Part shown: in pieces, positions 1-64,000 of the stretch
How the letters are laid out: each line of letters opens with the position of its first letter
How positions within the stretch are numbered: the first letter of the stretch is position 1
NCBI GenBank assembly: GCA_030602705.1
Contig: JAUVZF010000009.1
Location: 94-64,093, forward strand
DNA: 64,000 bases
DNA from: Planctomycetota bacterium
Lineage (GTDB): Bacteria; Planctomycetota; Phycisphaerae; FEN-1346
Direction: 5' to 3'
Notes under the pieces: generated by a model
What the model was told of the DNA's origin: nothing
The model's input: the letters and a program-made list of their open reading frames with translations, nothing else
The model's database searches: none
Program-made: the position numbers and the translations under genes

Positions 1-1833
1 CATTCGCTCTTTGGGCGGCAGCGGCTTTCCGTCCACGCAAACGTCCACTCGCCCGCGGCGCACCTCGGTCTGCCACCGGACGGCCTCGGGGAACTCGTCC
101 CGGCAGTGCATCAACTGCGGGACCGGCAGAAAACCCAGGCGAAAGACGTCGTAAAGCCCCCGGGGGGTATACGGGCGATCCACGCACGCCTCAACCGTTG
201 CCAGGACGTGCCGGGCGCCTTGAATCAGAGAGGACGTTCTCTCGCGCACCTCCGGATGGGCCGACATGTCGTCCACCTGCCCCCCGGCCCGGAGGCGCCG
301 GTACGACGCCAACGCCGCTCGCGTGATCCGGATGCTCTCGTTGATGGTCCGGGGCGTGGCCAGGTGGTGTCCCTCACAGTAACTGACGACGTGGATGATG
401 TCGGGGCTGCGTGGGTCGTCCGGTTCGATGTCGTCCATCAGCGCCGTCACGGCCGCCAGTTGCGCCTTCGCCTTCGGCAGTTCATGCGACAGGTAGTCCA
501 GCCCGGCGCGGGTCTGGAGAGTCACCCGGAAGGTCGAGCCTTCGAGTTCGCGGACGAGCGTCAGGGCGGCGCGCGCCTTGGCGAGGTCGTTGACGCCCCA
601 GGTATACTTCGGCTGGTTCAGCATGATGGGCAGTATGAGGTTGCGGATGCCGAGGCGTCTGGCGGTCCTGGCCGCCAGAACCGCCGACACGATACACGTC
701 ACGTCATCGGCCCCCCGGAAGGCGAACTGGTGGGCCACGTTGGGTTCGTACGGTGTCCCCGCCGAGGCGACCAGCCGCAGGGCTTCGACGTGCTCCCGCA
801 GGTTCGTCGGCACCGCGTTCGGGCCCCGCCCGTCGAGCCGCGAGAACCACCACAGCGACAGGGCGTGCCAGGCGTTGTGGAGGGTCCGTTCGTGCATGGC
901 GGCGAGTTCGGGCACGTTTCGTGTACCCGCGTACGTCCTGACGAGCATGGGCCTGGCGGCCTGCCCTATGCGCTCGTATTCGCGCGGTGAGTTGATCGGT
1001 ACGCCGCCCCCGTTCGGCCTGCCGTCCCACGCCTCGCCGAACCGCTCCTGGGTCAGTTGCGACGTGCCGATGGAGAGGACGTCCAGCAGGCCGGCGCGTG
1101 CAAGTTCCCGGCACCAGGACTCAAAGTGCTTCACGGCCTCTCGCCGATTCGATTGATACGGGCCCGCATGGGCCCGCATCAGCGGCGGGAGACCGTGCCG
1201 GCGGCCGTGCTCCATCCTGTCAACAACCTTCTCCTGCTTCGTGCCAAATGACTTCGAGGTCGCTCTGTCCACGGGCATGACCGAGGCCTCGTCGCCCGCC
1301 GCGATGACGTCTCGGCCGAAACTCGCGAGGGCGGCGTCGTAGGGGTGGACGCCGGCGATGTCGTCCGGGGCCAGCGCGGGGTCAATGCCCATGCGCGTCA
1401 GGGTTTCGCGAGGGCTTTCGTCGCCGCGGAAGACGCCGACCGCATCGCCATAAAGGTGGTGTACGGCGTCACAGGCGGCCGGCAGCCCTGCAAAATAGAC
1501 CGCCTTGATCCGCCCGCCGCACGTCTTCAGGAGCCGGTCGCTCGCCAGTTGCCCCATCAGGCGCCGAAAGACGCGCACCCCGTCTTCGGCGCCAAGGCGG
1601 TAGGAGAAGCAAAGGACACTGATGCGGTTCTCGGAGAGCCACCGGCGAATACGCGATGAGTTCTCCGCTCGGGCCGGCTCCGAGAAGGCCCCGCACAGGG
1701 CCGGCCCGGCGATGACCGTCCGGAACCCGGACGCCCGGAGGAGTTCATCCGCCCGTAACAGGCCAAGCGTGTGGGCGTCGATCCGGGTCCGGGCCAAACC
1801 GATGGTGTCGGCACGGGTTACCGGGTCAGACAT
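1..1833 (-). CDS. B12 (cobalamin)-binding-domain protein with large C-terminal TIM-barrel-like domain; start at 1833, 3' end runs off the window (>=610 aa)
   Basis: Reverse-strand translation from ATG (complement of 1831-1833) is open to position 1. The N-terminus reads MSDPVTRADTIGLARTRIDAHTLGLLRADELLRASGFRTV, which contains a DxHxxG corrinoid-binding motif and a Rossmann-like layout. The start overlaps the stop of the downstream opine dehydrogenase by 8 nt. The six-frame track misses this gene because the ORF is cut by the window edge. Confidence 0.7.
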   Translation of the reverse strand, partial: MSDPVTRADTIGLARTRIDAHTLGLLRADELLRASGFRTVIAGPALCGAFSEPARAENSSRIRRWLSENRISVLCFSYRLGAEDGVRVFRRLMGQLASDRLLKTCGGRIKAVYFAGLPAACDAVHHLYGDAVGVFRGDESPRETLTRMGIDPALAPDDIAGVHPYDAALASFGRDVIAAGDEASVMPVDRATSKSFGTKQEKVVDRMEHGRRHGLPPLMRAHAGPYQSNRREAVKHFESWCRELARAGLLDVLSIGTSQLTQERFGEAWDGRPNGGGVPINSPREYERIGQAARPMLVRTYAGTRNVPELAAMHERTLHNAWHALSLWWFSRLDGRGPNAVPTNLREHVEALRLVASAGTPYEPNVAHQFAFRGADDVTCIVSAVLAARTARRLGIRNLILPIMLNQPKYTWGVNDLAKARAALTLVRELEGSTFRVTLQTRAGLDYLSHELPKAKAQLAAVTALMDDIEPDDPRSPDIIHVVSYCEGHHLATPRTINESIRITRAALASYRRLRAGGQVDDMSAHPEVRERTSSLIQGARHVLATVEACVDRPYTPRGLYDVFRLGFLPVPQLMHCRDEFPEAVRWQTEVRRGRVDVCVDGKPLPPKERM

Positions 1834-2938
1834 GAACGCTCTCCGGGACCCGGTCTTCGCCCCGGATGATGGCTGCGAGTTCCTCCTTGACGCCCCCGGC
1901 CGAGAGGCCGAGTTTGGCAAGCGTTCTCCCCTCCGTCCGGAAGTCTCGCCCGAGCGTCACAGACCCTTCGTCGATGAGATGATCGACGGCCGGCGTCGCG
2001 ATGCCGAGGGCCTTGGCCAACTCCGAAATGGGCACCAGGCCCATGGGAATGTCTTCCCAGAGGTACCGGTGGTCGAGGGTGGTTGGGGCCTCGATGTCCT
2101 GGTAGCCGGGATTCGTGCGGAGCATCGTGTACACGTCGGACGGCTCAAGGCCGTACCTGGAATGGAGCCATTGCGCGACGGACAGAGGCCGGGCGTCCAG
2201 GGCCTTGGCGAGCGACTGGAATTCACCGTCCACTCGGGCAAGGAACCGCGCCGCTTGTCTGGTGATTCCGGCAGTGTAAAAGTCGAACGCTTCCTTCGCA
2301 CGAATTCTCTGTTTATTGAACAGGGCAATGGTCGGATGGAAAATCGCTCCGATGTTGCCGAGGCTGGTCTCCAGAAACGACGGCGCGGCGACGAACTGCG
2401 GGTACACGCCGCCGAGGCGACGGAGGAGATACGGGGTGGCCTCGGCGCGGACCGCCGAAACCGACACCTCCCTCTTGACCGCCTTGATGACGGCGGTTCC
2501 CGCGACGGGAACCCTGCACACGTAAACGAGCGTGTTGGCCTCTCCGACGATTGGCTCGACCGCGCAGCCGGACTGCCGGAGGACACGGGAAAACTCCAGC
2601 GCGCCGAAGGTCCGGCCGGGGTTCAGAAGAATGACCTGGCCGTCCCGCAGGTGGGGAGCCATCCGTCCCGCCACCGGCCGGTGCCCCGTGGCGGTCGTGA
2701 CGATCATGATGACGTCTCGGTCGGCCAGTGCCTTCGGCAGGTCGGTGCCGATGTAGGAGATCCTTCCGACGCCCCGGATTTTGCCCTGAAGTTCGATGAA
2801 CCCCCGATCCTTAAACGGCGCGATTCGGGCGGCGGACCGGTTCCAAAGGGCCACGTCATAACCGGCCGATGCAAGGTGTCCGGCCATGGCCTGGCCGCCG
2901 CATCCGGCTCCGATCACCGCGAATGTTGGCTTCCTCAT
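1826..2938 (-). CDS. opine (octopine/nopaline) dehydrogenase-family NAD(P)-dependent oxidoreductase
   Basis: ORF 1826..3091(-). The N-terminal Rossmann motif MRKPTFAVIGAGCGGQAMAGHLASAGYDVALWNR sets the likely start at 2938. Similarity to the opine DH / ketopantoate-reductase-like family is by recall only. Confidence 0.75.
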   Translation of the reverse strand: MRKPTFAVIGAGCGGQAMAGHLASAGYDVALWNRSAARIAPFKDRGFIELQGKIRGVGRISYIGTDLPKALADRDVIMIVTTATGHRPVAGRMAPHLRDGQVILLNPGRTFGALEFSRVLRQSGCAVEPIVGEANTLVYVCRVPVAGTAVIKAVKREVSVSAVRAEATPYLLRRLGGVYPQFVAAPSFLETSLGNIGAIFHPTIALFNKQRIRAKEAFDFYTAGITRQAARFLARVDGEFQSLAKALDARPLSVAQWLHSRYGLEPSDVYTMLRTNPGYQDIEAPTTLDHRYLWEDIPMGLVPISELAKALGIATPAVDHLIDEGSVTLGRDFRTEGRTLAKLGLSAGGVKEELAAIIRGEDRVPESVHV

Positions 2939-3319
2939 GGCGGGACTCTCCTCATACGGCTCCTTTGGTGTTTGAGACAGGCTCCGTTGAGCCGGCATGT
3001 GGCTCAGGCGTGGCCGTCCATCCCCCGGCCGCAAAGGCGTGGGTACACACCTCTTACCAGATTCCGCCACACAAAGCAAGCCTTTTCGCAACCACTCCTG
3101 GGAGTCTGTCGGAAAACCTCGCGCCGAAACCGGTAAGTCCTTTCAGCACAAAGGCTTATGAATTCTCGGGGCCGGCTCTCCGACAGACTCCTGGGAAGCG
3201 CCCCAGACATCGTACCCCCCTGGTACGGATTCTGGCGGCGGCACCCTGGCAGGGCGAGCCCCTGGCCCGTACGGGCCGTGGCACATGAGGTGTGACTCTT
3301 TTCACGGGCGGGCGGCAGG

Positions 3320-3396
3320 GCAAAAAGGTTCCAGGAACCTTTTCCCCGAAGGGCCCGCAGGGTGCTACGCAGAAAAGGTTCCTGGAACCTTTTTGC
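3320..3396. repeat. 77-bp palindromic MITE-like element, copy 1 (GCAAAAAGGTTCCAGGAACCTTTT ... AAAAGGTTCCTGGAACCTTTTTGC flanking a 29-bp core)
   Basis: Perfect 24-bp inverted termini. The same 77-bp element recurs at 28103..28179 with the core inverted. A GGCCCGTACGGGCC hairpin lies just upstream at ~3266. Confidence 0.85.
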
Positions 3397-3499
3397 AGGG
3401 TGGCACATGGCACGGGTCTGAAAACGCTACACCGCCGGCCGTCGAGATGGTACGCTTGTGTCGGCGAGCGGCGGTTGCACGCGAGGCGCAAGATAGACC

Positions 3500-6400
3500 A
3501 TGCGTGGAGCAGGATCATCCCGTGGTTTTCTCAGCACCGCCCTCGTACTACAACGAAACTTGAGTCTTTGTGCCCGCCTGGCGGCGTGCCCAGGCCGCCA
3601 GGAACGTGTCCCAGGGCCTTTCGCGGCGGCATGGTCCAGTACGGAGGCGTATGCCGAAGGCCGCCGCGCGGGAGGCCTCGTTGTAGTGCTGGTCCTCGCT
3701 GTCCTGACGGTGGGTGTCGTGGCGGCCGAGACGGCGGCCCGAAAGCCCGGCGGCGGGCCGGCGCCGCGCGGCCTGTTTCACCCGAAGGACGCCAGGGTCT
3801 GGGACAAGTCGGGCCACAAGTTCGTCTGGCGCGACGCGTGCGGAAACAGTATGGATGACCACCGGTTGGCCGGCGGCTTCGAGTGGGAAGGCGACTCGCG
3901 CGACTTCATCGCCCTGGGCGAAGGACGGGTGCGGAACGAACGCCGCAACGGCCTCTTCATGCTCTCCTTCCCCGACGGAAACGTGCTCAGCGCCTCGTGG
4001 CCGGTTGAGTTCCCGAAGGGGCACGTCTGGCGGCTGCAGTACGCCCTCACCAACGAGGCGGCCGCGAAGACCGCCAACGGCCTCAAGTTCACCGTCGTGG
4101 CCACCGATGCCGCCGGCGACCCGCATACGCTGGTCGAGCGGGTCTTGCGGCCGCGCGACGACCGCGTCTACGACGAGCAGATCCGATTCGACTTCGACGT
4201 GCGCAAGATCACGTTCGTCCACGACAACCTCGGCAGCGAGATGTGGGACGTATTGTGGATTCTTCCCGACGGCCTCGTGATTCCCCGGGTGAGGGTGCCG
4301 GCCGGGACCGAGGCGAGTTTCACAGCCCTGCGGCGGGCCATCGAGGATTTGTGCCGCACCTTCCCCCGCGACTACCCGCGCGGCCCGGAGTTCCTGGGTC
4401 GACTGGACCAGTTCCAGAAGAGCCTTGCCGAGATAACGAAGCCCGAGGACCTGGCGAACCTGACCCGCGATTTTCTGGCGCTGCGCCGCGAGGCGCTGAT
4501 CGCGAACCCCCTCGTCAGCGGCCAGCCCATCCTCTACGTCGTCCGGCCACAGTACCGCAGCCACTATCACGCCATCGACACACTGTTTCACACGGGGGAG
4601 TTCAACGTCGACAGAAACGAGCCGCACACCAACCTGTTCCAGGGCGGCGGCGCGATGAAGACGATCGACCTCGCGCGCGGCGGCGAGGTGAAGGTCCTGG
4701 TCGACGTGCCCGCGGGCGTTGCCCGCGACCCGGAGGTGCACTTCGACGGGCAGAAAATTATCTTTGCGCTCCGCCGCAACGTGCGCGAAGACTACCACAT
4801 CTGGGAGGTGAATGCCGATGGTTCGGGCATGAAGCAACTCACGTTTGCGGCGGGCGTCTCCGACTTCGACCCCATCTACCTGCCCGACGACACGATTGTC
4901 TTCTCATCGACGCGCGAGCCGAAGTTCAATCAGTGCTCGCGCGACCACGCGGCCAACCTCTTCCGCATGGAGGCCGACGGGGCCAACATTCACCAGATCG
5001 AACGCAACAACCTGTTCGATAACCAGCCGTCGCTGATGCCCGACGGCCGCATTTTCTACGCCCGTTGGGAATATGTCGACCGCAACTTCGGCGACGCTCA
5101 CAGCCTGTGGACCGTCGGCCCGGACGGGACGAACCAGGCCGTCTTCTGGGGCAACAACACGGCCTCGCCGGGCGCGGTCTACACGGCGCGCATCCTCCCC
5201 GGCACGAACCGGGCCATCTGCATCTTCGGCCCGCACCACGACCACCTGTGGGGGGCGATGGCGATTATCGACCCGAGCCTGGGCCTCGACGGTCGCGAGC
5301 CGGTCGTCCGCATCTGGCCGCCGGAGGCCATCAACCTCATCCGCACGGGCGGCCCGTTCGACTGCGACACGTTCTCAAGGGTGCGCCTCAAGTACGCCGA
5401 CCCGTACCCGCTCAGTGACCCCGCGACGGGCCGGGGGGCAGGTAAGTACTTCCTTTGCTCTCGCAGGACCGGCCGCGGCGACCAGATGGGAATTTACCTG
5501 GTTGACGTCTTCGGCAACGAACTGCTGCTGCACGCCGAGGGGCCGGGCTGCTACGACCCGATGCCGGTCGGACCGCGGCCGCGCCCGCCGGTTGTCCCCC
5601 CGCGGCGTGACTTTTCCGGCGCCCCGGGCCTGCTTTACGTCATGGACGTGTATCAGGGGACGCACATGCGCGGGGTCGAGCGCGGAACGGTGAAGCGGCT
5701 GCGCGTCGTCGAGTCGCCCGAGAAACGGCTCTGGTCGGCCGGCAGTTGGAACGGCCAGGGCTACACCGCGCCGGGGATGAACTGGCACAGCCTCGAGAAC
5801 AAGCGCATCCTCGGCTCTGTGCCGGTCGAGGAGGACGGGTCCGCGTACTTCGCCGTCCCGTCCGACCGGTTCGTCTACTTCCAGTTGCTCGACTCCAACG
5901 GGATGATGATCCAGTCGATGCGAAGCGGCACGATGGTGCAATCGGGCGAGCGGACCGGATGCGTCGGGTGCCACGAGGATCGCCTCACGGCCCCGCCGAA
6001 CCACCGGAGCCTGGCCGTGTCGCGACCCCCGCGAAAACTGGAGCCCTGGCACGGCCCGCCGCGCCTGTTCAGTTACATGGCCGAGGTCCAGCCGGTCTTC
6101 AACCGGCACTGCCTGGGGTGCCACGACTACGGCAAGAAGGGCGCGAAGAAACTCGTCCTCGCGCCCGACCGCGACCTGACGTTCAACGCCGCCTACAACG
6201 AACTCTGGCGCAAAGGCTACACGGGCGCCGTGGGCGGCGGACCAGCCGAGATCCGGCAAGCACGCTCCTGGGGCTCGCACGCCAGCAAACTGGTGCAGGT
6301 CCTTCGCAAGGGGCACAACGACGTCAAACTCAGCCCGGAGGAGTTCGACCGCATCGTCACCTGGGTGGACCTGAACGCGCCGTACTACGCCCACTACGCG

Positions 6401-6817
6401 TGCGCTTACCCGGACTCGCTCACCGGCCGCTGCCCGCTCGACGGCGGGCAACTCCGGCGCCTGACCCAACTGACGGGCGTGCCTTTCGGCCGCCTGAAGG
6501 GGCATGGCAGCAATCGCGGGCCGCAGGTTAGTTTCGACCGGCCCGAACTCAGCCCCGCTCTGGCGAAGTTCAACGACAAGGGCGACCCGAGGTATGCCGA
6601 AGCCCTCGCCATCATCGGCGCGGGACAGGAGATGCTCCGGAAACGCCCCCGGGCCGACATGCCCGGCTTCGTTCCGTGCGAGACCCACCGGCGCCGCCAG
6701 GCCAAGTATGACGCACGCCGCCGCATCGAAGCCGCTAACCGCCAGGCCATCCGCGAAGGAACCAAACGCTACGACGACCGGCCGACGCCGGGAACCGGCA
6801 AGGCCGGCGGCGAGTAG
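3500..6817 (+). CDS. secreted beta-propeller (PD40/TolB-like) + di-haem c-type cytochrome protein, HzsA-like architecture, paralog 1 (start uncertain: ATG 3500 or GTG ~3686)
   Basis: Long ORF with a hydrophobic stretch LVVVLVLAVLTVGVVAAETAA. PD40-like repeats include DFDPIYLPDDTIVFSS, MPDGRIFYARWEYVDRNFGDAHSLWTVGPDGTN. Two CxxCH motifs (GCVGCHED, HCLGCHDY) lie in the C-terminal third. Paralogous to 31333..33717 and 49714..52281. Confidence 0.85.
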   Translation: MRGAGSSRGFLSTALVLQRNLSLCARLAACPGRQERVPGPFAAAWSSTEAYAEGRRAGGLVVVLVLAVLTVGVVAAETAARKPGGGPAPRGLFHPKDARVWDKSGHKFVWRDACGNSMDDHRLAGGFEWEGDSRDFIALGEGRVRNERRNGLFMLSFPDGNVLSASWPVEFPKGHVWRLQYALTNEAAAKTANGLKFTVVATDAAGDPHTLVERVLRPRDDRVYDEQIRFDFDVRKITFVHDNLGSEMWDVLWILPDGLVIPRVRVPAGTEASFTALRRAIEDLCRTFPRDYPRGPEFLGRLDQFQKSLAEITKPEDLANLTRDFLALRREALIANPLVSGQPILYVVRPQYRSHYHAIDTLFHTGEFNVDRNEPHTNLFQGGGAMKTIDLARGGEVKVLVDVPAGVARDPEVHFDGQKIIFALRRNVREDYHIWEVNADGSGMKQLTFAAGVSDFDPIYLPDDTIVFSSTREPKFNQCSRDHAANLFRMEADGANIHQIERNNLFDNQPSLMPDGRIFYARWEYVDRNFGDAHSLWTVGPDGTNQAVFWGNNTASPGAVYTARILPGTNRAICIFGPHHDHLWGAMAIIDPSLGLDGREPVVRIWPPEAINLIRTGGPFDCDTFSRVRLKYADPYPLSDPATGRGAGKYFLCSRRTGRGDQMGIYLVDVFGNELLLHAEGPGCYDPMPVGPRPRPPVVPPRRDFSGAPGLLYVMDVYQGTHMRGVERGTVKRLRVVESPEKRLWSAGSWNGQGYTAPGMNWHSLENKRILGSVPVEEDGSAYFAVPSDRFVYFQLLDSNGMMIQSMRSGTMVQSGERTGCVGCHEDRLTAPPNHRSLAVSRPPRKLEPWHGPPRLFSYMAEVQPVFNRHCLGCHDYGKKGAKKLVLAPDRDLTFNAAYNELWRKGYTGAVGGGPAEIRQARSWGSHASKLVQVLRKGHNDVKLSPEEFDRIVTWVDLNAPYYAHYACAYPDSLTGRCPLDGGQLRRLTQLTGVPFGRLKGHGSNRGPQVSFDRPELSPALAKFNDKGDPRYAEALAIIGAGQEMLRKRPRADMPGFVPCETHRRRQAKYDARRRIEAANRQAIREGTKRYDDRPTPGTGKAGGE

Positions 6818-7025
6818 TCGCCGGCGAACGGCGGGGGACGGGCATCCTCTGGCAGCGGCCACGGGCGTGGACCATGGCGAGGCGCAGGCATCTGGCGGGC
6901 GCGGTGGCGGCGTTTCTTGTACCGTTATGGGGCCGCTGAAAACCACACAAAGTGAACGTTATTTCACGATAGTGCCGTTTTCTGCGGGTTTGGGGGGGAG
7001 AAAAAAAGATATCCGCCCGTGCGAT

Positions 7026-7053
7026 TTGACTTTTCCGGGATTTGTGCTATAGT
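7026..7053 (+). promoter_or_regulatory. sigma70-like promoter (TTGACT-16 nt-TATAGT) upstream of PEP-CTERM gene
   Basis: The hexamers and spacer were read directly from gcgatTTGACTtttccgggatttgtgcTATAGTatcacg. Confidence 0.5.
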
Positions 7054-7057
7054 ATCA

Positions 7058-7285
7058 CGTTGGTGCGGAGCAAGGGGCAAGCGGTTTGGGGGGACCGAAC
7101 CGGATGCCCTTTATCCATGTCGCCCAGCAAGGATAGGAGGAGCATAGCACGGGCCCCGTTGTGGGGATACGAGTGGGCCCAGGACCGTTGGCCTTTAGAG
7201 GGAGGCCGGCGGAGCGAAACTGAATAGTTAAGCCGGATTCTTGTGGCGATTTCTGGAGGGAAAGCCTTCGGAGATCGTCTTTTTT
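7058..7285 (+). promoter_or_regulatory. ~225-nt transcribed leader ending in a hairpin (cgatttc...gagatcg) + T-tract; candidate attenuator/riboswitch-like element
   Basis: AT-richer, structured-looking sequence lies between the promoter and ATG 7329. The terminator-like element TCTTTTTT sits at 7278-7285. Confidence 0.3.
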
Positions 7286-7328
7286 GTTGAACGAGCCAGT
7301 CGTTCGGAAAAGGGAAGAGAGGGCGATT

Positions 7329-7967
7329 ATGATGCGTCATGGCAGATGGTTATCAGTCTGTGCCTTCGCACTTGTCATGTTTTATCTTGTCGGACCGGTC
7401 CGGGCGGGCCCGATCGCGAACGGGGTCGGGGCCTTGACCGGATTCTTCGGCACGAGATCCTATACGTTTACCGCAGGGAGCGACACGTTGACCGCCGACG
7501 TCGATTACGCCGTCTACGCGCCGACCGCTTACCCGGGCGACGACCCGTCGACAGGGGCACACTACGTCTATGTCTATCAGATTTTCAACGCTGCGGCGAG
7601 CACGGTGGACGTGGCGTTCTTCAGCGTCGGCCTCGAAGAGGGGAGCGGCGCGGCCAATGCGGGGGACGACACCTCCGCGGGCGCGCCGGGGACCGCGGGC
7701 GGCCAGTCTCCGAGTCTTGAGATGGTCAGCGCAACCAGCGTGTACTGGCTCTTCGACCCGCAGATTGCCCCGGACGCGTTGTCCACGACACTGCTCTTCA
7801 CCAGTCCGTACACTCCGACGTGGAAGAGCGGCGCCATGGCCGACGGCGGTCTTCCGACGCCGGGGAGCGGCCTTCTGCCCTCCCCAACGCCGGAGCCCGC
7901 GACGTTGGGCCTGATGGGCGTGGGCTTGGCGTTTGCCGTTTACGCTCGTGGTCGTCGGCGGCGCTAG
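7329..7967 (+). CDS. PEP-CTERM sorting-signal protein 1 (exosortase substrate)
   Basis: N-terminal signal peptide MMRHGRWLSVCAFALVMFYLVGPVRA. C-terminus PEPATLGLMGVGLAFAVYARGRRRR, i.e. PEP motif + TM helix + Arg cluster. Confidence 0.85.
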   Translation: MMRHGRWLSVCAFALVMFYLVGPVRAGPIANGVGALTGFFGTRSYTFTAGSDTLTADVDYAVYAPTAYPGDDPSTGAHYVYVYQIFNAAASTVDVAFFSVGLEEGSGAANAGDDTSAGAPGTAGGQSPSLEMVSATSVYWLFDPQIAPDALSTTLLFTSPYTPTWKSGAMADGGLPTPGSGLLPSPTPEPATLGLMGVGLAFAVYARGRRRR

Positions 7968-8194
7968 CGCCGCTTTTGGCGCCGGGCGCGCCGAAGCGCC
8001 CGGTGGATAGGCAATCGGGGTTTCCCGGGCGATTCGCGGTTTCGTAAGACTTCTCCGACACCGTCGCGCAGAGTTGATTGCTGTGTCCTGATTGAAGGCG
8101 AGAGCGGGACCGGCAAGCGGCTCGTGGCGCGGCGTTTGCATTTTGCCGCTGCCCGGTTGCGCGGGCGTGGCAAGTTTTTCTGGCGAGCGCAGGC

Positions 8195-8279
8195 GGTTGT
8201 AGCGCCGGGCTTTATGCCCGGCGGCCGTTGGCGGCGGCGCCAGCCAGGATGCGCCGGGGATAAACCCCGGCGCTACGGC
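8195..8279. repeat. GGTTGTAGCGCC...GCCGGGGATAAACCCCGGCGCTACGGC MITE-like element, divergent copy A (flanked by 15-bp direct repeat GCCCGGTTGCGCGGG at 8146 and 8322)
   Basis: Shares its termini and the GGGGATAAACCCC core with the copies at 9935..10044 and 41820..41929. Confidence 0.7.
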
Positions 8280-8352
8280 CAAGCCGCAGGAAATCGTCCC
8301 ATGCCGGAAATCGTTGCCGGCGCCCGGTTGCGCGGGCCCTCCGGAAACTCTC

Positions 8353-9765
<1,413 letters not shown>

Positions 9766-9934
9766 CGCTAACCCCCCGGCCGGTGCCGGTTGACCCGCGC
9801 CCAGTGTACCGGCGGGCGCCGGGCGTTTCAATGGCCGCCACGTCGTTGCCAGGTTGAAACAGCAGCACCGCGGCCAGCGTCCGTGATACTTGGCCCCCGG
9901 TGAAGATACCGGGGGCAGTGTTGCGCGCTCCTGA

Positions 9935-10044
9935 GGTTGTAGCGCCCGTACGGGCGCCCGCCCGTCAGGCCGACGGCGGTTCCGCGCCGGGGATAAACCC
10001 CGGCGCTACGGCTGTTCGGAAAGACTTCCTCGCTCCTGCCTAGT
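9935..10044. repeat. 110-bp GGGGATAAACCCC MITE-like element, copy B
   Basis: Near-identical to the inverted copy C at 41820..41929. It has terminal inverted GTAGCGCC/GGCGCTAC and an internal GCGCCCGTACGGGCGC palindrome. Confidence 0.8.
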
Positions 10045-11122
10045 TGGCGTGGCCTGGCGGCTCGCTGGCGTGACGGATGACGCCGACGGAGCGCGGCACG
10101 AGAAGGTCGAACTCGCGCTGCCAGGAGACGGCGACGGCGGCGCCGTCGGCATCGGCCGCCTCTTGAGGCACGGCCGTCTCGCCCGTCTCGCCCGGCTCGA
10201 TGCGCGTGTCGATGTCGTGACAGACGTCGCCCGCGCGGACGCCCTCCACGATTACCTGGACGGCCGAGCCGTTCCGGACGCGGACCGTATCCTTGTCGGT
10301 CCGCACCTCCAGGGCGCCCTCCAGGAACTTGGCCGTCGCGCCCAGCGGCACCGTCTCGTGGAACCGGTGGCGCACGTTGACGAGCAGGATGAACCGGGCG
10401 CTGTACTCGCCCAGGTAGCCGTGATACTCCAGGATGCGTTTGCTCTCGTCGGCGGGGTTGACGACCTCCAGGATGACCGGCCGGCCGATGTACTGCTCGA
10501 TCATCGGCTCGTAGGCGTTGGCGGTCTCGCCGACGAGCATCGTGCCGACGGTGCCGACCTGCCCGCCCTGGGCCTTCAGAACCGGGCTCGGCGACGTCTT
10601 GGCCGCCTGCTGGAGACTCATGCCCATCGCGCTGACGATGGCGTCGCGGAAGGTGTTGACGATGTTGCGTGCCCACCGCGCCACGCGGGTTCCCAGCGGC
10701 GGGTCGGCCATTCGGCGGGTCTGGCGGCGGCGCCGCCGGAGGGCCTTCTCGTCGAGGCGGTCCACGAAACGGTGAATCGAGAGGATGCGGCCGAGTTCGG
10801 CCTCGTAGATGAGAAACGAGTTCTTGGACGGGCGCTCCAGGGGCGACTCGTACACCAGTTCCAGCCCCTTCGAGAAGACCTTCAGAAGCCCCCAGATGCG
10901 GCGGCCTGCCTGCTCCTGGAGCGTGACGGGGTGCCGCCGGAACGTCTTCAGGCACCGGTCCCGCTTCCGCGCCGCGACGAACGCCCCGACCAGCGCCACC
11001 ACGAAGACGACCGTCAGCGCCAGGGCGAACGGGTTATCGAGGACGAAATCGAGGATGCCGCCTCCCTCGCTCCCGCTCTGCGGCGGCGCTGCCTGCTCGG
11101 CCAGGATCGCAAGATGGATCAT
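10040..11122 (-). CDS. hypothetical membrane-anchored protein
   Basis: 360-aa ORF with an N-terminal TM helix LALTVVFVVALVGAFVAA. No recognisable domain. Confidence 0.55.
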   Translation of the reverse strand: MIHLAILAEQAAPPQSGSEGGGILDFVLDNPFALALTVVFVVALVGAFVAARKRDRCLKTFRRHPVTLQEQAGRRIWGLLKVFSKGLELVYESPLERPSKNSFLIYEAELGRILSIHRFVDRLDEKALRRRRRQTRRMADPPLGTRVARWARNIVNTFRDAIVSAMGMSLQQAAKTSPSPVLKAQGGQVGTVGTMLVGETANAYEPMIEQYIGRPVILEVVNPADESKRILEYHGYLGEYSARFILLVNVRHRFHETVPLGATAKFLEGALEVRTDKDTVRVRNGSAVQVIVEGVRAGDVCHDIDTRIEPGETGETAVPQEAADADGAAVAVSWQREFDLLVPRSVGVIRHASEPPGHAN

Positions 11123-11223
11123 GGGTGGCCTCCCAAGCGTCCCCGCGCTTGCGTCCCCGCTCCCGGCGCGCCGGGATTGGGGCTTTGTTCAGTTTCGCGC
11201 TGGCGAGTTTCGCGCGCTTGCGC

Positions 11224-12042
11224 TCAGCCGGATGGCATCTGGTCCAAAGTCTGGACCCGTTCCGGGACGGGGTTGGCCGGCGCGTCCGGAAGCAGGCCCA
11301 TGTCCTCCTCGATGCGCCGGGTGGCGAGGGACGCGTACTGCTCGGATAACTCCGTGCCGACCCACCGGCGCCCGTGGCGGGCGGCGGCGACCAGCGTCGT
11401 GCCGCTGCCGGCGAACGGGTCGAGCACCACGTCGCCCGGCCTCGAGCACGCCAGGATGATCCGCGTGAGCAGTTTCACCGGCATCTGGCACGGGTGCCAG
11501 CCCACCCGTTCCTTGAACGTGCCGCACACCCGCGAGATCGTCCACACGTCGTCCGGCAGTTTGCCCTTCGGGTTGGCACGCTTGTCGTTGTACTTCAGTT
11601 GCCGGTCGGACGGCACGCGGACGGCGTCGCCGTTGAAGGTAAACGCATGGGGGTCCTTCACGAAATAGAACAGGTGAGCGTGGCCGCGGTTGAACTTGGC
11701 CTTGCAGTTCTGGCCGAACGTGTAGTGCCAGATGACCCAATTCCGCAGCGTCGCCCACCGGTTCTCGCGCATCATCATGCGGACCTCGGCGGCGTATTCG
11801 TCGCCGATGGCGATCCAGAACGTGCCGTCCGGCGCGAGAACACGCAGGCACTCGTAGATCCACCGCTCCGTCCAGTCGACGTACTCGTCGTGCTCCAGGT
11901 CGTCCTGGTACTTGTCGTACTCGTACCCGATGTTGAACGGCGGGTCGGCGAACACCAGGTCCACGCAGCCCTCGGGCCACGTGGGCAGGACCTCCAGGAG
12001 GTCCCCTTGAACGATCGTGCCGAGCGGCGGCGGATCGGACAT
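11224..12042 (-). CDS. DNA methyltransferase (N6-adenine/N4-cytosine, beta-class; apparently orphan)
   Basis: Motif IV DPPFN precedes motif I DPFAGSGTT. No adjacent endonuclease candidate. Confidence 0.85.
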   Translation of the reverse strand: MSDPPPLGTIVQGDLLEVLPTWPEGCVDLVFADPPFNIGYEYDKYQDDLEHDEYVDWTERWIYECLRVLAPDGTFWIAIGDEYAAEVRMMMRENRWATLRNWVIWHYTFGQNCKAKFNRGHAHLFYFVKDPHAFTFNGDAVRVPSDRQLKYNDKRANPKGKLPDDVWTISRVCGTFKERVGWHPCQMPVKLLTRIILACSRPGDVVLDPFAGSGTTLVAAARHGRRWVGTELSEQYASLATRRIEEDMGLLPDAPANPVPERVQTLDQMPSG

Positions 12043-12098
12043 TCGCGTTATCCCAACGGGTTGCGGCTCCAGGGCGGCGCTGCCCTGCGCCAGAGTTC

Positions 12099-12126
12099 TT
12101 TACAACTCCGTCGCCCGGATTATAAT
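12099..12126 (+). promoter_or_regulatory. sigma70-like promoter TTTACA-16-TATAAT for PBP4 gene
   Basis: Read from gttcTTTACAactccgtcgcccggatTATAATcgt. Confidence 0.5.
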
Positions 12127-12191
12127 CGTCCCGGCGGCGGCTGCAAGCCTTTCGTCGCTCTTCAACGGTTTGGGCTTCAACGTAAGGAAAC

Positions 12192-13730
12192 GTGCGGCTG
12201 ATGCGCAAGCGCTACCTCGGGATTCTGCTCGTCTGTTTCCTCGCAGTTTGCCTCGCCTGCGTCTCCCATGCACGGGCCGCCGGGCCGACCGCAGCCGTCA
12301 AAACGCTTCGCGCTCGTTGCGAGCAGATCCTCGCCGGCGCCGGACTCGCGAAGACGGTAGTTGCGGTCCACGCCGTTGCTCTGGCGGCCCCGCCGGGGCA
12401 CGTACGAAACGACGTGCTCTACAGCCTGCGGCCGGACGTGCCGCTCATCCCCGCCAGCACGATGAAACTGGTGACGACGGCCGCCTGTTTCGACCGCCTG
12501 GGTCCCGACTGGCGCATCCGGACGCACGTCGGCCGCATCCCATCGACCACGCAGAAAGGCAAGTGGGACCTGGCGGTCATCGGCGGCGGCGACCCGAACT
12601 TCTCCGGACACTCCTACGCAGGCGACACCATCGGCGCGTTCCGCCGGTGGGCCGAGGTCCTCAAGGGGCGCGGCGTGACGGCCGTCGAGCGGGTCATCCT
12701 GGACGATACGCTCTTCGACACCGTGCTCGTGCATCCGAACTGGCCGGCCAATCAGCGGGCCAAGTGGTACGAGGCCCCCGTCGGCGCCCTCTCGATCAAC
12801 GACAACTGCGCCAGCATCCACGTGGCGCCGGGCAAGGTGGGCGGGCCGGCACGCGTGTGGCTCGAACCGCCCGGCGGCATCGCACGCATCACGGGCAGGA
12901 TACTGACGGTCGCCGACCGCAAGGCCCACCTGTTCAGCCTCGAGCGGGTGGTGGACGAGCAGGGCCTGACGATCCGCGCCGCCGGCCGCTATTGGAGCAA
13001 GGCGCCTGCGGTGGTCGAGTTCCGCACGCTCGACGACCCGACTCGCGTCTTCGGCCTGGCGCTGGTGCATGCGCTTCGGGCATCCGGCATCGAGGTGGGC
13101 GGGCCGGTGGTGCGTGCCCGGCTGGCGGCCCCCGGGGGCGCTGCGCGAAGGGATTTCGTCTGCGACTTCGTTCACGTCTCCCGTCTTGACTCCACCGTCG
13201 CCGTGGCCAACAAACGGAGCCAGGGGATGTACGCCGAGTGTCTGCTGAAACTGCTCGGCGCCTACGGCCTCACGCCGCACGTCACCACGCTGTTGCCGCC
13301 GCGGCAGGGATCGTGGCAGAGCGGGGCCGAGGAGGTCCGCCGCTGGCTCTCGCAGCGCGGCGTGCCGAACGCCGGGTGCGTCTTCGACGACGGCTCCGGC
13401 CTGTCGCGCCGGAACCGTCTGACGGCCTTCACCGTGACGCACCTTCTGGGGTTGATGCACCGGCTGCACGGCGCGAGGTTCGTCCAGACGCTCTCGGTGG
13501 CCGGCCGCGACGGCAGCCTGCACAAACGCATGCGCGGCACCGCCGCCGAGGGACGCGTGTACGGTAAGACGGGCTACGTGCGCGGCGTCAGCGCCCTGTC
13601 GGGCTACGTCTACGCCGCGAGCGGCCGGGTCATAGCGTACTCGATTCTGATGAACAACCTTCCCCCCCCCGCCCTCTGGAAGGCGCGCCTCGCGCAGGAC
13701 AAAATCTGCATTCGCCTTGTTGACATGTAG
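12192..13730 (+). CDS. dacB: D-alanyl-D-alanine carboxypeptidase/endopeptidase (PBP4, peptidase S13)
   Basis: Signal peptide. Motifs SxxK (ASTMK), SxN-like DGSGLSRRN and KTG (KTGYV). ~500 aa. Confidence 0.8.
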   Translation: MRLMRKRYLGILLVCFLAVCLACVSHARAAGPTAAVKTLRARCEQILAGAGLAKTVVAVHAVALAAPPGHVRNDVLYSLRPDVPLIPASTMKLVTTAACFDRLGPDWRIRTHVGRIPSTTQKGKWDLAVIGGGDPNFSGHSYAGDTIGAFRRWAEVLKGRGVTAVERVILDDTLFDTVLVHPNWPANQRAKWYEAPVGALSINDNCASIHVAPGKVGGPARVWLEPPGGIARITGRILTVADRKAHLFSLERVVDEQGLTIRAAGRYWSKAPAVVEFRTLDDPTRVFGLALVHALRASGIEVGGPVVRARLAAPGGAARRDFVCDFVHVSRLDSTVAVANKRSQGMYAECLLKLLGAYGLTPHVTTLLPPRQGSWQSGAEEVRRWLSQRGVPNAGCVFDDGSGLSRRNRLTAFTVTHLLGLMHRLHGARFVQTLSVAGRDGSLHKRMRGTAAEGRVYGKTGYVRGVSALSGYVYAASGRVIAYSILMNNLPPPALWKARLAQDKICIRLVDM

Positions 13731-14063
13731 GCCGGGGCGTGCCCCGGCGTTCATGAGGAGGGTGGCACGGCAGTCCCACCGGGACGGCCGTGGGCCTCAA
13801 TCTCATGCGAAACGCACGGCCGGGCAAGACCGGCCGTGGCACACGTCCGGTTCGGTGCTCGGTCAGAATGAGAGATCAACTGCCCGCGATGCCTGTCGGA
13901 TGCTTCTCCAGAAACTCGGCGTGATGCGCACGGCCCGTTGAGTCTTTTAGGTTGCCGGGCCGGGCAGGGGGGCCTAATATCGACGGTGCGCCTTCTGGGA
14001 GTGGGTATCATCGCGGCGGTCCAGAGAGGCTGCCGCGCAGCGCAGGGGTTAGGGAGGGCATTG

Positions 14064-14708
14064 ATGTCCGACGTGTGGGCGGACGTTCTGGCGATCGGCT
14101 CTCTGGCGCAGAACCACTACTGGCACGAGAAGACGCCCGTCCGCCGCGAGTACGCCACCGCAACGCTCGTGCGGTCGGATGACGTGGTCCTGGTCGTTGA
14201 CCCCGGCTGGCCGCCCGACGTGCTCCGGGCCGCCCTGTATTATCGGTCGGGCCTGGAGCCGGCGGCGGTCACGCACGTGTTCCTGACGCATTTCGATCCG
14301 GCGCATTTCGGCGGCATCGGCCTGTTCGCCGGCGCTGCCTGGTCGATGTACGAGGAGGAGATCCGCTGGGCCGAGGCCGAGGCGCCGGCCGGGGACGCGG
14401 GACGCGAGGTCCTGGCCCGAATCGGCGAGGCACCGGAGAAGTTCGCCCCGGGGGTGGATCTGTTCCCCACGTTCGGCCACACGCCGGGCCATTGTTCGCT
14501 GCTCGTCTACACGGCCATCCAGAGCCTTATCGTCGCGGGCGACGCCGTGCTGACGCGCGACCACTTCGAGCGCGGCGACCTCGGCCGGAGGCAATGGGAC
14601 CTGGAGAAGGCGAAGGAATCGTTCCAGGACGTGCTCGAGATCGCCGACCTCATCGTGCCCGGCCACGACAACCTGTTCGTCTGCCGCACGCCCGGGGGGC
14701 TGCTGTAA
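14064..14708 (+). CDS. metallo-beta-lactamase-fold hydrolase
   Basis: THFDPAHFGG (HxHxDH-like) and GHTPGH motifs. Start taken at ATG 14064. Confidence 0.7.
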   Translation: MSDVWADVLAIGSLAQNHYWHEKTPVRREYATATLVRSDDVVLVVDPGWPPDVLRAALYYRSGLEPAAVTHVFLTHFDPAHFGGIGLFAGAAWSMYEEEIRWAEAEAPAGDAGREVLARIGEAPEKFAPGVDLFPTFGHTPGHCSLLVYTAIQSLIVAGDAVLTRDHFERGDLGRRQWDLEKAKESFQDVLEIADLIVPGHDNLFVCRTPGGLL

Positions 14709-14755
14709 AGCCAATGACGAATGCCTATTGATCTTTGCGCCGTTAAAGTAAGACA

Positions 14756-15250
14756 TTACATTTCCAGTTGGGCACTATGAAAGAACGAACGCAACAGTTG
14801 CGGCCGGCGGCGAGTCTGGGCGACGGATTCCATCGTCTCCTCCCGCAAGTCGGCCAGATCGTCCGGGACATAGTTGGCCAAGTCGCCGTACTTCGTGTGG
14901 TCCCAGACGGACTCCACCGGGTTGAGGTCCGGCGCGTAGGGCGGCAACCATTCCACCTGGAACCGCTCGTCCCCCGCCAGGGCCTTGGCCGCCTTGCGAT
15001 GGACCGACCAGCGGTCCAGAACGACGATCAGCTTCCGGCCCAACGACCGCTGCACGCCCCGCAGGAAGGCCTCGACCTCCTCGGCCGTGACGTTGTGCTC
15101 GTACACCGCGAAGTACAGCCCGATCCGCCGCCTCCGGGCCGAGACGCTCAGGCCCGCGATGACGCTCAGCCGGTCGTGACGGTCCCACGAGTACATCACC
15201 GGCGTCCGCCCGCACGGCGCCCAGGTGCGACGCACCAACGGCTGAAGCAT
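14756..15250 (-). CDS. IS630 transposase DDE catalytic part, OrfB (frame +1 relative to OrfA; open from immediately after the A7 run: KNARRSGRSIVFLDETG...)
   Basis: Carries the DDE_3 motifs. This is either programmed slippage at A7 or a 1-nt indel pseudogene. Confidence 0.75.
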   Translation of the reverse strand: MLQPLVRRTWAPCGRTPVMYSWDRHDRLSVIAGLSVSARRRRIGLYFAVYEHNVTAEEVEAFLRGVQRSLGRKLIVVLDRWSVHRKAAKALAGDERFQVEWLPPYAPDLNPVESVWDHTKYGDLANYVPDDLADLREETMESVAQTRRRPQLLRSFFHSAQLEM

Positions 15251-15278
15251 CAGGCCCGTTTCATCGAGGAAAACGATA

Positions 15279-15764
15279 CTACGGCCGCTTCGCCGGGCGT
15301 TTTTTTATATGCGGCCACGTCTCGCGACGCCAGCGGGCAATGGCCTCCTCGTCCCGTTCCCGGGCCCGGCGCTCGGGCTTCTGGCAACTCCAGCCCAAGC
15401 CTCGCAACACCCGCCACACGTGGCACGGGTGATACCGGACGCCGAAGTGCCGGGCGATCACCTCGGCCACCCGCGCGAGCGTCCACAGTTCCGTGCGGTA
15501 GCCGTGGGATCGCGGCCCTTGGAGCAACAGCGCCGACAGCCGCTCCCGTTGGGCCGCCGTCAGCCGCGGCTGCCCGCCGGGATGGGGCTTGGCCGACAAG
15601 CCGGCCTCGCCGCTTTCGGCGTAGGCCCGCTTCCAGCGGCTCACCGCGGCCTCCGAGACGCCCAGCACCCGGGCCACCTGAGCCCCGCTCAACCCTTCGC
15701 CCAACAGCGCCACGGCCTGTCGCCGCCGCTGTTCCAGTTCCGCCGCCGATCCTTTGGTTCTCAT
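15279..15764 (-). CDS. IS630 transposase N-terminal (HTH) part, OrfA
   Basis: It ends ...WPHIKKRPAKRP* at an A7 run (CAT ATA AAA AAA CGC). The DDE part continues in the +1 frame. Confidence 0.8.
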   Translation of the reverse strand: MRTKGSAAELEQRRRQAVALLGEGLSGAQVARVLGVSEAAVSRWKRAYAESGEAGLSAKPHPGGQPRLTAAQRERLSALLLQGPRSHGYRTELWTLARVAEVIARHFGVRYHPCHVWRVLRGLGWSCQKPERRARERDEEAIARWRRETWPHIKKRPAKRP

Positions 15765-15956
15765 ACCACGTACATCGGCAAGCCAGCGGCCTTACTTTAG
15801 CGGTGCAAAGGTCAATAATACCGAATGACTAATGAATGACGAAACGATAATGATGAATGGCGAAGGGCGTGGGGGGGTTCCTTTCTCGCCTCTCGCCCGG
15901 CCGGGTCGCTCGTGGCAAGTGCTGCTTCGTCATTCGTCATTGCCGTTTGATTCGTC

Positions 15957-16109
15957 GTACCTGTTTAGCGTGCTCTCGAAGCGATGTCATTTCGACCGAG
16001 CCCTCGCCAAAGGCGAGGGCGAGCGGAGAAATCTCGTCGTCCGGACACGGATAACGGCGAGATTCCTCGACTCGCTTCGCTCCCTCGGAATGACACGCTA
16101 AACACGTAC
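15957..16109 (+). mobile_element. 153-bp MITE (GTACCTGTTTAGCGTG ... CACGCTAAACACGTAC) copy 1 with 8-bp TSD GATTCGTC
   Basis: The TSD is present at 15949-15956 and 16110-16117. It is inserted inside a GACGAATG-type repeat block immediately right of the IS630. It has a central palindrome CCCTCGCCAAAGGCGAGGG. Confidence 0.9.
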
Positions 16110-16179
16110 GATTCGTCATTCGGGCTTCGTCATTCGTCATTTGCGGGCCGGCCATACGGCCCGTAGGGGAGGGCAGCGG

Positions 16180-17562
16180 ATGTTGAGTGTCCTGGCGGAG
16201 TTTCCCTTTCACCTGCTGGCCATGGCGCTGCTGTTGGGGGCGTCGGCGTTCTTCTCCGGCGCCGAGACGGCGATGTTCAACCTCTCACGGGAGCAACTGC
16301 GCCGGTTCCGCCTCTCACGGAGTCCGTTTCGCCGGGTCGCCGCCCACCTCATGGACGAGCCGCGGCGGGTGCTGGTGACCGTTCTGGCCGGCAACATGAC
16401 GGTGAACGTGGCGTTCTTCGTCATGGGCGTGATGCTCATGCACAGGGTCGGCGTGCGGCAGCCGGAGGCGGTAGGCACGTGGCGGTTCGTCATCGGGACG
16501 CTCACGCCGCTGCTGGTCATCGTCTTCGGCGAGGTCACGCCGAAGAGCGTTGCGGCCACGATGCCGGGCCGGCTGGCCCCCGTGGCCGGTCTGCCGCTCA
16601 TGGTGCTCGGCTACGTTGTGCTTCCGGTTCGGCTCCTGCTCGGTTACGCGGTCGTTGTGCCGCTCACGCGTCTGATTACCGGCGGCCGCAGCAGGCAGGA
16701 GCGCGGTTTCGTGACGACCGAGGAACTCCGGGCAATCGTCGAGGTGGCCGAAAACGAGGGCACCGTCTCCAGCGCCGAGAGCGACATGCTCGCCGACATC
16801 CTCGAACTCGGCCAGATGAGGGTCCGCGAAGTCATGACGCCGCGAGTCGAGATCGTCGCCTGCGACGTCGGCACACCCACACCCGGTGTCCTGCCCGTCT
16901 TCAAGCGGTCGATGAAGACCAAGATCCTTGTGTACGAAGGGCGGATGGACAACGTCGTCGGCGTGGTGTACGCCAAGACGGCGCTGCTGAACCCCGAGGC
17001 GCCGCTGGCCGACCTGGTGCGGCCGGTCCATTACGTGCCGGAGACCAAGACGGTCGAGAGTCTGCTGAAGATGTTCCGATCGCGGCGGATTCAGTTCGCC
17101 GTGGTGGTGGATGAATACGGCGGCCTGGCGGGCCTTGTGACGCTGGAAGATTGCCTGGAAGAGATCGTCGGCGAGATCGAAGACGAGACCGACCGTCCCT
17201 CGGCCGAGCCGGTGCAGCGGCTGAGCGGATCGCAGTACCTGCTGGCAGGCAACCTCTCGATCCGCAGTTGGGAGGACCTGTTCGACATGGACCTTCCGGA
17301 GGGCGGCGGCCGGTACTCGACGGTGGCGGGGTTCGTGACCAGTTTGCTGGGGCGGTTGCCACAGTGCGGCGACACGGCCCGCTACAGGAACCTCGAGTTC
17401 TGTGTGGACCAGGTCCGCCGCCGGCGCGTGACGCGCGTCCGCCTGCGTCTGCTGCCGGGAGGCGACGCGCCCGGCGCCGTAAGGCATCCGTCTGAAAAGG
17501 ATACGGGCCCGTATGGGGAAGCGGCCGACGGTGCTGCCGCCGAGGCGGAAGGTGACGAGTGA
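16180..17562 (+). CDS. CNNM/CorC-family transporter (DUF21 TM domain + CBS pair + CorC_HlyC)
   Basis: Domain order was read from the translation: [15 protein letters not shown]..., a CBS pair, and the C-terminal CorC/HlyC transporter-associated domain. Confidence 0.8.
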
Positions 17563-18584
17563 TGGACGCGGTGCTTGAACTGCTCGATCCGTGGGGCCTG
17601 TATCTGCTGGCCCTGGTCGGCATGGCCGTCGCCGCCCTGGCCAACGGCATGGAGACGGGTCTGTACCGTCTGAACCGGATCCGGCTTCGCCTCAGGGGCG
17701 GGCAGGGCGACCGCCGCGCCGCCGTCCTGCTCGCGCTTCTGAAGGACCTGCGCGGCATGATCATCGTCTGCCTCATCGCGTACAACGGCGGCGTCTATCT
17801 GACGACGATCGTGGTGACGACGCTCGTGGCGGCGTCGGGCTGGGTCGGAACGGCCGCCGGCGTCGAGGTGTTGGCGACGGCTATCCTGACGCCGCTCTTC
17901 TTTGTCTTCACGGACGTGACGCCCAAGAGCATCTTTGTCGTGGAGGCGGACCGATGGACGTATCCGTTGGCGCATCCGATGCGGTGGGCTTATGCCCTGC
18001 TGCGGGGCGTGGGGCTGGTGCCGGCCCTTAAGGGCGTCAGCAATCTGGTGCTGCGGATCGCCAAGACCAGCGGCGCCGAGGGCGCTAACCCGTTCACACC
18101 GCGACAGCGGCTCCGGGCCGTCATCCGCGAGGGAGTGGCCGAGGGCGTCATCACAGGCTACCAGGACGAACTGGTGGAGAAGGTCCTGGGCCTGCGCGAA
18201 CGACCCGTGCGGCAGGTGATGATCCACATGAGGTACGTGGCAGCGGTTCCGGCGAACGTCAGCCGGCAGCGGTTCAGGCGGGAACTCAGCCGCCACTCCT
18301 ACACGCGACTGCCCGTCTATGAAAAGCACCGGGACAACATCGTCGGCATCGTTCGCATCAACGACGTGCTGGCCGAGGGTGGCCAGGCGTTCGACCTCTC
18401 GCGCATCATGAGCCGCGAGGTCGTCACGGTGCCGCCCGAGATGACGGTCAGCGCGGCGATGCTGCGCATGCGAGGGGCACGGGCCGCCATGGCCATCGTC
18501 CATGACGCCAGGGGCCGGGCCGTCGGCATCATTACGATCAAGGACCTCGTTGAGGAGATCGTCGGCGAATTGGCGGCCTGGTAA
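17559..18584 (+). CDS. CNNM-family DUF21 + CBS-pair membrane protein (paralog; no CorC_HlyC tail)
   Basis: ATGA overlap with the upstream gene. Begins ANGMETGLYRLNRIRLRL and carries CBS motifs. Confidence 0.75.
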   Translation: MMDAVLELLDPWGLYLLALVGMAVAALANGMETGLYRLNRIRLRLRGGQGDRRAAVLLALLKDLRGMIIVCLIAYNGGVYLTTIVVTTLVAASGWVGTAAGVEVLATAILTPLFFVFTDVTPKSIFVVEADRWTYPLAHPMRWAYALLRGVGLVPALKGVSNLVLRIAKTSGAEGANPFTPRQRLRAVIREGVAEGVITGYQDELVEKVLGLRERPVRQVMIHMRYVAAVPANVSRQRFRRELSRHSYTRLPVYEKHRDNIVGIVRINDVLAEGGQAFDLSRIMSREVVTVPPEMTVSAAMLRMRGARAAMAIVHDARGRAVGIITIKDLVEEIVGELAAW

Positions 18585-18603
18585 CGCGGCGGTTTAGCAC
18601 CGG

Positions 18604-19075
18604 TATAGCAGGGTGGCACGGCCACGCGCAGCGTGACCGTGGGCTCCTCGGCGCGATGCGGCCCACGGCCGCGTCTTCGCCGCTGCCGTGCCACCTTCCT
18701 GGCCGGGTGGCACGGCCACGCGCAGCGTGACCGTGTGCTCCTCGGCGCGACGCGGCCCACGGCCGCTGCTTCGCCGCTGCCGTGCCACCCTCCTGGCCGG
18801 GTGGCACGGTCTCGCGCAGCGTGACCGTGTGCTCCTCGGCGCGACACGGCCCACGGCCGCTGCTTCGCCGCTGCCGTGCCACCTTCCTGGCCGGGTGGCA
18901 CGGCCCCGCGCAGCGTGACCGTGTGCTCCTCGGCGCGATGCGGCCCATGGCCGCGTCTTCGCCGCTGCCGTGCCACCCTCCTGGCCGGGTGGCACGGCCA
19001 CGCGCAGCGTGACCGTGGGCTCCTCGGCGCGACACGCACCACGGCCACGCATACTGCCGCGTGACCGTGCCACCC
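18604..19075. repeat. 94-bp tandem repeat x5 (each unit bounded by GGTGGCACGG ... CCGTGCCACC inverted repeat)
   Basis: ORF-track hits every 94 nt (18688, 18782, 18876, 18970). Units differ only by scattered SNPs. The array is intergenic. Confidence 0.9.
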
Positions 19076-19178
19076 TCTGTGTCGCGCTTGCCTGCAAACC
19101 CCCGCGCCACCGTTTTTGCTTTCTCCCCATCCGGCGCCGCGCTATAATCCGGTTCCCTGTTTCCGAGGAGACCGTTTG

Positions 19179-21860
19179 ATGTGGACACGATGTGCGGCAG
19201 GGCTGCTGGTAGGGGTGCTGCTTGCCCTGGCGGCGCCGGCGTCTGGTGAAGAGGCCGTGCCGGCGAAGCCCGCCCAGGCGGCGATTCCGGCCCAGCCGGT
19301 TGCCGAAAAAGGCGCCGGCCAGGTCTGGGACCTCCCGCCCGAGGTCATGCAGGTGCTGAACCTGACGGGGCTGCAACTCCGCCTGCTCGGACAGGTGTTT
19401 CGCCAGTATGCCTATGAGACGCCGCCACCGCCCAAGGCCGACGCCGCCTTCGGCGTCAAGGTCGATGCGAGCGTACCCGGCGGCCTGTACCGGATGGGTT
19501 CCGGCGGCGACCTTCCCGTCCGGCTGGTTGTGACCGCCTGCTCGACCGGCACGCCCTCGGCCGTTAGCCTTCGCTACCTGGCTCAGGATTTCTACGGGCG
19601 CAAGGTGGCGTCCGGCACGCTGCCGCCGGTCTATCCCGACAAGTTCGGCATGGCTGCGGCCGACCTGATTCTGAAGGAACTGTCGGCCTTTGGCTATTAC
19701 CACGTTCTGGTCACGGCAACCCGCGAGGGGCGCAGCGTCACGGGTTGGTGCGGCGTTGCGGTCGTGCATCCGTTGCCCGAAGGCCCCGACCCGAAGAGCC
19801 CGTTTGGGTTGGTGGCGCCGCCGGGGAAGATGTCGGCCGACGTGCCGCCGGTCTGCCGCCGGCTCGGCGTCGGCCATCTGGCGTTCGACTGGACCGGCGA
19901 CGAGGCGGCCGCCCGCGCTGCGGTCAAAGCGGGCCTGGTTCCGTTGGCCATCGTTGGGCTGGAGATTCCTCAGCACAGCCCCGCCGCTGACGACTTTTCC
20001 TCGACGATGAGCGACGCGATTGCGCGGCGCGTCGAGACGGTGGCGGACTGGCAGATCGGCCGGCGGCCGGTTTTCGCCCCCGGCGCGTTGGCCGAGGCCG
20101 CCGCCTCGTATCGGCAGGCGATCTCGGGTCTGATTCAGGGTGTCCGGCGGCGGGAGACACCGGCTCGGCTGTGGGTGGCCGCCTCGCCCGACGCACTCGC
20201 CGGCGTTCTCACGGAAGGGCCCGTCCTGGCGGGCGCCGACGGCGTCAGCCTGTACGTCGATGCGGGCGCGCGTGAGGCGAACCTAAGGAGCGGCGCCTAC
20301 CGGCGCTCGCTCGACTATGGCATCCAGGTGGCCCGAAGATTGGGCATCGAGCGGACCGTCATCGGCACCGGCGACGACCCGTCGGTCCACTTGCCGCAGC
20401 GACAGGCGTGGAAACTGGTGACCCGCCACATCGTCTCGTTGGCGGCCGGCGCCGAGCGCGTCTACGTCTCGTGGGGCCGCGGGCTGCCCACGCCCGTCTC
20501 TTCGGCCGCCGCCTACGCCTGGATGACTCATCTGCTGGACGGCGCCATCTACGAAGGCGATGCCTGGGCCGGCGTGCCGCTGATCGAGGCACACCTGTTC
20601 TCCGGCCCTGAACGGCGTGCGGCTGTGGTCTGGTCGTGGGTCGGGACCGACCCGCAGGCTCCGGACCGGGGCCTGTTGGTCTTTGACGACGGCCTGGGGC
20701 TGGAGGCGCTGGACGTGGTCGGTCAGCCTGTGGCCATCTGGAAGGGCAGACAACTGATCGTCCCGTTTGGCGAGGCGCCCGTTTACCTGGTCAGCGGCGA
20801 ACTGAGCGTCGGCCGGATGCGCGAGCGCCTCCGCAAGGCGAGGATTCTGGGCGTCGGTCCCGCCACGGTCCGCATCGAAAGCATCATCCGCGGCGGCATC
20901 CCGGGCAAGGTGAACGTAACCCTCTGGATTCAGAGCCACCGGCCGCACAAGCAGGAGGGGGTAGCGGGGTTGCTGTTGCCGGAGGGCTGGCGGGCCAGGC
21001 AGGGCAAGCGCCGGTTCCGGTTGGAGGCGGGCCAGGTACGCGAGGTTACCTTCGAGTGCGACGTGGCCGCCGACGCCGGTCGCGGACCGTATGCGATTGA
21101 GGCCGTCGTTTCGCTCGACGAGCAATACGTCCGGTGCAGTCAGAACGTGTGGCCGGCCCAGACGGTCGAGCGGACGATCGAGGTCGGCTACGGCCTGGCG
21201 GACTGGGAGGGCATCGAGCCGGTCGTTCTGGAGGATGCCGGCGGCGACGTGTGGGCCGAGGTCCGGACGGCCTGGGACAAGGAGTTCTTCTACTTCTCGG
21301 CCGCCGTCCGGCGCAAGCGCGGTACGTTCAAGGCGGGCACGCACGCTTTCGGGGGCGATGCCGTCCAACTTGCGTGGGGCCTTTCAAGGCGGGCCGACGA
21401 CGACTTCGGCCACAAGGCGAAAGACTTGGCCTTGCCGGCCGGCGCGTTTCGCGATACCGACCACCTGATGGCACTGACGTTCGGCCGCGACGGGGCCGCC
21501 GTGGTTCGCCTTCGCGCCCCTCGCGTGGCCCTGCGGACCCACTGGCCGGGCAACCAGGACGGTTGGTACGGCCCGGTGGAAGGGGCCGTGGCCGACATCG
21601 CACGCGATCAGGCCATCGGGTACACGCTGTTCGAGGCGGCGATCCCGATGAAGGAACTGGCGCCGCTGAAGGGGGCGCGCGGCCGGATCTTCCGGTTCGG
21701 GTTCCGCATCGGCAACGGCGACGGCCGGCCGCTGGAATGGTCGCGGACGGCGGGGGTGCCCGACTACCTCGCCAACCCGTGCAGTTTCCTGCCGGCGTCG
21801 CTGGCCGACGGCCTGCCGTGCCAGACGTGGTGGGGAATGACGGGGGAGAAACAGCAATGA
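19179..21860 (+). CDS. large secreted hypothetical protein (possible glycoside-hydrolase-like with C-terminal carbohydrate-binding-like domain)
   Basis: Signal peptide MWTRCAAGLLVGVLLALAAPASG. ~890 aa. The domain call is weak. Confidence 0.6.
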   Translation: MWTRCAAGLLVGVLLALAAPASGEEAVPAKPAQAAIPAQPVAEKGAGQVWDLPPEVMQVLNLTGLQLRLLGQVFRQYAYETPPPPKADAAFGVKVDASVPGGLYRMGSGGDLPVRLVVTACSTGTPSAVSLRYLAQDFYGRKVASGTLPPVYPDKFGMAAADLILKELSAFGYYHVLVTATREGRSVTGWCGVAVVHPLPEGPDPKSPFGLVAPPGKMSADVPPVCRRLGVGHLAFDWTGDEAAARAAVKAGLVPLAIVGLEIPQHSPAADDFSSTMSDAIARRVETVADWQIGRRPVFAPGALAEAAASYRQAISGLIQGVRRRETPARLWVAASPDALAGVLTEGPVLAGADGVSLYVDAGAREANLRSGAYRRSLDYGIQVARRLGIERTVIGTGDDPSVHLPQRQAWKLVTRHIVSLAAGAERVYVSWGRGLPTPVSSAAAYAWMTHLLDGAIYEGDAWAGVPLIEAHLFSGPERRAAVVWSWVGTDPQAPDRGLLVFDDGLGLEALDVVGQPVAIWKGRQLIVPFGEAPVYLVSGELSVGRMRERLRKARILGVGPATVRIESIIRGGIPGKVNVTLWIQSHRPHKQEGVAGLLLPEGWRARQGKRRFRLEAGQVREVTFECDVAADAGRGPYAIEAVVSLDEQYVRCSQNVWPAQTVERTIEVGYGLADWEGIEPVVLEDAGGDVWAEVRTAWDKEFFYFSAAVRRKRGTFKAGTHAFGGDAVQLAWGLSRRADDDFGHKAKDLALPAGAFRDTDHLMALTFGRDGAAVVRLRAPRVALRTHWPGNQDGWYGPVEGAVADIARDQAIGYTLFEAAIPMKELAPLKGARGRIFRFGFRIGNGDGRPLEWSRTAGVPDYLANPCSFLPASLADGLPCQTWWGMTGEKQQ

Positions 21861-22257
21861 CGAATGACGAAATCCGAATGACGAATCAAACGACAAGATC
21901 GAATGCCGAATGACAAAACGCGAGAGGCGTGATGTGCTGCTGTGGGAGTTGTTTTGGTGTTCGTCATTGCTGTTTCGTCATTCATTCGTCATTCGGGCTT
22001 CGTCATTCGGCATTGTAGTTGTAAGGCAGTTTCCTGCCGGTGTCGCTGGCCGACGGCCTGCCGTGCCAGACGTGGTGGGGAATGACGGGGGAGAAACAGC
22101 AATGACGAATGACGAATCAAACGACAAGATCGAATGCCGAATGACAAAACGCGAGAGGCGTGATGTGCTGCTGCGGGAGTTGTTTTGGTGTTCGTCATTG
22201 CTGTTTCGTCATTCATTCGTCATTCGGGCTTCGTCATTCGGCATTGTAGTTGTAAGG
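21782..22257. repeat. tandem duplication (245 + 231 bp) comprising the last ~75 nt of the upstream CDS plus a GACGAATG-type MITE (TIR CAATGACGAATGACGAA / TTCGTCATTCGGCATTG)
   Basis: The two units are near-identical. The second lacks a 14-nt ATCCGAATGACGAA. The stop codon of the CDS lies at the MITE junction. Confidence 0.85.
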
Positions 22258-22265
22258 GGGTTTCC

Positions 22266-23060
22266 ATGCGCTTGGTGCGTTTCCTCGTGGACGGCCAGGT
22301 CCGCTACGGGGTGCTTGAGGGTGACCGGGTGCGGGAACTGTTGCGGCCGTTCTTCGAAGGGCTCGTGCCCATGAACGCGGCTCATCCGCTGGCCGACCTC
22401 GAGTTGCTTGCCCCGTCGCGCCCGTCAAAGATGCTCTGTGTCGGCCTGAACTACCGCGATCACGCCGAAGAGATGGGCGAGCCCATTGGCGATGAACCCG
22501 TCTTGTTTATGAAGCCGACCACCGCGCTGGCCGCACACGGCCAGCCGATCGTCTATCCGAAGATGGCCGGCCGCGTCGATTACGAGGCCGAACTGGCCGT
22601 GGTCATCGGCCGCCGCTGCCGGAGCGTGGCGGTGGAGGAGGCCGACGACTTCATCCTCGGCTACACGTGTTTCAACGACGTGACGGCCCGCGACCTTCAG
22701 GCGAAGGACGGTCAGTGGACCCGCGCGAAGGGGTTCGACACGTTCGGCGTCATGGGGCCGTGGATCGAGACCGACCCCGGCGACACCGGCCGCCTGACCG
22801 TCACGAGCCGCCTGAACGGCGACGTGCGCCAGCAGTCCACCACCGCGCAACTCGTTTTCAGTTGCCGCGACCTGGTGTCCTGGGCCAGCCGCATCATGAC
22901 GCTCGAGGCCGGCGACGTCATCGCCACCGGCACGCCTGCCGGCATCGGGCCGATGCAGCCGGGCGACCAGGTCGAGGTCGAGGTCGAAGGCATCGGCACG
23001 TTAAAGAACCCCGTCGTCGCGGAACCCGACGACGGGGCGGAGGCGGTTACGGTTCGGTAG
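22266..23060 (+). CDS. fumarylacetoacetate hydrolase (FAH)-family protein (2-keto-4-pentenoate hydratase / YcgM-like)
   Basis: LCVGLNYRDHAEEMG, EAELAVVIG and GTPAGIG motifs. Confidence 0.8.
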   Translation: MRLVRFLVDGQVRYGVLEGDRVRELLRPFFEGLVPMNAAHPLADLELLAPSRPSKMLCVGLNYRDHAEEMGEPIGDEPVLFMKPTTALAAHGQPIVYPKMAGRVDYEAELAVVIGRRCRSVAVEEADDFILGYTCFNDVTARDLQAKDGQWTRAKGFDTFGVMGPWIETDPGDTGRLTVTSRLNGDVRQQSTTAQLVFSCRDLVSWASRIMTLEAGDVIATGTPAGIGPMQPGDQVEVEVEGIGTLKNPVVAEPDDGAEAVTVR

Positions 23061-23115
23061 GGGTTTTGTGTTGCCGCGTGCCCACTGGGACAGCAGCGTG
23101 GCCTTGCCGTTCGGC

Positions 23116-24255
23116 TTATGCCGGCGTTTCGAGAGATTGACGAATCAGCGGCGCGGCTTGCTCGAATTGCGCGAGGCTACTGATGTTGAGTGCCAACTTG
23201 CAATTGCCCCACCTTTGACTGGAAACATCCCGGGCAAAGGATGGTGGCTGTTCCATGCGCGCATATTTTAGTCTGAGATAAAGTACAACGCTGTGCTGCT
23301 GGATAACCATGTAACAGAAGGTTCCCTTCAGGCGTGGACCGCGTGCGGCGCAACCGTAGGCAACGTAGATTTTGAGAACTCTCTTTTCAATGGCCCCCGG
23401 CCGGAGAGACAGACAAAACCGATCGATTGCTCGGTAAAGTTCAACAACCTCCTGAGGCTTGCCTGCCAAGTGCCGGCCTTCGTCGTATGGGACTTGGGTT
23501 GCCCCTCTCCCGGGGGGTTGCCGGATTTCTGAAACGGGCGATGTCGGGGGAGTGGTGCGCACGCCTTGCGTCGGTAGTGCGGTTTTACCACAGATTCGGG
23601 CGAGACTTTCTCGTATCTTGCGGGGCTTGAGATCGTCGTCACCGGTGGCCTTTCGCACAAGGTTAAGAAACGCTGTTGGCGGGTTGCGCATAAGGGTGTC
23701 AAGGGCTTTGCGTATTTTACCGTCCGTGAACGTCTGCTCGCCGATTGGGCCCAAGGTGCCTTTAGCCATTCCGTCTTGTGAGAAGCGCCACATCAGACGC
23801 GCCAAGTCTTGAACGGAGATTTCTTGGGAGTCGCGTGGGTCCAGCGAAACCTCGTACATGAGTTTATCCGGGGCGGGGCATTTCTCAACGCTGCGGTAAA
23901 CCTTCCACTTCACGCCGTTGGTGAGAACGCACCAGACGATACCGTCGTTGGCCGCGTAACCCACAACCTGGGTGATGGCCTTGACATCGTTCAAGGGGTC
24001 GTCAAGCGCCTTGGCTTCGACCAGGAGTACGGGCTTGCGGTTGATCTTGAGGGCATAGTCCACCGACTTGCCGTCAACTGTGGGGTATTCCAACTCTACC
24101 TCGTCCGGGTCGCGCACGTCCCAGCCTAATGCTTCAAGGAGGGGATCAATTATGATCGTTCGAGTGGGGGTTTCTTTCAGCGCATGCTTCCGGAGCGTGC
24201 CGAGTTTGGCGCGGACGCTCTCGATGGTTTGAATTAGTTCATTCATCTCGCCCAT
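23116..24255 (-). CDS. restriction-endonuclease-like protein: N-terminal HsdR_N / PD-(D/E)xK nuclease domain (D...VEAK) + uncharacterised C-terminal domain; sits in a low-GC (~55%) single-gene island
   Basis: TRTIIIDPLLEALGWDV...DYALKINRKPVLLVEAKALDD is an HsdR_N-type motif (recalled, not searched). The local GC is clearly lower than in the flanks. Confidence 0.65.
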   Translation of the reverse strand: MGEMNELIQTIESVRAKLGTLRKHALKETPTRTIIIDPLLEALGWDVRDPDEVELEYPTVDGKSVDYALKINRKPVLLVEAKALDDPLNDVKAITQVVGYAANDGIVWCVLTNGVKWKVYRSVEKCPAPDKLMYEVSLDPRDSQEISVQDLARLMWRFSQDGMAKGTLGPIGEQTFTDGKIRKALDTLMRNPPTAFLNLVRKATGDDDLKPRKIRESLARICGKTALPTQGVRTTPPTSPVSEIRQPPGRGATQVPYDEGRHLAGKPQEVVELYRAIDRFCLSLRPGAIEKRVLKIYVAYGCAARGPRLKGTFCYMVIQQHSVVLYLRLKYARMEQPPSFARDVSSQRWGNCKLALNISSLAQFEQAAPLIRQSLETPA

Positions 24256-24419
24256 CCTCCGGGTTCAAATTGGGAGCCAAGACCCAAGGCCATTCTTCAA
24301 GGTTATAGCCTGACGGATCAATGTCAAGTGGCAGTGCCTTCACTCGGCGCGCCCCCGCCTTTGGCCTTGTCCAGCGCCGCGGTTCCTCGTATCATTTCGC
24401 CTTCCTTGGGAGGCTCACG

Positions 24420-26060
24420 ATGCGACGGCACGCGCAAATCCGGCGTTACCTGACGGCGTTCGACACGGCCCGTCTTCCGCAGGTGTTTACCGACGTGCTG
24501 ATCATCGGCAGCGGCGTGGCGGCGCTGCGGACGGCGCTGGAGGTGGCGCCCGCGCTGCGGGTGGCGCTGGTGACGAAGAGCGGCCTGACCGAATCGAACA
24601 GTTACTATGCTCAGGGCGGCATTGCGGCCGCCATCGCTCCGAAGGACTCGGTCGAGAGCCACGTGGCCGACACGCTGGCCACGGGCTGCGGCCTGTCGGA
24701 CGAGGCGGTCGTCCGGCAGGTGGTCGAGGCGGCGCCGGAGTGCATCCGTGAACTCGTCGATTGGGGCGCCGACTTCGACAAGACCGACGGCCGCATCAGC
24801 GTCGGCCGCGAGGGCGGGCACTCTGCGCCGCGCATCGTCCATGCGCGCGGCGATGAGACCGGCAAGGAGATCACCTCTATGCTCCTGGCCGGCGTCATCC
24901 GCAACGGAGCCATCGACATCTATGAGAACACCTTTGTCATCGACCTGCTCGCGGTCGACGGGGCCGTCGTGGGCGTCCTGGCATGGCACCCGCGGCACGG
25001 GATACTGATTGTGCGGGCCAAACGGACGGTGCTGGCGACCGGCGGCCTGGGCCGCGTTTACCGCGAGACCACGAATCCGGAGGTGGCCACCGGCGACGGT
25101 CTGGCGATGGCTTACCGGGCGGGGGCGGTGCTGAGCGACCTGGAGTTCGTCCAGTTCCATCCGACCACGCTTTACATCGCCGGCGCCAGCCGCCACCTGA
25201 TTTCCGAAACGGTGCGCGGCGAAGGCGGGCGGCTGGTTGACAAGACCGGCAGCGCCTTCATGCACGCCTACCACGAGATGGGCGACCTGGCGCCGCGCGA
25301 CGTCGTCAGCCGCGCCATCGTCGATCACATGCGCGCCACCGGCGCCACGAACGTTTTTCTCGACCTGACGGGGTTAGGGACGGGCGTGCGCGAGCGTTTT
25401 CCCGGTATCGCGAAGGCGTGCGCGCGGTTCGACATCGACATCGCCCTCGACCTCATTCCCGTCCGCCCGAGCGCTCACTACATGGTGGGGGGTGTCCGGG
25501 TGGACGCCTTCGGGCGCAGCAGTTTGCGTCATCTTTACGCCGGCGGCGAGGCGTCCTCGACCTGGCTGCACGGGGCGAACCGGCTGGGGTCGAACAGTTT
25601 GCTCGAGGGGCTGGTCTACGGCCGCGTGATCGGCCGCCACATTGCGGAGGACCTGGCAGGCGCCTCGTCCCGCGGCGCGGACGCCGGCGGGGCGCCCGAA
25701 CGGGTCTACAGCGACGCCACCCCCTCGACGCGCGGCGAACTGCATCTGCCGGACGTGCGGGACAGCCTTCGGTCGCTCATGTGGCGATACGTGGGCATTG
25801 CCCGCAACGAAGAGGACCTGACCGAGGCCGACGCCCTCATCGAGTTCTGGCAGAGTTACGTTCTGGACAAGGTGTTCGAGGAGTCGGTCGGATGGGAACT
25901 CCAGAACATGCTGGCCCTCGGCCGCCTCATGGCCTGGGCGGCGCTGTCGCGGACCGAGACGCGCGGCGTGCATTTCCGGTCGGACTACCCGGAGCGCGAC
26001 GACGAGCACTGGGCCAGGCACGTCCTGATAGCGCGCGACACCGAGCCGTGGTTCGAGTGA
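24420..26060 (+). CDS. nadB: L-aspartate oxidase
   Basis: FAD motif DVLIIGSGVAAL. HARGDETGKEI. C-terminal RSDYPERDDEHW. Confidence 0.9.
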   Translation: MRRHAQIRRYLTAFDTARLPQVFTDVLIIGSGVAALRTALEVAPALRVALVTKSGLTESNSYYAQGGIAAAIAPKDSVESHVADTLATGCGLSDEAVVRQVVEAAPECIRELVDWGADFDKTDGRISVGREGGHSAPRIVHARGDETGKEITSMLLAGVIRNGAIDIYENTFVIDLLAVDGAVVGVLAWHPRHGILIVRAKRTVLATGGLGRVYRETTNPEVATGDGLAMAYRAGAVLSDLEFVQFHPTTLYIAGASRHLISETVRGEGGRLVDKTGSAFMHAYHEMGDLAPRDVVSRAIVDHMRATGATNVFLDLTGLGTGVRERFPGIAKACARFDIDIALDLIPVRPSAHYMVGGVRVDAFGRSSLRHLYAGGEASSTWLHGANRLGSNSLLEGLVYGRVIGRHIAEDLAGASSRGADAGGAPERVYSDATPSTRGELHLPDVRDSLRSLMWRYVGIARNEEDLTEADALIEFWQSYVLDKVFEESVGWELQNMLALGRLMAWAALSRTETRGVHFRSDYPERDDEHWARHVLIARDTEPWFE

Positions 26061-26065
26061 AACAA

Positions 26066-26098
26066 TTTCGGATTTCGGATTTCGGATTGCGGATTGGC
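26066..26098. repeat. heptanucleotide microsatellite (ATTTCGG)x4-5
   Basis: Read from atttcggatttcggatttcggattgcggattgg. It lies ~150 bp upstream of the CYTH gene start. Confidence 0.85.
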
Positions 26099-26250
26099 CG
26101 GTAAACGGCAACGACAGCGGCAGCCTGGTTAGCCGCCGGGCTTGCCCGGCGCGCACGCGCGCAAGGTGCGTTCGAGTGTGCCAACGGGTCGCGCGGTGGG
26201 CAATCTTGCCTACCGCGCACGCGCGCCGAGCGTCATAGCGAGACCCGCCC

Positions 26251-26823
26251 ATGCCGGAAGAGATCGAGGCGAAGGTCCGGATCGGCGACCCTGAAGCGTT
26301 TCGCCGCCGGATGGCGGACCGCGCCCGGTCGGCCGGCGAGACCGTCTTTGAGGTCAACCGCCTGTTCGACGATGCCGCCGCATCGCTCCGCGGGCGGGGC
26401 TCGGCCCTGAGGGTGCGGGAAGAGTTCCGGTTGCCGGATCGTGTGCGGCTGCGGACGATACTCACGTTCAAGGGGCCGCCGGCCGCCGGGCCCATGAAAC
26501 GGCGGCCGGAGTTTGAACTGCAGGTCGAGGCCGCCGAACCGCTCGTCGCCATCCTGGAGGCGCTGGGCCTGTCGGAAGCGTTCCGCTACGAGAAACGCCG
26601 TACGACGTGGCACGTCGGTCGATGCGAAGTGACGCTTGACGAACTGCCGCACCTGGGCTGGTTTGCCGAGATCGAGGGCCCGAGCGAGGAGGCCGTCCTG
26701 GCCGAACTGGCCGACCTGGGCTTCGCCGATGCGCCGCTCATCCGCGCCAGTTACATTCGCCTGCTGCGCGAGCACCTCAAATCGCTCGGGCGCGATCCGA
26801 CGCGGGCGGTGTTTGAGGAGTGA
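26251..26823 (+). CDS. CYTH-domain protein (triphosphate tunnel metalloenzyme; class IV adenylate cyclase / triphosphatase-like)
   Basis: N-terminal EIEAKVRI signature. ~190 aa. Confidence 0.75.
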   Translation: MPEEIEAKVRIGDPEAFRRRMADRARSAGETVFEVNRLFDDAAASLRGRGSALRVREEFRLPDRVRLRTILTFKGPPAAGPMKRRPEFELQVEAAEPLVAILEALGLSEAFRYEKRRTTWHVGRCEVTLDELPHLGWFAEIEGPSEEAVLAELADLGFADAPLIRASYIRLLREHLKSLGRDPTRAVFEE

Positions 26824-26849
26824 CCCGGCCGCCGGGATCGCGGGTCTGA

Positions 26850-26948
26850 GATCGCCGATTTCAGATTTCAGATTTCAGATCTCAAATCCCAAATCTCAGA
26901 TTTCAGATCTCAGATTTCAGATCTCAAATCTCAGATTCCAGATTCGCG
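26850..26948. repeat. heptanucleotide microsatellite ~14 units (CAGATTT/CAGATCT/CAAATCT)
   Basis: Read from gatttcagatttcagatttcagatctcaaatcccaaatctcagatttcagatctcagatttcagatctcaaatctcagattccagatt. Confidence 0.9.
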
Positions 26949-26950
26949 GT

Positions 26951-27598
26951 TCACGTTCGCCGCAGCAGTTTCCAGAACTGCCACCACTTGCGTCCCACGC
27001 GTGCTTTCGCACGCTCCTTGACGCCCCTTTCGAACGCTTTCTGGTCCAGCGAATCGGCCCGGCGGAGCCGGTCCAGGGGTGGCAGGCGGTCGAGCATCGT
27101 CTCGATCGTTGAACGGCGGAAGGTGTCGGCCTGGTCGGCGGCCCTGCGGCGGCTCTCATCGGACCAGAGTGCGGAGGCGGGCGGCGCATCGTCCTGGGGC
27201 CCGTAGAACTTCAGCGCCTCTTCCAGGCACTGCCTGGCGTCGAGCAGCGACTGGGCTCTCCGGACCGACTCGGTGAGTTGCTCGATTCGCCCGAGGTAGA
27301 ACTTCGCAAGGCCCATCCATTCGACCACGTCGAGGGCACGCGACGGCGCGGCGGTCGGGTTCACTTGCCGGATGGGGCCCTTCGGCCCGCCGTGCGTGTC
27401 GAGTTGAAAAGGGAACGTCCGGCGGGCGCCGCACGTGAAGCACGTTGCCGCCACACGGTGGAGCACGCGCGCCGCGTCTTCCTCAACCTCCTGCGAATCG
27501 CTCTGCCACGCCCCGCCGCACACGCACGGGTGCACCATCAGGTAGAAGTACTCTTCCTGGACGCCGTGGACGTGTACGGGATCGTCGGCGGGCGGCAC
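26951..27598 (-). CDS. hypothetical Cys-rich protein (CxC...CxxC)
   Basis: 215-aa ORF. Likely in an operon with the upstream lipoprotein gene. Confidence 0.5.
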   Translation of the reverse strand: MPPADDPVHVHGVQEEYFYLMVHPCVCGGAWQSDSQEVEEDAARVLHRVAATCFTCGARRTFPFQLDTHGGPKGPIRQVNPTAAPSRALDVVEWMGLAKFYLGRIEQLTESVRRAQSLLDARQCLEEALKFYGPQDDAPPASALWSDESRRRAADQADTFRRSTIETMLDRLPPLDRLRRADSLDQKAFERGVKERAKARVGRKWWQFWKLLRRT

Positions 27599-27655
27599 GT
27601 GGGCCTCCGTTCGGCGGGCGCGGCATCGGGACGCCTCAGGGACAGCCGGCTGGAA

Positions 27656-27946
27656 TCAGTTGGTCGCTGCCGGCGCTGCCGTACCGGCTGCGGGTGCTGC
27701 GGTCCCCGGTGCGGGCGCTGCGGTACCCGGTGCGGGGGCCGGTGCGGGCGGTTCCAGTGAACCGCTGATGTTCGGGCTGGGCTCGGGCGGCGGGGGAACG
27801 TCCGGCTCGAGTTTCCTCTGGCGCACGAACTTGTCCGCCGAAGCCTGGACCGGCTCCTCGCCCCCGTCGCCGCCACAACCGGCGACCCACGTGCAGGCCG
27901 GCACCATGGCCGACAACACCAGGAAGATACAAGTGCGAGTATGCAT
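27656..27946 (-). CDS. small lipoprotein with Pro/Ala-rich repeats
   Basis: Signal MHTRTCIFLVLSAMVPACTWVAGC with a lipobox. (APGTAAP)n tail. Confidence 0.55.
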   Translation of the reverse strand: MHTRTCIFLVLSAMVPACTWVAGCGGDGGEEPVQASADKFVRQRKLEPDVPPPPEPSPNISGSLEPPAPAPAPGTAAPAPGTAAPAAGTAAPAATN

Positions 27947-28102
27947 TATGGCATCCCCTTCTTGAGCGTTTCCAGGTCTCACATGCTACCCGGCGGCTGC
28001 GATTTTTCAACCCAAATCCCGAGGCACTCGTAACGGCTCAGTTACGCGAGGGTGGCACGGCAGGTGCGAAGGGCGGCCGTGTGCGCCCCAGTGTCCAATC
28101 AG

Positions 28103-28179
28103 GCAAAAAGGTTCCAGGAACCTTTTCTGCGTAGCACCCTCCGGGCCCTTCAGGGAAAAGGTTCCTGGAACCTTTTTGC
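28103..28179. repeat. 77-bp palindromic MITE-like element, copy 2 (core inverted relative to copy 1)
   Basis: Identical 24-bp termini to copy 1. The core CTGCGTAGCACCCTCCGGGCCCTTCAGGG is the reverse complement of the copy-1 core (2 mismatches). Confidence 0.85.
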
Positions 28180-28213
28180 CTGTGGCACCCAGTGCGCCGA
28201 TGCCCCGGCGGCG

Positions 28214-28702
28214 CTACCCGCCCATGCGGCTCTTGACGAACGCCATCAGGCCGCCGGCGGCGATGATGTCCTGAATCTCCTTCGTAAACGGGGCAAACGT
28301 AAACGCGTTGCCGGTGGTCAGGTTTTTGAGTTCCCCCTTGGCCGGATCCACTTCGACCTGGTCGCCGGGACGGATGTCTTCGACCGCTTCGGGGCAGGCG
28401 ACGATCGGCAGGGCGATGTTGATCGCGTTGCGGAAGAAGATCCGGGCGAAACTCCTGGCGATGACGCACGAGATGCCGGCCGCCTTGATCGCAATGGGGG
28501 CGTGCTCGCGGCTGGACCCGCAGCCGAAGTTCTCACCCGCCACGAGCACGTCGCCCGGCGCTGCCCTCGCGACGAACTCCGGGTCGGCGTCCTCCATGCA
28601 GTGGGCGGCCAGAAACTCCGGGTCGATCCGGTTCAGGTACCGCGCGGGGATGATCTCGTCGGTGTTGACGTCGTCGCCGAACACGTGCGCTTTGCCCTTC
28701 AT
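28214..28702 (-). CDS. leuD: 3-isopropylmalate dehydratase small subunit (aconitase-family small subunit)
   Basis: MKGKAHVFGDDVNTDEIIPARYL ... GENFGCGSSREHAP. No leuC is adjacent. Confidence 0.8.
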   Translation of the reverse strand: MKGKAHVFGDDVNTDEIIPARYLNRIDPEFLAAHCMEDADPEFVARAAPGDVLVAGENFGCGSSREHAPIAIKAAGISCVIARSFARIFFRNAINIALPIVACPEAVEDIRPGDQVEVDPAKGELKNLTTGNAFTFAPFTKEIQDIIAAGGLMAFVKSRMGG

Positions 28703-28975
28703 GCCTGTCTCCTCCGGCGGCAATCTAGCAGACGCGGCGAGCGGCGGCAATGCAAAAGGCGGCCCTATTTCACCGAGATCTCAAGCCCTTCGACGTCGAA
28801 CACGAAGTTGACGCTCGCGCGCACCTGCGACGGGTCGCGGAGTCAGTGCTCCGAGCCGCGACCGCAAGGAAGCGGCCGCTCCCTGGCGGGCGCGGCTCCG
28901 ATACGATGCGTGACGCCGGGTCCGGCGAGCGGCGACCTGTTGACGGTCGCGGCGAAGAAGTGAGACCCGTGCCGC

Positions 28976-29335
28976 CTACGGCCCGCCGCGCGCTTTGAAC
29001 ACGACCCGATCATCCGCGGCCAGGCCGATAACGCAGGTGAGGCGGGGGCCGCCGTGGTAGATGAGCCACACAACCGCGCCGCTCTTTTCGGCGTCGGCGT
29101 AGATCTGCTCGTGGCCTTTGCGCGGGCCGAGGCGGAACTCGACGGTCTCTTCAGCGGGCTCTCCCATCAGTTCCAGCACGGCCTCGCGCGAATGGCCGAA
29201 ATGGACCTGGTCCCATTCCGGATACTCGACGCCGTCCGTGTAGCGCTGCCAGAGGAGATAGGCCAGGACCACGATGGCGGCCAGGCCCGCCAGCAGGAAC
29301 AGTGTGCGACCCGTGCCGCTGCCTTTCGTCATCAT
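28976..29335 (-). CDS. small membrane protein
   Basis: MMTKGSGTGRTLFLLAGLAAIVVLAYLLWQRY, a single TM helix. Confidence 0.45.
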   Translation of the reverse strand: MMTKGSGTGRTLFLLAGLAAIVVLAYLLWQRYTDGVEYPEWDQVHFGHSREAVLELMGEPAEETVEFRLGPRKGHEQIYADAEKSGAVVWLIYHGGPRLTCVIGLAADDRVVFKARGGP

Positions 29336-29415
29336 CGTGTCCTCCCGGCAAAGCAGGTGCCTGTGGCCGGCCGCAAGCGGCTCCTGGCGGCAGGCAGCGA
29401 CGCAGTCCGATCGGC

Positions 29416-30849
29416 TCAGCGAAACCGCAGGGCGTACAGGTCGGCGTCTTTCAGGACGAATCGCAGCCGGACCGGCCTGCCGGCCAGGCGGCCCACGTTG
29501 GAGCCGCCCTTCCATGTTACCGCGCGGTCGATGGCGTCGCCGAAGATGAGCGGGCAGTCGGCCAGGGCGAAGCCTTCGACCGGTTCGCCGTCGGCCCCCT
29601 GGATCTCGACGCGGATGCCGCCGGCGGCGGAGGTCTCGAAGTTGATCGCCAGTTCCCTGCCCTCGAAGCGAAGCGGCCTGGTCACCAGTTCGCCACCTTT
29701 GAGCGGCGCGCTCACCGACACGAAACCGTCGAGGCGCAGGGAGTACCGCGTCACGTGGCTCGTCGGCTGGGCGTAATGCGACAGGCGGTAGAGGAACATG
29801 CGGCGGTCGGTCGTCGGCACGATGCCCCAGGCGGGGGTGTTGTCGCGGCAGATCCAGTCGCGCGGCGTCGGGCCCGGCCGGATGAACGCCTCGAGGAACG
29901 TCCGGTCGTAGCGGCCCCCGCCGCGGCTGGTCATCAGGACCGCGTCGCTGGAGGCGATCCGATGTCTCGGATGCGGGACGAGGGCGGCCGCCTCATCGGG
30001 CGGCAGCGCGACTTTGCCGGGGAAGAACCGTTTCGCCAAAGCGACATAGATGTGCGGCGCGCGAAAGTACGGCAGCGTCCCGTTCGTGTAAAGATGTTCG
30101 GGCGGGGCGTCGCCGAACGTCATCTCGACCGGCTCGGTCCAGTTGAGGAAATCCTTGCTCGTGGTGCGCGAGATCCAGCGGTAACTGGTACCGCCGACCT
30201 TCTTCCACGTCCGGAAGCAGCAGACGTAGCAGCCTTCGGCGTCGGACCAGAAGGCGACGTTCTGGGAATCGAAGGCGCCCTTGGTGATGACCGGTTCCTT
30301 CCGCAGCCTCTTCCATCGGACGGCGTCGGCCGACGCGAAGGCGACGAGGCCTGTCTTTCGCGTTCCTGCCAGGGCCTTGTATCGCTGCTGGGCGGGCACG
30401 CCGGGCTTTGTGTCGATGAACGGTGCGAAGTTGTGGCAGAGGTCCGGCTCGCCGGCCAGAATCACGTTGTTGTTCTTGGTGCCCCTGACCTCGTGCAGGC
30501 CCAGGCTCGGCTTCGTCCAGTGGATGCCGTCTTTCGACTCGGCGTAACAGGTCACCTGCGTGGCGCCGGCGAGTTCGGGCTGGCCGCGGTAGTACATGCG
30601 GCAGCGGTCCTTGTCCCGGAAGACCGTGATGTAGGCCGAGTACAGGCCTTCCCACGGCTTGTCGAACACGAGCGCCGTGCCCTCTCGCCGGGGATGATGC
30701 AGCCGCAGCCGCGCGCCTTCAAGCCGCTGGGTCAGGTGATGGTCCACGAACAGTTCGCGGCGCGAGCCGATGTCGATGCCCGTCTCGGCCCACGCGACGG
30801 CGGCAGCGATCAACGGCAGGAAACCCAGCAGCCATCTCGGCAGTCGCAT
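29416..30849 (-). CDS. secreted glycoside-hydrolase-like beta-propeller protein (GH32/GH43/GH130-like fold; family uncertain)
   Basis: Signal MRLPRWLLGFLPLIAAAVAWA. CYAESKDGIHWTKP-type blades. C-terminal beta-sandwich. Confidence 0.6.
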   Translation of the reverse strand: MRLPRWLLGFLPLIAAAVAWAETGIDIGSRRELFVDHHLTQRLEGARLRLHHPRREGTALVFDKPWEGLYSAYITVFRDKDRCRMYYRGQPELAGATQVTCYAESKDGIHWTKPSLGLHEVRGTKNNNVILAGEPDLCHNFAPFIDTKPGVPAQQRYKALAGTRKTGLVAFASADAVRWKRLRKEPVITKGAFDSQNVAFWSDAEGCYVCCFRTWKKVGGTSYRWISRTTSKDFLNWTEPVEMTFGDAPPEHLYTNGTLPYFRAPHIYVALAKRFFPGKVALPPDEAAALVPHPRHRIASSDAVLMTSRGGGRYDRTFLEAFIRPGPTPRDWICRDNTPAWGIVPTTDRRMFLYRLSHYAQPTSHVTRYSLRLDGFVSVSAPLKGGELVTRPLRFEGRELAINFETSAAGGIRVEIQGADGEPVEGFALADCPLIFGDAIDRAVTWKGGSNVGRLAGRPVRLRFVLKDADLYALRFR

Positions 30850-30923
30850 GGGCCTCACTCCTCCCGCCTTTCGTTGACGTAAAACCCGTCGTGCATGAAG
30901 AGCCCGAACTCCGCGTTGGCAAC

Positions 30924-31115
30924 CTACTCCAGCGCGGCTGCCTTGGGGTCCTTTCGGTACAGGTCCGCGTACTCTTTCAGGTAGGATAGCACGCTTGACT
31001 CGCTCACCGTCTTTTTCTCCCTCTGAGCGAGACCGTTGGCACAGCCGCCTGCGCCGAGCGCGATCCCCGCACCGAGAGCCTGTGGGAATTGCCTTCGCGT
31101 CTGTTTGGGTATCAT
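30924..31115 (-). CDS. small ORF with twin-arginine signal (TRRQFPQALGAGIALGAGG); small exported peptide or gene remnant
   Basis: 63 aa. Carries a Tat motif. Lies in a 480-bp divergent intergenic region. Confidence 0.3.
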   Translation of the reverse strand: MIPKQTRRQFPQALGAGIALGAGGCANGLAQREKKTVSESSVLSYLKEYADLYRKDPKAAALE

Positions 31116-31332
31116 CCGTCTCTTCGTGCGGCAGTGCTGCTTCCCGCGCGCCCCACGATGCTACTTGCCGGCCTGGGCGTTTGCAAGGGCAACAAGGACG
31201 CGGGATGACTGGCGCCGGCTTTGACTCGGGCACCGGGAGTTTGCACAGCACGATTGGCTGTGAGCGCGGTTACACGTAATGAAGGACCGCATGGTGGGTG
31301 TGCGCCGAAGCAGGCGGTTGTGACGGGGGTCG

Positions 31333-33717
31333 ATGATGCAGCGTCGAGATAGAGGAGTCCGTCTTATGGCCGCAGGCAGCCGCGCCGCGAAGGTCTCTCT
31401 GTGTCTTGTCCTCGTGCTTCTCGTCGCGTGCAGCGCCTGGGCAGGTGCGCCGGGGCCGATGCTGAAACGGTTCCTCGCCGGCCCGATGGCCGGCGTCGAG
31501 GAAATCATCTTTGCCGTCCGTGGCGTTGGCGGCGACGGGCACTGGTACGCCAACTTCGGCCACTGGGTGTCGAACCCGAAGAAGACGATGTACGGCCCGC
31601 CCGGCGGATGGCTGTGCCGGCTGAATCTGCGAACGGGCAAGGTCCGGGTCCTCCTCGATGATCCGAAAGGCGGTGTCCGCGATCCGCAGGTCCACTACGA
31701 CGCCAAGAAGGTCCTCTTCTCGTACCGCAAGGGCGACTCGACGCACTACCACCTGTTCGAGATGAACCTCGACGGGACGGGCGTGCGGCAGTTGACGGAC
31801 GGTCCGTTCGACGACTACGAGCCCATCTACCTGCCCGACGGAGACCTCCTGTTCTGCTCGTCGCGCTGCAACCGCTGGGTCCAGTGCTGGTTCACGCAGG
31901 TGGCCGTGTTGTATCGCTCGGACGGCGACGGCAGGAACGTGCGCCTCGTGTCGGCCAACATCGAGCACGATAACACGCCCTGGATGATGCCCGACGGCCG
32001 CGTCCTCTACATGCGGTGGGAATACGTGGACCGCAGCCGCGTCCGCTTCCATCACCTCTGGACGATCAACCCCGACGGCACCGGACAGATGACCTACTTC
32101 GGCAACATGCATCCGGGTACCGTCATGCTCGACGCCAAACCCATTCCGGGCACCGAGAAGGTGGTGGTCTCGTTCAACCCCGGCCACGGCCGCAAGGAAC
32201 ACGCTGGGCACGTCACGGTGGTGGACCCGAACCGTGGGCCGGACGATCGTAAGTTCGCCCGCCACATCACCCGCGAGAGCGACTGGCGCGACCCGTACGC
32301 CTTCTCGGAAGACTGCTTCATGGCGGCGCGCGGCCGCAGCCTCTACGTCTTGGACGGGCAGGGCAGGAGCGAGGCGTTTTACACGCTGCCTTCGGACGCC
32401 GCTCGCATGGAGGTGCACGAGCCGCGTCCCTTGCGGACCCGGCCGCGCGAGCCGATTATCACGCCGCGCATCAACCCCGCCAGCCCCACCGGCCGCCTTC
32501 TCCTGGCCGACGTGACGCACGGCCGCAACATGGCGGGCGTGGAGGCCGGCGAAATCAAGAAACTCCTCGTCCTCGAAACGCTGCCCAAGCCGGTGAACTT
32601 CAGCGGCACGATGGAGCCGATCAGCCTGGGCGGCACGTTCACCCTGCCGCGAATCCTCGGCACGGTACCGGTGGAGGCCGACGGGTCGGCCTATATCGAG
32701 GTGCCGGCCCTGAGGCCGCTCTTCTTCGTCGCGCTCGATTCCAACGACCTGTCGGTCAAGCGGATGCAGTCGTTCGTCAGCGTGATGCCGGGCGAGACGA
32801 CCGGGTGCTCCGGCTGCCACGAGAACCGGACCGACACGGCCCGCTTCAAGCCGACCCTGATGGCGCTGAAGCGCTCGCCCAGCCGCATCACGCCCATCAA
32901 GGACGTGCCGGGCGTCCTCGATTTCCCCCGCGACATCCAGCCCGTTCTCAATAAGCACTGCGTCCGCTGCCACAACTACGAGAAGTTCAAGGGCAAGGTC
33001 GTGCTGACCGGCGACCGCGGACCGCAGTACTCGCACGCCTACGTGACGCTGATGTCGCGCGGCCAGGTATCGCACGGGCGCGACGCCAACGGCAATCTCG
33101 GGCCGCGAAAGATCGGGTCCGCCGCCAGCCCGCTGATGACGAAGATCCTCAAAGGCCACAACGGCGTCAAACTCTCGCCGCACGAACGCACGATGATACG
33201 ACTCTGGATCGAGTCGGGCGCGCAGTACCCCGGAACGTACGCCGCCCTCGGAAGCGGGATGGTCGCCGTAAGGTACGACGGCGCCGTCCTGGGCCGCCGG
33301 TGCGGCTCGTGCCACAAGGGACTGAACTTCCGGGTCCACAAGGAGTTGCTGGCGAACCTGACGCGGCCCGCGAAGTCGCTCATCCTGCTCGCGCCGCTCG
33401 CGAAGCGGGCCGGCGGCCTTGGCCTGTGCTGCCGGAAGCCCGCGAAGAAAGGCAAGACGCCCAGGCTGGCCGACGTCTTCAGGTCTCGCCGGGACCCGGG
33501 CTACCAAACACTCCTGGCCGGCGTCACCAAGGCGAAGGCGGACCTCGACCGGCGCAAGCGGTTCGACATGCCCGGCTTCCGCCCCAACGAGCACTACATC
33601 CGCGAGATGCAGCGCTACGGCACGCTCCCGGCCGACATCGCCGCCGCCGACACCATCGACCCCTACGCCACCGACGCGAAGTACTGGCAGTCGTTCTGGT
33701 ACATGCCGAGACGGTAG
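31333..33717 (+). CDS. secreted beta-propeller (PD40-like) + tri-haem c-type cytochrome protein, HzsA-like architecture, paralog 2
   Basis: Signal peptide. VHYDAKKVLFSYRKGDS..LFEMNLDGTG..WEYVDRSRVRFHHLWTINPDGTG. CxxCH x3 (GCSGCHEN, HCVRCHNY, CGSCHKG). Confidence 0.85.
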   Translation: MMQRRDRGVRLMAAGSRAAKVSLCLVLVLLVACSAWAGAPGPMLKRFLAGPMAGVEEIIFAVRGVGGDGHWYANFGHWVSNPKKTMYGPPGGWLCRLNLRTGKVRVLLDDPKGGVRDPQVHYDAKKVLFSYRKGDSTHYHLFEMNLDGTGVRQLTDGPFDDYEPIYLPDGDLLFCSSRCNRWVQCWFTQVAVLYRSDGDGRNVRLVSANIEHDNTPWMMPDGRVLYMRWEYVDRSRVRFHHLWTINPDGTGQMTYFGNMHPGTVMLDAKPIPGTEKVVVSFNPGHGRKEHAGHVTVVDPNRGPDDRKFARHITRESDWRDPYAFSEDCFMAARGRSLYVLDGQGRSEAFYTLPSDAARMEVHEPRPLRTRPREPIITPRINPASPTGRLLLADVTHGRNMAGVEAGEIKKLLVLETLPKPVNFSGTMEPISLGGTFTLPRILGTVPVEADGSAYIEVPALRPLFFVALDSNDLSVKRMQSFVSVMPGETTGCSGCHENRTDTARFKPTLMALKRSPSRITPIKDVPGVLDFPRDIQPVLNKHCVRCHNYEKFKGKVVLTGDRGPQYSHAYVTLMSRGQVSHGRDANGNLGPRKIGSAASPLMTKILKGHNGVKLSPHERTMIRLWIESGAQYPGTYAALGSGMVAVRYDGAVLGRRCGSCHKGLNFRVHKELLANLTRPAKSLILLAPLAKRAGGLGLCCRKPAKKGKTPRLADVFRSRRDPGYQTLLAGVTKAKADLDRRKRFDMPGFRPNEHYIREMQRYGTLPADIAAADTIDPYATDAKYWQSFWYMPRR

Positions 33718-33821
33718 CGGCAGGGGGCCGCACGTTGGGTGCAGCAGGTCTGCTCTTCCGCCCGCCGTTTCGGCATTTTGCCTTGATTCGTCCCGCGCGG
33801 CCGCATACCGTCGGTTCCACC

Positions 33822-34694
33822 ATGCAGCCCGACGAGCGCACCTACACGACGAGCGACGGCACCGAACTGCCGGTGCGGGTTTGGCCGCCACCAAAAAAGG
33901 TACCAGGTACCTTTTTGGCGAGGCCCGCGGCGCTCGTGTATCTGCACGGCATCCAGAGCCACTCGGGATGGTACGAAGCGTCGTCGCGGCGCCTGGCGGA
34001 GGCGGGCGTGGCGGTCTATCAGATTGAGCGTCGCGGCAGCGGGCGCGATGCGGACCACGAGCGCGGTCACGTCGATAAGGCCGAAACGTGGCTCGAGGAC
34101 GTTGCCCGGGCGGCGGAACTGGCGCGCGACGAGACCGGCGCCGGCAGCGTTCACCTGATGGGCATCTCGTGGGGCGGCAAACTGGCGATGGCGTGCGCCG
34201 CCCATCGGCCGGACCTGTACCGCAGCCTTATCCTCTCGGCGCCCGGCATCGTGCCCATCGTCGATGTTGCGGTGACGATCAAGGTCCGCATCGCGAAGTG
34301 CCTGATGATGGGCCGGGAACTCAGACGGTTCCCCATCCCGATCGACGACCCGCACCTTTTCACCGAGAACCCCGACCGGGTGCGCTACATCGCCGAGGAC
34401 GAACTGAGCCTGCGCGACCTGACGGCCCGGTTCATGTACGAGAGCCGCCGCCTCGACCGGATGGTCCGCGCAGCCGCCGCGACCGTCCGCGTACACACGC
34501 TGCTGCTGCTTGCCGAGCGCGACCGCATCATCAACAACGAAGCCACGCGGGCGCTCATCTATTCGATGGCCGCACGCAAGCGGGTCATCACGTACCCGGG
34601 CGCGCACCACACGCTGGAGTTCGAGGTGGCCCCGCAGCCGTACTTCAAGGACCTCGCGGCCTGGATCGACCAGGTGGAGGGGGAAAGCCCGTGA
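33822..34694 (+). CDS. alpha/beta-hydrolase (lysophospholipase / monoglyceride-lipase-like)
   Basis: LVYLHGIQSHSGWY and nucleophile elbow GISWGG. It contains an in-frame copy of the AAAAAGGTACCAGGTACCTTTTT palindrome encoding PPKKVPGTFLA. Confidence 0.8.
   Translation: MQPDERTYTTSDGTELPVRVWPPPKKVPGTFLARPAALVYLHGIQSHSGWYEASSRRLAEAGVAVYQIERRGSGRDADHERGHVDKAETWLEDVARAAELARDETGAGSVHLMGISWGGKLAMACAAHRPDLYRSLILSAPGIVPIVDVAVTIKVRIAKCLMMGRELRRFPIPIDDPHLFTENPDRVRYIAEDELSLRDLTARFMYESRRLDRMVRAAAATVRVHTLLLLAERDRIINNEATRALIYSMAARKRVITYPGAHHTLEFEVAPQPYFKDLAAWIDQVEGESP
33892..33918. repeat. single 21-bp palindrome of the AAAAGGTTCCAGGAACCTTTT family (variant GGTACC) embedded in-frame in a CDS
   Basis: Read from ccaAAAAAGGTACCAGGTACCTTTTTgg. 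Confidence 0.8.
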
Positions 34695-35464
34695 ACGCAC
34701 TGATCGTTTACTTCTCGCAGACCGGCAACACCGAACGGGTGGCCCGCGCCATCGGCAGCGGTCTCCAAGGCGCGGGGTGCGAGACGGTGGACCTGGCGCC
34801 CATCCGCGAGGCGGGGCCGCACGACTGGCTCGACTACGACCTCGTCGGCCTGGGAACGCCGGTGTTCTATTACAAGGAACCCGTGAACGTCCGCGATTGG
34901 GTCAAGGCGCTCGCCCCTCGGCCGCAGCCGGGGCCCGTGCTGACGTTCAACACCAACGGCGGCAACCCGACGAACACCTTCCGCCGGCTCCAGAAACTGC
35001 TGAAGCCGAAGGGCGGCCGCGTGCTCGGCTCGTTCGAGTGCTTCGGCTACGACACGTATCCGATCTACCTGAAATCGTTCCGCCAGTGGGGCCACCCGGA
35101 CGCCGAGGACCTTGCTTCGGCCGAGACGTTCGGCGGCGAGATGGCCGCGAAGGCCGGGCGGTTCCTTGCGGGCGAGTTGGTCTCGGAGGCCGCGTACAAG
35201 TTCGTGGGCGGCAAACACTTCCGCCTGTCGTGGATTTGCCGCCGGCCGATCCTCAACACGTTCTTCCCGAAACTCAACCTGCGTGAAGACCTGTGCACGG
35301 CGTGCGGCGCGTGCGCGGGCGCGTGCCCGACGGAAAACATCGAGATGGCTCCCGGCCCGCGGTTCCTCGACCGCTGCATCCACTGCTACCTGTGCGAGCG
35401 GATCTGCCCGCAGAATGCCATCCAGTGCGACTGGCGCCGCCTGACCAAACGGATGAACCCCTGA
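34691..35464 (+). CDS. flavodoxin-domain + 2x[4Fe-4S] ferredoxin-domain fusion protein
   Basis: GTG start overlapping the upstream stop (GTGA). LIVYFSQTGNTE. CTACGACAGACP and CIHCYLCERICP. Confidence 0.8.
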   Translation: MNALIVYFSQTGNTERVARAIGSGLQGAGCETVDLAPIREAGPHDWLDYDLVGLGTPVFYYKEPVNVRDWVKALAPRPQPGPVLTFNTNGGNPTNTFRRLQKLLKPKGGRVLGSFECFGYDTYPIYLKSFRQWGHPDAEDLASAETFGGEMAAKAGRFLAGELVSEAAYKFVGGKHFRLSWICRRPILNTFFPKLNLREDLCTACGACAGACPTENIEMAPGPRFLDRCIHCYLCERICPQNAIQCDWRRLTKRMNP

Positions 35465-35584
35465 GATGCACCCGTGCCGCGTGCCGCTTTCTTGAGGCGC
35501 ACCCGGCGCCGGGCGCCACCGTTTACTTGTCAAACGGTGCGGCTGCGGGTGGACCTCTTGCTCGGCAATCGTGCGCGTACGATC

Positions 35585-36064
35585 TCACCCCGCCCCGCCG
35601 GGCCACCCGAGGAGTTGCACGAAGCGCGGCACAAAGAGGATCAGCCCGACGACGAGCGCCCCGAGGGCCGCCATCAGCACGGACGCCGCCGCCACGTCTT
35701 TCGCAATCTTCAGGACGGGGTGCTGCTCGCTCGAGACCGCGTTGGCCAGGATCTCCAGCCCCGTGTTGAACCCCTCCGCCACCCACACGAGCACGATTGC
35801 GATGATCAGGTTGCACCACTCGCCAACGGCGAACGGCCTGACCATGACGTGCAGGACGGCCGCCAGCACGAGCGCCAGCACCGAGGCCACCGCGTGCAGC
35901 CACGCGTTATGCTGGCTGCGCAGAATGAACCACATTCCCATAAAGGCATGGCGAAAACTCCGCACCCGCCCGACCACCGTAAAGGGCGACTGGTAGAAGA
36001 CTTCCGTCTCCAGGCGGTCCTCGTTGCGGCGTTCCTCGCCCGAGTCGGTCGGCGGTTGGGCCAT
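35585..36064 (-). CDS. dgkA: diacylglycerol kinase (prokaryotic DgkA family)
   Basis: 159 aa, three TM helices, AEGFNTGLE motif. The TGATG overlap couples it to the upstream thyA-like gene. Confidence 0.7.
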   Translation of the reverse strand: MAQPPTDSGEERRNEDRLETEVFYQSPFTVVGRVRSFRHAFMGMWFILRSQHNAWLHAVASVLALVLAAVLHVMVRPFAVGEWCNLIIAIVLVWVAEGFNTGLEILANAVSSEQHPVLKIAKDVAAASVLMAALGALVVGLILFVPRFVQLLGWPGGAG

Positions 36065-36918
36065 CACACCTCTCCGGGGGTTTTGAGTTCCTCGAGCCGC
36101 GTCTGCATCACGGCCCGCTTCTCGTCCGGCAGGTCCTCTTCCGTCAGCAGCCGGCGTACGCCGTCCTCGAACATCGGCCGCGCAAACTCGCTCGTGAAGT
36201 AACGGTCCGGCCGCGCCTCGATCATCTTCAGGAACCCCTCGAACTCCTCGAAGTACGATCCGTAGATGTGAAAACTGTCGGCCACGTGTACGTACTCGCC
36301 GGGCTCCACGTCCAGGTCGCGCGCCATCTGCCGCTGGAGTTCCGTGAAGGCGAACATGTTCATAAATGCTGCCTTGAATGCGTCGTTCGAGCGGATGTGG
36401 ACGACCAGGTTCAGCCGGTCGGGCCCGCCCGCCTCGTCTTTCTCGACCCGGAACCACATCCGCTGAAGGCACGCCGGGTCGGCGATGCCCGCATCCTTCC
36501 ACGCCTGCCACGTCACCGCCTGGGCCCGCCGCGTGTACGGCGTCAGGCGAAGCATCCGCACGGCCTCCGCAATCTGGTCGATCGGCTCGTCGAGCCCCGG
36601 CACCCGGTACGCCCGCAGACGCTCGTGGTACGTGTACTCCCACTTGCCCTGCTCGGGGGCGACCCAATGGTCGTGCACGCCGTAGAGCACCTCGGCCCGG
36701 TACGCCTCCAGGTCCTCCAGGCCGCCGGGAAACGCCTTGTGGATGCGCGGCTCGGCAAACGGTTCGGTCACGTGGATGAGGCAGGCGACGTCGCGGCTGG
36801 GCGGATCGCCGGGCTTATCGTACTGCGTGCGGAACCTCGCCCCCTCGTCCCAGCACCGGCGGACGGCCGTCTCCCAGCCTTGAGGCAGCGTCCGCTGGTG
36901 GACGTAAATCGATTTCAC
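36064..36918 (-). CDS. thymidylate synthase-family protein (divergent ThyA-like; GTG start inferred)
   Basis: CLQRMWFRV (cf. PCHxxxQFYV) and RSNDAFKAAFMNMFAFTELQ...DSFHIYGSY (cf. RSxDxFLGxPFN...DxHIYxNH). Confidence 0.6.
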   Translation of the reverse strand: MKSIYVHQRTLPQGWETAVRRCWDEGARFRTQYDKPGDPPSRDVACLIHVTEPFAEPRIHKAFPGGLEDLEAYRAEVLYGVHDHWVAPEQGKWEYTYHERLRAYRVPGLDEPIDQIAEAVRMLRLTPYTRRAQAVTWQAWKDAGIADPACLQRMWFRVEKDEAGGPDRLNLVVHIRSNDAFKAAFMNMFAFTELQRQMARDLDVEPGEYVHVADSFHIYGSYFEEFEGFLKMIEARPDRYFTSEFARPMFEDGVRRLLTEEDLPDEKRAVMQTRLEELKTPGEV

Positions 36919-37224
36919 GAATACCTCGCCCTTCTTGCTGAGGGCAGCATTGCCAATGTCCGCGATCGGACGCTCAGTGTGCTGCCGACGGCGAATTGTA
37001 GGCCCCCGCCCGCCCTGGAGCAAGCCGAATTGCCGGCGGGCAGTCGCCGGTGGAACCGCACCTGTGCCACGGCCGGTCTTGTCCGGCCGTGCGTTGTACG
37101 TTCTGTGGCTTGCGCCCAGACCTCCGAAAAATCCCTTGCAGCCGCCGCCGCCCCTGGGAAGATGGATGCACACAGAAGGGCCATTTGCGGAATCTTTTCC
37201 GGAACCCATCGTAAGGAGAGCCGC

Positions 37225-37692
37225 ATGACACAGGCGCCACCCGAAGCACCGTCCAGCCCGCCGCTGGCCGGCACGAACTCGCGCCGCCTGGCCATCGCGA
37301 GCATCATTTGCGGGGCGCTCGGGATCGTGACGTGCGGCGTGTCGGCGGTCCTCGGCCTGATCCTGGGCATCATCGCCCTCACGAGGTGCGGCCAAGGCAC
37401 GGCCCCAGGGCGCAGCAGAGGCCTAGCGATCGCCGGGGTGGTCGTCTCGGGGTTCATGATCCTGGGCGGCGCGGCCATCGACCTGCCCCTGCTCGGGCTG
37501 CTGATTCTCTTCCGAAACGAGATCAACGACTGGACGGTCGATATCTGGGAACAGGCGCAGGACGAGGCCGAGAAGGAGCAGGATGACTTCTTCGGAGAGG
37601 AGATGGACCGGCTAGACCTCCCCCGGCCGCACCTCTGGCTGACACCGTCGCCGGCTGCATGCCTGTGCCCTGCCGCAAGGACAACGCCATGA
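37225..37692 (+). CDS. DUF4190-like two-TM small membrane protein (N-terminal-only paralog of the two downstream genes)
   Basis: Strong SD AAGGAGAG. TM pair with GxxxG. It lacks the H-X9-DG domain. Confidence 0.6.
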   Translation: MTQAPPEAPSSPPLAGTNSRRLAIASIICGALGIVTCGVSAVLGLILGIIALTRCGQGTAPGRSRGLAIAGVVVSGFMILGGAAIDLPLLGLLILFRNEINDWTVDIWEQAQDEAEKEQDDFFGEEMDRLDLPRPHLWLTPSPAACLCPAARTTP

Positions 37693-38408
37693 CCCAGCCG
37701 CCTCCACCGCCATCCGGTTACCCGCCGCAACAGGCGCCCGGCCCGCCGACGAGCGGCCTGGCCGTGGCGAGCCTCGTCTGCGGCATCGGGGGGGTTTGTA
37801 CCTGCGGCCTCGGCGGCATCGCCGGCATCGTCCTCGGCATCATGGCGATGGGGCGGATCAAGCGCAGCGGCGGCCAACTCGGAGGCAGGGGGTTGGCCGT
37901 GGCCGGCCTCGTCGTTTCCATCATCGCTATCATCGTCGGACTGGCAATCATCGCCGGGACGGGCGCGGTCTGGTTCTACGCCCGGCGCCAGTACGACGTC
38001 ATGCAGTTCAGCGCCAACGTCCGGGTCCTGTGCGAACACGTCGTAACGTACAGCGCGGTCAACGACGGCCGGCTGCCGCCGCCGGACTCGTGGCCGGACG
38101 CCCTCATGGCAGAGGGCCTGATCACCGACCTCGACATCCTGACCGACCCGGCCGACCCCGGCGCCGGCCGCGCGATTGCGATGAACCGGGCCGTGGTCCG
38201 CGCCCCCACCTACGACGTGGCACGCGCCGGCGATACGGTCCTGCTGTTCGAGTGCGCCCCCGGCAGCCCGCTCTCCGGCGGCCGCGACCTCCTGCCGCCC
38301 GCGCCGCGACACGCCGGCGGGTACGTCATCGGCTTTCTCGACGGCCGCACCCGGCAGGTGCCGCCCGAGCGACTCGACCGCCTCGTCTGGAACCCGAAAC
38401 CCGGATAG
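37689..38408 (+). CDS. membrane-anchored (DUF4190-like N-term) protein with C-terminal H-X9-DG (DUF1559-type) domain
   Basis: FECAPGSPLSGGRDLL...HAGGYVIGFLDG, i.e. H + 9 residues + DG. ATGA overlap with the upstream gene. Confidence 0.75.
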   Translation: MTQPPPPPSGYPPQQAPGPPTSGLAVASLVCGIGGVCTCGLGGIAGIVLGIMAMGRIKRSGGQLGGRGLAVAGLVVSIIAIIVGLAIIAGTGAVWFYARRQYDVMQFSANVRVLCEHVVTYSAVNDGRLPPPDSWPDALMAEGLITDLDILTDPADPGAGRAIAMNRAVVRAPTYDVARAGDTVLLFECAPGSPLSGGRDLLPPAPRHAGGYVIGFLDGRTRQVPPERLDRLVWNPKPG

Positions 38409-38431
38409 CCTTTGACTGAAAGGGAACCGCG

Positions 38432-39166
38432 ATGGCTAAGCCGTCTCCGCCTGAACCGGCCGAGACGCCACGGGCGCCGAAACGCAGACCCACGTACAGC
38501 CGGTTGGCCCTCGCCAGCCTCATCTGCGGCGTCTGCGGGGCGCTGTTGGTTACTACCGGGCTGCCGGCGTGGGGGTTGGCGCTCATCGGCATCCTTGGAC
38601 TCGTTCTGGGTGTGGCTGCTGTCGTCCAGGTTTTTCGCAGCCTGGGTCTGGTCAGCGGCTACATGAGCGCCATTCTGGGCATCGTGCTCTGCGGTCTGTG
38701 CGTGGTCGATGCGCTGACCGTCACCGACATGCCCCCCCATATCGAACTCGATATCCAGAACAACCTTTCGCAGTTATGCAGGGGGGCGCTGGCATACGCG
38801 ACGGACCATGAAGGCAGATTCCCGCCCGCAGACTCCTGGCACGAAGTCTTCATGGCGGAGAAGTACCTGGGCGACGACTCGGTCTTCCAGGACCCCCGCA
38901 ACCCGGACGCGGGCCGGGCGTACGCGATGAACGCCCATCTGACCGCCGTGCGCCTGGAACAGGTGCAGCACCATCCGCGGATGGTTGCCTTTTTCGAGTG
39001 CGCGCCGGGGAGCCCGCCCTCCGGCGGTCGCGAACTCCTGTCTCCTGAGCCTCCACATCGCGGCGGCTACCTCTTCGGCATGGTCGACGGGCATGTGGAG
39101 TGGGTCCCGCGGGACGAACTCGACAACCTGATCTGGGACCCGAGGGGGGAAGGGCCAGACAACTAG
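38432..39166 (+). CDS. paralog: DUF4190-like N-terminus + H-X9-DG domain protein
   Basis: FFECAPGSPPSGGRELL...HRGGYLFGMVDG. Confidence 0.75.
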   Translation: MAKPSPPEPAETPRAPKRRPTYSRLALASLICGVCGALLVTTGLPAWGLALIGILGLVLGVAAVVQVFRSLGLVSGYMSAILGIVLCGLCVVDALTVTDMPPHIELDIQNNLSQLCRGALAYATDHEGRFPPADSWHEVFMAEKYLGDDSVFQDPRNPDAGRAYAMNAHLTAVRLEQVQHHPRMVAFFECAPGSPPSGGRELLSPEPPHRGGYLFGMVDGHVEWVPRDELDNLIWDPRGEGPDN

Positions 39167-39531
39167 CGTCGGCTCCGCCCGCAGCGCGAAGGCTTCCGCG
39201 GCGTTCGTCATTCGTTATTCGTCATTCGACATTCGCCGTAAGGCGGTCTCCCTCCCCCCACAACTTGTGGGTGAAGCGAAAAAAACCACAAAATTGTGCT
39301 TGACACCTTCTCGACGGGCGGCAGAATGGCGCTTGAGAGTGGTTCGCCCGGGCCGGTAAGCCGGTTTCACGTCGTTGCGGGTCGCCTGGCCCACAGGGGT
39401 TGCAGTAGAGGCCGAAAGGCGTTTCGCGCCTGACATGTTTCGCGCAGCGGCCACGCGCACTCGTACTGTGGGCTTGCGGCAATTGTTCCGGGAACACGAT
39501 GGGGGCTTGGTAACGAAAGGAGCGCCGAGTC

Positions 39532-40077
39532 ATGCAGCCAATCTCGAAAGGGTTTTATCTGGGGTCGATCATAGGCGGGATCGCCGTTGGCGTCTTGCTG
39601 GTCGGTATAGGCTTGGCGGTGGCCCAGGCGGAGGAAGAGGCCGGAGGCGCCCTCGTGGCCATAAGCTACCTCCCCATGATCTACTCCATGGTCATCATGT
39701 ACGTCCTGATCTACAAGATCTGGGCGGCCATCCAGGGCCCCACTGCCCGGACCACGCCCGGCAAGGCCGTGGGATTCATGTTCATCCCATTCTTCAACTT
39801 CTACTGGATCTTTCAGGTCATCTGGGGATGGACGAAGGACTACAACGCCTTGATCGTCCAGAGGGGCATCAGCGGCCCCCGGGCGCCCGAAGGCCTGGGC
39901 CTGGCGACGTGCATAATTGCGATCATACCGTGCGTCAGCGTCATCACGCCCATCCTGATGCTGATCTTCTACAACGCGGCCATTGACGGCGCGAACGTCG
40001 TGATAGCGGCCGGAGCCCAGGCGCCCGCCGTCGGCGCGCCGCCTCCGCTGCCCGAGCCGCCGGCCCAGAACATTTGA
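39532..40077 (+). CDS. hypothetical polytopic membrane protein (DUF4328-like)
   Basis: 181 aa with four hydrophobic segments. Confidence 0.55.
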   Translation: MQPISKGFYLGSIIGGIAVGVLLVGIGLAVAQAEEEAGGALVAISYLPMIYSMVIMYVLIYKIWAAIQGPTARTTPGKAVGFMFIPFFNFYWIFQVIWGWTKDYNALIVQRGISGPRAPEGLGLATCIIAIIPCVSVITPILMLIFYNAAIDGANVVIAAGAQAPAVGAPPPLPEPPAQNI

Positions 40078-40371
40078 CCGAAGGACGTGGCGGCACCGTC
40101 GCAAGCCGCCGGGAAAAACAGCGCTAGGAACTCTTCCAGGCGCCCGTGAGGGTATCCCCCCACTCTCGCGGGTGCCGTCTTGCGCGCATGTAGGCCGGGG
40201 CGTGCCCCGGCAGGACAGGGGAAACCGCGAAGGACGCGAAGAACGCAGAGAACGGCCAGCGGCTGGTCAACAGCATATAGGCCGGGGCGTGCCCCGGCCT
40301 ACGTATGGCAGGCCCGTCGCACACGGCGAAAAAAAAAGCACGGCCCGTACGGGCCGTGGCACACGCGGTGG

Positions 40372-40605
40372 GTCGCGGCTCGGGGCTGTTTATCGGAGCC
40401 GCGAGCGCGAGCGAGCGGGCTCGGGCGCGACCCTCCCTTCGGTCGCGGGTCGGGTCTCGGGTGTCGCGTCTCGAATCTGGTTGGTCGCGTCTCGGGGCTG
40501 TTTATCGGAGCCGCGAGCGCGAGCGAGCGGGCTCGGGCGCGACCCTCCCTTCGGTCGCGTCTCGGGTCTCGGGTGTCGCGTCTCGGATGTGGTCGGTCGC
40601 GTCTC
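40372..40605. repeat. ~118-bp tandem repeat x2 in a repeat-rich convergent intergenic region (also GGCCGGGGCGTGCCCCGGCC x2 and CACGGCCCGTACGGGCCGTG hairpins at 40190-40365)
   Basis: Duplicated unit tcgcggctcggggctgtttatcggagccgcgagcgcgagcgagcgggctcgggcgcgaccctcccttcggtcgcg... Confidence 0.8.
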
Positions 40606-40623
40606 GGATGTGGTTGGCGGCGG

Positions 40624-41574
40624 CTACTCCGCCAGTTCCAGCATCTTATTGTAAAACTCGCGGTACTCGTCGCGCTGGTCGGTCTTGAGGCACGCCATGG
40701 CGGCGCGGGGGTGCTGGTTCAGGATGCCGGTAATCATGTAGGGTACCATATAGCCCCACTCGAGTTCCTTCTGCAGGGGCCGGATCGTCTCGACCACGCA
40801 ATCGAGGACCGGCCGCAGGTCGAACTTCGGGTTCTTCAGAAACCCCAGCAGCAGTTCCATCGGGCAGTTGCCTGCCGCGCGGCCGAGGCCGTAAATCGTC
40901 CCGTCAACGAAGTTGGCGTTCTTGATGATGCCCTCGATGGTGTTGGCGAAGGCCAACTGCTGATTGTTGTGCATGTGGACGCCCACCTCGCAACTCGGGA
41001 CGATTCGCTGATACTTCTGGACCAGGTAATGCACCTGCTCGCTGTAGAGCGCCCCGAACGAATCGACGACGTAACAGGCGACGACGTGGGCCTCCTTTTC
41101 CACCTGCTCCAGGGCCGGGTCGAGTTCCCAGTCCGACTCGGTCGAGATGGCCATGACGTTGATCGTGGTCTCGTACCCCCGCTCGTGGGCCACGTTCTCG
41201 ATGGCGATCGCCTTGTCGATGTCCTTGACGTAGGTGGCGATGCGGATGGTATCGACCACCGATTCGTCGGCCGGGATGATGTCGTTGGGGTCCGACTTGT
41301 GGGCGTCCATCATGACCGAGATCCTGGTGCCGGGGTTCTCGATGCCGTCGGTGGCCGCACGCAGGTCCTTCTCGTCGCAGAACCGCCACGGGCCGAACTC
41401 CTTCGGATCGAACATCTCCTTGGAGTTGCGGTAACCCAGTTCGACGTAATCGATGTGTGCCTGGCAGCAGGCCTCATAGACCGCCCGGACGGTCTGGAGT
41501 TCGAAATGCGAATCGTTCGCCAGCCCGCCGTCGCGGATCGTGCAGTCGAGTACCTTGATCTGGGGACGAAACAC
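40624..41574 (-). CDS. HMGL-like (pyruvate carboxyltransferase) family aldolase/synthase (4-hydroxy-2-oxovalerate aldolase / 2-isopropylmalate-synthase-like)
   Basis: IKVLDCTIRDGG N-terminus. TIM-barrel motifs HMHNN. Confidence 0.65.
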   Translation of the reverse strand: MFRPQIKVLDCTIRDGGLANDSHFELQTVRAVYEACCQAHIDYVELGYRNSKEMFDPKEFGPWRFCDEKDLRAATDGIENPGTRISVMMDAHKSDPNDIIPADESVVDTIRIATYVKDIDKAIAIENVAHERGYETTINVMAISTESDWELDPALEQVEKEAHVVACYVVDSFGALYSEQVHYLVQKYQRIVPSCEVGVHMHNNQQLAFANTIEGIIKNANFVDGTIYGLGRAAGNCPMELLLGFLKNPKFDLRPVLDCVVETIRPLQKELEWGYMVPYMITGILNQHPRAAMACLKTDQRDEYREFYNKMLELAE

Positions 41575-41623
41575 CGCTGTTCACCTCCGTTTCGCAAGGG
41601 CCGTCGGTCACCGCGGCGACCCG

Positions 41624-41735
41624 CCGCAAGGCCGTGCCTTTCAGTGGCGCCGCCCGCAAGCGGGCCGCAGTGTGCGGCACGAGCGGGGCATTATACACAC
41701 CATCGGCAATCGAGTGAAGGAAATGTAGCGAACAC
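41624..41735 (-). promoter_or_regulatory. ~112-bp conserved promoter/leader module, copy 1 (minus-strand sense: TTCACT-17-TATAAT then GC hairpin), immediately 5' of the HMGL-like gene
   Basis: ~95% identical to 43390..43501, which sits 5' of the BNR gene. Confidence 0.6.
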
Positions 41736-41819
41736 CCGACGATGATCGGCCCGGACCGGCAGCACCGGCCGCCGGGCGGAAAGGGGATGCGTTCTGAAGG
41801 CAGACCCGGCCGCTACGGA

Positions 41820-41929
41820 CTAAGCAGGAGCGAGAAAGTGTTTCCGAACAGCCGTAGCGCCGGGGTTTATCCCCGGCGTGGAACCGCCGTCGGCCTGACG
41901 GGCGGCCGCCCGTACGGGCGCTACAACCT
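41820..41929. repeat. 110-bp GGGGATAAACCCC MITE-like element, copy C (inverted relative to copy B)
   Basis: Reverse complement matches 9935..10044 at ~95%. Confidence 0.8.
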
Positions 41930-41968
41930 TGGGTCCACGCCAAGTCAGCCGCCGAATTCGGATTGACT

Positions 41969-43339
41969 TCATCGCTCCTGCTTAGCGACGGGCTCGAGAA
42001 ACTCGTACAGACGCAGCATATTCGGTTCGGGGAGCGGGGGCTTGCGCGGCCGGTCGCGGTTCGCCGGCAGCGTCTCCCACCGGAGGGCATATCGGATGCC
42101 GGGCGCGCCGCCCGAACCGGAATCCCCGGCCCATCGGACCTCGAGCCCCGGAAACGCGGACTCGACCTTCCCCAGTTGCTTCGGGCGCGGCCGGCCGCCC
42201 CGGTACGGGTCCGTATGGACAGGCGACCGCCCGATGTGCCTGAGCGTCGCCTCATCGACCAGGAAAAGCCCCGACCCGCGCTTGACGTGCCGGCAGGACT
42301 GGACCAGTTTGCCCTCGGGCGTGACGCGGACGCCGCCGATTCGCACCTCAGACACGATGGCCCCACCGCCGCGGAAGTCCCAGCGGTAATCCCAGTCGGT
42401 GGCCCGAGCGATCCGCCACCGGCCGCCCTCCAGCCGCGCGTTATACAACTGCGTCTTGCCCTCGGCGTCGAACTTGTGGTAACTGACGATGACGCGCCGC
42501 TTCGAGTCGAAACCCAGCACCACGTTGCCGTTGATGACACCCCCGCCAGGCGGAACCGGATCGACGATCAGGCCGGGCGTCTCGACGGTCATCGGCAGCC
42601 GAACCGTCCGGCCGGCAGCCGTCTCCCAACGGCGAAGATCCTTGCTCCGCGCGTACGACGGGTCGTGGTTGGTCGCGCAGTCGGGCGTATCGCGCCAGAC
42701 CCAGCATAAATGGAAGTACCCGTCGGGGCCCTTCACCGGCCCGTGGAGGTACGCGTTCATCCTGCCCCGACCGTCGGTCAGGGGCGAATCGAGCATGCGG
42801 CGCCACGCTTGCTTTTCGTGATCGTACACATTGTAGATCTGGTCGCCGTTTCCGCTGCCCCCGTCGCGGTAGGTGAAGATGAGTTCGTTGTCCGGGCCGC
42901 GGAAGAATCGCGGATACGTAACCCGTTTCTCCCGGGCGCCCACCATCCGGTCGACCCGCTCGAAGGCCGTGATGTCGTGCGGCCGCGCGGTCCGGAAATA
43001 CTTGAGCGGCGCGCCGTGCATGTTGCCGCTCAGGTGGACGTGCCCGTCATCGTCGACAGCCATGCGGACGGAGTTGTGGCTGTCCCAGCCGACCTTCTCC
43101 GGCAGGCGGACCAGTTGGAACCGGTCGGCCTCCAGCGTGCGTGCGCCTACGGTCATACGCCGCTCGGCATCGTAGAAGGCAACGTACTGCCGGCCGCCGT
43201 GGGTCAGGAGGTGGAATCCGACCGGATGCCCCGCCCAGACGGTGGCGATGTCGATGGTGCGTCGGATCTCGACTTCCGCCGCCGCCGGCACGGTTACCTG
43301 CGCCAGTGTCACTACCACGACAAAAACCATGATTCGCAT
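41969..43339 (-). CDS. secreted BNR-repeat-containing family protein (sialidase/glycosidase-like beta-propeller)
   Basis: Signal MRIMVFVVVVTLAQVTVPAAA. SxDxGxTW-like motifs. Confidence 0.55.
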   Translation of the reverse strand: MRIMVFVVVVTLAQVTVPAAAEVEIRRTIDIATVWAGHPVGFHLLTHGGRQYVAFYDAERRMTVGARTLEADRFQLVRLPEKVGWDSHNSVRMAVDDDGHVHLSGNMHGAPLKYFRTARPHDITAFERVDRMVGAREKRVTYPRFFRGPDNELIFTYRDGGSGNGDQIYNVYDHEKQAWRRMLDSPLTDGRGRMNAYLHGPVKGPDGYFHLCWVWRDTPDCATNHDPSYARSKDLRRWETAAGRTVRLPMTVETPGLIVDPVPPGGGVINGNVVLGFDSKRRVIVSYHKFDAEGKTQLYNARLEGGRWRIARATDWDYRWDFRGGGAIVSEVRIGGVRVTPEGKLVQSCRHVKRGSGLFLVDEATLRHIGRSPVHTDPYRGGRPRPKQLGKVESAFPGLEVRWAGDSGSGGAPGIRYALRWETLPANRDRPRKPPLPEPNMLRLYEFLEPVAKQER

Positions 43340-43389
43340 CAGAGTTCCCCTGCCCGCCGCAAGTCGAACGCCGCCGGCCCGCCCGGCCG

Positions 43390-43501
43390 CCGCAAGGCCT
43401 TACCTTTCAGTGGCGCCGCCCGCAAGCGGGCCGCAGTGTGCGGCACGAGCGGAGCATTATACACACCATCGGCAATCGAGTGAAGGAAATGTAGCGAACA
43501 C
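43390..43501 (-). promoter_or_regulatory. ~112-bp conserved promoter/leader module, copy 2, immediately 5' of the BNR-repeat gene
   Basis: See copy 1 (41624..41735). Confidence 0.6.
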
Positions 43502-43522
43502 GGCCGCTGGGGGCCGGGCCCC

Positions 43523-45265
43523 TCACGCGCCGCGTCCGGGCACGCGCACCTCGGCCAGGGTCCGTTCGACCTCTTCCTCTTTCCTGGCGTCGTCCCAACC
43601 GAGCGGGGGTGCTATGACCTCGGCCAGTTCCTGGAGCACGTCACGGCGGGCGTCGCCGAGCAGGGCGATGGTGCTGCGGCGGCAGACGAGGTCCGTGAGG
43701 TGCTCGACGTATTCGTCGGCCGCGATGCGTGCAATCTCGCCGACCGTGTAATCGGGGAGCGATTCGAGCGGCCGTTCGGCCCCGGCGTCGGCCTGCGTGG
43801 CCCAGAGGCCGGCGGCGGCGCCGTAACGGTCGAGCAGGGCGGCGAGGCGCGTCTCGTCCAGGCCCGACGCCTTCGCGGCGCTCGCGATCCACGCTTCCTT
43901 CTGCCCCGCGTCGGCCGGGAAATTCCTGCCGCCGCCGATGGGCAGGTGCGCGGTCGAGCACCGCCGCTCGGCGCCCAGGCGCTCCAGGACCCGGTCGGCC
44001 GTCTGTTCGGCGAAGGCGCGGAACGTGGTCCACTTGCCGCCGATGAGATTGTAGACGGGAAACGCCCGGTCGCCGTTCCGAAGTCTGCCCGCGGCCCGAG
44101 CCGCTTTACGGCCAGGGGACCCGTTCCGGGCCGGTTCGATGGTGCGGATGCTGTGGCCGCGGCTGACGTTGGCCAGGACCTCGCCTTCGCTTGCCGGCAG
44201 CGGCCGCACACCACAGAAGGCGAACACGATGTCTTCGCGCGACACGTCGATGCCCGGAAACACGCCGCGCAGCGTCGCAAGCATGTAGTCAATCTCGTTC
44301 TGGTCGCAGGCGGCGGTGTCGGGGTCGGCCACGCGGATGTCGGTCGAGCCCATGATCACCTTGTCCATGAACGGGAAGACGATGCAGACGCGGCCGTCGG
44401 CGTGCTGATAGTAGACCATCCGCTCGCCGATCGCTTCGTGCAGCGGGCGGCAATCGATCACCAGGTGCGAGCCCTTCGTGCCGCCCATGTACCGTGTCGG
44501 CAGGCCGAGCGTCTCGTTGGTAACGTCGATCCAGCCGCCGGTCGCGTTGGCGAGGACGCGCGGCCGGACAGCGACCGTCTCGCCGGTGACCTCGTCCTCC
44601 AGGATCACGGCGCCGTCTTCGATGCCGCGCGGCCGCACGTAGTTGATCGCGCGGCAGTTGGGATTGGCGGCGCGGGCATCCTGGATGAGTTCGATACACA
44701 GGCGCTCGGCCTGGGTAATCCAGGCGTCCCAGTACGTTGCGGTGGCGGCGATGTTCGGGTTCAGCCCCGGTATGCTTCGGAGCGACTCGTCCCTGGACGT
44801 GATGAAGTGCGTGGGCGTCCGGCGGTCTTTGCGGGTAATGAAGTCGTAGAACGCCAGGCCTATCTTGACGGGCACGACGCCCCGGCTGCCCGGTGTCACG
44901 GAGAGGCCTGAGAAGATGAGCGCCGACCGGGCCAGCCCGCCGAGATACGAGAACAGCGGCATGGTCGTCTTCAGCGGCGAGACGTAATGCGGCGCGTTCT
45001 CGAGCAGGCGGTTGCGTTCGAAGAGCGCTTCGCGGACCAGTTGGAACTCGCGGTTCTCCAGGTACCGGAGCCCCCCGTGGATCATCCGCGACGATTTGGA
45101 ACTCGCCCCGGCGACGAAGTCCGACTTGTCCACCAGCAGGCAGTCCACGCCCTGAAGCGCCAGTTCCCTGAACAACCCCGTCCCGTTCACACCGCCGCCC
45201 AGGATCAGGACGGGGACCTCGGGGTTCGCGCGGATGCCTTGGAGGGTTTGTTCTCGCGGGTTCAT
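43523..45265 (-). CDS. glpD: FAD-dependent glycerol-3-phosphate dehydrogenase
   Basis: VLILGGGVNGTG...SSKSSRMIHGGLRYL, ~580 aa. Confidence 0.8.
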   Translation of the reverse strand: MNPREQTLQGIRANPEVPVLILGGGVNGTGLFRELALQGVDCLLVDKSDFVAGASSKSSRMIHGGLRYLENREFQLVREALFERNRLLENAPHYVSPLKTTMPLFSYLGGLARSALIFSGLSVTPGSRGVVPVKIGLAFYDFITRKDRRTPTHFITSRDESLRSIPGLNPNIAATATYWDAWITQAERLCIELIQDARAANPNCRAINYVRPRGIEDGAVILEDEVTGETVAVRPRVLANATGGWIDVTNETLGLPTRYMGGTKGSHLVIDCRPLHEAIGERMVYYQHADGRVCIVFPFMDKVIMGSTDIRVADPDTAACDQNEIDYMLATLRGVFPGIDVSREDIVFAFCGVRPLPASEGEVLANVSRGHSIRTIEPARNGSPGRKAARAAGRLRNGDRAFPVYNLIGGKWTTFRAFAEQTADRVLERLGAERRCSTAHLPIGGGRNFPADAGQKEAWIASAAKASGLDETRLAALLDRYGAAAGLWATQADAGAERPLESLPDYTVGEIARIAADEYVEHLTDLVCRRSTIALLGDARRDVLQELAEVIAPPLGWDDARKEEEVERTLAEVRVPGRGA

Positions 45266-45400
45266 CTGCGTGGCTCGGTTAGCACAGGGAACGATACGGT
45301 CTTGCGCGGCGGGTCTCCGTACCCGCCGCGCTGCAGCCAAACGCGGTGGGTCAGGAGACCCACCGCGCGAGTCTCGGTCCGAACTGCGGCCTCGCCGCGC

Positions 45401-46948
45401 TCACGACGCCGCCAGGTCGGCAAGCGACGCGCTGATCTGCTTCAGCGACGGGTAGACCTGCCGGTAGACCTCGAACCGCTCGGCGTACGTCTCGGCGAGA
45501 CGGGCGTTGGGCTCGTACACGGGGCCGGGTCTGCGGACCTTCTCGAAGGCGTGGAGTTCGTCGTTGTAGATGCCGACGCCGATGCCGGCGAGCATGGCGG
45601 CGCCGAGCGGCGTGGCCTCCTCAATCTGCGGCGCCTCGACCGGCACGCCGGACACGTCGGCCTTGTTCTGCATCCAGAACGTGTTGCGTGTGGCGCCGCC
45701 GACGGCAACGATGCGCTCGGCCGTCAGCCCCAGGCCGCCCTCGACGGCCCGGAGGATATCGAGGAACTGGTAATCGAGCCCCTCGAAGATGGCGCGGATC
45801 ATCTCTGCCTTCGTGGTCATGCTGCGAAGCCCGACGAACGCCCCGCGCGACTTCGGATCGACCACCGGACACGTGCTGCCCGAGAGGTGCGGCAGAAAGA
45901 GGAGCCCGCCCGCCCCCGGCGGCGCTTCCTTGGCCGCGCCGATGAGGTAGTCCCAGTCGGTCCCGCCTTCGGTTTCGTTCCGATGCGATTCCGCCAGGCC
46001 GTACTCCTTGCGGAACCATTCGAGGCACTCGCCCGCCGGCGTGCTCGCCCACGCCGCCCACGTGCCGCGAGCCACGTGCGCCTGGACCGTCAGGCCGGTC
46101 TGCCTCAGTTGCGGCGTCAGGACGGGCTCGGGCTTCGAGGCCGAGACGATCTCCCACGTGCCCGTCACGTCGAGGACGACGCCCGGCCGGAACGCCCCCA
46201 CGGGCAGGTTGCCGCACAGATGGTCGTGGCCTCCGAGGACCACGGGCGTGCCGGCGGGCAGGCCCGTCGCCCGGGCGGCGTCGGCGGTTACTTCGCCCAG
46301 CACGGTGGTGCTCGGATGGGCGTCGGGCATGAGGCGCCGGTCGATGCCGGCAAGACCCAGCAGTTCATCCGACCAGTCGAGCGTTTTCTGGTCGAAGAGC
46401 ATCATGCACGACGCCATGCTGTAGTCGGTGGCCCGGCGCCGGCAGAGCATGAAGTTCAGGAAGTCTTCGATGAGGAGCCATGTGGCGGTGCGCGCGAGAA
46501 TCTCAGGCTCGTTCTCGGCCATCCACCGTATCCTGAGCGCCGCGTTGATGGCCCAGACGGGGTTGCCGCCGATGGAGAACGTCTTCTCGGCCCCGATGTT
46601 GGCGAGCCACCACTGGAGTTGCGGCTGGGTGCGCGGGTCGAGCCAACTGATGAACGGGTACAGCCACGTGCCGTCTTCGGCGATGGGCACGCCGTCCATG
46701 CCCATGCCGGTGACGGCTACGGCCTTGATGCGGGCGGGGTCGTCGAGGCGGCCGACGGCTTCGCGGAGCGCTTCGGCGGTGCCGCCCCAGATTTGCTGCG
46801 GCTGCCACACGGTCCAGTCGGGATGGTCGGTGTCCGGGTTGAAGCGTTCGGTCGGCCGCGCGCCGCCGGCGACCGCGTTGCCGTCGGTATCGTAGATGAC
46901 GGCCTTCAGGCTGGTTGAGCCGAGGTCGATGCCGACCAGGTAGTCCAT
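45401..46948 (-). CDS. FGGY-family carbohydrate kinase (glycerol/xylulose/rhamnulose-kinase-like)
   Basis: MDYLVGIDLGSTSLKAV. Second actin-like domain VAVGGATRN. Confidence 0.8.
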   Translation of the reverse strand: MDYLVGIDLGSTSLKAVIYDTDGNAVAGGARPTERFNPDTDHPDWTVWQPQQIWGGTAEALREAVGRLDDPARIKAVAVTGMGMDGVPIAEDGTWLYPFISWLDPRTQPQLQWWLANIGAEKTFSIGGNPVWAINAALRIRWMAENEPEILARTATWLLIEDFLNFMLCRRRATDYSMASCMMLFDQKTLDWSDELLGLAGIDRRLMPDAHPSTTVLGEVTADAARATGLPAGTPVVLGGHDHLCGNLPVGAFRPGVVLDVTGTWEIVSASKPEPVLTPQLRQTGLTVQAHVARGTWAAWASTPAGECLEWFRKEYGLAESHRNETEGGTDWDYLIGAAKEAPPGAGGLLFLPHLSGSTCPVVDPKSRGAFVGLRSMTTKAEMIRAIFEGLDYQFLDILRAVEGGLGLTAERIVAVGGATRNTFWMQNKADVSGVPVEAPQIEEATPLGAAMLAGIGVGIYNDELHAFEKVRRPGPVYEPNARLAETYAERFEVYRQVYPSLKQISASLADLAAS

Positions 46949-46957
46949 CGTTTCACC

Positions 46958-47117
46958 GTACCTGTTTAGCGTGCTCTCGAAGCGATGTCATTTCGACCGA
47001 GGCCGTACGGCCGAGCGGAGAAATCTCATCGTCCGCACACGCGTAACGGCGATCCCGGCGCGCCGGGACTCGACTCGCTTCGCTCGCTCGGAATGACACG
47101 CTAAACATAAACACGTA
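46958..47117 (+). mobile_element. MITE (GTACCTGTTTAGCGTG family) copy 2, 160 bp, 8-bp TSD GTTTCACC
   Basis: TSD at 46950-46957 and 47118-47125. Confidence 0.9.
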
Positions 47118-47127
47118 CGTTTCACCT

Positions 47128-48165
47128 TTACAGGGCCAGGGGATACCGGCCGTACGCCTTGAGCGTCTCGAGCATGGCCGCGTAGTTCTCGGGCCGGATG
47201 GAGGAGTGAATCGAGTTGCTCGACGAGAGGATATAGCCGCCGCCGGGGGCGCCTTGGCGGAGCGCCTCTTTCGTCGCCTCGGCGACCTCGTCGGTGGCGC
47301 CGTACACGAGTACCTCCGCACAGTCCACGTTGCCCTTGAGGGCCACGCGGTCGCCGAACCTGGCCTTGACCTGGGCCAGGTCCATGCCGCCCTGGGGGTC
47401 GATCGGGTCGAGGCAACTTATTCCGGCCTCGATCATCATGTCGATGATGGGCCGGATATTGCCGTCGCAGTGCTTGATGAACGGCAACCCCAGTTCCTTG
47501 AAGCCCGCCGCCACACGCTTCAGGCCCGGGTAGAAGAGCGTCCGGAAATGGCCCGGCGACATGAACGGCCCGGTGTTGCCGGCGTAATCGTCGCCGGTCC
47601 AGACGAAATCGGCGCCGCGCTTGGCCACCTCCCGTGCCATCTCCAGATTGATCGCCACCGACAGGGCGACGAGGGCCGTCACCAGGTCGGGCTCGGCGGC
47701 GATGGCCATGAGCAGGTTCTCCATGCCCGTCAGGTACCGCGGGATGGAGAACACGTCGTTCAGGTGAACGCCGATGGCCATCTTGCCTTTGAACTCGGCC
47801 ACGGCCTCTTCGACCGAGTCGTAGCGGCCGGGGGCGTGCGGGTCGGGCGGCGTGTAACGCTGGAAGTCGTCCATCGTCCGGATGGGCGAAGCCACCTCCA
47901 CGCCGTGCTCCTCCCTGCCGTACTCCACGACGTACCCCCACTCGGTCCGCCAGCGGTCGGGGCCGACCTGTTCCTTCGTGTAGTCGGGCGCCACGAGTAT
48001 CGCGTCGTGGCCCATGCGTACGGCGAAGTCGTTGTGGGATGTGCAGCCGGGGCAGACGGCCTCGCGCACGTTTTTGGCGATGAGCCACTCGAAGTGGGGG
48101 ACGCGGTCGGGTTCTTCGCGGCGAAGGACGCGCATGACCCGCTCGGCGCTGGTCAGTTCGGCCAT
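47128..48165 (-). CDS. uroporphyrinogen-decarboxylase (URO-D) family protein (MtaA/CmuA-like methyltransferase fold)
   Basis: 345 aa. LRREEPDRVP...GISCLDPIDP is typical of URO-D-like methyltransferases. Confidence 0.65.
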   Translation of the reverse strand: MAELTSAERVMRVLRREEPDRVPHFEWLIAKNVREAVCPGCTSHNDFAVRMGHDAILVAPDYTKEQVGPDRWRTEWGYVVEYGREEHGVEVASPIRTMDDFQRYTPPDPHAPGRYDSVEEAVAEFKGKMAIGVHLNDVFSIPRYLTGMENLLMAIAAEPDLVTALVALSVAINLEMAREVAKRGADFVWTGDDYAGNTGPFMSPGHFRTLFYPGLKRVAAGFKELGLPFIKHCDGNIRPIIDMMIEAGISCLDPIDPQGGMDLAQVKARFGDRVALKGNVDCAEVLVYGATDEVAEATKEALRQGAPGGGYILSSSNSIHSSIRPENYAAMLETLKAYGRYPLAL

Positions 48166-48171
48166 GGGGCA

Positions 48172-49323
48172 CTACTCTCCCGCGAGGTCCTCGTGCGAAC
48201 TCTCTGCGACGTGTGCCAAAGCGGATTCCACAGGCTCGCCGACCCGTTGTGGCGCAGCGGCCGCGACCTGGGCCGGGCGGCTTTCGCGCATGTGGTTGCC
48301 CTTGGCCATGATGCACACGCCGATGATCAGGATGGCGATGCCGGCGACGATCCAGGTGATGCTCTTGCGGCTGGCCCCCTTCCACTCGCCCGTGCGGAAC
48401 CCGTGGATGTTGCCGACGATGATCGCAAACGACATGAAGGCCGCGTAGCCGACCGAGATGCCCAGTTTGCCCAGGCCGATGTAGCCCAGGCCGAAGAAGA
48501 AGATCGCCCCGTCGTGCAAGAAAGCCATGATCAGCGCCAGCACCAGGAGCATGCCGACGCCGGGCTTGCCGAAGTTCTTCCAGGTCTTGTTCTTCACGAG
48601 CAGCACCACGCAGTAGCCGAACGACGAGAGGGCCCCGCCCCACAGGATGAGCGCCGTCACGACAAAGGCCGCACGCCACGGCGGGTTGCCGAAATCGTTC
48701 CGGGCGATCCCCAGGACCGGCCCGGCGTAACTTGCCGCCACGGCGTAGCAGGCACACAGGATGCCCGAGACGACGCCGATCACAAGGCCGATGAGCATCT
48801 TCGGCTTCTTCGTCGCCGTTTGCACCTCGTGGGTCTGGTGCTCGTTCTTCTTCAGGCTCCGCTCCTTGAGGATGCCGGCCCGCCCGGCGACGATCACACC
48901 GAGCAGGCAGACGGCCACGCCCGCCAGGATCACGTAGCCGTGAGGCGTGAGCACCTCGTCGGCATTGTGCAGGAGCATCGGCGCCATCGACCCGAACATG
49001 ATCTGTGCGCCGTAGTTGAGGGCGTAGGCCAGCGAGAGGCCGATGAAGGCGAAACTCATGCCCAGCGTCATCGACCCCAGGCCCCAGAGGAAACCGAAGA
49101 CGAGCGGCAGGATGAGAACGCTCAACCCGGCGGCCGAGTAGATGGTGTAGAAGTCCTTCACAATCATCGGCCCCAGCGTCACGGGAATCAGCACCGTCAC
49201 GAACAGGAAGAACGGTCCCCACAGGTTCTCCCAGGGCGTGTCCTTCTTCACGAACTTGCTCGGCAGGCCGAACGACCCGCCGCAGATCGCACCCAGAAGT
49301 ACGAAGAGGAATCCCAGGATCAT
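48172..49323 (-). CDS. L-rhamnose/H+ symporter-family (RhaT) sugar transporter
   Basis: 10-TM profile with two homologous halves; resembles the RhaT family by recall. Confidence 0.6.
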   Translation of the reverse strand: MILGFLFVLLGAICGGSFGLPSKFVKKDTPWENLWGPFFLFVTVLIPVTLGPMIVKDFYTIYSAAGLSVLILPLVFGFLWGLGSMTLGMSFAFIGLSLAYALNYGAQIMFGSMAPMLLHNADEVLTPHGYVILAGVAVCLLGVIVAGRAGILKERSLKKNEHQTHEVQTATKKPKMLIGLVIGVVSGILCACYAVAASYAGPVLGIARNDFGNPPWRAAFVVTALILWGGALSSFGYCVVLLVKNKTWKNFGKPGVGMLLVLALIMAFLHDGAIFFFGLGYIGLGKLGISVGYAAFMSFAIIVGNIHGFRTGEWKGASRKSITWIVAGIAILIIGVCIMAKGNHMRESRPAQVAAAAPQRVGEPVESALAHVAESSHEDLAGE

Positions 49324-49339
49324 CGGCGTTTCCCTATTT

Positions 49340-49492
49340 GTACGTGTTTAGCGTGTCATTCCGAGCGAGCGAAGCGAGTCGAGGAATCTCGCCGTTATCC
49401 ATGTCCGGACGACGAGATTTCTCCGCTCGCCCTCGCCAAAGGCGAGGGCTCGGTCGAAATGACATCGCTTCGAGAGCACGCTAAACAGGTAC
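49340..49492 (-). mobile_element. MITE (GTACCTGTTTAGCGTG family) copy 3, 153 bp, inverted, 8-bp TSD CCCTATTT
   Basis: TSD at 49332-49339 and 49493-49500. Confidence 0.9.
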
Positions 49493-49713
49493 CCCTATTT
49501 CATGGCCCACGTGCCGCACGCGGTGCATCCCACCCGCGACGTTGGGTGGCATTGTAACGTTCGGCCATGCCGCTTGCCAAACGCTTTCGCCGGCCGCGCC
49601 GGCCCTCGGCCGAGGCGCTATTGAAAATGTGCCGCGCCGCCGTGTATCCTGGAGGCGGTCTGTTGGTGGACGTGTCCCGTACGTGGTCGGGTCCGAGCGC
49701 GGGGAAGATTCCC

Positions 49714-52281
49714 ATGACGGCGCGGTATGCCCCAGGCCGGTTCGTGCTTTTTTGTTTACTGGTTGCCGCACACGTCTCGTCGGCGCCGGCGGGAACCGCC
49801 GCTGCCGAGCGCGGCCAGCGCAATCGCACGCTGCTGGACCAACTCGATACGCCGCTGCTGTTCGTGAAGCGGCTCAACTACCTCGGGATTCACATCTACG
49901 ATACGTACTACAAGTGGCGGCCGGGCGGCGGCATCTACGTTCTGGAGAACCCGTCCGCGCCGCCTGCCGAGCACAGGACCCGGCCCGTCATCGACCCCAC
50001 CATGCCGGAGACGCTCGGCGCAGGCATCTACAGCGATCCCGAACTCTCCTGGGACGGCAAGCGTCTGCTCTTTTGCTACAAGCCCAGCCGGAACGGATCG
50101 ACGAGCATTTACGAGATCGGCGTGGACGGCAAGGGCCTGCGGCGGCTGACCGATCCCGCCCCGTACTGCGCCGCCTACAAGGGCAGAGAGGCGGGCAGCC
50201 ACGACGTGGCGCCGGCCTACCTGCCGGACGGTCGCATCGTCTTTCTCTCGACGCGGCCGAATGGTCTGGTGCCCTGCAACAACACGGGCGTTGCGACTCT
50301 ACACGTGATGAACGCCGACGGTTCCGACATCCACCCCATCTCGGTCAACAACGTCAACGAGTTCGACCCGTGCGTCCTGCCCGACGGCCGCATCCTCTTC
50401 GGCCGATGGGAGTACGTGGACAAGACGGCCCTGACGCAGCAGTCGCTCTGGACGGTCTTCCCCGACGGCACGAACGAGACGGCCCTGTTCGCCAACAACA
50501 TGGTTCACCCCGAGGCGCTGCTGGACGCGCGGCCGGTGCCGGGGGCGCTTCCGCTGGTGGCGGCGTCGTTCACGCGGCACAACTGCCCGCCGCGCGGCAA
50601 GGTCGGGTTCGTGGATACGTGGCTCGCAAAGAACGGGGCCGAGGCGCTGTTCAACCTGGAGGACCACCACCGGCCCACCGTTGACACCGGCGAGTCGTGC
50701 GAGCCCTGGCCCCTCTCGCGAGACGTTATCCTGTACAGCGGCAGGCCACGGGGGCGCAAGTTCAACGCCATCATGATGATCGACCGAGGTGGGCGCAAGG
50801 CGGTGGTCTGCGCAGACCCGAACATCGACTGCCATTCGCCGATCCCTGTCAGGCCGCAGTTGCGGCCGCCCGTCATCGCCCACAACACGCGGCGCGACGA
50901 GCGCGCCGGACGCTTCTTCGTTCAGGACGTTTACCAGGGCCTGACGGGGGTGAAACGCGGTGAGGTCAAGTGGCTACGCGTCATCGAAGAGACCGTGCGC
51001 ACGAGCCCGAGCCCCGGCGGCGCCCTCAACCAGACCTTCCTGATGAGTGCGGTGCTCGCCTGGAGTGCCAAGAACTTCCTGGGCGTCACGCCGGTCGAAC
51101 CCGACGGGTCGGCGTACTTCGAGGTGCCTTCGGGGCGGGCGGTCTATCTCCAGGCGCTCGACGGCGAGGGACGGCTGATCCAGAGCATGCGGACGTTCGT
51201 CCAGGCGGCGCCCGGCGTTACGCGGTCCTGCATCGGGTGCCACGAGTACAAGTTCTCGGCGCCGGCAAGCGCCGCGAGCGCCCGCGCCCGGAAACGCGGG
51301 CCTGGGCGGTTGAGGGCCGAATCCTGGGGCAGCGGGTTCATCGACTATCCGAGCATGGTCCAGCCGATACTGGATAAGCACTGTGTGCGATGCCACGGCG
51401 GCCAAGGGGGGATCTCGGCAAGCCTGGACCTGACGGGTGGGTGGACCGAGTATTTCAGCATCAGTTACGAGAACCTCGTCAGCCGGCGCGAAACGCAACT
51501 GGTGGCCTATTTGATATCGGGCATCGACTGCATGAACGGCACGTCGTACTGGTCGGCCAAGATCTTCCCGCCGCGATTCCACGGCTCCGGGGCCGCGCCC
51601 CTTGCGGACGTTCTCGTCAACGGAGACAAGGGCCACAAGAAACGCTTCACCGGCCTCTCGCGCCCCGAGCGCGACCTGTTGCTGGCCTGGATCGACACCA
51701 ACGGCCTGTACTACGGCACGTGGGACTACACAAGGCACGGGTGCCGCATCAAGGCCTGGGGCGGCATCAAGAACGCCCTGATGGCCCGGATGCAGAAGGC
51801 CGGATGCGCCCGGTGCCACGGCGACGGCAAGCGGATCCCGCGATTCGAGAGCGACTGGTTCAACTTGAAGCGGCCCGAACTCAGCCGCATCCTGCGGGCG
51901 CCGCTCGCCGAGGGCAGGAAGGGTTTCGGCCTCGCGCTGTGCCGCGACCGCAAGGTCGATCCGCGCCGGCAACGCGTCCATTTGCTGCGGACCGGGCGAT
52001 ACGTCCACGGCGCGGAGCCGCTGGAGAAGTTCAAGCCGCAGCCCACGCCGCCACCGCCGCCCGACGGAGGCCGGCCGGTGGCGTCCTTTGCCTCGACCGC
52101 TGATCCGCACTACCGGGCGATGCTGGACATCATCCGCGACGGGCGGCGACAGGCGCTGGCGGCGCCCCGCGTCGATATGCCCGGCGCGGATGTCCAGCCG
52201 GGCAGTTTCCGCCAATTCGTGCCCCACGTATTAAGGAGTGCTGTAGGTGGTTACGGGCATATGCAGGAGGGAGATTCGTAA
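49714..52281 (+). CDS. secreted beta-propeller (PD40-like) + tri-haem c-type cytochrome protein, HzsA-like architecture, paralog 3
   Basis: Signal MTARYAPGRFVLFCLLVAAHVSSAPA. CxxCH x3 (SCIGCHEY, HCVRCHGG, CARCHGD). Confidence 0.85.
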   Translation: MTARYAPGRFVLFCLLVAAHVSSAPAGTAAAERGQRNRTLLDQLDTPLLFVKRLNYLGIHIYDTYYKWRPGGGIYVLENPSAPPAEHRTRPVIDPTMPETLGAGIYSDPELSWDGKRLLFCYKPSRNGSTSIYEIGVDGKGLRRLTDPAPYCAAYKGREAGSHDVAPAYLPDGRIVFLSTRPNGLVPCNNTGVATLHVMNADGSDIHPISVNNVNEFDPCVLPDGRILFGRWEYVDKTALTQQSLWTVFPDGTNETALFANNMVHPEALLDARPVPGALPLVAASFTRHNCPPRGKVGFVDTWLAKNGAEALFNLEDHHRPTVDTGESCEPWPLSRDVILYSGRPRGRKFNAIMMIDRGGRKAVVCADPNIDCHSPIPVRPQLRPPVIAHNTRRDERAGRFFVQDVYQGLTGVKRGEVKWLRVIEETVRTSPSPGGALNQTFLMSAVLAWSAKNFLGVTPVEPDGSAYFEVPSGRAVYLQALDGEGRLIQSMRTFVQAAPGVTRSCIGCHEYKFSAPASAASARARKRGPGRLRAESWGSGFIDYPSMVQPILDKHCVRCHGGQGGISASLDLTGGWTEYFSISYENLVSRRETQLVAYLISGIDCMNGTSYWSAKIFPPRFHGSGAAPLADVLVNGDKGHKKRFTGLSRPERDLLLAWIDTNGLYYGTWDYTRHGCRIKAWGGIKNALMARMQKAGCARCHGDGKRIPRFESDWFNLKRPELSRILRAPLAEGRKGFGLALCRDRKVDPRRQRVHLLRTGRYVHGAEPLEKFKPQPTPPPPPDGGRPVASFASTADPHYRAMLDIIRDGRRQALAAPRVDMPGADVQPGSFRQFVPHVLRSAVGGYGHMQEGDS

Positions 52282-52299
52282 GATTCGAGTGAAGCACCC

Positions 52300-52419
52300 A
52301 CGCCGCGGGTGGGGCCGCAGTACCAGGTCGCCGGCCGTATCGCGGGACTGAAACTCTACCGGCGTGCCCTGTCGGTGGAGGAAGCCGCCGCAGCCTTCAA
52401 GGCGGAGAAAGCGCCTTGA
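52300..52419 (+). pseudogene. remnant of a LamG/concanavalin-like domain C-terminus (...GRIAGLKLYRRALSVEEAAAAFKAEKAP*)
   Basis: Short in-frame segment with a LamG-tail-like sequence and no upstream ORF. Confidence 0.3.
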
Positions 52420-52511
52420 CAGGGGGCCGATTTGGGTGTACGGTACATGTAGCCATTGTGGGGATAGGCAGTTCTTTTGACCCTTGGTCGCCGGAGGGCG
52501 GAAGGAACGCC

Positions 52512-53306
52512 ATGCCCCGAATTACCCCCCTTTTGCTGGTTCCGGTTGTGTGCGCAGTATGCGTCTCGCCGGCCTCGGGCACGCTCTTTCTTGAGGACAC
52601 GTTCGACGGGACCGGTCCGCTGGACCCGCTGAAATGGACGGTCACCGAAAGCGCGGCCTGCGTTAGCGTGGGCCGGGTCGGCGGGGTGGCGCAGATGAGC
52701 CTGACGGAGGACTGTGTCGTCCATGACTACGGCCAGGCGATGAGCGTTGACGACTGGACGCCGCCGGCGGTCGGCAGCCTAGACTGGTCCGCCGATTTCC
52801 GAAAGAGCAGTATCGGGGCCGACAAGCCGATGCTGGAGCCGCTGCGCTTCGAGAGTCCTGCCGGCAGCATCAGCGTCTGCCTCATCTACGGGTCGATGCA
52901 CGCCGTGCTGTACATCTTTGAGGACGACGGCTCGATCGGGACCACGGTGGCGCTGCGGGACGCGCCGGTGACGGGCAACCTGTTCGAACCCGGAACCGGG
53001 AACAACTACTGGCAGTATCTGTCGGTGGACCTGGCGGCAGAGGACGTGTCGGCCACGCTCAGCGGCACGCACGACGGTGAGGACTACGAGCAGTACTGCG
53101 CGACCGTGACGGACTACACGAACTACTTCGACCTGGAGAAGTCCCGGCAAGGGAACTTCGGAATGTTGACCGAGGCGAAGGTGCAGGGCGGGATTGCCCA
53201 GGCGGCTGAGTTCGACAACGTGCTGTTGACGCCGGAACCGGCGACGGCCGTGCTGATAGGCCTTGGCGGACTCATCGTGGGCCTTGCCCGCCGCCGGGCG
53301 GCGTAG
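52512..53306 (+). CDS. PEP-CTERM sorting-signal protein 2
   Basis: SD GGAAGGAA. Signal peptide. C-terminus PEPATAVLIGLGGLIVGLARRRAA. Confidence 0.85.
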   Translation: MPRITPLLLVPVVCAVCVSPASGTLFLEDTFDGTGPLDPLKWTVTESAACVSVGRVGGVAQMSLTEDCVVHDYGQAMSVDDWTPPAVGSLDWSADFRKSSIGADKPMLEPLRFESPAGSISVCLIYGSMHAVLYIFEDDGSIGTTVALRDAPVTGNLFEPGTGNNYWQYLSVDLAAEDVSATLSGTHDGEDYEQYCATVTDYTNYFDLEKSRQGNFGMLTEAKVQGGIAQAAEFDNVLLTPEPATAVLIGLGGLIVGLARRRAA

Positions 53307-53392
53307 TCGAGTTCTCCGCTCACAAAAACGCGCGTGCAGGGCAGGGTGCCCCGCACGCGTTCGTCTTGGCCATAGGGCGGTCGGTTTGTGCG

Positions 53393-54253
53393 TTAATCGT
53401 GCTGGGTCGCGGCACCGGCGGCAACGGGCTCGGCCTGTTTGGTCTTTCGGACGATTGTGAAGAAGAGTTTGACCAGGTCGGGATCAAACTGCTTGCCGGC
53501 GTTGACCTCGATCTCGGCCAGTGCCTCCGGCGAGGTCATGGCGCCGCGATACGGCCGGTCGGAGGTCATGGCGTCGTAGGCGTCGACGATGGCCAGGATG
53601 CGTGCGCCAATCGGTATCTCGTCTCCCTTCAGTCCGTTGGGGTAGCCCTGACCGTCGTATCGCTCGTGGTGGCTGAGGATGATGCGGCGTGCGCCGTCGA
53701 GAAAGGCGAGGTGCCGGACGATCTTGGCGCCGCGTTCGCAGTGCATCCGCATGAGGGCGAACTCTTCGGGGTCGAGGCGTCCGGGCTTGTCGATCACCCA
53801 TTCCGGGACGGCGATCTTGCCGATGTCGTGCAGCGCAGCCGCCCGCGCGACCTCCGTGAGTTCGTTTGCTTTCAGGCCGGCCAGCGTCGCCAAGCGGACC
53901 GCCAGTTCCATAACGCGGTCGGTGTGGCCGCGCGTGTAATTGTCCTTGGCCTCGACGGTCTCCATGAGGCTGGCCATGGTGTTGACGTAGTGCTGCTCGA
54001 TGGCCTCGCGGTCTTTGAGTCCGCCGATGGTGACGGCGGCGGCGTCGCTCGTGTCGGAATCCCCGTTCTTGCGCTGGAATCGCGGTGCTCTACTGGGCTC
54101 GCTGCCGGGAACCAGCCTGACGTTGCCGCATATCGCTGGCGGAGTACGGCAGTTGGGCGCAAGGTTCCGGGTGGGATGCTGAGAAATGGCGATCTTGCCC
54201 GGAGAAGCGGCATCGAGGGCCGACATCCCGATGACCGTTGGTCGGCGCCGCAA
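53393..54253 (-). CDS. HD-GYP domain protein (c-di-GMP phosphodiesterase family)
   Basis: HDIGK ... HHERYDGQGYPNGL. Start uncertain. Confidence 0.8.
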   Translation of the reverse strand: MRRRPTVIGMSALDAASPGKIAISQHPTRNLAPNCRTPPAICGNVRLVPGSEPSRAPRFQRKNGDSDTSDAAAVTIGGLKDREAIEQHYVNTMASLMETVEAKDNYTRGHTDRVMELAVRLATLAGLKANELTEVARAAALHDIGKIAVPEWVIDKPGRLDPEEFALMRMHCERGAKIVRHLAFLDGARRIILSHHERYDGQGYPNGLKGDEIPIGARILAIVDAYDAMTSDRPYRGAMTSPEALAEIEVNAGKQFDPDLVKLFFTIVRKTKQAEPVAAGAATQHD

Positions 54254-54352
54254 GGTTCGGAATTGCTAAAGGCAGGCGGCTTTCTATGCCGAACTAGCGC
54301 AAGCCACAGAGGATAACGTGTTGTTGGGGTTGGGGCGGTCTGGCGCTGTCCT

Positions 54353-56062
54353 GTGTGGCACCGGCGCACCTGCGGCATGCACCTTCCCCTAAGGTGCGAA
54401 GGCGTGAGTCTGCCGCACGAAACAGCCGAACAGGGCGATCCGGCCAACGGCCCGCCGTCTGCGCAGGCCGAGAAAGGGGCTCAGGGCGCCCCCGCCGCCG
54501 TGGCCGAGCACGACCCGGCAGCCACCGAAGAACTGATCTCCCAACTCGGTCTGGAACCGGACATGGTGGGGGGTCACGCCGTTGACCCGGGGGTCGTCCA
54601 TCTCCTGCCCGAGGGCCTGGTCCGCGAGCACCTGGCCATCCCCGTTTGTATGAAGGCCGGGGTCCTGGTCCTGGCAACCTGCTGTGACACCGACCTCGCC
54701 CTGCTCGACCAGATCGAACTCATGACCGGCCACCGCGTGGAGCCGGTCCAGGTGAGCGAGAAGGAGATCCGGCGTACCATCGAACGGTACTTCACCGTCG
54801 ACCGCAGTTTTGCGGAAGGTCTCAGCGACGTGACCGGCGGCGAAAACAGCGACGCCGCAGGGCCGGTCGTCTCCCTGAACGAGCGGCTCGGGGCCCGCCG
54901 CGCCGCGCCGGCCGTACGCTTGGTTGATTCCATCCTGCGAGGAGCCGCACGACGCGGCGCCAGCGACATTCACATCGAGCCCCTCGCGAACGAACTGCTC
55001 GTCCGGTACCGCATCGACGGGGTACTGCACGACATGATGCGCGTGCCGAACAACATTCAGGAAGAGGTGGTCTCGCGCGTCAAACTCATCTCGGCGCTTG
55101 ACATCACCGAGCACCGCGCGCCGCAGGACGGCCGCATCAGCATTCGCATGGAGTCCTCTGACTTCGACATGCGTGTCTCGACGCTGCTGACGGTCGAGGG
55201 CGAGAAGATTGCCATCCGGCTGCTGAACAAGTCGTCCGCCAGTCTGGGCCTCCGCCAGTTGGGCATGCCCGACGAGCAGCGAGACCTGTTCGCCAAACTC
55301 ATCACCCGGCCTTACGGCATGATCCTGCTGGCAGGGCCGACCGGCAGCGGCAAAACCACCACGCTCTACGCGGCCCTGCGGGAAGTGGACTGCAAGCACC
55401 TCAACGTGACCACCATCGAGGACCCCGTCGAGTATTCCTTCGACCTCGTGAACCAGATCCAGGTCAACCCGGCGGTGGGCTTGACGTTTGCGGGGTCGCT
55501 CCGGACGGTTCTGCGGCAGGACCCGGACATCATCATGGTCGGCGAGATTCGCGACACCGAGACGGCTCGCCTCGCCGTCCAGGCCGCCATGACGGGGCAC
55601 CTGGTGTTCTCAACGCTCCACGCCAACGATTCCCCGAGCGTCATGGACCGCCTCAAGGACCTGGGCGTTCCGCCGTTTCTGATCGTCTCGACCCTGGTGG
55701 CGGCGATCACACAGCGTCTGGTGCGGCGGGTTTGCCCGGAGTGTGCCGAGACCTACCAGCCCCCGGAGGAACTCGTGGCCGGAACCGGCCTGGAAGGCAT
55801 CGAACTCAAACACGGTCGCGGGTGCGACATGTGCATGGACACGGGATACCGCGGACGCATGGGCATGTTCGAGATCTTCCCGGTGACCGAGGCCGTTCGC
55901 GAGACGTTCGTGCAGGGCGCCTCCAGCGACGCGCTGAGGACCCTGGGCCGCGAGACCGGCATGATCACCATGCGTGATTCCGCCATCGAGGCCGTCCGCA
56001 ACGGCCACACGACCATCGAGGAACTTCGCCGCATTCTGCCTGCTGAGGATATTGAATCGTGA
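54353..56062 (+). CDS. gspE: T2SS/T4P assembly ATPase (GspE/PilB family) with N-terminal GspE_N domain
   Basis: Walker A GPTGSGKTTT, Asp box and His box. A tetracysteine CPEC...CDMC is also present. Confidence 0.9.
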   Translation: MWHRRTCGMHLPLRCEGVSLPHETAEQGDPANGPPSAQAEKGAQGAPAAVAEHDPAATEELISQLGLEPDMVGGHAVDPGVVHLLPEGLVREHLAIPVCMKAGVLVLATCCDTDLALLDQIELMTGHRVEPVQVSEKEIRRTIERYFTVDRSFAEGLSDVTGGENSDAAGPVVSLNERLGARRAAPAVRLVDSILRGAARRGASDIHIEPLANELLVRYRIDGVLHDMMRVPNNIQEEVVSRVKLISALDITEHRAPQDGRISIRMESSDFDMRVSTLLTVEGEKIAIRLLNKSSASLGLRQLGMPDEQRDLFAKLITRPYGMILLAGPTGSGKTTTLYAALREVDCKHLNVTTIEDPVEYSFDLVNQIQVNPAVGLTFAGSLRTVLRQDPDIIMVGEIRDTETARLAVQAAMTGHLVFSTLHANDSPSVMDRLKDLGVPPFLIVSTLVAAITQRLVRRVCPECAETYQPPEELVAGTGLEGIELKHGRGCDMCMDTGYRGRMGMFEIFPVTEAVRETFVQGASSDALRTLGRETGMITMRDSAIEAVRNGHTTIEELRRILPAEDIES

Positions 56063-57228
56063 GCACCGACGTTCTGGAAAAACCGAAACCTGCCGGACGG
56101 GCCGCCCGAACCGGCCCGGGCGCCAAACCGCCTGCGCGCGGCGGCGGGCCGCCCAAGGACTCCAAGGGCGGCGGCTTCCTTTGGAAGTCTCGCGTCAGCG
56201 AAGGCGCCCTGGTGCCGCTGTGCCGGCACCTTGCGGCCCTGGTGGGCAGCGGCATCAGCCTGACGGAATGCCTGAGGACGTTCGCCGAGGAGACGCCGCC
56301 CGGCACGCTGCGCCGGGTCCTGGCCGACATTATCAACGACATCGAGGCGGGGCGCAAACTCTCCGTGGCCCTTGAGCGGCACCCGGAGCATTTCTCGCCG
56401 TATTTCCGGGCGTCGATCTGGGCCGGCGAGGAAAGCGGCCAGATGCCCGAAACCCTCGACCGCCTCGCCTGCTACCTCGAAAGCAAGCAGGAGACCAGGC
56501 AGAAGATCCGCAACGCCTTCGCGTACCCGATTACGCTGATCGTGGTCATCGTCGGCGTCGTCTCGTTCCTGCTCCTGTACGTGGTTCCGGTCTTCGCGAA
56601 CGTGTACCAGCGGATGGGCGTAGGCCTGCCGCTTCCGACGCAGGTGCTGGTCGATTTCAGCGACCTGCTCATTACGTCGCCGTGGGTCCTGGCTCTGCTG
56701 GTTGGCGGCTTCATCGGGCTGCTTGCCTGGATCCGGAAGAGCCCCGCCGGACGCTTGTGGTTCGACCGGTGGAAGATCCGTGTTCCGATCGTCGGCCCGC
56801 TGCTCAAGAAGATGGTTCTCTACCGCTTCATGCGCTCCTTCGGCGAGATCATGGGCGCGGGCATCCTGGTCCTGAAGGCGCTGGACCTGGCGGGCCAGGT
56901 CACCGGCAACGAGGCCTTCATCCAGTCGCTGGGACCGGTGCGGGCGGACATTCAGCGCGGCACGGGTCTGACGGGACCGCTGCGGCGGACGGGCTGGTTC
57001 TCCCCGTCGCTTCTTCAGGTGATATCGAGCGGCGAGCAGTCCGGGCGCGTGTCCGAGTTGATGGGCCGCGCTGCCGATATCCTGAGCCGCGACGTCGACC
57101 TGACGCTGAAACGCGTCGTCGGACGGATCGAGCCGCTGCTGACGGTCGCCATGGCCCTCATCGTCGGGCTCGTCCTGTTGGCCGTGTATCTGCCGATGTT
57201 CGACGTCATGCAGCACGTAGGTAAGTGA
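56059..57228 (+). CDS. gspF: T2SS/T4P inner-membrane platform protein (GspF/PilC family)
   Basis: Two GspF repeats with three TM segments. Overlaps gspE by 4 nt. Confidence 0.85.
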   Translation: MSTDVLEKPKPAGRAARTGPGAKPPARGGGPPKDSKGGGFLWKSRVSEGALVPLCRHLAALVGSGISLTECLRTFAEETPPGTLRRVLADIINDIEAGRKLSVALERHPEHFSPYFRASIWAGEESGQMPETLDRLACYLESKQETRQKIRNAFAYPITLIVVIVGVVSFLLLYVVPVFANVYQRMGVGLPLPTQVLVDFSDLLITSPWVLALLVGGFIGLLAWIRKSPAGRLWFDRWKIRVPIVGPLLKKMVLYRFMRSFGEIMGAGILVLKALDLAGQVTGNEAFIQSLGPVRADIQRGTGLTGPLRRTGWFSPSLLQVISSGEQSGRVSELMGRAADILSRDVDLTLKRVVGRIEPLLTVAMALIVGLVLLAVYLPMFDVMQHVGK

Positions 57229-57303
57229 TGGTTCGCCCTGGCCGCGCAACGGGCGCCAGCGGGGCATGCACAGAGGAGCATGGAGTTGAAAGGAGTTGTC
57301 AGA

Positions 57304-57632
57304 TGTCCAGGAAGAGAGGTTTTACGCTGATTGAGTTGTTGCTGGTGGTTGTCATCCTGGGGCTCTTGGCTGCTGTGGCCATCCCCCGGCTGGCTGCTTC
57401 TGGGAGTGATGCGAAGAAGAATACCTGCAAGTCCAACATCGCGCTCATCAACTCCCAGATCGAACTGTGGTCCGTCAGCCACGACGGGGTGTATCCGGCC
57501 GACGCAACCGAGTTCAACGCCAACATCCTGAACAACACGGATATCTTCCCCGACGGCCCGCCGGTCTGTGGTTACGGCACCGCCTACACCTACGACACGA
57601 GTACCAAGCGTGTCGAGCCGCACAGCCACTAA
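57304..57632 (+). CDS. major pseudopilin/pilin, copy 1 (prepilin leader ...KRG|FTLIELL)
   Basis: Class III signal. Two Cys. 109 aa. Confidence 0.85.
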
Positions 57633-57789
57633 CCGCGCGTCGGCGCGGTCAATGGCGGACCACCAGTAGCCGTCCTGGCGTTGGATTGAGGGCGGAGGCT
57701 CGTGTTTTGGTACGCAACGAGGCGGCGTGCCCCCGGCCAAGTGGGGTACGCAGCCAGGCAAACTGGTCGCATTTGAAGGAGGACGCGCT

Positions 57790-58125
57790 ATGCCACGGCA
57801 TAGGAATAAGGGCTTTACCCTGATTGAGTTGCTGCTGGTGGTGGTCATACTCGGACTCTTGGCCGCCGTGGCCATTCCGAGGCTGGCCGCCTCTGCGAGT
57901 GATGCGAAGAAGAATACCTGCAAGTCCAACATCGCGCTCATCAACTCCCAGATCGAACTGTGGTCCGTCAACCACGACGGGGTGTATCCGGCCGACGCAA
58001 CCGAGTTCGGCACGAACATCCTGAACAATACGGATATCTTCCCCGACGGCCCGCCGGTCTGTGGTTACGGCACCGCCTACACCTACGACCCGAGTACCAA
58101 GCGTGTCGAGCCGCACAGCCATTAA
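57790..58125 (+). CDS. major pseudopilin/pilin, copy 2
   Basis: ~95% identical to copy 1. Confidence 0.85.
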   Translation: MPRHRNKGFTLIELLLVVVILGLLAAVAIPRLAASASDAKKNTCKSNIALINSQIELWSVNHDGVYPADATEFGTNILNNTDIFPDGPPVCGYGTAYTYDPSTKRVEPHSH

Positions 58126-58283
58126 CCGTGCTTCGCCGCGGTCAATGGCGGACCTGGAGTCGGCGCCCTGGCCTCAGATTGAGGGCGGAGGCTCGTGTTT
58201 TGGCCACGCAACGAGGCGATACGCCTCGGGCGGACTAGTGTGCGCACGCAAGTAGCCCCGGCTCATGCGAAGGAGGGCGGACG

Positions 58284-58619
58284 ATGCACATGCACAGAAA
58301 GAGGGGCTTTACCCTGATTGAGTTGCTGCTGGTGGTGGTCATCCTCGGACTCCTGGCCGCCGTGGCCATTCCGAGGCTGGCCGCCTCTGGGAGTGATGCG
58401 AAGAAGAACACCTGCAAGTCCAACATCGCGCTCATCAACTCCCAGATCGAACTGTGGTCCGTCAACCATGACGGGGTGTATCCGCCCAACGCGGGCCAGT
58501 TCAACACCAACATCATGAACAATACGGATATCTTCCCCGACGGCCCGCCCGTCTGTGGTTACGGCACCGCCTACACCTACGACACGAGCACCAAACGCGT
58601 CGAGCCGCACAGCCACTAA
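58284..58619 (+). CDS. major pseudopilin/pilin, copy 3
   Basis: ~92% identical to copy 1. Substitutions cluster in YP(A/P)(D/N)A(T/G)(E/Q)F(N/G)(A/T)NI(L/M). Confidence 0.85.
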   Translation: MHMHRKRGFTLIELLLVVVILGLLAAVAIPRLAASGSDAKKNTCKSNIALINSQIELWSVNHDGVYPPNAGQFNTNIMNNTDIFPDGPPVCGYGTAYTYDTSTKRVEPHSH

Positions 58620-58752
58620 CCGCGCGCGGGCGCGGCTGGCGGACCAGGCAAGACGGATGACCGCGTCTGACGGGTCGAATCAGGTGCCGGAGGAAAGATC
58701 GGTGTGCGGAATGTACGGCCGTCGTGAGAGCGTCGCGGACAGTGTGAGCAGG

Positions 58753-59238
58753 ATGGCGCGGGCGCGCTGGCGCTGGCGGCGTGCTCCGGCCGGCGTCACG
58801 CTCATTGAGTTGCTGGCGGTGGTCGTGATGCTCGGCCTGCTGGCGGCGGTTGCGCTGCCCCGGCTGGCCGGGGCCAACCTCTGGATGGCCGAGGGAGAGG
58901 CCGCCGCCTGCAAGTGTGCCGCCACGCTCCGCCTGGCACGGCGTATGGCCGTCGAGAACGCCCCTGACAATCCGCTGGGGTACATGGTCGTGTGTACGCA
59001 AGGGTCGTACCGGATCGTTGACCCCAAGGCGCCGGAGGCCGGCGAGGTGATCGCGCTGGCCGACGGGTGGCAGTTTGACAGGAGCGACTACGTGGTGCTG
59101 CTCGACCCATACGGCGGCGCCCGGCCGGCAGTGGGGCTGCCGGACGAACTTGTCATCCGCAAGGGTACCTACAGGTGGATTATCCACCTCGAGCCGGCCA
59201 CCGGGTACGTGTGGTACGAGCAGGGCGAGGAAAGTTAG
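58753..59238 (+). CDS. minor pseudopilin (GspH-like)
   Basis: RRAPAG|VTLIELLAVVVMLGLLAA. Confidence 0.65.
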   Translation: MARARWRWRRAPAGVTLIELLAVVVMLGLLAAVALPRLAGANLWMAEGEAAACKCAATLRLARRMAVENAPDNPLGYMVVCTQGSYRIVDPKAPEAGEVIALADGWQFDRSDYVVLLDPYGGARPAVGLPDELVIRKGTYRWIIHLEPATGYVWYEQGEES

Positions 59239-59637
59239 GTGCGCTACGCAAGGCGACATCACAGGGGCCTGACCCTGCTGGAACTGCTGCTGGCGGCGGC
59301 ACTGCTGGCCGCGTGCGCCGTGCCGATCGTCGAGGGCACGACCTATGCCCTGGACCTCGCGTATCAAATCGAAACGCGAACACGGGCCACGCTGCTCGCG
59401 CAGCAGGAGATGGAGGCCGCCATGGCCATCGCAGCCGAGGACTTCGACCGGAGCCTCTGGAAGGACTCCGAGGACCTGGGCGACGCCTTCCTCGTCACGA
59501 TCTCGGGCATCCGCGCCGACCTGCGCAAGACCTTTACCGTCGAGGTCGGCCGCGATGCGAACCGCAACGCCCAACTCGACGCCGACGAAGTCCTCGTCGC
59601 GTTTGTGACGCGCGTTGCGGACATGACGACCTACTAG
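59239..59637 (+). CDS. minor pseudopilin (GspI-like)
   Basis: HRG|LTLLELLLAAALLA. 132 aa. Confidence 0.65.
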   Translation: MRYARRHHRGLTLLELLLAAALLAACAVPIVEGTTYALDLAYQIETRTRATLLAQQEMEAAMAIAAEDFDRSLWKDSEDLGDAFLVTISGIRADLRKTFTVEVGRDANRNAQLDADEVLVAFVTRVADMTTY

Positions 59638-59641
59638 CAAG

Positions 59642-61126
59642 GTGGTGGTAACCGTGGTGACGGACACGACGGCCCGAACGCGGCATGGCCGGCGCGGGTG
59701 GACGTTGCTTGAGTGTCTGCTCGTGGTGGCCATTATGGCGATGGTCTTCGCGGCGACCGTGCCGCTCCTGCGTTCCGAGACGATGGCGCTGGATACGGCC
59801 CGGCCGATGATCCTCAAGGCCCAGGAGACCCGGTACGCCCTGGCCCGCGTGGCGGCGGCCCTGCGGCAGGCGCGGGCCGTGACCCAGGTCACCGACGGTG
59901 GAGGGCCCGCTGCTTCAATGACGTTCCTTGCCGGCGACGGCACGCTGACGACGTTCCAGCGAGACGCCGCCTCAGACGAAGTGCGGTACGGCGCGACCGG
60001 GTCGGAGGCCGTCCTCGCGAAGAACTGCACCGGCCTGGCGATCACCTGTTTCGCCGCCGACGGGCAGGTGCTTCCACCGGTGCCTATGAGCCTCGCAAAG
60101 ACCGCCGGTGTCTCTATCGCCATGACGGTCGTGGACCCGCACGGCAAGAGTGGGCCGACGACCGTGGCGACCCTGGCCGCCCTTGCTCGCACCAGGCCCA
60201 CCGTCCTCATCAACGAGATCATGTACAAGCCGCCTGGCAGTTACGGCGCCAAGGACAAACACCAGTGGGTCGAACTCCACAACCCGACCCCCGACGCCAT
60301 CGACGTGCGGGACTGGCTTCTCTGGACCAAGGACCAGAACGACCCCGATGTCATCGGCCCGGACGCCTACCACGGTACCGGCACGACGGTCATCCCGCCC
60401 GGCGGCTACGCCGTTATCACCGACAAGGACACCAACCTCTACAACGAGGTCCTCGAGAACGGCGATTTCGAGAGTGGCAACATGGGCGATTGGCACTTCT
60501 CCTCGGGCGACTGGTCGCGCGATTTCGGCAGTGCCGCTTCCCGCGACTACAAGGTCACGCTGGAGGGCATTGGTTGGACCACGATGTACCAGGATTTCAA
60601 GATTCCCGCCGGCGCCGACGGCGACGTGCGGCTGACGGTGCGGGAACGGTACAATCCGAGTTTCGACAGGCCGAGTGTCAGAATCCGCATCACGAATCGC
60701 AGCGGCGGTGTCTTACTTACCGTCTACGACGGCAACTGCCACTCCCACTCTGACTGGACGGCACACTCCGCCGACCTGACGGTCTTCAAGGGCGTGGACG
60801 CGCGGCTCGAAATCAGCGGCTATCGGAGCAATTACTTCAGAAGTTACGTGCATGTCGATGCCGCCACGATCAACTGGGGGCCCGTCTCGTGGAACTGCGT
60901 TCGGCTTCAGGTGGACGACAACGAGATCGGCAAAAACCTCGAGGACAAGCAGGTCTTCCTCGGCGAAGGCAACGGCCTGCATGACGCCGTCGTTTTTGAG
61001 AAACAGTGGGGCGGCGATGACGACGGATGTTCCCTCAGCCGCACGAGCCCCTTCGACCCCGCGACGGAAGAGGAGTCCTGGGGTCCGGCGGCCGACGGAG
61101 GAACGCCCGGAGAGCCGAACTCATGA
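59642..61126 (+). CDS. large prepilin-like protein (GspJ position) with C-terminal lamin-tail-domain (LTD)-like module
   Basis: RRG|WTLLECLLVVAI. LINEIMYKPPG...HQWVELHNPTPDAIDVRDWLLW, an LTD-type motif. Confidence 0.7.
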   Translation: MVVTVVTDTTARTRHGRRGWTLLECLLVVAIMAMVFAATVPLLRSETMALDTARPMILKAQETRYALARVAAALRQARAVTQVTDGGGPAASMTFLAGDGTLTTFQRDAASDEVRYGATGSEAVLAKNCTGLAITCFAADGQVLPPVPMSLAKTAGVSIAMTVVDPHGKSGPTTVATLAALARTRPTVLINEIMYKPPGSYGAKDKHQWVELHNPTPDAIDVRDWLLWTKDQNDPDVIGPDAYHGTGTTVIPPGGYAVITDKDTNLYNEVLENGDFESGNMGDWHFSSGDWSRDFGSAASRDYKVTLEGIGWTTMYQDFKIPAGADGDVRLTVRERYNPSFDRPSVRIRITNRSGGVLLTVYDGNCHSHSDWTAHSADLTVFKGVDARLEISGYRSNYFRSYVHVDAATINWGPVSWNCVRLQVDDNEIGKNLEDKQVFLGEGNGLHDAVVFEKQWGGDDDGCSLSRTSPFDPATEEESWGPAADGGTPGEPNS

Positions 61127-61689
61127 GCGGTTATTCTGCACGAAATCCGGGGCGGACGAGGGGGTCCGAGGAGAACTGCTTCGCGTGTGAGCGCGGCCCG
61201 TACGGGCCGCGACAGTCGCGTCGAAGACGCGGTGGTTGCGGAGAACCACCGCGCAACACTCAGGTCGCGCCCCTTAGCAGACGCGGCGTTGCCCTGGTCC
61301 TCGTGATCTTTGCCATCGCCTTTATCACGGTCCTGGCCGTGGCGATGCTCGACGAGGCGACCCTCGACCTGGCGATCCTGCGGAACCACACCAGCGGTCT
61401 GAGGGCCCTCTACGCCGCCAACGCCGGCATCTCGGAGGCCATCGTCGCGCTGCGCGAAGAGTACGACACCACCAACACCGTCGCGGGGACACTGACGCTG
61501 CCGGGCGGCTCGACCGCCACCTTCTCGGCCGAGATCGACAACGACAAGCCGGTCGTGACGGTCACGTCAACGGGCCAGGCCGACGGGTTCACACGCCAGA
61601 TGACGGCCCGGCTTGTCGTCGGGCAGCCCGACGCCTGTGAGGAGCCGTATCCGGTCCGCGTCGTCTGGTGGCGCGAGGCAGCGGAGTGA
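61123..61689 (+). CDS. minor pseudopilin (GspK-like; start uncertain)
   Basis: RRGVALVLVIFAIAFITVLAVAML. A GGCCCGTACGGGCC palindrome lies within the putative 5' end. Confidence 0.55.
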   Translation: MSGYSARNPGRTRGSEENCFACERGPYGPRQSRRRRGGCGEPPRNTQVAPLSRRGVALVLVIFAIAFITVLAVAMLDEATLDLAILRNHTSGLRALYAANAGISEAIVALREEYDTTNTVAGTLTLPGGSTATFSAEIDNDKPVVTVTSTGQADGFTRQMTARLVVGQPDACEEPYPVRVVWWREAAE

Positions 61690-61733
61690 GAGCGTAACTC
61701 GCACGAGCAAGGATTCGCCTAAGGAGAGGCTGA

Positions 61734-63251
61734 ATGGCGGTACGGACGGCAGTTGGCATCACGTTGGACGCCGGCACCCTCCACGCCGTTGAATTGGCGA
61801 CCGACGGCGAGGCCGTGGTGATCCGGCGTGCCGTCTGCGACCAACTCCCGCCGGGGGCGTTCGCCGACGGTGGGCTGACCGACGCGAACGCCGTGGCGGA
61901 GACCGTCCGGCAGGTCCTGCGTGCCAACCACATGCCCCGCCGCAACCTCTGTGTGGCCCTCGGCGGGAAACTGGCCATTGCACGCGTCATCGAAGCCAGC
62001 GCCTCCGGCGCCGAGGTCCAGCACGTCCTTCAGGAACGCATCAGCCGATACGCCATCTACGAGGACCTCGACGTCCTCTGGAAGGCGACGCCGCTCGAGA
62101 CCGGAGAGGGCGACAAGCGGGCGTTCCTGGCGGCCGCAGTCTCCAGGGACGAAGTCGCCACGCTCCTGCCGGCGCTCAGGCGAGTCGGCGTCCGCGTCTC
62201 GCATGTCGAGCCGTACGCCCTGGCTGCCATCCGTAGCCTGGCCACGTGTGCGGCCGGGCAGGAGCAGCCGACGATCCTGATGATTCTGCGAAACGAGTCT
62301 ACCGATTTCGTGATCGTCAAGGGGTCCTGGCCGCTGTTGGTCCGGTCGGTGGACGAGGGGGCGTGCGAACTGGCCCGCCGCCCGGAGAAGATCGAAGACC
62401 TGCTGATCGAGGCCCGCCGCTCGGTGGACTTCTGCAAGAGCCGCTTCGACGGCGCCCAGCCGCGCCTCTGGGTCAGCGTCGCCGCGTGCGAGGATCCCGT
62501 GGTGGCCAGGGGATTGCTCGCGTGCGTCAAACGGGACGTTGCGGCGGAGGTCGAAGCCTTGCCGGAGTGGCCGGAGGTGACCCCCGGCGCCAGCGTGGAC
62601 GAGTACGGCCGCCAGTCCTGGGCCGCCATCGGCGCCGCCATGATTGCCCTGGGCCGCGACGAAATCACGCCGCACCTGAACCTGGTGCCCGACGAGTGGC
62701 CGGCCGTCGAGACGGTTCAGAAGCAACTGATGGGCTTGGCCGCCTCAGTGGTCGCGGCGGTCGTTGCGATGGTGATCGCGTCGATGATGATCCGGATGAG
62801 CGCGGGGGATGTGGCCAAAGCGGCTCAGGCGGCCTCCGTTCGGATGCAGGCCCACACAGTCAGCGTTAGGGCCGCCTCGGAACTGAAGCGGCAAGCGGCG
62901 GAGGCGGCGGCACGCGTCAAACTCTGGAAAGACGTCCGGGCCACGATACGGCCGACGGACTGGACGGCCGCCCTCGAGGCCATCACCGGGCAGATTCCCG
63001 AGGGCGTCCGCGTCCGAGAGATCACCTGCCGGCGCGGCGTGCTTCGCCTCGCCGGGGAAACCCAGGTCACGGACCTGGTGCACCAGGTGGTCGAGCGGCT
63101 GAATCGGCTGCCCTGTCTCGAAGAGGCCAGCATCGAGCGGCTGGTTCGGGCCGCGGGCCTCGATGCTCAGTTGCCGGAATACGTCATCACCTGCCGGTTG
63201 CGCGAGCAGCAACCCGCGCAGCCGGAGAAGGATAAGAAGGATGCTCGTTGA
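61734..63251 (+). CDS. GspL-like / PilM-PilN fusion (actin-like cytoplasmic domain + TM + periplasmic domain)
   Basis: ASKBHA-type N-terminal half. TM helix AASVVAAVVAMVIASMMI. Confidence 0.7.
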   Translation: MAVRTAVGITLDAGTLHAVELATDGEAVVIRRAVCDQLPPGAFADGGLTDANAVAETVRQVLRANHMPRRNLCVALGGKLAIARVIEASASGAEVQHVLQERISRYAIYEDLDVLWKATPLETGEGDKRAFLAAAVSRDEVATLLPALRRVGVRVSHVEPYALAAIRSLATCAAGQEQPTILMILRNESTDFVIVKGSWPLLVRSVDEGACELARRPEKIEDLLIEARRSVDFCKSRFDGAQPRLWVSVAACEDPVVARGLLACVKRDVAAEVEALPEWPEVTPGASVDEYGRQSWAAIGAAMIALGRDEITPHLNLVPDEWPAVETVQKQLMGLAASVVAAVVAMVIASMMIRMSAGDVAKAAQAASVRMQAHTVSVRAASELKRQAAEAAARVKLWKDVRATIRPTDWTAALEAITGQIPEGVRVREITCRRGVLRLAGETQVTDLVHQVVERLNRLPCLEEASIERLVRAAGLDAQLPEYVITCRLREQQPAQPEKDKKDAR

Positions 63252-63825
63252 ATTCCTGGTTAAACGGGCGGTCCGTGAGCGGTATGCTCTGGGCGCAGCC
63301 ATTGTCGTGCTTGCCATCGTGGGCTGCTACACCGCGGGGATCCGCCCCGCGATGGACGCCGCAGAGGGGCACGAGGGGAACCTTCGGACAACCGAGAAGG
63401 TGCTCATGCTTCAGCAACGCCAACTGAACCTGCTGCAGGCCGAAACCAAAGCCAGCCAGAAGATGCTGGATCAGCTCAAGGACTTGCCGTGTCCGTGGGT
63501 GCAGGCCGACAAGGCCGACGTCGTCCTCCAGGAACTCCAGAAGGAGGCCGAGGCCCTTGGCTTGTCGGTCCGCTCGGTTGTTCGCGAGTCGCTCACCGGG
63601 ATGCGTCTGAAAGACGCGCCGCGGCCGGTGTCGCGGCTGCTGGTCCGTCTGGAACTCGACGGACCGTATGCGAGTGTCATGGAGATGTTCCGCCGCCTCA
63701 GCAAGGGCGACCTTGCCGTCGGGTTAGAGGAACTCTCACTCAAGGGAAACGACGAGCCGCCGTTCGACGTGAAGGTCGTGCTCCGCTTGCGGATGCCCGT
63801 CGTGGAAGGGGACGATCATGATTAG
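63241..63825 (+). CDS. GspM/PilO-like inner-membrane assembly protein
   Basis: Single N-terminal TM helix then a coiled coil. Overlaps the upstream gene. Confidence 0.6.
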   Translation: MLVEFLVKRAVRERYALGAAIVVLAIVGCYTAGIRPAMDAAEGHEGNLRTTEKVLMLQQRQLNLLQAETKASQKMLDQLKDLPCPWVQADKADVVLQELQKEAEALGLSVRSVVRESLTGMRLKDAPRPVSRLLVRLELDGPYASVMEMFRRLSKGDLAVGLEELSLKGNDEPPFDVKVVLRLRMPVVEGDDHD

Positions 63826-64000
63826 GATGCTGATGGCAACCCTCCTGGCCGCGAGCCTGACCGGCGTCGCCGCGGCCGCCGCGAACTCGAAGGATGCTGC
63901 CGACCAATCCGCCGCCGGGACTGCCACGACGAAGGGGGAAGACCGGGGCTGGTTTTCACGCGTCAACCCCTTCTCGCCGTTGATCAACCCGGAGGCGATG
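63818..64000 (+). CDS. secreted protein, 5' partial (candidate next T2SS component, e.g. GspC/N/secretin)
   Basis: Signal MIRMLMATLLAASLTGVAAAAA. Runs off the window. Confidence 0.5.
   Translation, partial: MIRMLMATLLAASLTGVAAAAANSKDAADQSAAGTATTKGEDRGWFSRVNPFSPLINPEAM

Follow-up and report, generated by a model that had tools for sequence, protein, structure and literature searches.

Results and Discussion

Two 77-bp Elements in Opposite Orientation

The window, by which we mean the whole 64-kb stretch of DNA that was analysed, carries two 77-bp elements in intergenic positions and one related unit within a coding sequence (Table 1). Each 77-bp element consists of a 29-nt core between two 21-nt palindromes, AAAAGGTTCC-W-GGAACCTTTT. 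Element 1, which reads GCAAAAAGGTTCCAGGAACCTTTT + CCCCGAAGGGCCCGCAGGGTGCTACGCAG + AAAAGGTTCCTGGAACCTTTTTGC, is located 104 nt upstream of the ATG of an HZS_alpha/PD40 gene, and element 2 is located 35 nt downstream of the stop codon (28214) of a leuD-like gene. The palindromes are AT-rich against a background of 67% G+C.

Table 1. Positions of the palindromic elements in the window and of the genes next to or around them.
Feature	Position	Strand	Details
Element 1, probable REP doublet (REPIN-like), copy 1	3320..3396	+	left REP 3320-3343, core 3344-3372 (29 nt), right REP 3373-3396
HZS_alpha/PD40 gene	3500-6817	+	1105 aa
Element 2, probable REP doublet, copy 2	28103..28179	-	element 1 in opposite orientation, 2 core differences
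leuD-like gene	28214-28750	-	ORF as listed; orthologues are 162 aa
Probable single REP unit, GGTACC variant	33894..33916		inside hydrolase CDS, within a net 24-nt in-frame insertion
Alpha/beta hydrolase host gene	33822..34694	+	Pfam Hydrolase_4, E = 7e-42

The 24-nt termini of the two elements are identical, and the 29-nt core of element 2 is that of element 1 reverse-complemented with 2 mismatches; overall, the two elements are 92% complementary over 89 nt. A preliminary description of this DNA held that the core was flipped between the copies. The cores are reverse-complementary as it stated, but with termini that repeat each other exactly in inverted orientation, a "flipped core" amounts to inversion of the entire element, not of the core alone. 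The further claim of one repeat family present in both orientations is upheld by this comparison and by a pattern scan, in which the palindrome, with up to 3 mismatches allowed, matched 5 times in the window but never in 100 dinucleotide-shuffled sequences. The 64 kb thus hold 5 units at 3 sites where 0 are expected by chance. Rfam at gathering thresholds returned zero matches in the window, and a full-text literature search for exact 13-17-mers of the repeat found no relevant paper.

Both elements are predicted to fold, as single-stranded DNA, into single long hairpins of -34 to -38 kcal/mol (z = -7 to -9.5), with values of -36.6 kcal/mol (z = -9.1) for element 1 and -37 to -38 kcal/mol (z ~ -9) for element 2. 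The single units are perfect palindromes of 21-23 nt that could each form a stem-loop: a lone unit has a predicted folding energy of -6.9 kcal/mol, and the intragenic unit with its flanks gives a local hairpin of -11.8 kcal/mol (z = -4.6). An alignment of 9 copies of the 77-bp element contains 33 consensus pairs, one of which shows a compensatory double change.

At least 9 further copies of the 77-bp element were found in related MAG contigs with unrelated flanks, and no direct target-site duplication abuts the ends in 11 element copies. Among contigs with LeuD orthologues, L184, whose LeuD is 96% identical, has the doublet after leuD, and L186, at 86% identity, lacks it. Note that L097 and L098 provide no empty-site control for element 2 because their synteny with the window breaks at position 28923. 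The orthologous doublet of L184 differs by two changes in 77 nt, which are complementary to each other, against ~11 changes expected from dS = 0.14.

A Related Unit Inserted In Frame in a Hydrolase Gene

According to the preliminary description, half an element, a 21-bp palindrome of the same family, was inserted in frame in an alpha/beta hydrolase gene at the variable loop preceding an HG motif. A related unit does lie there. However, it is 23 nt as written, AAAAAGGTACCAGGTACCTTTTT, and is a variant with two symmetric differences from the intergenic units (GGTACC versus GGTTCC/GGAACC), not an identical copy of the termini. The unit encodes KKVPGTF, contained in PPPKKVPGTFLARP at residues 22-35 of the 290-aa ORF. 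Of the roughly 1,300 orthologues of this hydrolase, 112 were placed in a tree. In the majority of these, the loop has 7 residues, RPERPRA, and the site is empty; in the monophyletic clade to which the window's hydrolase belongs, the site is filled, and the loop has 14-15 residues that include KKVPGTF. In the orthologue alignment, this corresponds to a net in-frame insert of 24 nt. The insertion and its place in the protein are therefore as originally described, and orthologues without the repeat also lack the peptide.

The insert occupies a loop between predicted strands 15-21 and 36-41, immediately ahead of the LHG motif, and residues 22-35 are coil in an AlphaFold2 model (mean pLDDT 82.8). 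Even with the insert, the ORF is uninterrupted and retains the full Hydrolase_4 match, and dN/dS is 0.26-0.28 in comparison with L097 and L099; that is, the repeat was inserted in frame into a gene that has been kept intact and constrained. Together with the site downstream of leuD, this loop offers filled and empty orthologous sites, which point to mobility of the repeats.

The same loop carries different REP variants in at least four other lineages (L183, L182, L181 and L100), and this repeated insertion may reflect either targeting at the DNA level or merely the tolerance of the protein loop. Other repeat families are also inserted in this loop. We considered the empty hydrolase site as an exceptional hairpin and rejected this, because it folds no better than shuffles (z = -0.9).

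The Hairpin Flanks a Family of Y1 Transposase Genes

The same hairpin, with an AAAGGT/ACCTTT stem and a 7-nt loop, was found flanking Y1 (HUH) transposase genes of one family in a survey of 80 metagenome loci. Within 400 nt of the gene, the motif AAAGGTNNCNGNNACCTTT was found upstream in 47 and downstream in 41 of the 80 loci, and on both sides in 36, 33 of which have the pair in inverted arrangement. The usual positions are fixed: approximately -38 to -41 from the start codon, and for the 3' copy, across the final 8 nt of the gene. The density of the motif was 4.38 per kb near the gene ends and 0.19 per kb farther off, a 23-fold difference. The commonest unit of the family beside these RAYT genes is the asymmetric GGTGTCAGGAACC.

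Individual loci show the arrangement clearly. In L009, a Sedimentisphaerales MAG, a 247-aa ORF matches PF01797 (E = 6e-16) and has REP doublets on both sides, AAAAGGTTCCAGGAACCTTTT among them; its best NCBIfam match is REP_Tyr_transpos (NF047646), at 58 bits against a curated cut-off of 80. In L163, a RAYT gene lies between GGTACC-type doublets that are 89-91% identical to a doublet of L089, which comes from MAG CAZIJC01; L098, another contig of that MAG, and the window share ~90% identity. L030 likewise has a RAYT gene between such repeats. Among these loci, no RAYT-flanking case of the exact 77-bp type, with 50-nt spacing and this core, was recovered, and tblastn found no PF01797 homologue within the 64-kb window.

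The transposases, ~227 aa long, end in a C-terminal extension that is uncharacterised. An alignment (A2) of 30 members shows invariant HWH and Y-x3-N motifs, and in comparison with known structures the family profile matched E. coli TnpAREP (4er8) at E = 5.6e-7 and ISDra2 TnpA at E = 0.009. In a Pfam hmmscan of the 30 A2 members, Y1_Tnp was the only match apart from weak AT_hook matches in 2, and no HTH-like C-terminal domain (Bac_DnaA_C, HTH_23 or HTH_28) appeared at E up to 1. We found no biochemical test of any member of this clade in the literature consulted. Cultured bacteria with the family include Rhodopirellula baltica, Adhaeretor mobilis and Bdellovibrio sp. HCB-162.

Since the hairpin flanks Y1 transposase genes, in inverted pairs and with enrichment at the gene ends, we interpret the palindromes as REP-type hairpins of a RAYT/TIRYT-type system. 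In all likelihood, the single units are REP singlets and the 77-bp elements are inverted, REPIN-like doublets of a RAYT/TnpAREP-type Y1 HUH system. If IS200/IS605 TnpA and E. coli TnpAREP are taken as models, a transposase encoded elsewhere in the genome would recognise the hairpin on single-stranded DNA through its AAA(A)GGT / ACC(T)TTT stem and 7-nt NNCWGNN loop, cut beside it and then rejoin the ends. In this way, doublets, and at times single units, would be copied or relocated, with the tip of a pre-existing hairpin as a frequent target. The majority of insertions would lie between genes; one of 24 nt would have entered a tolerant surface loop of the hydrolase in frame and been retained, the same loop having probably been hit repeatedly in different lineages. 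Once in place, the doublets would be kept nearly constant in sequence, and they could possibly act as transcript-end hairpins as well.

More tentatively, and with the odds rather against it, this one hairpin may be a conserved element recognised by one very large family of RAYT-like transposases in a dozen phyla, and the elements may target hairpin tips, coding DNA included. The genomes that share the hairpin core are labelled Planctomycetota, Bdellovibrionota, Elusimicrobiota, Acidobacteriota and Omnitrophota, among a dozen phyla. Targeting of hairpin tips would explain the independent in-frame hits in one hydrolase loop. If true, a cross-phylum hairpin would contrast with species-specific REPs that co-evolve with their RAYT, as well as with the reported absence of REP-like partners in the largest RAYT subclass.

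Alternative Explanations

The hairpins could instead be non-mobile structural signals selected by the host, namely bidirectional terminators or hairpins that stabilise 3' ends, with the similarity among copies due to selection for the same fold. Element 2 lies just past the leuD stop, and its RNA is predicted to form a very stable hairpin with A and U runs alongside (-82.5 kcal/mol with flanks, z = -8.1); the low divergence and complementary changes of the L184 copy would also fit, and REPs have been reported as transcription terminators and mRNA stabilisers (PMC3733652, PMC6006769). Element 1, however, lies upstream of a gene and the third unit within a CDS, the U run belongs to the stem, and a terminator scan gave one partial match per region, not above shuffles. 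The same hairpin flanks a transposase gene at dozens of loci that span many phyla. Nor would terminators be expected to be present or absent at orthologous sites, or to be represented by five different inserts in one protein loop. We therefore consider this explanation unlikely, and a terminator or stabiliser role may be a secondary, exapted one.

That the elements are MITEs, formed by internal deletion of an insertion sequence with a DDE transposase and moved by cut-and-paste with target-site duplications, is very improbable, even though they are 77 bp long, have perfect 24-bp terminal inverted repeats and unrelated flanks, and lack coding capacity. The copies show no direct target-site duplication, each terminus is itself a hairpin, lone 21-nt units exist too, and the sole gene repeatedly bracketed by the repeat encodes a Y1 HUH rather than a DDE transposase; if a RAYT gene with a repeat on either side lost its interior, the doublet left behind would fit the REP interpretation. 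We give hardly any credence to the idea that the palindromes are operator sites of a dimeric DNA-binding regulator. Perfect dyad symmetry around a central W, AT-rich sequence in a G+C-rich background and the position of element 1 ahead of a gene start would suit an operator, but one copy is intragenic and another follows a gene, the commonest RAYT-adjacent member is asymmetric, the variable positions suit a hairpin loop and not a dyad, and the sites have no associated regulator gene.

Comparison with Known Systems

The repeat family shares several features with the REP/BIME/REPIN and RAYT systems of E. coli and Pseudomonas fluorescens SBW25 (PMC3116915, PMC3479197, PMC6006769): short hairpin units, inverted doublets that can fold into one long hairpin, copies that are apparently dispersed and mostly intergenic, and, in other genomes, the same repeats flanking one Y1 HUH gene whose nearest solved relative is TnpAREP. 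A compensated change between the arms and strong constancy among copies are also found in the window family. On the other hand, the GTAG or GT[AG]G foot of classical REPs is lacking, the window flanks reading ..CAGG followed by GCAAAAAGG.., the A/T-rich stem (AAAAGGT) belongs to a genome with 67% G+C, the hairpin core, instead of being species-specific, is found across many labelled phyla, and the 64-kb window has no cognate gene.

TIRtrons, or TIRYTs, are RAYT-like genes between inverted repeats that share GGGGWSAS and that are also dispersed, in moderate abundance, as dimers (Di Nocera et al. 2013, PMC3733652), and most have been assigned to subclass 2.1, which equals RAYT Group 1 (PMC6006769, PMC5581495; both papers describe the RAYT classes). 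The present family resembles them in that the gene lies between inverted copies of a ~19-nt motif set at constant spacing, the 3' copy lying across the gene end, dimers are dispersed elsewhere in the genome, and the taxonomic spread is wide. Variants that fit GGGGWSAS exist, namely GGGGTCAG (L130, L141, L145 and L179) and GGGGACAG (L109, L124 and L136). In contrast, the commonest variant, GGTGTCAG, is one base off this consensus, and the window units GGTTCCAG and GGTACCAG (GGTTCCWGG and GGTACCWGG) fall outside it and are fully self-complementary. Also unlike TIRYTs, this transposase family has no detected HTH-like C-terminal domain. Y---NP is the signature of class 2 (TnpAREP-like) and Y----Q that of class 3, which is related to class 1 (PMC6006769); the motif in our alignment, Y-x3-N, is to be set against the former, and the family is a possible member of subclass 2.1.

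With IS200/IS605 elements, the system shares the catalytic family (PF01797) and, by analogy, subterminal hairpins that would be recognised on single-stranded DNA without target duplication. It differs in its short hairpins, which occur scattered with no accompanying gene, in a protein profile nearer to TnpAREP than to ISDra2 TnpA, and in its Y-x3-N motif.

The Rickettsia palindromic elements (RPE), reportedly described by Ogata et al. 2000, have no known transposase. The hydrolase unit resembles them in being an in-frame palindrome that adds a short loop peptide to a gene that stays functional, as it also resembles other intragenic in-frame REPs that have been described, e.g., in Opitutus terrae (PMC3733652). 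However, its sequence is unrelated to that of RPEs, which carry a CGTC tag, and in the present case several REP variants, as well as other repeat families, have independently entered the same loop of one orthologous gene.

The elements are probably a known kind of bacterial selfish DNA in a little-studied, planctomycete-like lineage, so that an eye-catching AT-rich palindrome in the GC-rich genome of an uncultured organism can be placed under the known REP/REPIN-Y1 mechanism. The hairpin is simple, conserved across phyla and found beside a very large RAYT-like family, and it would be an easy in vitro substrate for studying how such enzymes choose DNA. The independent in-frame insertions in one enzyme loop form a natural series for target choice and for the tolerance of peptides encoded by selfish DNA. 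When predicted proteins are annotated, peptides such as KKVPGTF, KGVRNLF and KRFLTPF can serve as marks of these repeats.

Other Repeats in the Window

A separate, canonical GTAG repeat, GTAGGCCGGGGCGTGCCCCGGC, occurs elsewhere in the window. GTGGCAC follows both full elements on the plus strand, at 3400 and 28182, as the preliminary description pointed out, but it is no part of the element: 8 other copies lack it alongside, and the orthologous copy of L184 does not conserve it. Read by eye, ..TGGAACCTTTTTGC.. and GTGGCAC suggested a sigma-54 promoter, which we rejected because GG and GC lie one base too close together and the motif lacks conservation among the copies. GTGGCAC occurs 27 times in the window against 12.5 expected, 11 of these occurrences lying inside one 94-bp tandem array. 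At other intergenic sites, it belongs to AGGGTGGCACGGCAG motifs and to motifs made of a hairpin plus GTGGCACA, and is part of other intergenic repeat families of this genome.

Two 77-bp Elements and a Related Intragenic Unit

The window contains two REPIN-like doublets (elements 1 and 2) and a third, single unit, whose positions are listed with those of other features in the table. In both elements, the first palindrome reads AAAAGGTTCC-A-GGAACCTTTT, with its outer end lengthened to GCAAAAAGG.., and the second reads AAAAGGTTCC-T-GGAACCTTTT, lengthened to ..CCTTTTTGC. As the preliminary description had stated, the two 24-nt termini form exact inverted repeats, so that reverse-complementing element 1 yields element 2, apart from two core differences. 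That description, which rested on a real observation and was right in substance, had taken the core to be flipped between the copies; the core orientation is indeed opposite, but it is the whole element that is inverted. Likewise, the intragenic palindrome is related to the intergenic units, to whose family it had been assigned, but is a GGTACC variant that differs from them (GGTTCC/GGAACC) at two symmetric positions. With up to 3 mismatches, the window gave 5 matches to the motif, and 100 shuffles gave none. Since the G+C content of the window is 64-70%, these A/T-rich palindromes are conspicuous. Rfam gave no match over the entire window. Element 1 is located 104 nt upstream of a 1105-aa HZS_alpha/PD40 gene, and element 2 is located 35 nt past the stop of a leuD-like gene. 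When folded as single-stranded DNA, either strand of both copies gave a single long hairpin (-34 to -38 kcal/mol, z = -7 to -9.5).

Coordinates of repeats and other features in the window
Feature	Position	Description
Element 1	3320-3396	palindrome, 29-nt core, palindrome
Element 2	28103-28179	palindrome, 29-nt core, palindrome
Third unit	33894-33916	AAAAAGGTACCAGGTACCTTTTT, inside ORF 33822-34694
Insert beside element 2, 76 nt	~27995-28092 (-)	..GGGGCGCACACGGCCGCCCTTCGCACCTGCCGTGCCACCC..GCGTAACTGAGCCGTTACG..
Palindrome-like AAATGGACCTGGTCCCATT	29199-29217	inside small conserved ORF (119 aa in L097)
Canonical GTAG-tagged REP GTAGGCCGGGGCGTGCCCCGGC	13727-13748, 40190-40211, 40277-40302	GTAG foot and G+C-rich hairpin
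94-bp tandem repeat	18611-19077	4.9 copies, 91% identity, between genes 17559-18584 and 19116-21860
GTGGCAC-bearing intergenic motifs	3264-3285, 13818-13843, 37063-37090, 40342-40363; also 13762, 28052, 3398	
~150-nt element, three copies	15957-16109, 46958-47107, 49340-49492	86-100% identity, both orientations
122-nt inverted repeat pair	9923-10044, 41819-41940	92% identity
28-nt hairpin unit CGCCGGGGATAAACCCCGGCGCTACGGC, third site	8252-8279	shared with the 122-nt repeats
Intergenic tandem array	26857-26944	GATTTCA x 12.6
Intergenic tandem arrays	15911-16141, 21959-22245, 39189-39247	ATTCGTC-type heptamers
Intergenic tandem array	40367-40607	112-bp tandem x 2.2 with embedded 21-nt units
115-nt direct repeat	41621-41735, 43387-43501	97% identity, either side of gene 41969-43339 (-)
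Four tandem paralogous genes	57212-58870	period 493 nt, prepilin-type N-terminus each (GFTLIELLVVV)

The 77-bp element (ends GGCAAAAAGG...CCTTTTTGCC) was found at at least 9 further sites with unrelated flanks in the MAGs CAYVAM01 and CAZIJC01. Some CAYVAM01 copies (L017, L032, two in L046, and L094; columns 21/63 of alignment A4) carry an uncompensated GGATCC variant in one arm, left of the core in some and right in others; either the same mutation occurred twice or the 29-nt core can flip relative to the arms.

Spread of the Motif and Association with Y1 Transposase Genes

A scan for AAAAGGTWCCWGGWACCTTTT over one genome per species (596 Gb) gave at least 96 loci, compared with about 1 match expected by chance according to our own estimate with equal base frequencies. 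The records of the loci listed are labelled as Phycisphaerae and other Planctomycetota, Bdellovibrio and relatives, Elusimicrobia, Omnitrophota, Acidobacteria, Actinobacteria and several more. Among the matches listed, units are frequently paired at a spacing of 50 or 63-65 nt, and mixed (e.g. GGTACCAGGAACC) and asymmetric (e.g. GGTGTCAGGAACC) forms are also present. Furthermore, at the 96 loci among these matches, 24 of 126 units (expected, 2) occupy the tip of a longer palindrome specific to the locus, with at least 3 extra bp, which fits insertion into hairpin tips, as reported earlier for other REPs (PMC3733652).

Elsewhere, the repeat flanks genes of a Y1 (HUH) transposase family (PF01797), probably of RAYT/TnpAREP type. 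In the Sedimentisphaerales locus L009, two doublets lie on either side of a 247-aa ORF that matches Pfam Y1_Tnp PF01797 (E = 6e-16); in NCBIfam, this ORF scored best against REP-associated tyrosine transposase (58 bits; cut-off, 80). In the Elusimicrobia locus L030, a transposase homologue directly adjoins a unit; in its region 2200-5600 (GWA2_51_34), the RAYT homologue (2655-2200, minus strand) is followed by an array-like arrangement of at least 4 REP doublets every 0.7-1 kb. The family is very large, with >7,900 of the 8,000 scored candidates at E <= 1e-10, and its members are called REP-associated tyrosine transposase by some sources. At 80 metagenome loci that encode family members, we searched the flanks for AAAGGTNNCNGNNACCTTT, allowing up to 2 mismatches. 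The motif was present within 400 nt upstream at 47 loci, downstream at 41 and on both sides at 36, and the nearest flanking pair was inverted at 33 of these 36. Upstream copies typically lie ~38-41 nt ahead of the start codon, and downstream copies typically overlap the last 8 nt of the gene; the density was 4.38 per kb up to 150 nt from the gene ends versus 0.19 per kb at greater distances.

The most frequent unit at the transposase loci is the asymmetric AAAGGTGTCAGGAACCTTT, and the most apt description of the repeat family is a hairpin whose stem is AAAGGT/ACCTTT and whose 7-nt loop is NNCWGNN. As it happens, the window's units have a self-complementary loop, which accounts for the free variation of the fourth "stem" position (GGTACC, GGTTCC, GGATCC). 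One family member (L163) has GGTACC-type doublets on its flanks that are 89-91% identical to a doublet of L089, a contig of MAG CAZIJC01; another contig of this MAG, L098, shares 8 kb of synteny with the window at 88-93% identity. ISDra2 TnpA was a poorer match to the family profile than E. coli TnpAREP (4er8, E = 5.6e-7), and the HWH and Y-x3-N motifs are invariant in the family alignment. No transposase homologue was found within the 64-kb window, and no HTH-like C-terminal domain was detected in family members.

Occupied and Empty Sites after leuD

The orthologous locus L184 (LeuD 96% identical, dS 0.14) has a doublet at the same place as element 2; L186 (LeuD 86% identical) has none, and its spacer to the next gene is only ~50 nt. 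The L184 doublet differs from the window copy by exactly 2 substitutions in 77 nt, which are complementary across the arms, so that arm-to-arm pairing is preserved and each unit's own palindrome is disrupted. Because ~11 changes are expected from dS and the left flank is ~25% diverged, the doublet has been held nearly constant, whether through selection, through conversion between the arms or among copies, or because the transposase requires it. Separately, the 76-nt insert beside element 2 is missing from the orthologous spacer of L184, so that another repeat family shows presence/absence polymorphism here.

Insertions in the Hydrolase Gene

The ORF holding the third unit encodes a full-length alpha/beta hydrolase (Hydrolase_4, E = 7e-42) with GISWGG, LHG and HH motifs. 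In a neighbour-joining tree of 112 orthologues, the loop between ..VW and AALVYLHG has 7 residues (RPERPRA) in most members. The window's protein forms one clade with P0001-P0006 and P0008-P0011, in which the loop has 14-15 residues including KKVPGTF, and the sister P0012 has a short loop. At the DNA level the two forms are 24 nt apart, which bears out the proposal of an in-frame insertion in a variable loop. Different REP variants occupy this site in other lineages, immediately 3' of TGG CNG CC: a single GGAAAAGGGTCCTGGACCCTTTTCC (24 nt, L183), a doublet AAGGGGTCAGGAGCCTT-8-AAGGCTCCTGACCCCTT (48 nt, L182), a long inverted repeat (L181) and a short-spacer doublet (L100). The palindrome of L097 has decayed (GCA GCA). 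Purifying selection acts on the hydrolase gene (dN/dS 0.26-0.28), and an AlphaFold2 model of the protein (mean pLDDT 82.8) shows residues 22-35 as coil between strands 15-21 and 36-41. The empty site could form a small GGCGGC/GCCGCC hairpin, yet it folded no better than shuffled sequence.

Inserts of unrelated recurrent peptide or repeat families were also observed in this loop: CPRNGGVGMPP; GEYPAASAAGS; ADPDASGP; ALAGPGAPGPVP (orthologues P0038, P0044, P0056, P0057, P0058, P0066; P0026, P0039, P0043, P0051, P0055; P0034, P0036; P0046, P0082). The loop is therefore a general insertion hot spot. The palindrome-like AAATGGACCTGGTCCCATT, also found in L097 (3501-3519), may be a decayed intragenic unit or chance.

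Comparison with Known Systems and Possible Mechanism

The present system works like REP/REPIN-RAYT systems. However, the GTAG foot, one of the features that define classical REPs, is missing, so the repeat is not filed in the GTAG super-family. The nearest resemblance is to TIRtrons/TIRYTs (Di Nocera et al. 2013, PMC3733652), which combine RAYT-like genes, inverted repeats sharing GGGGWSAS at fixed distances, and moderately abundant dispersed dimers; some variants of the present family match GGGGWSAS, unlike the window's units. Quentin et al. 2018 (PMC6006769) put most TIRYTs in subclass 2.1, which is Group 1 of Bertels et al. 2017 (PMC5581495), and did not find REP-like structures beside subclass 2.1 genes. 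In-frame intragenic REPs have precedents in Rickettsia RPEs and Opitutus terrae (PMC3733652). One hairpin core across many phyla beside one transposase family, and several variants independently and repeatedly inserted in one protein loop, go somewhat beyond the cited literature, but are not categorically new.

The association with a Y1 transposase family, the doublet architecture, filled and empty orthologous sites, sequence constancy and in-frame survival in a surface loop are established here. By analogy with IS608/ISDra2 TnpA and E. coli TnpAREP (PMC6006769, PMC3479197), the enzyme would bind the hairpin on single-stranded DNA at replication forks, cut beside it and rejoin the strands, so that doublets or single units would be moved or copied without target duplication. 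Inside genes, survivors would be limited to 3n-nt insertions in tolerant loops. A secondary role of the elements as transcript-end hairpins is possible; a simple terminator scan gave no support for it.

Other Repeats and Lineage Labels

The genome carries a classical REP family beside the AAAAGGT family, since 3-4 copies of GTAGGCCGGGGCGTGCCCCGGC were found versus 0 expected. The GTGGCAC motif does follow both full copies of the 77-bp element, as had been pointed out, but is accounted for by two other intergenic motif families. One is a G+C-rich hairpin followed by GTGGCACA (two copies each of ggcccgtacgggccGTGGCACA and ggccggRcaagaccggccGTGGCACA), and the other is AGGGTGGCACGGCAG. The 94-bp tandem array, whose unit starts GGGTGGCACGGC and ends GCCGTGCCACCC, contributes 11 of the 27 matches to GTGGCAC.

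Sources list homologues of the window's proteins under Phycisphaerae or Planctomycetes. On the other hand, the closest public MAG records, ~90% identical to the window, are labelled "uncultured Anaerolineales" (L098, L026, L029, L057, L074 and L089 of CAZIJC01; L012, L017 and others of CAYVAM01). This label looks wrong because the MAG proteins match ones named Phycisphaerae or Planctomycetes elsewhere; we regard it as doubtful and the lineage as planctomycete-like.

Follow-up and report, generated by a model that had tools for sequence, protein, structure and literature searches.

Three HzsA-related haem proteins of a Planctomycetota bacterium and a possible link to glycan metabolism

Relatives of hydrazine synthase outside anammox bacteria

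For a long time, hydrazine synthase was considered to be without relatives beyond the anammox bacteria. Non-anammox homologues of its alpha subunit, HzsA, fall into clades I-IV that are partly described by Hagglund et al. 2025 (PMC12758564), and hzs-like genes of Phycisphaerae UBA1845 have also been described (PMC10732223). These two studies describe alpha homologues co-located with beta-gamma homologues; they chose their cases by the presence of a co-located beta-gamma homologue, and report 'few' alpha homologues. The wider family is already recognised and named, and is uncharacterised (Pfam PF18582; NCBI 'HzsA-related protein'; Hagglund 2025). Its NCBI name is carried by close relatives of the proteins studied here (P0054, P0361 and P0421).

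This family is large. It comprises 5,099 clusters at 50% identity at E ≤ 1e-10, and still 1,651 at E ≤ 1e-30. A first-pass annotation, made from the DNA letters alone, had proposed a conserved, uncharacterised periplasmic redox family, and our analysis supports this. At least 589 loci were found in species-representative genomes, mostly from Planctomycetota, Verrucomicrobiota, Lentisphaerota, Kiritimatiellia and Hydrogenedentota.

Three members, all on the forward strand, are encoded in the window (the whole 64-kb stretch of Planctomycetota DNA analysed here): P1 (3500..6817), P2 (31333..33717) and P3 (49714..52281). Their open reading frames have a GC3 of 0.86-0.90, as expected of coding DNA. 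The first-pass annotation had read them as paralogues of one architecture, a propeller followed by c-type haems, and database and pairwise searches agree. The three share 31-34% identity over 600-725 residues (pairwise BLASTP: P1/P2, 34% over 726 columns, E 2e-109; P1/P3, 33% over 600 columns, E 4e-76; P2/P3, 31% over 724 columns, E 2e-82). All match the HZS_alpha middle domain, PF18582, far above its gathering score of 26.6 bits (P1, 121.7; P2, 69.2; P3, 86.0; E 2e-35 to 5e-19), with additional, weak matches to PD40 and cytochrome c families. The best relative in a species-representative genome is only 65% identical, and the nearest named relatives come from metagenome-assembled genomes of Planctomycetota/Phycisphaerae. 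P1, P2 and P3 represent three old subfamilies of the HzsA-related family.

As its reading frame stands, P1 has 1105 residues, with an uncertain start codon; its orthologues have 1010-1118, mostly about 1030-1070. P2 (794 residues) is a bare core that probably starts at 31366, as does the 100% identical database protein P0001. P3 (855 residues) starts at 49714 (MTARY), matching the start of a 93% identical orthologue, P0389. P2, P3 and the P1 orthologues begin with a hydrophobic stretch that has an Ala-rich end, so that each of the three proteins or its orthologues has, as read from sequence, a predicted N-terminal export signal, which attachment of c-type haem would demand.

A hydrazine synthase fold with probable changes in haem ligation

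Among solved structures, the sole full-length match is HzsA of Kuenenia (5c2v_A), the protein to which the layout had been likened from the start. A profile comparison aligned chain residues 24-767 at E 2.9e-42, and an AlphaFold model of P2 superposed on 5c2v_A with a TM score of 0.62 over 761 columns (Foldseek E 1e-32; about 20% identity). These comparisons establish the hydrazine synthase alpha-subunit fold, in which a six-bladed TolB-like propeller is followed by a middle domain with haem 1 and a C-terminal domain with haem 2. P1 reads, in order, as an export signal or anchor, a CBM51-like beta-sandwich, a helical linker, the propeller, the HZS_alpha middle domain and a two-haem C-terminal region.

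The middle domain of P1 (residues 729-826; 5684..5977; Pfam E 1.9e-35) has at its C-terminal end the first CxxCH motif (CVGCH, 5960-5974). The second, CLGCH (6110..6124), is preceded by VQPVFNRH and is the equivalent of HzsA haem alpha-II. P2 and P3 have an additional C-terminal stretch of about 160 residues bearing a third motif, as had been noted at first reading: their CxxCH motifs lie at 32806, 32959 and 33301 in P2, and at 51229, 51382 and 51805 in P3. The first-pass annotation had staked its case on conservation of these motifs, and the case stands, as all 357 near-full-length relatives sampled (at least 750 residues) keep the count: two in 119 of 119 relatives of P1, and three in 118 of 118 of P2 and 120 of 120 of P3. 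Both shared CxxCH motifs and P2 His609 are invariant in P1, P2, P3 and distant members (alignment A1). RWEY, Cys185 and His285 are invariant too. His609 aligns with HzsA chain residue His745, which is His772 in the published numbering, the distal ligand of the bis-His haem alpha-II; it is conserved in all three proteins.

The surroundings of haem 1 differ. In HzsA, the catalytic Tyr591 is the proximal ligand of haem alpha-I (CSGCHYGSY). It is not conserved here, and the fourth residue after the CxxCH histidine is instead L in P1 (CVGCHEDRL), T in P2 (CSGCHENRT) and F in P3 (CIGCHEYKF), with a family consensus of CH(E/D) at this haem. Cys303 (chain residue 276), a Zn ligand next to haem alpha-I, falls in a four-residue insertion of HzsA that has no counterpart in the family profile. 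According to PMC12758564, Cys303 is not universal even among anammox bacteria.

These observations bear on whether the three are genuine hydrazine synthase alpha subunits in an unrecognised anammox bacterium. Only the Pfam HZS_alpha match and the common fold speak for it, and we regard it as effectively refuted. P1, P2 and P3 score 55.1, 76.1 and 61.5 bits against the HzsA equivalog NF052339 of NCBIfam (hydrazine_alpha), the cutoff of which is 800 bits; identity to HzsA is about 20%; both Tyr591 and Cys303 are missing; and members of the family are found in thousands of genomes from non-anammox bacteria of these phyla. As the first-pass annotation had remarked, the neighbouring genes give no sign of anammox. 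A tblastn search with 14 HzsBC-like proteins found no hzsB- or hzsC-like gene in the window, and CxxCH is absent from every credible coding frame in the 64 kb other than P1, P2 and P3, leaving no other multihaem gene there. HzsA identity is therefore ruled out by the equivalog scores, the key residues and a window devoid of partner genes: P1, P2 and P3 are not hydrazine synthase.

Appended modules and genomic neighbours

The first-pass annotation had described an N-terminal extension of about 300 residues as unique to P1. The extension exists; it is about 380 residues long and is not unique, since at least 47 orthologues share it, with 44-92% identity. It contains a beta-sandwich of CBM51-like fold (residues ~99-256; 3794..4267, forward strand), joined to the propeller by a three-helix linker (residues ~271-334; 4310..4501, forward strand). 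The linker sequence ALRxAIEDL..RYPRG.EFL is also retained in P1-clade relatives that bear another N-terminal module. Neither the P1 extension nor the N-terminal module prevalent in the P1 clade is matched in Pfam or NCBIfam. P1 carries, in the manner of a modular carbohydrate-active enzyme, an appended module with a carbohydrate-binding-module fold.

Similar additions recur across the family. N-terminal extensions of more than 150 residues were present in 57 of 269 sampled members, and scanning 56 family extensions revealed PL4 domain III (CBM-like) in 11, F5/8 type C in 8, Laminin_G_3 in 5 and NPCBM in 2, together with single matches to GH127, a SASA carbohydrate esterase, CBM6 and CBM_AftD. 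The GH127 and PL4 domain III matches were confirmed separately. Roughly every second N-terminal extension is a carbohydrate-binding or glycosidase module. Binding by F5/8 type C and LamG domains is of a general kind and not confined to carbohydrates. One relative, P0333, combines an HzsA-like core, LamG and GH43 in a single protein, and another locus, L090, encodes a fusion of HZS_alpha with an FGE-sulfatase.

Genes for carbohydrate breakdown also often neighbour related loci. They include alginate lyase/heparinase; GH16, SASA, BNR_2, GFO_IDH_MocA and 3-keto-disaccharide hydrolase; GFO_IDH_MocA, SASA and F5/8 type C; GH88; GH10, an arabinofuranosidase-type gene, sulfatase and an MGH1-like glycosidase; and, elsewhere, a sulfatase. 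Carbohydrate-degrading genes abound in these phyla in any case, so this neighbourhood evidence is only moderate. GFO_IDH_MocA was enriched within three genes compared with farther away (13/293 versus 2/213, p=0.017). Sulfatase and 3-keto-disaccharide hydrolase were not commoner near the gene than four or more genes off, and we do not count them as specific evidence. In the portions of PMC12758564 and PMC10732223 used here, we found no mention of any fusion with a carbohydrate-binding or glycosidase module. A literature search found no published link between hydrazine-synthase homologues and carbohydrate-degrading enzymes, although its coverage was incomplete and it is weak evidence of absence. 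The carbohydrate link is what our analysis adds to the known family.

In P3, an appended module has been deleted. Most of its orthologues are about 1220 residues long with a C-terminal LamG, a domain found in most of the 120 best relatives of P3. Comparison with P0389 and with L087, a 94% identical contig, identifies P3 as a shortened copy and locates a deletion scar at 52228..52377 on the forward strand. Here 84 nt (52228-52311) replace 1058 nt of LamG-coding DNA found in L087, and a remnant of the orthologous C-terminus (P0389 residues 1189-1213) persists past the P3 stop codon, at window positions 52303-52377. At about 52402 the window is also without a further 6.1 kb of L087, encoding a sulfatase and another HZS_alpha gene.

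Divergent from P3, on the reverse strand, lies a sugar-use gene cluster (40624..49323). It encodes a RhaT-like symporter, an MtaA/CmuA-like URO-D-fold protein, an FGGY sugar kinase, a glycerol-3-phosphate dehydrogenase-like flavoprotein, a BT3686-like (GH145-type) rhamnosidase homologue (BNR_4) and an HMGL-like aldolase. The RhaT-like gene adjoins P3 in L087 too. The DNA near P1 and P2 is not rich in carbohydrate genes, and P2 has no binding module. An alpha/beta hydrolase gene (Hydrolase_4; 33771..34694, forward strand) lies 54 nt downstream of P2, a position kept in relatives with a P2 orthologue 74-89% identical. The P2 flank differs even from a relative with 90% DNA identity, compared with which the window has an extra 1.8-kb segment and is without two RDD genes and a 663-aa gene. 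Two further open reading frames in the window, of 611 aa (29416-31251) and 652 aa (1-1956), had no match in Pfam or NCBIfam, and no conserved operon partner common to P1, P2 and P3 was found there.

Genes for PEP-CTERM proteins directly follow both P1 and P3. Together with the lectin-like modules, and with a propeller resembling those of TolB and of tricorn-type protein-binding proteins, they would suit non-catalytic surface or periplasmic receptors for glycans or peptides, in which the haems are structural or serve only as a redox sensor. We think this improbable. Two or three haem sites and the bis-His ligand are strictly kept between subfamilies that are only 30% identical, a conserved core of 750 residues to which exchangeable binding modules are joined is what one expects of a catalytic module and not of a receptor, and redox neighbours (GFO_IDH_MocA and a dihaem partner) are enriched.

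The dihaem partner is an HzsBC-like protein, a fused seven-bladed propeller and CCP/MauG-like dihaem domain, the gene for which adjoins one or several alpha-like genes in some genomes. It lies within three genes of the alpha-like gene in 13 of about 78 P2-type loci, and is the most specifically enriched neighbour (13/293 near versus 1/213 far, p=0.005). In about ten loci it is directly beside the P2-type gene, including in L005, the closest species-representative relative, and in L090 one partner gene sits amid four alpha-like genes. This recurrent partner would fit small-molecule chemistry, for instance on NO, hydroxylamine or H2O2, as well as it fits a role with glycans.

Such a pairing, the full-length homology to HzsA and the co-located alpha and beta-gamma homologues in the published cases (PMC12758564 and PMC10732223) raise the alternative that P1-P3 belong, as alpha subunits, to a complex resembling hydrazine synthase. 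The substrates of that complex would be small nitrogen or oxygen compounds (NO, NH2OH or H2O2), with a fused beta-gamma partner encoded elsewhere in the genome and an incidental link to carbohydrates. We consider it unlikely. The 64 kb contain no partner gene, about 65 of the 78 loci have none within 10 kb, Tyr591 and Cys303 are absent, and it is difficult to see why an enzyme for small gaseous or ionic substrates would be fused to carbohydrate-binding modules, GH127, GH43, SASA or FGE-sulfatase.

A proposed role and its relation to known systems

Collectively, the evidence points to glycan metabolism over nitrogen chemistry. In the explanation we put forward, P1-P3 are glycan-targeted haem redox modules with a role in the breakdown of complex sugars, a proposal that we rate as evenly poised between right and wrong. 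The proteins would be exported across the cytoplasmic membrane, with c-type haems attached covalently. Haem 2 is read as a putative bis-His electron-transfer haem because the distal ligand His772 of HzsA aligns with an invariant histidine. Haem 1 would have ordinary His ligation in place of the Tyr/Zn arrangement of HzsA, and for want of that arrangement P1-P3 would make no hydrazine. The conserved core of about 750 residues would act as a redox module, taken to complex carbohydrates by interchangeable binding modules (CBM51-like in P1, LamG in P3 orthologues and many others elsewhere). It may oxidise or reduce a substrate derived from glycans, or may link periplasmic sugar-oxidising enzymes, or a dihaem partner, to the respiratory chain by electron transfer. 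An HzsBC-like partner of this genome, if present, would be encoded outside the window.

A broader version, which we offer only tentatively, makes the HzsA-related core the catalytic unit in a large and so far unrecognised class of haem-c-dependent redox enzymes. Their substrates would be complex or sulfated glycans, and their hosts Planctomycetota, Verrucomicrobiota and relatives of these. Such enzymes would resemble an 'auxiliary activity' family, sometimes working with a CCP/MauG-like dihaem partner, and anammox hydrazine synthase would have been recruited from this equipment for glycan processing.

Ordinary heterotrophs carry several old paralogues of the hydrazine synthase alpha subunit, and wider data hold thousands of such proteins. 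HZS_alpha matches or low-score hzsA matches in metagenomes should not be taken as anammox potential. The swappable carbohydrate-binding and glycosidase modules provide a concrete, testable lead on the job of the ancestral fold. Should the core prove to be a glycan redox enzyme that depends on haem, a new enzyme class would be added to those by which these phyla turn over polysaccharides, also in anoxic sediments.

Secreted redox proteins with a carbohydrate-binding module are known to work in polysaccharide breakdown, as with Cbp2D and Cbp2E of Cellvibrio japonicus and the fungal cellobiose dehydrogenase. Like the family described here, which is predicted to be exported, they join a cytochrome-type redox module to a carbohydrate-binding module, are secreted and occur among carbohydrate-degrading genes. 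Their folds are unrelated, however, and they deliver electrons to copper LPMOs under oxic conditions, whereas we saw no LPMOs here. Many hosts of the family are anaerobes, which argues against O2-dependent, LPMO-type chemistry. After HzsA, the best match in both structure and sequence is to six-bladed TolB/PD40 propellers, over only about 340 residues at 13-18% identity, but TolB has no haem domains.

HzsA of Kuenenia stuttgartiensis (5C2V/5C2W) shares with P1-P3 the domain order and fold along the full length, both CxxCH motifs, the distal His772 and, as predicted for P1-P3, export. It differs in having Tyr591 and Cys303 and in being without the family-wide propeller motif RWEY(V)DR. P2 and P3 depart from it in their extra third-haem stretch, P1 in its N-terminal carbohydrate-binding-module fold, and all three in having no adjacent beta or gamma genes in the window. 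The published homologues (PMC12758564 and PMC10732223) resemble P1-P3 in superfamily, in host phyla and in the loss of Tyr591 and Cys303. His772 is absent from clade I in the account given by PMC12758564, whereas the aligned histidine is invariant here. Compared with the cases in the two papers, P1, P2 and P3 are orphans, and the family to which they belong is very large.

Three members of an uncharacterised family

The window (~66% GC) contains three paralogous genes on the forward strand, P1 (3500-6817), P2 (31333-33717, with the start probably at 31366) and P3 (49714-52281, a start that agrees with that of a 93%-identical ortholog). As the first-pass annotation had proposed, these are real open reading frames of one kind: third-position GC is of coding type (0.86-0.90), pairwise identity is 31-34% across 600-725 residues (E 4e-76 to 2e-109) and each protein matches the middle domain of Pfam HZS_alpha well above threshold, with weak Pfam matches to PD40 and cytochrome c. 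A tblastn search of the window with family members returned exactly these three loci. Hydrophobic N-terminal stretches in the three proteins or their orthologs are predicted export signals, consistent with the signal peptides claimed earlier, the start codon of P1 itself being uncertain. P1 has two CxxCH motifs and P2 and P3 have three, as first counted, and the rest of the 64-kb window has none in a credible coding frame. These numbers are invariant among relatives (119 of 119 for P1, 118 of 118 for P2 and 120 of 120 for P3); two haem sites are kept, and P2 and P3 have one more.

The three proteins are new members of an already recognised but uncharacterised family, which has Pfam entry PF18582 and some of whose members are labelled 'HzsA-related protein' by NCBI. 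Hagglund et al. 2025 (PMC12758564) describe distant alpha homologs that lie beside fused beta-gamma homologs and have lost key residues, and Dalcin Martins et al. 2023 (PMC10732223) suggest that the hzs-like family is broader and uses other substrates. The family is large, and the first-pass reading of a conserved, uncharacterised group is supported. An exhaustive search with P2 recovered 19,970 clusters (50% identity) at E<=1e-3, 5,099 at E<=1e-10 and 1,651 at E<=1e-30, and species-representative genomes hold at least 589 loci, the majority in Planctomycetota, Verrucomicrobiota, Lentisphaerota, Kiritimatiellia and Hydrogenedentota. Because P1, P2 and P3 each have a separate ortholog series (60-93% identity), they represent old subfamilies rather than recent duplicates. 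Family members typically cluster, and 14 of ~80 loci have two to four copies.

Variable ends and flanks

The core of these proteins is highly conserved and the end modules are swapped. The N-terminal extension of P1, first described as unique, is in fact kept in at least 47 orthologs and has no Pfam match. Core relatives of P1 (P0314-P0381) mostly carry another ~300-aa N-terminal module (FDFETGxLxGW ... GWGHVTFDDF), which no Pfam model matched and which is likely an unclassified beta-sandwich. Relatives of P3 mostly measure ~1220 aa, with LamG as the C-terminal domain; against contig L087, which is 94% identical, the window has lost 1058 nt of this domain, and a remnant of the old C-terminus persists past the new stop codon. 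An additional, adjacent 6.1 kb, encoding a sulfatase and a 1315-aa HZS_alpha/HEAT protein (L087 4746-10876), is missing at window position ~52402, which could be real gene loss or assembly collapse.

Upstream of P2, a 1.8-kb segment (29345-31156) is missing from a relative with 90% DNA identity (L001). It carries a 611-aa open reading frame (29416-31251, reverse strand) with no Pfam or NCBIfam match, and at locus L089 the same position is occupied by a gene with F5/8 type C and PhoD domains. The site resembles a variable slot for insertions. Small PEP-CTERM-motif proteins are encoded directly downstream of P1 (7284-7967) and P3 (52416-53306), both on the forward strand, and in L089 a PEP-CTERM gene likewise follows the P2 ortholog; this adjacency is either meaningful or reflects the mere abundance of such genes in the genome. 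An N6/N4 DNA methylase (11224-12042, reverse strand) and an adjoining 360-aa frame with no family match (10040-11122, reverse strand) may form a restriction-modification pair, and genes for a T2SSE ATPase and a T2SSF platform protein of type II secretion or a type IV pilus (54353-57228, forward strand) lie downstream of the P3 region.

A putative link to glycans

The family core is often joined to carbohydrate-binding and glycosidase modules. N-terminal extensions of more than 150 aa occur in 57 of 269 sampled members, and a Pfam scan of 56 of these matched PL4 domain III (CBM-like) in 11, F5/8 type C in 8, Laminin_G_3 in 5 and NPCBM in 2, with single matches to GH127 (catalytic and middle domains), SASA carbohydrate esterase, CBM6 and CBM_AftD; two of the scanned fusions were verified on whole proteins. 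One database relative (P0333) adds GH43 with LamG to the core, and another member, at locus L090, adds an FGE-sulfatase domain. Lectin-like domains are not strictly carbohydrate-specific, which weakens the carbohydrate lead. A non-catalytic binding role, for proteins that also keep their haem motifs, seems to us improbable.

Carbohydrate-degrading genes also recur in the annotated contexts of relatives: alginate lyase/heparinase; GH16, SASA, BNR_2, GFO_IDH_MocA and 3-keto-disaccharide hydrolase; GFO_IDH_MocA, SASA and F5/8 type C; GH88; and GH10, an arabinofuranosidase-type gene, a sulfatase and an MGH1-like glycosidase. In the window, a cluster divergent from P3 encodes a RhaT-like symporter, an MtaA/CmuA-like protein, an FGGY kinase, a flavoprotein dehydrogenase, a BT3686-like rhamnosidase homolog and an aldolase. 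The MtaA/CmuA-like methyltransferase homolog (47128-48165, reverse strand; URO-D fold) could demethylate methylated sugars. URO-D-like genes recur near HzsA-related genes at L046, L048, L078, L080 and L088, in the last case adjoining B12-binding radical SAM genes. The rhamnosidase homolog of the cluster divergent from P3, a BNR_4 protein (41969-43339, reverse strand), scores highest among NCBIfam models against the BT3686-type alpha-L-rhamnosidase (190 bits versus a cutoff of 700) and is a distant member of that group of propeller glycosidases. The neighbours of P1 and P2 in the window are unremarkable, a weakness of the carbohydrate lead, and genomes of the host phyla are dense in carbohydrate-degrading genes, which weakens the evidence from neighbours.

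Using our own gene calls at ~80 loci, we compared genes within three positions of a family gene with those farther away. GFO_IDH_MocA oxidoreductases were enriched nearby (13/293 versus 2/213, p=0.017), as were HzsBC-like genes, which combine a propeller with a CCP/MauG dihaem domain (13/293 versus 1/213, p=0.005); neither sulfatase genes nor those for 3-keto-disaccharide hydrolase showed such enrichment. At L090 (1-11954), four HZS_alpha genes, including the FGE-sulfatase fusion, surround a single HzsBC-like gene and are followed by L-PSP, GFO_IDH_MocA and 3-keto-disaccharide hydrolase genes, an array suggesting that several alpha-like paralogs may share the same dihaem partner.

We give a putative glycan-related redox role for P1, P2 and P3 about an even chance. 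The core would be a redox module directed to glycans, either converting a substrate derived from glycans at its haem 1 or relaying electrons for periplasmic sugar oxidation, and in some genomes the dihaem partner may work with it. We found no literature linking hydrazine-synthase homologs with carbohydrate-degrading enzymes, and this lead is part of what our analysis contributes.

Comparison with hydrazine synthase

Beyond the propeller, the three proteins match a single solved structure by sequence, that of the Kuenenia hydrazine synthase alpha subunit, HzsA (5C2V chain A; E 1e-14, 3e-11 and 5e-13). A profile of the three paralogs and eight relatives matched residues 24-767 of this chain in four collinear segments (E 2.9e-42). 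An AlphaFold model of P2 (pLDDT 84, pTM 0.86) superposes on it over 761 aligned columns (TM 0.62, E 1e-32, 20% identity), followed only by TolB propellers. The HzsA-like layout proposed in the first-pass annotation is correct because both profile and model align with this structure, and the HzsA fold is common to P1, P2 and P3.

The three proteins are not HzsA proper, a candidate we rejected: they score 55-76 bits against the NCBI HzsA equivalog cutoff of 800, key residues are missing and no HzsB/C-like gene lies within the 64-kb window, which bears out the earlier remark that no neighbouring gene indicated anammox. That they form a true hydrazine synthase has virtually no chance of being right. 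A small-molecule complex resembling hydrazine synthase, with its partner encoded elsewhere, is a possible but unlikely alternative to the glycan-related role; HzsBC-like genes do adjoin relatives at other loci.

Chain numbering of HzsA is offset by 27 from that of the paper. P1, P2 and P3 have L, T or F in place of HzsA Tyr591 (CSGCHYGSY), and Cys303 falls within a four-residue insertion missing from the family; the Tyr/Zn site is missing. A propeller motif specific to the family, RWEY(V)DR, is invariant and corresponds to SSVQ in HzsA. By contrast, the bis-His ligand of haem 2 is kept: the distal haem alpha-II ligand, HzsA His772, lines up with a family-invariant histidine (His609 of P2). HZS_alpha matches are thus no indication of anammox and should be used with caution.

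Follow-up and report, generated by a model that had tools for sequence, protein, structure and literature searches.

The window, a 64,000-nucleotide stretch of DNA, contains a solitary, horizontally acquired nuclease gene, and the odds are about even that its product is a restriction endonuclease of the modification-dependent (type IV-like) kind, acting on its own as a single chain with a C-terminal DUF5655 domain as its reader.

A horizontally acquired single-gene island

The island extends from the stop codon of an FAH-family hydrolase gene to the start codon of nadB (positions 23,061–24,419, 1,359 bp, no strand assigned), an extent supported by blastn and by the lowest GC content. Its GC fraction of 0.570 is the minimum of 627 overlapping windows of this length within the 64 kb (mean 0.665, sd 0.022), and the nuclease gene itself is at 0.562; in 400-bp windows, the values are 0.56–0.58 over the gene versus 0.66–0.72 on both sides, and GC3 is 0.637 versus 0.83–0.88 in four neighbouring genes. 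These figures bear out the fall in GC content between the two flanking genes described in the first-pass annotation, which was also right that the island has one gene, a 379-aa ORF, and quoted its N-terminal peptide correctly. The left flank, the FAH-family gene (22,266–23,060, plus strand), is convergent with the nuclease gene and matches FAA_hydrolase (E = 1e-73); the right flank, nadB, encoding L-aspartate oxidase (24,420–26,060, plus strand), is divergent from it and is confirmed as an equivalog (TIGR00551, 543.5 bits where the cut-off is 452.75), its true start being at about 24,420, not 24,321.

The nuclease ORF (379 aa) occupies positions 23,116–24,255 of the minus strand, stop codon included, and translation probably begins at its second ATG, M4 (24,244–24,246), which gives 376 aa; a GGAGG sequence (24,256–24,260) is located 9–10 nt upstream of this ATG, all homologs begin at the M4 position in the alignment, and the public gene call P0001 is also 376 aa long. 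Reading of the upstream sequence on the minus strand indicated a promoter-like element (24,300–24,327), composed of TTGACA (24,322–24,327) and TATAAC/TAACCT (24,300–24,307), which is kept upstream of the nuclease gene in the homologous loci L002, L029 and L048; since a consensus promoter scan did not call the TTGACA element, we only infer that it may function as a promoter. Both domains of the protein are under purifying selection, with omega values against L002 of 0.32 for the N-terminal module and 0.24 for the C-terminal domain.

In the closest relative found (FAH 93% and nadB 94% identical), the FAH-family gene and nadB are adjacent and the nuclease gene is absent; blastn comparison with the empty-site relative L095 showed homology ending at 23,060 and restarting at 24,420. 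In other relatives, the same slot contains the nuclease gene, a different cargo or nothing, and closely related populations carry filled, empty and differently filled alleles, with two of the variants coming from a single metagenome. Since the sites of relatives are empty or otherwise filled, the island is real and was acquired horizontally, as had been proposed in the first-pass annotation; besides the anomalous composition, this acquisition is supported by the distribution of homologs (46–61% identity), which are found in more than 15 phyla, archaea included. A phage origin was considered and rejected, phage records holding only head-only relatives of about 200 aa at 25–35% identity.

A selfish homing-type endonuclease gene, spreading by cutting empty sites, would agree with the single-gene insertion, which several lineages have in this one intergenic slot, and with the disrupted methyltransferase gene adjoining the nuclease in a sister clade (see below). 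This reading is highly improbable, as the boundaries have neither intron or intein context nor terminal repeats, no direct or inverted repeats bounding the island and no target duplication were found there, the slot is filled with unrelated cargo in L097 and L107, and insertion sites differ in other lineages.

Domain architecture of the nuclease protein

The N-terminal nuclease module (residues 1–225; 23,581–24,255, minus strand), recognised by HSDR_N, PADLOC, structure modelling and Foldseek, is composed of two N-terminal helices, a PD-(D/E)xK core (residues 53–137) and a helical sub-domain (residues 148–225). Pfam HSDR_N (PF04313) covers residues 55–121 with 38.9 bits against a gathering score of 25.1 (E = 1.1e-9), and a PADLOC REase_MTase_IIG match spans residues 5–131. 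The model of the module has a pLDDT of about 90, and the best Foldseek matches of residues 1–225 are to the nuclease heads of DrdV (7lo5), BpuSI (3s1s) and HsdR (3h1t), with probabilities of 0.99–1.0 and E-values of only 4e-3 to 1e-2; a PDB sequence search found nothing significant, the best relevant match being HsdR 3h1t (E = 0.96). Alignment located the catalytic motif D66...E80-A-K82 (VDYAL...VEAK; 24,010–24,060, minus strand, codons verified), and D66, E80 and K82 are invariant in 33 sequences and align with ADY...EAK of the HsdR fragment 3h1t. The QxxxY motif, characteristic of RecB/HsdR-family nucleases, was aligned at Q96–Y100 (23,956–23,970, minus strand); Q96 and Y100 are invariant in the 33 sequences and correspond to QQAKDY of 3h1t. 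Judged by sequence, the module at the N-terminus belongs to the PD-(D/E)xK nucleases of the HsdR_N/RecB type, and its active site is complete (D66, E80 and K82 together with QxxxY). The first-pass annotation had suggested a head of the HsdR or the Mrr type and proposed an HMM search; HSDR_N exceeds its gathering score, so that the HsdR_N type stands, whereas the Mrr type is not supported, no Mrr_cat (PF04471) match being found at E ≤ 1. The catalytic D/E and K residues, whose loss on alignment would have spoken against the annotation, are intact. Pfam and NCBIfam searches found no helicase domain in the 379-aa protein, and the HsdR equivalog models score it at 11–13 bits against cut-offs of 550–729. 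Residues 26–140 are 83–88% identical across phyla, a conservation of the N-terminal core that is unusually high for a restriction enzyme, is not accounted for by that reading and counts against it.

The head is followed by a linker predicted to be disordered (residues 226–255; 23,491–23,580, minus strand; pLDDT below 50), which is about 9% identical to that of other family members; in the alignment, the linker of the window clade is shorter and lacks the basic KAWxTRR stretch of most homologs. The C-terminal domain (residues 256–379; 23,119–23,490, minus strand), which was present as described earlier but had been called uncharacterised, can probably be assigned to DUF5655 (PF18899), carried by many homologs. 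The window protein itself stays below the cut-off of the PF18899 model (14.8 versus 24 bits; Pfam E = 0.031); many full-length homologs at 56–65% identity have a precomputed PF18899 match, and the domain aligns throughout. The domain is modelled with a pLDDT of 90 and a pTM of 0.83 as an alpha/beta "double-wing"-like fold, and a Foldseek search with residues 256–379 revealed similarity to YjbR 2fki (probability 0.99, TM 0.50–0.54) and DUF419 2a1v (probability 0.93, TM 0.56–0.59, rmsd 3.2 Å over 107 columns), with further matches to the C-terminal domain of T4 MotA and to DUF1801. With weak E-values (0.018 at best) and TM-scores of 0.5–0.6, these matches are at the fold level only, and no significant sequence-family similarity to YjbR/DUF419, DUF1801 or MotA was found. 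In the predicted structure, DUF5655 resembles the double-wing folds of YjbR and MotA, and a flexible linker connects it to the head. YjbR has been proposed as a double-wing DNA binder and is found fused to nucleases and EVE domains (PMC7641849); its DNA binding is a structural prediction, and it is not known as a reader of modified bases.

A loop located between two strands of the model (residues 347–353; 23,197–23,217, minus strand) reads QRWGNCK in the window clade versus GHWGxGD in the family, and the replacements G347Q, H348R, G352C and D353K affect positions at least 90% conserved in 30 other members; this remodelling in the window lineage suggests an altered reader specificity. Both PADLOC models of PDC-S18, a "guilt-by-embedding" candidate, match the C-terminal approximately 120 residues of the protein (E = 2.3e-15 and 2.1e-12). 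The coverage is confined to profile positions 204–322 of 365 and 188–301 of 302, i.e., the C-terminal third of the models, with the N-terminal approximately 200 positions unmatched and the match short of full length; PADLOC PDCs are candidates that are mostly not validated (PMC12988326). The literature searched does not mention PDC-S18, or DUF5655 as a nuclease-linked reader, its sole mention of the domain being irrelevant. A word-indexed homolog search with the C-terminal domain alone returned seven DUF5655 fragments and no new architectures.

Genomic neighbourhood, family and proposed function

As stated in the first-pass annotation, the island has no methyltransferase, helicase or specificity partner, and none recurs in 31 diverse homolog loci, where hsdM and hsdS beside the nuclease gene are non-recurrent as well. 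Across 84 homolog loci, no recurring neighbour marks a partner; MsbA-like ABC transporters and GltD-like oxidoreductases recur across lineages and were rejected as large generic families. A PADLOC search of 243 neighbours yielded scattered singletons only, for which, with no background rate, no enrichment is claimed: a type IIG RM was placed at locus L054, and a DRT reverse transcriptase, one or two MTase_II, PDC-S01 and PDC-S24 were recorded without a locus. The remaining matches were dismissed as generic (mad3/mad8 as ABC ATPases, PycC as a cyclase domain).

The defence context for which the neighbourhood of homologs was to be inspected was not seen, no visible embedding in defence islands being found, and homologs are flanked mostly by housekeeping genes, the situation that had been named as counter-evidence to a defence role. 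We do not regard it as decisive, because the flanking genes vary between loci and the nuclease gene is polymorphic for presence and absence; for the same reasons, the gene belongs to no housekeeping operon. A housekeeping nuclease of DNA repair or recombination, with which such flanks and the very conserved head would agree, is very unlikely given the presence/absence polymorphism at the same site among close relatives, the lack of synteny conserved across lineages, the foreign composition and the patchy distribution across phyla.

In the sister clade, the nuclease gene is located directly behind a conserved ORF of an N6_N4 methyltransferase of the beta class, of which only about one quarter remains (approximately 130–160 aa); for the 3' half, no motif I (DPFxGSG) was found within about 5 kb. 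Elsewhere, the same stump, for which the hits number 2,686 in all, precedes unrelated cargo and is therefore not a dedicated partner of the nuclease; the nuclease is absent in L175–L177. In the sister clade, the nuclease can be read as belonging to a set of exchangeable foreign cargos that have taken the place of the 3' part of the methyltransferase gene, others being a probable RM pair, fragments resembling Mrr and a DUF2806 protein.

Type I and type IIG enzymes, the best-known bearers of HsdR_N heads, act on unmodified DNA, which counts against modification dependence. Taken together with the truncated ORF directly upstream of the gene in the sister clade, such heads could point to a classical type II-like enzyme that is blocked by modification and has lost its methyltransferase partner. 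That origin is unlikely: an intact methyltransferase is neither adjacent in the window nor recurrent in the 31 surveyed loci, the stump precedes unrelated cargo elsewhere, and an orphan enzyme that cuts DNA lacking modification would kill its host, whereas the gene is intact, very widespread and subject to purifying selection.

The nuclease family is common in Planctomycetota that have not been cultured and in many further phyla, and when grouped at 90% identity it forms at least 1,140 clusters; in 88 loci, the gene averages 5.6 GC points below its own flanks. Among 104 cluster representatives sharing the nuclease head, the C-termini were assigned to DUF5655 (33–45), RAMA (17), DUF4357 (4), Mrr_N (4), DUF4268 (3), HARE-HTH (2) and SeqA-C (2). 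For type IV fusion enzymes, RAMA, wH/Mrr_N and HARE-HTH domains have been discussed as sensors of modification (PMC11037411), and the replacement of DUF5655 by RAMA, SeqA-C, Mrr_N or HARE-HTH in relatives of the head supports the single-chain, type IV-like reading. The same replacements, being readers of DNA or modified DNA and not protein sensors, together with the DNA-binding fold family of DUF5655, argue against an abortive-infection or toxin nuclease, in which DUF5655 would respond to some signal other than a modified base, e.g., a phage protein, a small molecule or a structure in DNA, and free a non-specific head. The solitary gene, the flexible two-domain build, the match of the C-terminal domain to nothing but PDC-S18, a guilt-by-embedding candidate, and the very high conservation of the head, suiting a non-sequence-specific effector, speak for such a mechanism, which we consider possible but rather doubtful.

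For the preferred reading, a modification-dependent restriction endonuclease, the following scheme can be suggested. Horizontal transfer placed the gene into the variable slot between the FAH-family gene and nadB; DUF5655, as a putative DNA-reading module, would pick out foreign DNA by one of its features, most likely a modified base, and tether the head, which would cut nearby DNA. The host would be spared if its own DNA is free of the mark, and a cognate methyltransferase would not be needed, because the host lacks what DUF5655 reads. A reader tethering a head that cuts nearby is the working mode of modification-dependent (type IV) fusion enzymes, and it is by analogy with them that the nuclease may be modification-dependent. 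As in type IV systems, the nuclease has no cognate methyltransferase, the sister clade having an adjacent truncated stump only. In the position of RAMA, SeqA-C, Mrr_N or HARE-HTH in relatives, it has a double-wing, DNA-binding-like fold as a candidate reader. More tentatively, DUF5655 might represent a new class of DNA or modified-base readers driving a cross-phylum family of single-gene restriction systems, and the sister-clade stump might mark or join a new exchange site for defence cassettes.

Comparison with known systems

If DUF5655 reads modified DNA, the combination of an HsdR_N head and a double-wing reader would be a new type IV architecture, and the family could supply enzymes for the mapping of DNA modifications. 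The swapping of heads among DUF5655, RAMA, SeqA-C, Mrr_N and HARE-HTH offers a comparative series on how the reader sets specificity, and the FAH-nadB locus is a clean natural case of a single-gene island of the defence type.

The window protein has HSDR_N, the D...ExK motif and QxxxY in common with the heads of HsdR and type IIG enzymes (3h1t, EcoR124I HsdR, BpuSI 3s1s, DrdV 7lo5); unlike them, it has no SF2 motor, no methyltransferase or specificity domain and no HsdM or HsdS partner, and it is only 376–379 aa long, the head being followed by a helical sub-domain and DUF5655. A comparison with a Zymomonas paper was discarded, the protein there being an HsdR_N-HsdM fusion. McrBC, in contrast to the window protein, depends on a GTPase motor and on McrC, which supplies the nuclease as a separate subunit. 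Mrr is likewise a solitary PD-(D/E)xK nuclease with an attached DNA-binding domain, a probable one in the window protein, and some relatives of the head carry Mrr_N, but the window protein lacks Mrr_cat and has the reverse domain order, with the nuclease first. The best fold matches of residues 256–379, YjbR/MmcQ (DUF419), DUF1801 and the C-terminal double-wing of T4 MotA, occur for the most part as small proteins on their own or as domains of transcription factors, unlike the fusion in the window. The type IV fusions, e.g., the PD-(D/E)XK-wH enzymes of the DpnI family (PMC11037411), resemble the window protein in their single chain of nuclease and reader (a putative reader in the window protein), solitary gene and absence of a cognate methyltransferase, and RAMA, Mrr_N/wH and HARE-HTH are found both in such fusions and in the relatives of the window head; the window protein differs from them in its putative reader, the double-wing DUF5655, and in a head of the HsdR_N subfamily.

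Composition and occupancy of the FAH–nadB slot

The region 23061–24419 lies between the genes encoding an FAH-family hydrolase (22266–23060, plus strand; FAA_hydrolase match, 1e-73) and NadB (24420–26060, plus strand; TIGR00551, 543.5 bits against a cut-off of 452.75), the latter beginning near 24420, not 24321. It contains a single real ORF (23116–24255, minus strand, 379 aa). The second ATG (M4, 24244–24246) is the likely start, giving a putative product of 376 aa; GGAGG is located 9–10 nt 5' of this codon, the identical protein in a public call has 376 aa, and the homologs all start at the M4 position in the alignment. The composition of the gene is clearly anomalous (GC 0.562, GC3 0.637, with GC3 of 0.83–0.88 in four adjacent genes), and the GC content of 23061–24419 (0.570) is the minimum among 627 windows of 1,359 bp in the 64 kb (mean 0.665, sd 0.022). 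The single-gene low-GC island and both flanks proposed in the first-pass annotation thus hold. A TTGACA...TATAAC element 5' of the nuclease gene is kept in the related loci L002, L029 and L048; the promoter scan tool did not call it.

Other sequence features occur nearby. A low-GC (~0.54) tandem duplication at 21781–22265, between a 914-aa NPCBM_assoc gene and the FAH gene, has 91-nt and 160-nt units (spacing 231–245 bp, 98–99% identity) holding nested inverted repeats built on AATGACGAATGACGAA; copy one overlaps the final ~80 nt of the upstream gene. The intergenic sequence following the CYTH gene holds an array of about 15–17 heptanucleotide units (TTTCAGA/TCTCAGA/TCTCAAA) at 26831–26949, and a related motif, TTCGGATTTCGGATTTCG, follows nadB at 26067–26084.

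The FAH protein was scanned against metagenome contigs, and the window's genes were then located in the matches. The slot holds the nuclease gene in the window, L002 (FAH 89% identical to that of the window), L029 (76%) and L048 (74%). FAH and nadB are directly adjacent in L095 (93% and 94% identity, respectively; gap ~180 bp), L096 (FAH 86%; gap 60 bp), L098, L099, L102, L105, L106 and L108. When the window is aligned with L095 at the nucleotide level, homology breaks off precisely at the FAH stop (23060) and restarts at the nadB ATG (24420); no repeats were found at the island boundaries. The island is a true one, with empty sites in close relatives, and these sites, together with the anomalous GC and GC3, bear out the suggested horizontal acquisition. 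The slot is filled with unrelated cargo in L097 (6888–8450, a 520-aa secreted protein) and L107 (6913–7695, a 260-aa acidic repeat-like protein), neither assigned to a family by NCBIfam; therefore, it represents a variable hotspot, not a nuclease-specific site. A selfish gene of the homing type is the least probable of the explanations considered for the inserted ORF.

One metagenome yielded both L095 (empty) and L002 (filled), and empty and filled slots are interleaved when ordered by flank divergence, which requires several losses or several gains. L095, the closest genome by flanks, is without the nuclease gene. Between the window and L002, dS is 0.157 for the nuclease (23116–24255 vs 267–1400) and 0.446 for FAH (22266–23060 vs 1468–2256), which suggests that alleles were exchanged between lineages or that synonymous sites are constrained; the dS of this one gene pair hints that the nuclease allele was swapped more recently between lineages. 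The empty-site intergenic region of L095 (970–1150) contains a GC-rich imperfect palindrome pair, GCGCGGCGGGTCTGGAGTACCCGCCGCG ... GCGCGGTGGGTACGGAGACCCACCGCGC, which is REP-type-like and unrelated to the window's island.

Nuclease head and exchangeable C-terminal domain

The AlphaFold model of the whole protein (pLDDT 84) has four parts; the N-terminal module (residues 1–225) starts with two helices and includes a PD-(D/E)xK core (53–137) and a helical sub-domain (148–225), followed by a disordered linker (226–255) and a compact α/β C-terminal domain (256–379). HSDR_N scores above the Pfam threshold in the head, residues 5–131 match a PADLOC type IIG model, and the top fold matches are DrdV, BpuSI, HsdR 3h1t and EcoR124I HsdR. 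All 33 aligned sequences share D66, E80-A-K82 and Q96...Y100, which line up with ADY...EAK...QQAKDY in HsdR fragment 3h1t and correspond to catalytic motifs I–III plus the QxxxY of HsdR nuclease domains; a RecB-family motif has reportedly been described in EcoR124I HsdR. The above-threshold match and the invariant residues confirm the HsdR-type head postulated earlier; its 'Mrr-type' alternative was not supported.

The C-terminal domain, initially described as uncharacterised, is present and matches DUF5655, below the Pfam threshold in the window protein and as a match carried by many homologs. Modelled alone (pLDDT 90, pTM 0.83), it resembles YjbR (2fki, probability 0.99), DR2400/DUF419 (2a1v, TM 0.56–0.59, rmsd 3.2 Å), VP1028, the T4 MotA C-terminal domain and DUF1801. 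YjbR, the best of these structural matches, has been proposed as a DNA-binding protein of the double-wing type and occurs in fusions with nucleases and EVE domains (PMC7641849).

Compared with L002, both domains of the window's copy are under purifying selection (omega 0.32 for the N-terminal and 0.24 for the C-terminal part), with an unconstrained linker. The N-module is 73–74% identical to those of the syntenic L029 and L048, like the flanks (FAH and nadB, 74–76%), whereas the C-domain is only 48–49% identical. The window clade is altered at five positions that are at least 90% conserved elsewhere, four of them in the loop 347–353 (GHWGxGD to QRWGNCK); it also carries six inserted residues, its linker is shorter and less basic, and its C-domain is more basic (+8 vs −2 to +4). 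This pattern would fit a change in reader specificity followed by purifying selection.

Distribution of the family and the methyltransferase stump

The nuclease protein matches 1,140 clusters at 90% identity (E ≤ 1e-3), the best 120 of which are at least 56% identical to it and alike in length and architecture; an exhaustive search of 50%-identity representatives returned 1,716 clusters at E ≤ 1e-10, 108 of them at E ≤ 1e-30. Among species-representative genomes, full-length homologs (46–61% identity) occur in many phyla, including Planctomycetota, Verrucomicrobiota, Armatimonadota, Chloroflexota, Thermotogota, Acidobacteriota and Proteobacteria, and in Methanosarcinales and Methanophagales MAGs. 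The 80 homolog loci listed all stem from assemblies of metagenomes, almost every one labelled as a MAG, and a single taxon label is therefore subject to binning risk; flank GC of 0.35–0.70 confirms that the diversity is real. The gene averages 5.6 GC points under its flanks (88 loci). In the family alignment, the N core (residues 26–140; 23836–24180) is 83–88% identical between phyla and the C-domain 52–60%; so conserved a core is unusual among restriction-type nucleases, and the proposed model does not account for it. The phage relatives are all head-only (15 matches, ~200 aa, 25–35% identity, annotated 'endonuclease') and come from temperate phages whose hosts include Thermus, Porphyromonas and Clostridium. 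Borrelia/Borreliella linear plasmids carry eight distant full-length homologs, which are annotated 'type I restriction endonuclease' and align over 97% of the query at ~20–21% identity.

No neighbour gene recurs across lineages at the homolog loci, apparent cases being generic ABC transporters and oxidoreductases, and PADLOC found only scattered singleton matches among 243 neighbours at 31 loci. Together with the single-gene island, this agrees with the absence of partner genes noted initially. A housekeeping nuclease is very improbable.

In a sister clade, an ORF abutting the nuclease start (L050, 6642–7100; L020, 9624–10004; L014, 9592–10008) encodes a DNA methyltransferase of the beta-class N6_N4 type cut down to its first quarter (PF01555 profile positions 1–58 of 221). 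Decayed copies occur in L004, L018, L019, L024 and L031, and further stumps in L175 (5001–5411), L176 (702–1124), L177 and L178 (both 5001–5441) and L179 (4001–4453); the window has none. The ORF is conserved (~130–160 aa). A search with its consensus gave 2,686 matches, the best 120 being all 107–165 aa long, 84–94% identical and spread over many phyla. The stump is under purifying selection (omega 0.04–0.27; dS 0.4–1.9) with host-like GC3, its break points vary, and no 3' methyltransferase half was found nearby. The 3' cargo differs between genomes: the HsdR_N–DUF5655 nuclease; a DUF2806 protein (GC3 0.46 vs ~0.8 in flanks); a 164-aa ORF followed by a 502-aa protein whose motifs are those of a gamma-class N6A methyltransferase (EPTCGVGAF...NPPW), the two probably forming an RM pair; small ORFs with a transposase; or small ORFs including a weak Mrr_cat match (Mrr-like fragments). 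There are two readings: foreign cargo has repeatedly taken the place of the 3' portion of a conserved methyltransferase gene, or the stump serves the cargo as a functional leader or partner. That the nuclease persists here with no functional methyltransferase next to it speaks against a classical enzyme blocked by modification; an orphaned restriction enzyme of that kind is improbable.

Proposed mechanism and relation to known systems

C-terminal domains were tallied in 104 representatives sharing the N-module: DUF5655 (33 by Pfam, 45 by the PDC-S18 model of PADLOC), RAMA (17), DUF4357 and Mrr_N (4 each), DUF4268 (3), HARE-HTH (2) and the SeqA C-terminal domain (2), which binds methylated GATC. 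This swapping is the main argument for the mechanism; together with the YjbR fold match, it places DUF5655 in the reader position with a DNA-binding-type fold, and DUF5655 may read a DNA modification. We consider, with a probability of about 0.5, that the protein is a solitary, horizontally acquired, single-chain restriction-type nuclease, which the DUF5655 domain would steer to foreign, probably modified, DNA; the first-pass interpretation, 'Mrr-type' apart, is supported as hedged. A toxin or abortive-infection nuclease responding to another trigger is a rather unlikely alternative.

Type I HsdR was rejected because the motor domains and HsdM/HsdS partners looked for are absent, and full PDC-S18 membership was rejected since only the C-terminal third of these models is matched. 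The HsdR_N–DUF5655 architecture is already visible in databases, with uncharacterised members named 'type I restriction endonuclease', 'DUF5655 domain-containing protein' or 'predicted type IV restriction endonuclease/predicted transport protein'. Modification sensing has been discussed for RAMA, wH-type and HARE-HTH domains, and single-chain reader–nuclease fusions are modification-dependent (type IV) by experiment (PMC11037411).

Follow-up and report, generated by a model that had tools for sequence, protein, structure and literature searches.

Why are two unrelated neighbouring genes, one for an HMGL-like aldolase and one for a BNR_4 protein, preceded by nearly the same promoter and leader? 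The pair lies in a 64-kb window (the whole stretch of DNA analysed here, 66.5% GC), in which a first-pass annotation had described a repeat of about 112 bp and about 95% identity and had proposed that a duplicated promoter-plus-leader unit puts both genes under a common factor or RNA element. A repeat search of the window recovered a direct family of two copies (41621-41735, copy A, and 43387-43501, copy B; 115 nt, 97% identical), so that the repeat is real, slightly longer and more alike than first described, with 3 differences over the 112 nt compared. Pairwise alignment with the flanks shows that similarity sets in sharply at GTGTTCGCTACATT and ends at GCGGCGG, and the motifs pointed out earlier, TTCACT and TATAAT separated by 17 nt, the hairpin string GCGGCCCGCTTGCGGGCGGCGCC and CACTGAAAGG, are all present in both copies. 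Both copies are on the minus strand, with 46-47 nt from the end of the module to the start codon (of the aldolase for A and of BNR_4 for B), and the repeat spans about -47 to -161 relative to each start. The description as a promoter-plus-leader unit thus stands, given this common orientation and distance and a -35/-10 block that is the best conserved part of the module.

With as many as 3 mismatches allowed, sub-patterns of 35 and 36 nt matched at just these two places in the 64 kb (0 expected from 100 shuffles), and mismatch searches, together with a scan of a 49-nt block allowing up to 24 mismatches, found no further copy of the module in the window. With a profile HMM of the 62-nt promoter block (nhmmer, all filters off) run over the window and all fetched loci, matches were limited to aldolase upstream regions and to the BNR_4 copies of the window and of one relative, represented by two independent ENA assemblies (L029 and L030). 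Misassembly is ruled out by the same two assemblies, which carry the same two-copy arrangement with diverged copies (hereafter A′ and B′). A Logan contig that is 100% identical to the window (L028) breaks inside the repeat, as is expected of a true repeat.

The two downstream genes are what the first reading had taken them for. The aldolase gene (40624-41574, minus strand, 316 aa, GTG start) matches PF00682 (1.4e-19) and is DmpG-like, below NCBIfam cut-offs; its homologs (65-98% identity, 316-317 aa) are highly conserved in Phycisphaerae/Planctomycetota, and their neighbours vary between genomes. As the neighbours differ in all loci retrieved through the protein, we regard the aldolase gene as standing alone, under a conserved, putatively sigma70-type promoter of its own. 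The BNR_4 gene (41969-43339, minus strand, 456 aa, with an N-terminal hydrophobic signal-like segment) matches PF15892 (6e-92) and, below cut-off, the NCBIfam model of the alpha-L-rhamnosidase BT3686 (4e-56); among its relatives are BT3686 and FoRham1, rhamnose-releasing enzymes of the GH145/PL42 type (PDB relatives 5MUK and 7ESK).

In the direction of transcription on the minus strand, the gene order is FGGY kinase, DAO, copy B, BNR_4, a repeat of about 120 nt, copy A and aldolase. The FGGY-family sugar kinase (45401-46948, minus strand; Pfam/NCBIfam) and the DAO/DAO_C FAD oxidoreductase (43523-45265, minus strand; glycerol-3-phosphate-dehydrogenase-like by Pfam and NCBIfam, with its start placed at ATG 45265 by comparison with L029) are the last members of an upstream sugar operon that also includes a RhaT-type transporter and URO-D. 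REP-like hairpins are visible at 45301-45371. The dispersed repeat of about 120 nt between BNR_4 and copy A (41819-41940) is an inverted copy of 9923-10044 (92%), is also found in L029, and belongs to the inserted segment discussed below. Around it we observed a 14-nt inverted match, CTAAGCAGGAGCGA/TCGCTCCTGCTTAG, a possible mark of a MITE that moved BNR_4; the copy at 9923-10044 is without the right arm.

Within each copy of the module, a consensus scan for hexamers close to TTGACA and TATAAT with a 16-18-nt spacer identified a candidate sigma70-like promoter on the minus strand, at 41690-41718 in copy A (-35 TTCACT at 41713-41718, 17-nt spacer, -10 TATAAT at 41690-41695) and at 43456-43484 in copy B (-35 TTCACT at 43479-43484, 17-nt spacer, -10 TATAAT at 43456-43461). 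Both match the consensus at 10 of 12 positions and are the sole sigma70-like sites in 40000-47200, a region for which shuffles give an expectation of 0.5 per 7.2 kb; of the five TATAAT hexamers that the whole window holds, two belong to the module. Transcription is predicted to start near 41682-41684 (A) and 43448-43450 (B). Among relatives, the leader is less conserved than the core, which comprises TTCACT, TATAAT and about 25 nt on their upstream side, and the locus alignment shows a conserved block (CTACATT..CTTC.C..GATTGCCGATGGTGTGTATAATGCC..GCTCG) with a sharp common 5′ edge; the promoter block is still 90-92% identical to that of the more distant L003, as against 80% for the aldolase coding DNA there. 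To our knowledge, no promoter consensus has been established experimentally for Phycisphaerae, and we refer to both copies as putative promoters on the strength of consensus match and conservation.

Other promoter types fitted less well. A sigma54 promoter (GG-N10-GC) was rejected: TGGTGTGTATAATGC fits the spacing in the window (TGG-N9-TGC), but the GG/GC is lost in the aldolase orthologs L036 (GTATACTTCC), L037 (GTATAATCTTCC) and L039, and the locus alignment contains no conserved sigma54 upstream activator site. An extended -10 (TGn) was likewise discarded, with the TG one position out of register and no TG returned by the consensus scan. By eye, the conserved spacer CGATTGCCGATGG has a weak, partial palindromic symmetry of the kind seen in operators, on which we make no claim.

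To whom did this promoter originally belong? Exact matches to a 20-mer from the promoter were found at 4 loci among 185,579 species genomes, and exact matches to an 18-mer at 23 loci in JGI metagenomes, 7 of which are real; the remaining 16 were discarded as chance occurrences in unrelated, AT-richer contigs. The real matches all lie directly upstream of an aldolase ortholog (81-98% amino acid identity), in the same orientation and once per contig. The first-pass annotation had held that copies inconsistently oriented towards genes would mark a plain dispersed repeat; those in other genomes share one orientation and one downstream gene. Exact 18- and 20-mer scans miss diverged copies (B′ of L029 was missed). 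A pattern search also forces conservation of the -10 box, and orthologs were therefore fetched through the protein as well. Of these, L029 carries a sigma70-like promoter in its copy A′, the L036 ortholog (85% identity) has TTTACC-17-TATACT preceded by GGTGTG, the L037 ortholog (80%) has TTCCCA-16-TATAAT with the spacer GATGGCCGAT, and the L039 ortholog (75%) has TATGAT and, beyond it, a 5′ hairpin; at the L040 ortholog (68%), the promoter is no longer recognizable. A -10 box of TATAAT, TATACT or TATGAT is thus kept in orthologs found independently of the pattern. Sequence orthologous to copy A stands upstream of the aldolase in L001-L004, L008, L010, L011, L013, L015, L024, L027, L029, L033 and L041. 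Judging from these comparisons, the module is the aldolase's native, putatively sigma70-type promoter with the first part, about 115-140 nt, of its 5′ untranslated region (UTR).

Copy B has a much narrower distribution. The closest homolog of the window's BNR_4 protein (P0001, 94% identity) is encoded on L029/L030, where the gene order is that of the window (URO-D, FGGY, DAO, B′, BNR_4, the 120-nt repeat, A′, aldolase) at about 94-95% nucleotide identity, and this common order with both copies implies that the duplication predates the split between the window and L029/L030. Among the genomes compared, copy B is confined to the window lineage and this one relative. Other close relatives, at 92-97% nucleotide identity and syntenic on both sides, are without BNR_4 and have a single module: L024 and L011 run from FGGY kinase through a REP hairpin to the module and the aldolase, and L004, L033 and L034 from DAO through REP hairpins and a convergent GH127 gene to the module and the aldolase, BNR_4 and copy B being absent from this slot in L024, L011, L004 and L033. 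In L002 and L027, the neighbourhood upstream of the module is unrelated.

A further locus, L031, preserves what appears to be the earlier context of BNR_4. There, a BNR_4 gene (83% identical) overlaps the stop codon of a GHMP-kinase gene and no module is present. The blastn alignment between the window and L031 reaches 46 nt upstream of the BNR_4 start, to 43385, which corresponds to the 3′ end of the kinase in L031; the 3′ part of leader B (43340-43385, minus strand), homologous to DNA that encodes the kinase C-terminus in L031, thus appears to have travelled with BNR_4. From the other side, 139 nt (43369-43507) match the aldolase leaders of relatives, at 95% for L024/L011 and 90% for L004, so that copy B, defined by this homology, extends beyond the 43387-43501 that it shares with copy A. 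The similarity between A and B within the window stops about 25 nt short of the 139-nt homology because copy A has a different leader-hairpin allele. With 43369-43507 matching aldolase leaders and 43340-43385 matching the kinase 3′ end, leader B is a chimera, and the two homologies overlap in 17 nt of GC-rich microhomology, CGGGCGGGCCGGCGGCG (43369-43385, minus strand), which we take as the recombination junction.

Sequence comparison establishes that the module was duplicated, that the duplicate stems from the region upstream of the aldolase, that the junction is chimeric and that the arrangement is restricted to one lineage, and the events behind this can be proposed with due reserve. BNR_4 would have come out of a GHMP-kinase operon and settled between the aldolase and the sugar operon upstream of it (RhaT, URO-D, FGGY kinase, DAO). 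Joining on the 5′ side would have taken place inside the aldolase leader at the 17-nt microhomology, with BNR_4 keeping 46 nt of its old upstream DNA, and the gene would now be preceded by the aldolase promoter and most of the aldolase leader, the aldolase itself retaining a full copy of its own. Candidate routes to the 139-nt duplication are a tandem duplication followed by insertion, or the integration of a recombination intermediate. We consider a lineage-specific duplication and capture of this kind, with BNR_4 inserted next to a copy of the aldolase promoter, to be the probable explanation, and hold it with good confidence. The module is accordingly neither a multi-copy family at any stringency searched nor a motif common to a co-regulated gene set; the aldolase promoter was duplicated once, in one lineage.

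The later history of the copies is less clear-cut. Over 112 nt, A and B of the window differ at 3 positions, orthologous copies differ at 6-8, and A′ and B′ of L029 differ at 10. ACACT is unique to both window copies, and a site near the 3′ end (GGC in A and A′ versus GGT in B and B′) keeps orthology; L029 A′ resembles L004. In the window lineage, this pattern would fit gene conversion of part of the module between its two copies, although the sites are few and the exchange of alleles between strains is a confounder. The -10 box of L029 B′ reads CATAAT instead of TATAAT, which hints at weaker constraint there, and this copy may lack strong constraint.

A broader reading gives the locus itself a more active role. 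The 5′ edge of the promoter, (GGCGGCC)GTGTTCGC, could be a hot spot of recombination or insertion that swaps carbohydrate-active genes, with the module as a portable cassette kept uniform by gene conversion; under the same heading we place a leader with an unrecognized, lineage-specific regulatory RNA. The occupants of the slot among near-identical strains are diverse, comprising GH127 (L004/L033), the PL42/GH145-like BNR_4 (window/L029) and nothing (L024), with a different neighbourhood in L002/L027. We regard this broader reading as unlikely.

The proposal that the duplication shares an RNA element, as the first-pass annotation suggested, turns on the leader. Were the selected unit a cis-regulatory RNA (a riboswitch, an attenuator or a leader to which a protein binds), its duplication would make both genes respond to one ligand or RNA-binding factor. 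The leaders are long (115 nt from -10 box to start codon in A, 116 nt in B), and leader A (41575-41689, minus strand, ending at the GTG start, with a Shine-Dalgarno sequence GGAGG at 41584-41588) is GC-rich with several hairpins (GCCGC-ACACU-GCGGC, GCCCG-CUUG-CGGGC and GGTCGC-CGCG-GTGACC). One leader position holds either of two hairpin-forming sequences, GGTCGC-CGCG-GTGACC in window A and L002 and GCCGG-GCGGG-CCGGC elsewhere, and a GC hairpin near the predicted 5′ end recurs in the distant orthologs L037 and L039. Against this, Rfam gave no match at gathering score in the whole 64-kb window, and a permissive search of 41300-43700 returned best matches with E>2 only; the folding energies of the two leaders were no better than those of dinucleotide shuffles (z = +0.43 and -0.06); and RNAalifold on 10 leaders gave a covariation term of +0.31, that is, no covariation support. 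The few two-sided changes in the leader stem from a single event, in which a GC hairpin was replaced by a different one (window A and L002). Aldolase leaders also diverge fast, with indels and a length range of 92-131 nt; the leader of L001 has a 21-nt insertion and that of L003 has deletions, whereas the promoter block is conserved. Generic 5′ hairpins are equally explicable as mRNA stabilizers, and those recurring here would be compatible with ordinary stem-loops of that sort. The shared RNA element thus finds no support here, and we judge a regulatory leader to be distinctly unlikely.

What the captured promoter would do for BNR_4 can be read from its position. If a housekeeping-sigma RNA polymerase initiates about 7 nt beyond each TATAAT, the two mRNAs would have their first 100 nt or so in common, and the two genes would share promoter strength and any control exerted on the conserved block from -50 to +10, which makes co-expression of the aldolase and BNR_4 plausible. 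Copy B could instead be a functionally irrelevant by-product, with BNR_4 expressed as the last gene of the RhaT/URO-D/FGGY/DAO operon. With a gap of 21 nt between the DAO stop codon and copy B, in which no strong terminator was detected, read-through into BNR_4 may occur, as an additional or even the main source of transcript; the RhaT-type transporter in that operon would suit a rhamnose-releasing protein related to rhamnosidases and rhamnose-glucuronate lyases, and the altered -10 box of L029 B′ points the same way. In the window, however, the TATAAT of copy B is intact and its -35 identical to that of copy A, and the 3 differences between A and B, fewer than between orthologs, suggest homogenization or constraint and not decay. 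We therefore give a useless copy B little credence and retain promoter capture as the preferred account.

That the module is a plain dispersed or mobile repeat (MITE- or REP-like) lying by chance upstream of two genes, with no promoter role, is largely refuted and has almost nothing in its favour beyond the abundance of dispersed repeats in the window's intergenic DNA (34 direct families, 30 inverted pairs), including the REP-like hairpins and the 120-nt repeat beside copy A: the module has two copies only in 64 kb and a single one in relatives, always upstream of the same ortholog in the same orientation, no terminal inverted repeats flank it, and its distance to the start codon is constant.

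Promoter capture has a well-known precedent in the Cit+ phenotype of the Escherichia coli long-term evolution experiment, in which a tandem duplication reportedly created the rnk-citT fusion and the change in expression was demonstrated. As there, the rearrangement puts a resident promoter before another gene and leaves the original gene its own copy. At the present locus, the chimeric junction links a resident promoter and leader to DNA that preceded a gene in a different setting; unlike in Cit+, a foreign gene segment lies between the two promoter copies, and a change in expression is a prediction. The propagation and reuse of promoters has been surveyed under the name of putative mobile promoters (PMPs; Matus-Garcia, Nijveen & van Passel 2012, PMC3575422), in a study that also cites the Cit+ capture. 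PMPs are defined by an identity of 80% or more across at least 50 nt of the region from -150 to -50 before non-paralogous genes of one genome; more than 4,000 families, mostly pairs, were catalogued in 2012, and the authors propose a role in rewiring transcription (PMC3575422). The present pair has 115 nt with 3 mismatches at -47 to -161, before genes of different families (PF00682 and PF15892), with similarity ending before the start codons. It resembles PMPs in being a pair of highly similar upstream sequences before non-homologous genes, and it differs from the survey, which gives no mechanism, in that the donor is identifiable, the event can be assigned to a single lineage and the junction is visible; the module as such is not linked to an insertion sequence or any other known mobile element. 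Promoter-bearing repeats such as Correia elements, ERIC and REPINs (listed in PMC3575422) are similar in that they, too, are repeats between genes from which a neighbouring gene can obtain its promoter, but they are multi-copy, have terminal inverted repeats or palindromes and are mobile in their own right, whereas the module has two copies and no terminal inverted repeats and is single-copy in relatives.

Promoter reuse of this kind is thus already known, and the locus does not represent a new regulatory system. Its value lies in being a clean natural example, in uncultured Phycisphaerae-like bacteria, of a new gene acquiring a ready-made promoter, one whose sequence still reveals which promoter was copied, where the recipient gene stood before, the microhomology at which the two were joined and the lineage concerned. 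This adds mechanistic detail to the PMP catalogue, whose pairs mostly lack an explanation, and provides a well-supported candidate promoter, with -35 and -10 elements and a predicted start, for a group of bacteria whose promoters are poorly characterized.

The stretch that separates the promoter-leader module from FGGY/DAO behaves as a variable slot, differing among genomes that are 92–97% identical on either side (window 41736–45340; L024 601–742; L033 7537–9840; L027 beyond 7926). DAO and BNR_4 occupy it in the window and in the sister lineage L029, which carries both module copies, while among the one-module relatives it holds DAO and an oppositely oriented GH127 gene in L004, L033 and L034, is empty with DAO also missing in L024 and L011, and gives way to an unrelated neighbourhood in L002 and L027. 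In all of these arrangements, the break falls at the promoter module's 5′ edge. The BNR_4 promoter copy of L029 (4957–5071) reads CATAAT rather than TATAAT and shows 10 differences in 112 positions from the copy preceding the aldolase gene in that genome, compared with 3 of 112 between the window copies.

Two of these loci lie in GTDB representative MAGs titled 'uncultured Anaerolineales' (L002, CAYVAM010000107.1; L004, CAZIJC010000250.1). Yet both are 92–95% identical to the window, and a Phycisphaerae label is attached to other relatives and to protein homologs; the title may reflect mis-binning or mislabelling.

The gap separating the FGGY kinase gene from DAO holds a pair of GC-rich REP-like hairpins (GCGCGGTGGGT..ACCCACCGCGC and GCGCGGCGGGTACGGAGACCCGCCGCGC) at 45301–45371. 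Similar hairpins occur at L004 4382–4446, L001 3730–3803, L008 1094–1172 and L015 932–1002, and their intergenic location varies among related genomes. Beyond the aldolase gene, the 3′ UTR contains two tandem 112-nt units (40367–40590, 95% identical) abundant in CCGAGACGCGACC-like motifs, with a strong intrinsic terminator (CACGGCCCGTACGGGCCGTG plus T9; 40339–40358) downstream of them. Judging from alignment gaps, the unit appears to be single in L004 and L015 and absent in L029, L002 and L011.

Other repeat families are unusually abundant across the window, including a 153-nt inverted pair (15957–16109 versus 49340–49492, 97%), an 89-nt palindromic element (GGCAAAAAGGTTCCAGGAACCTTTT...; 3319–3407 versus 28092–28180), arrays of 7-nt TTCGTCA-type (15911–16141, 21959–22245 and 39189–39247) and TCAGATT-type (26831–26949) units, and an array with 5–6 tandem copies of 94 nt (18514–19077). 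Four tandem units of ~490 nt at 57212–58870 have a coding segment for a prepilin-like N terminus (GFTLIELLVVV...) in common and are predicted to form an array of paralogous genes for type IV pilin-like proteins.

A ~120-nt dispersed repeat (41819–41940), matched at 92% by an inverted copy at 9923–10044, separates BNR_4 from copy A, the module copy preceding the aldolase gene. The repeat is bracketed by a 14-nt inverted match (CTAAGCAGGAGCGA/TCGCTCCTGCTTAG; 41820–41833 versus 41973–41986) that reaches into the final BNR_4 codons. Because BNR_4 homology to L032 and to L031, a module-free locus in a GHMP-kinase context, ends at ~41989–42000, the C-terminal ~10 residues of this protein may derive from inserted DNA.
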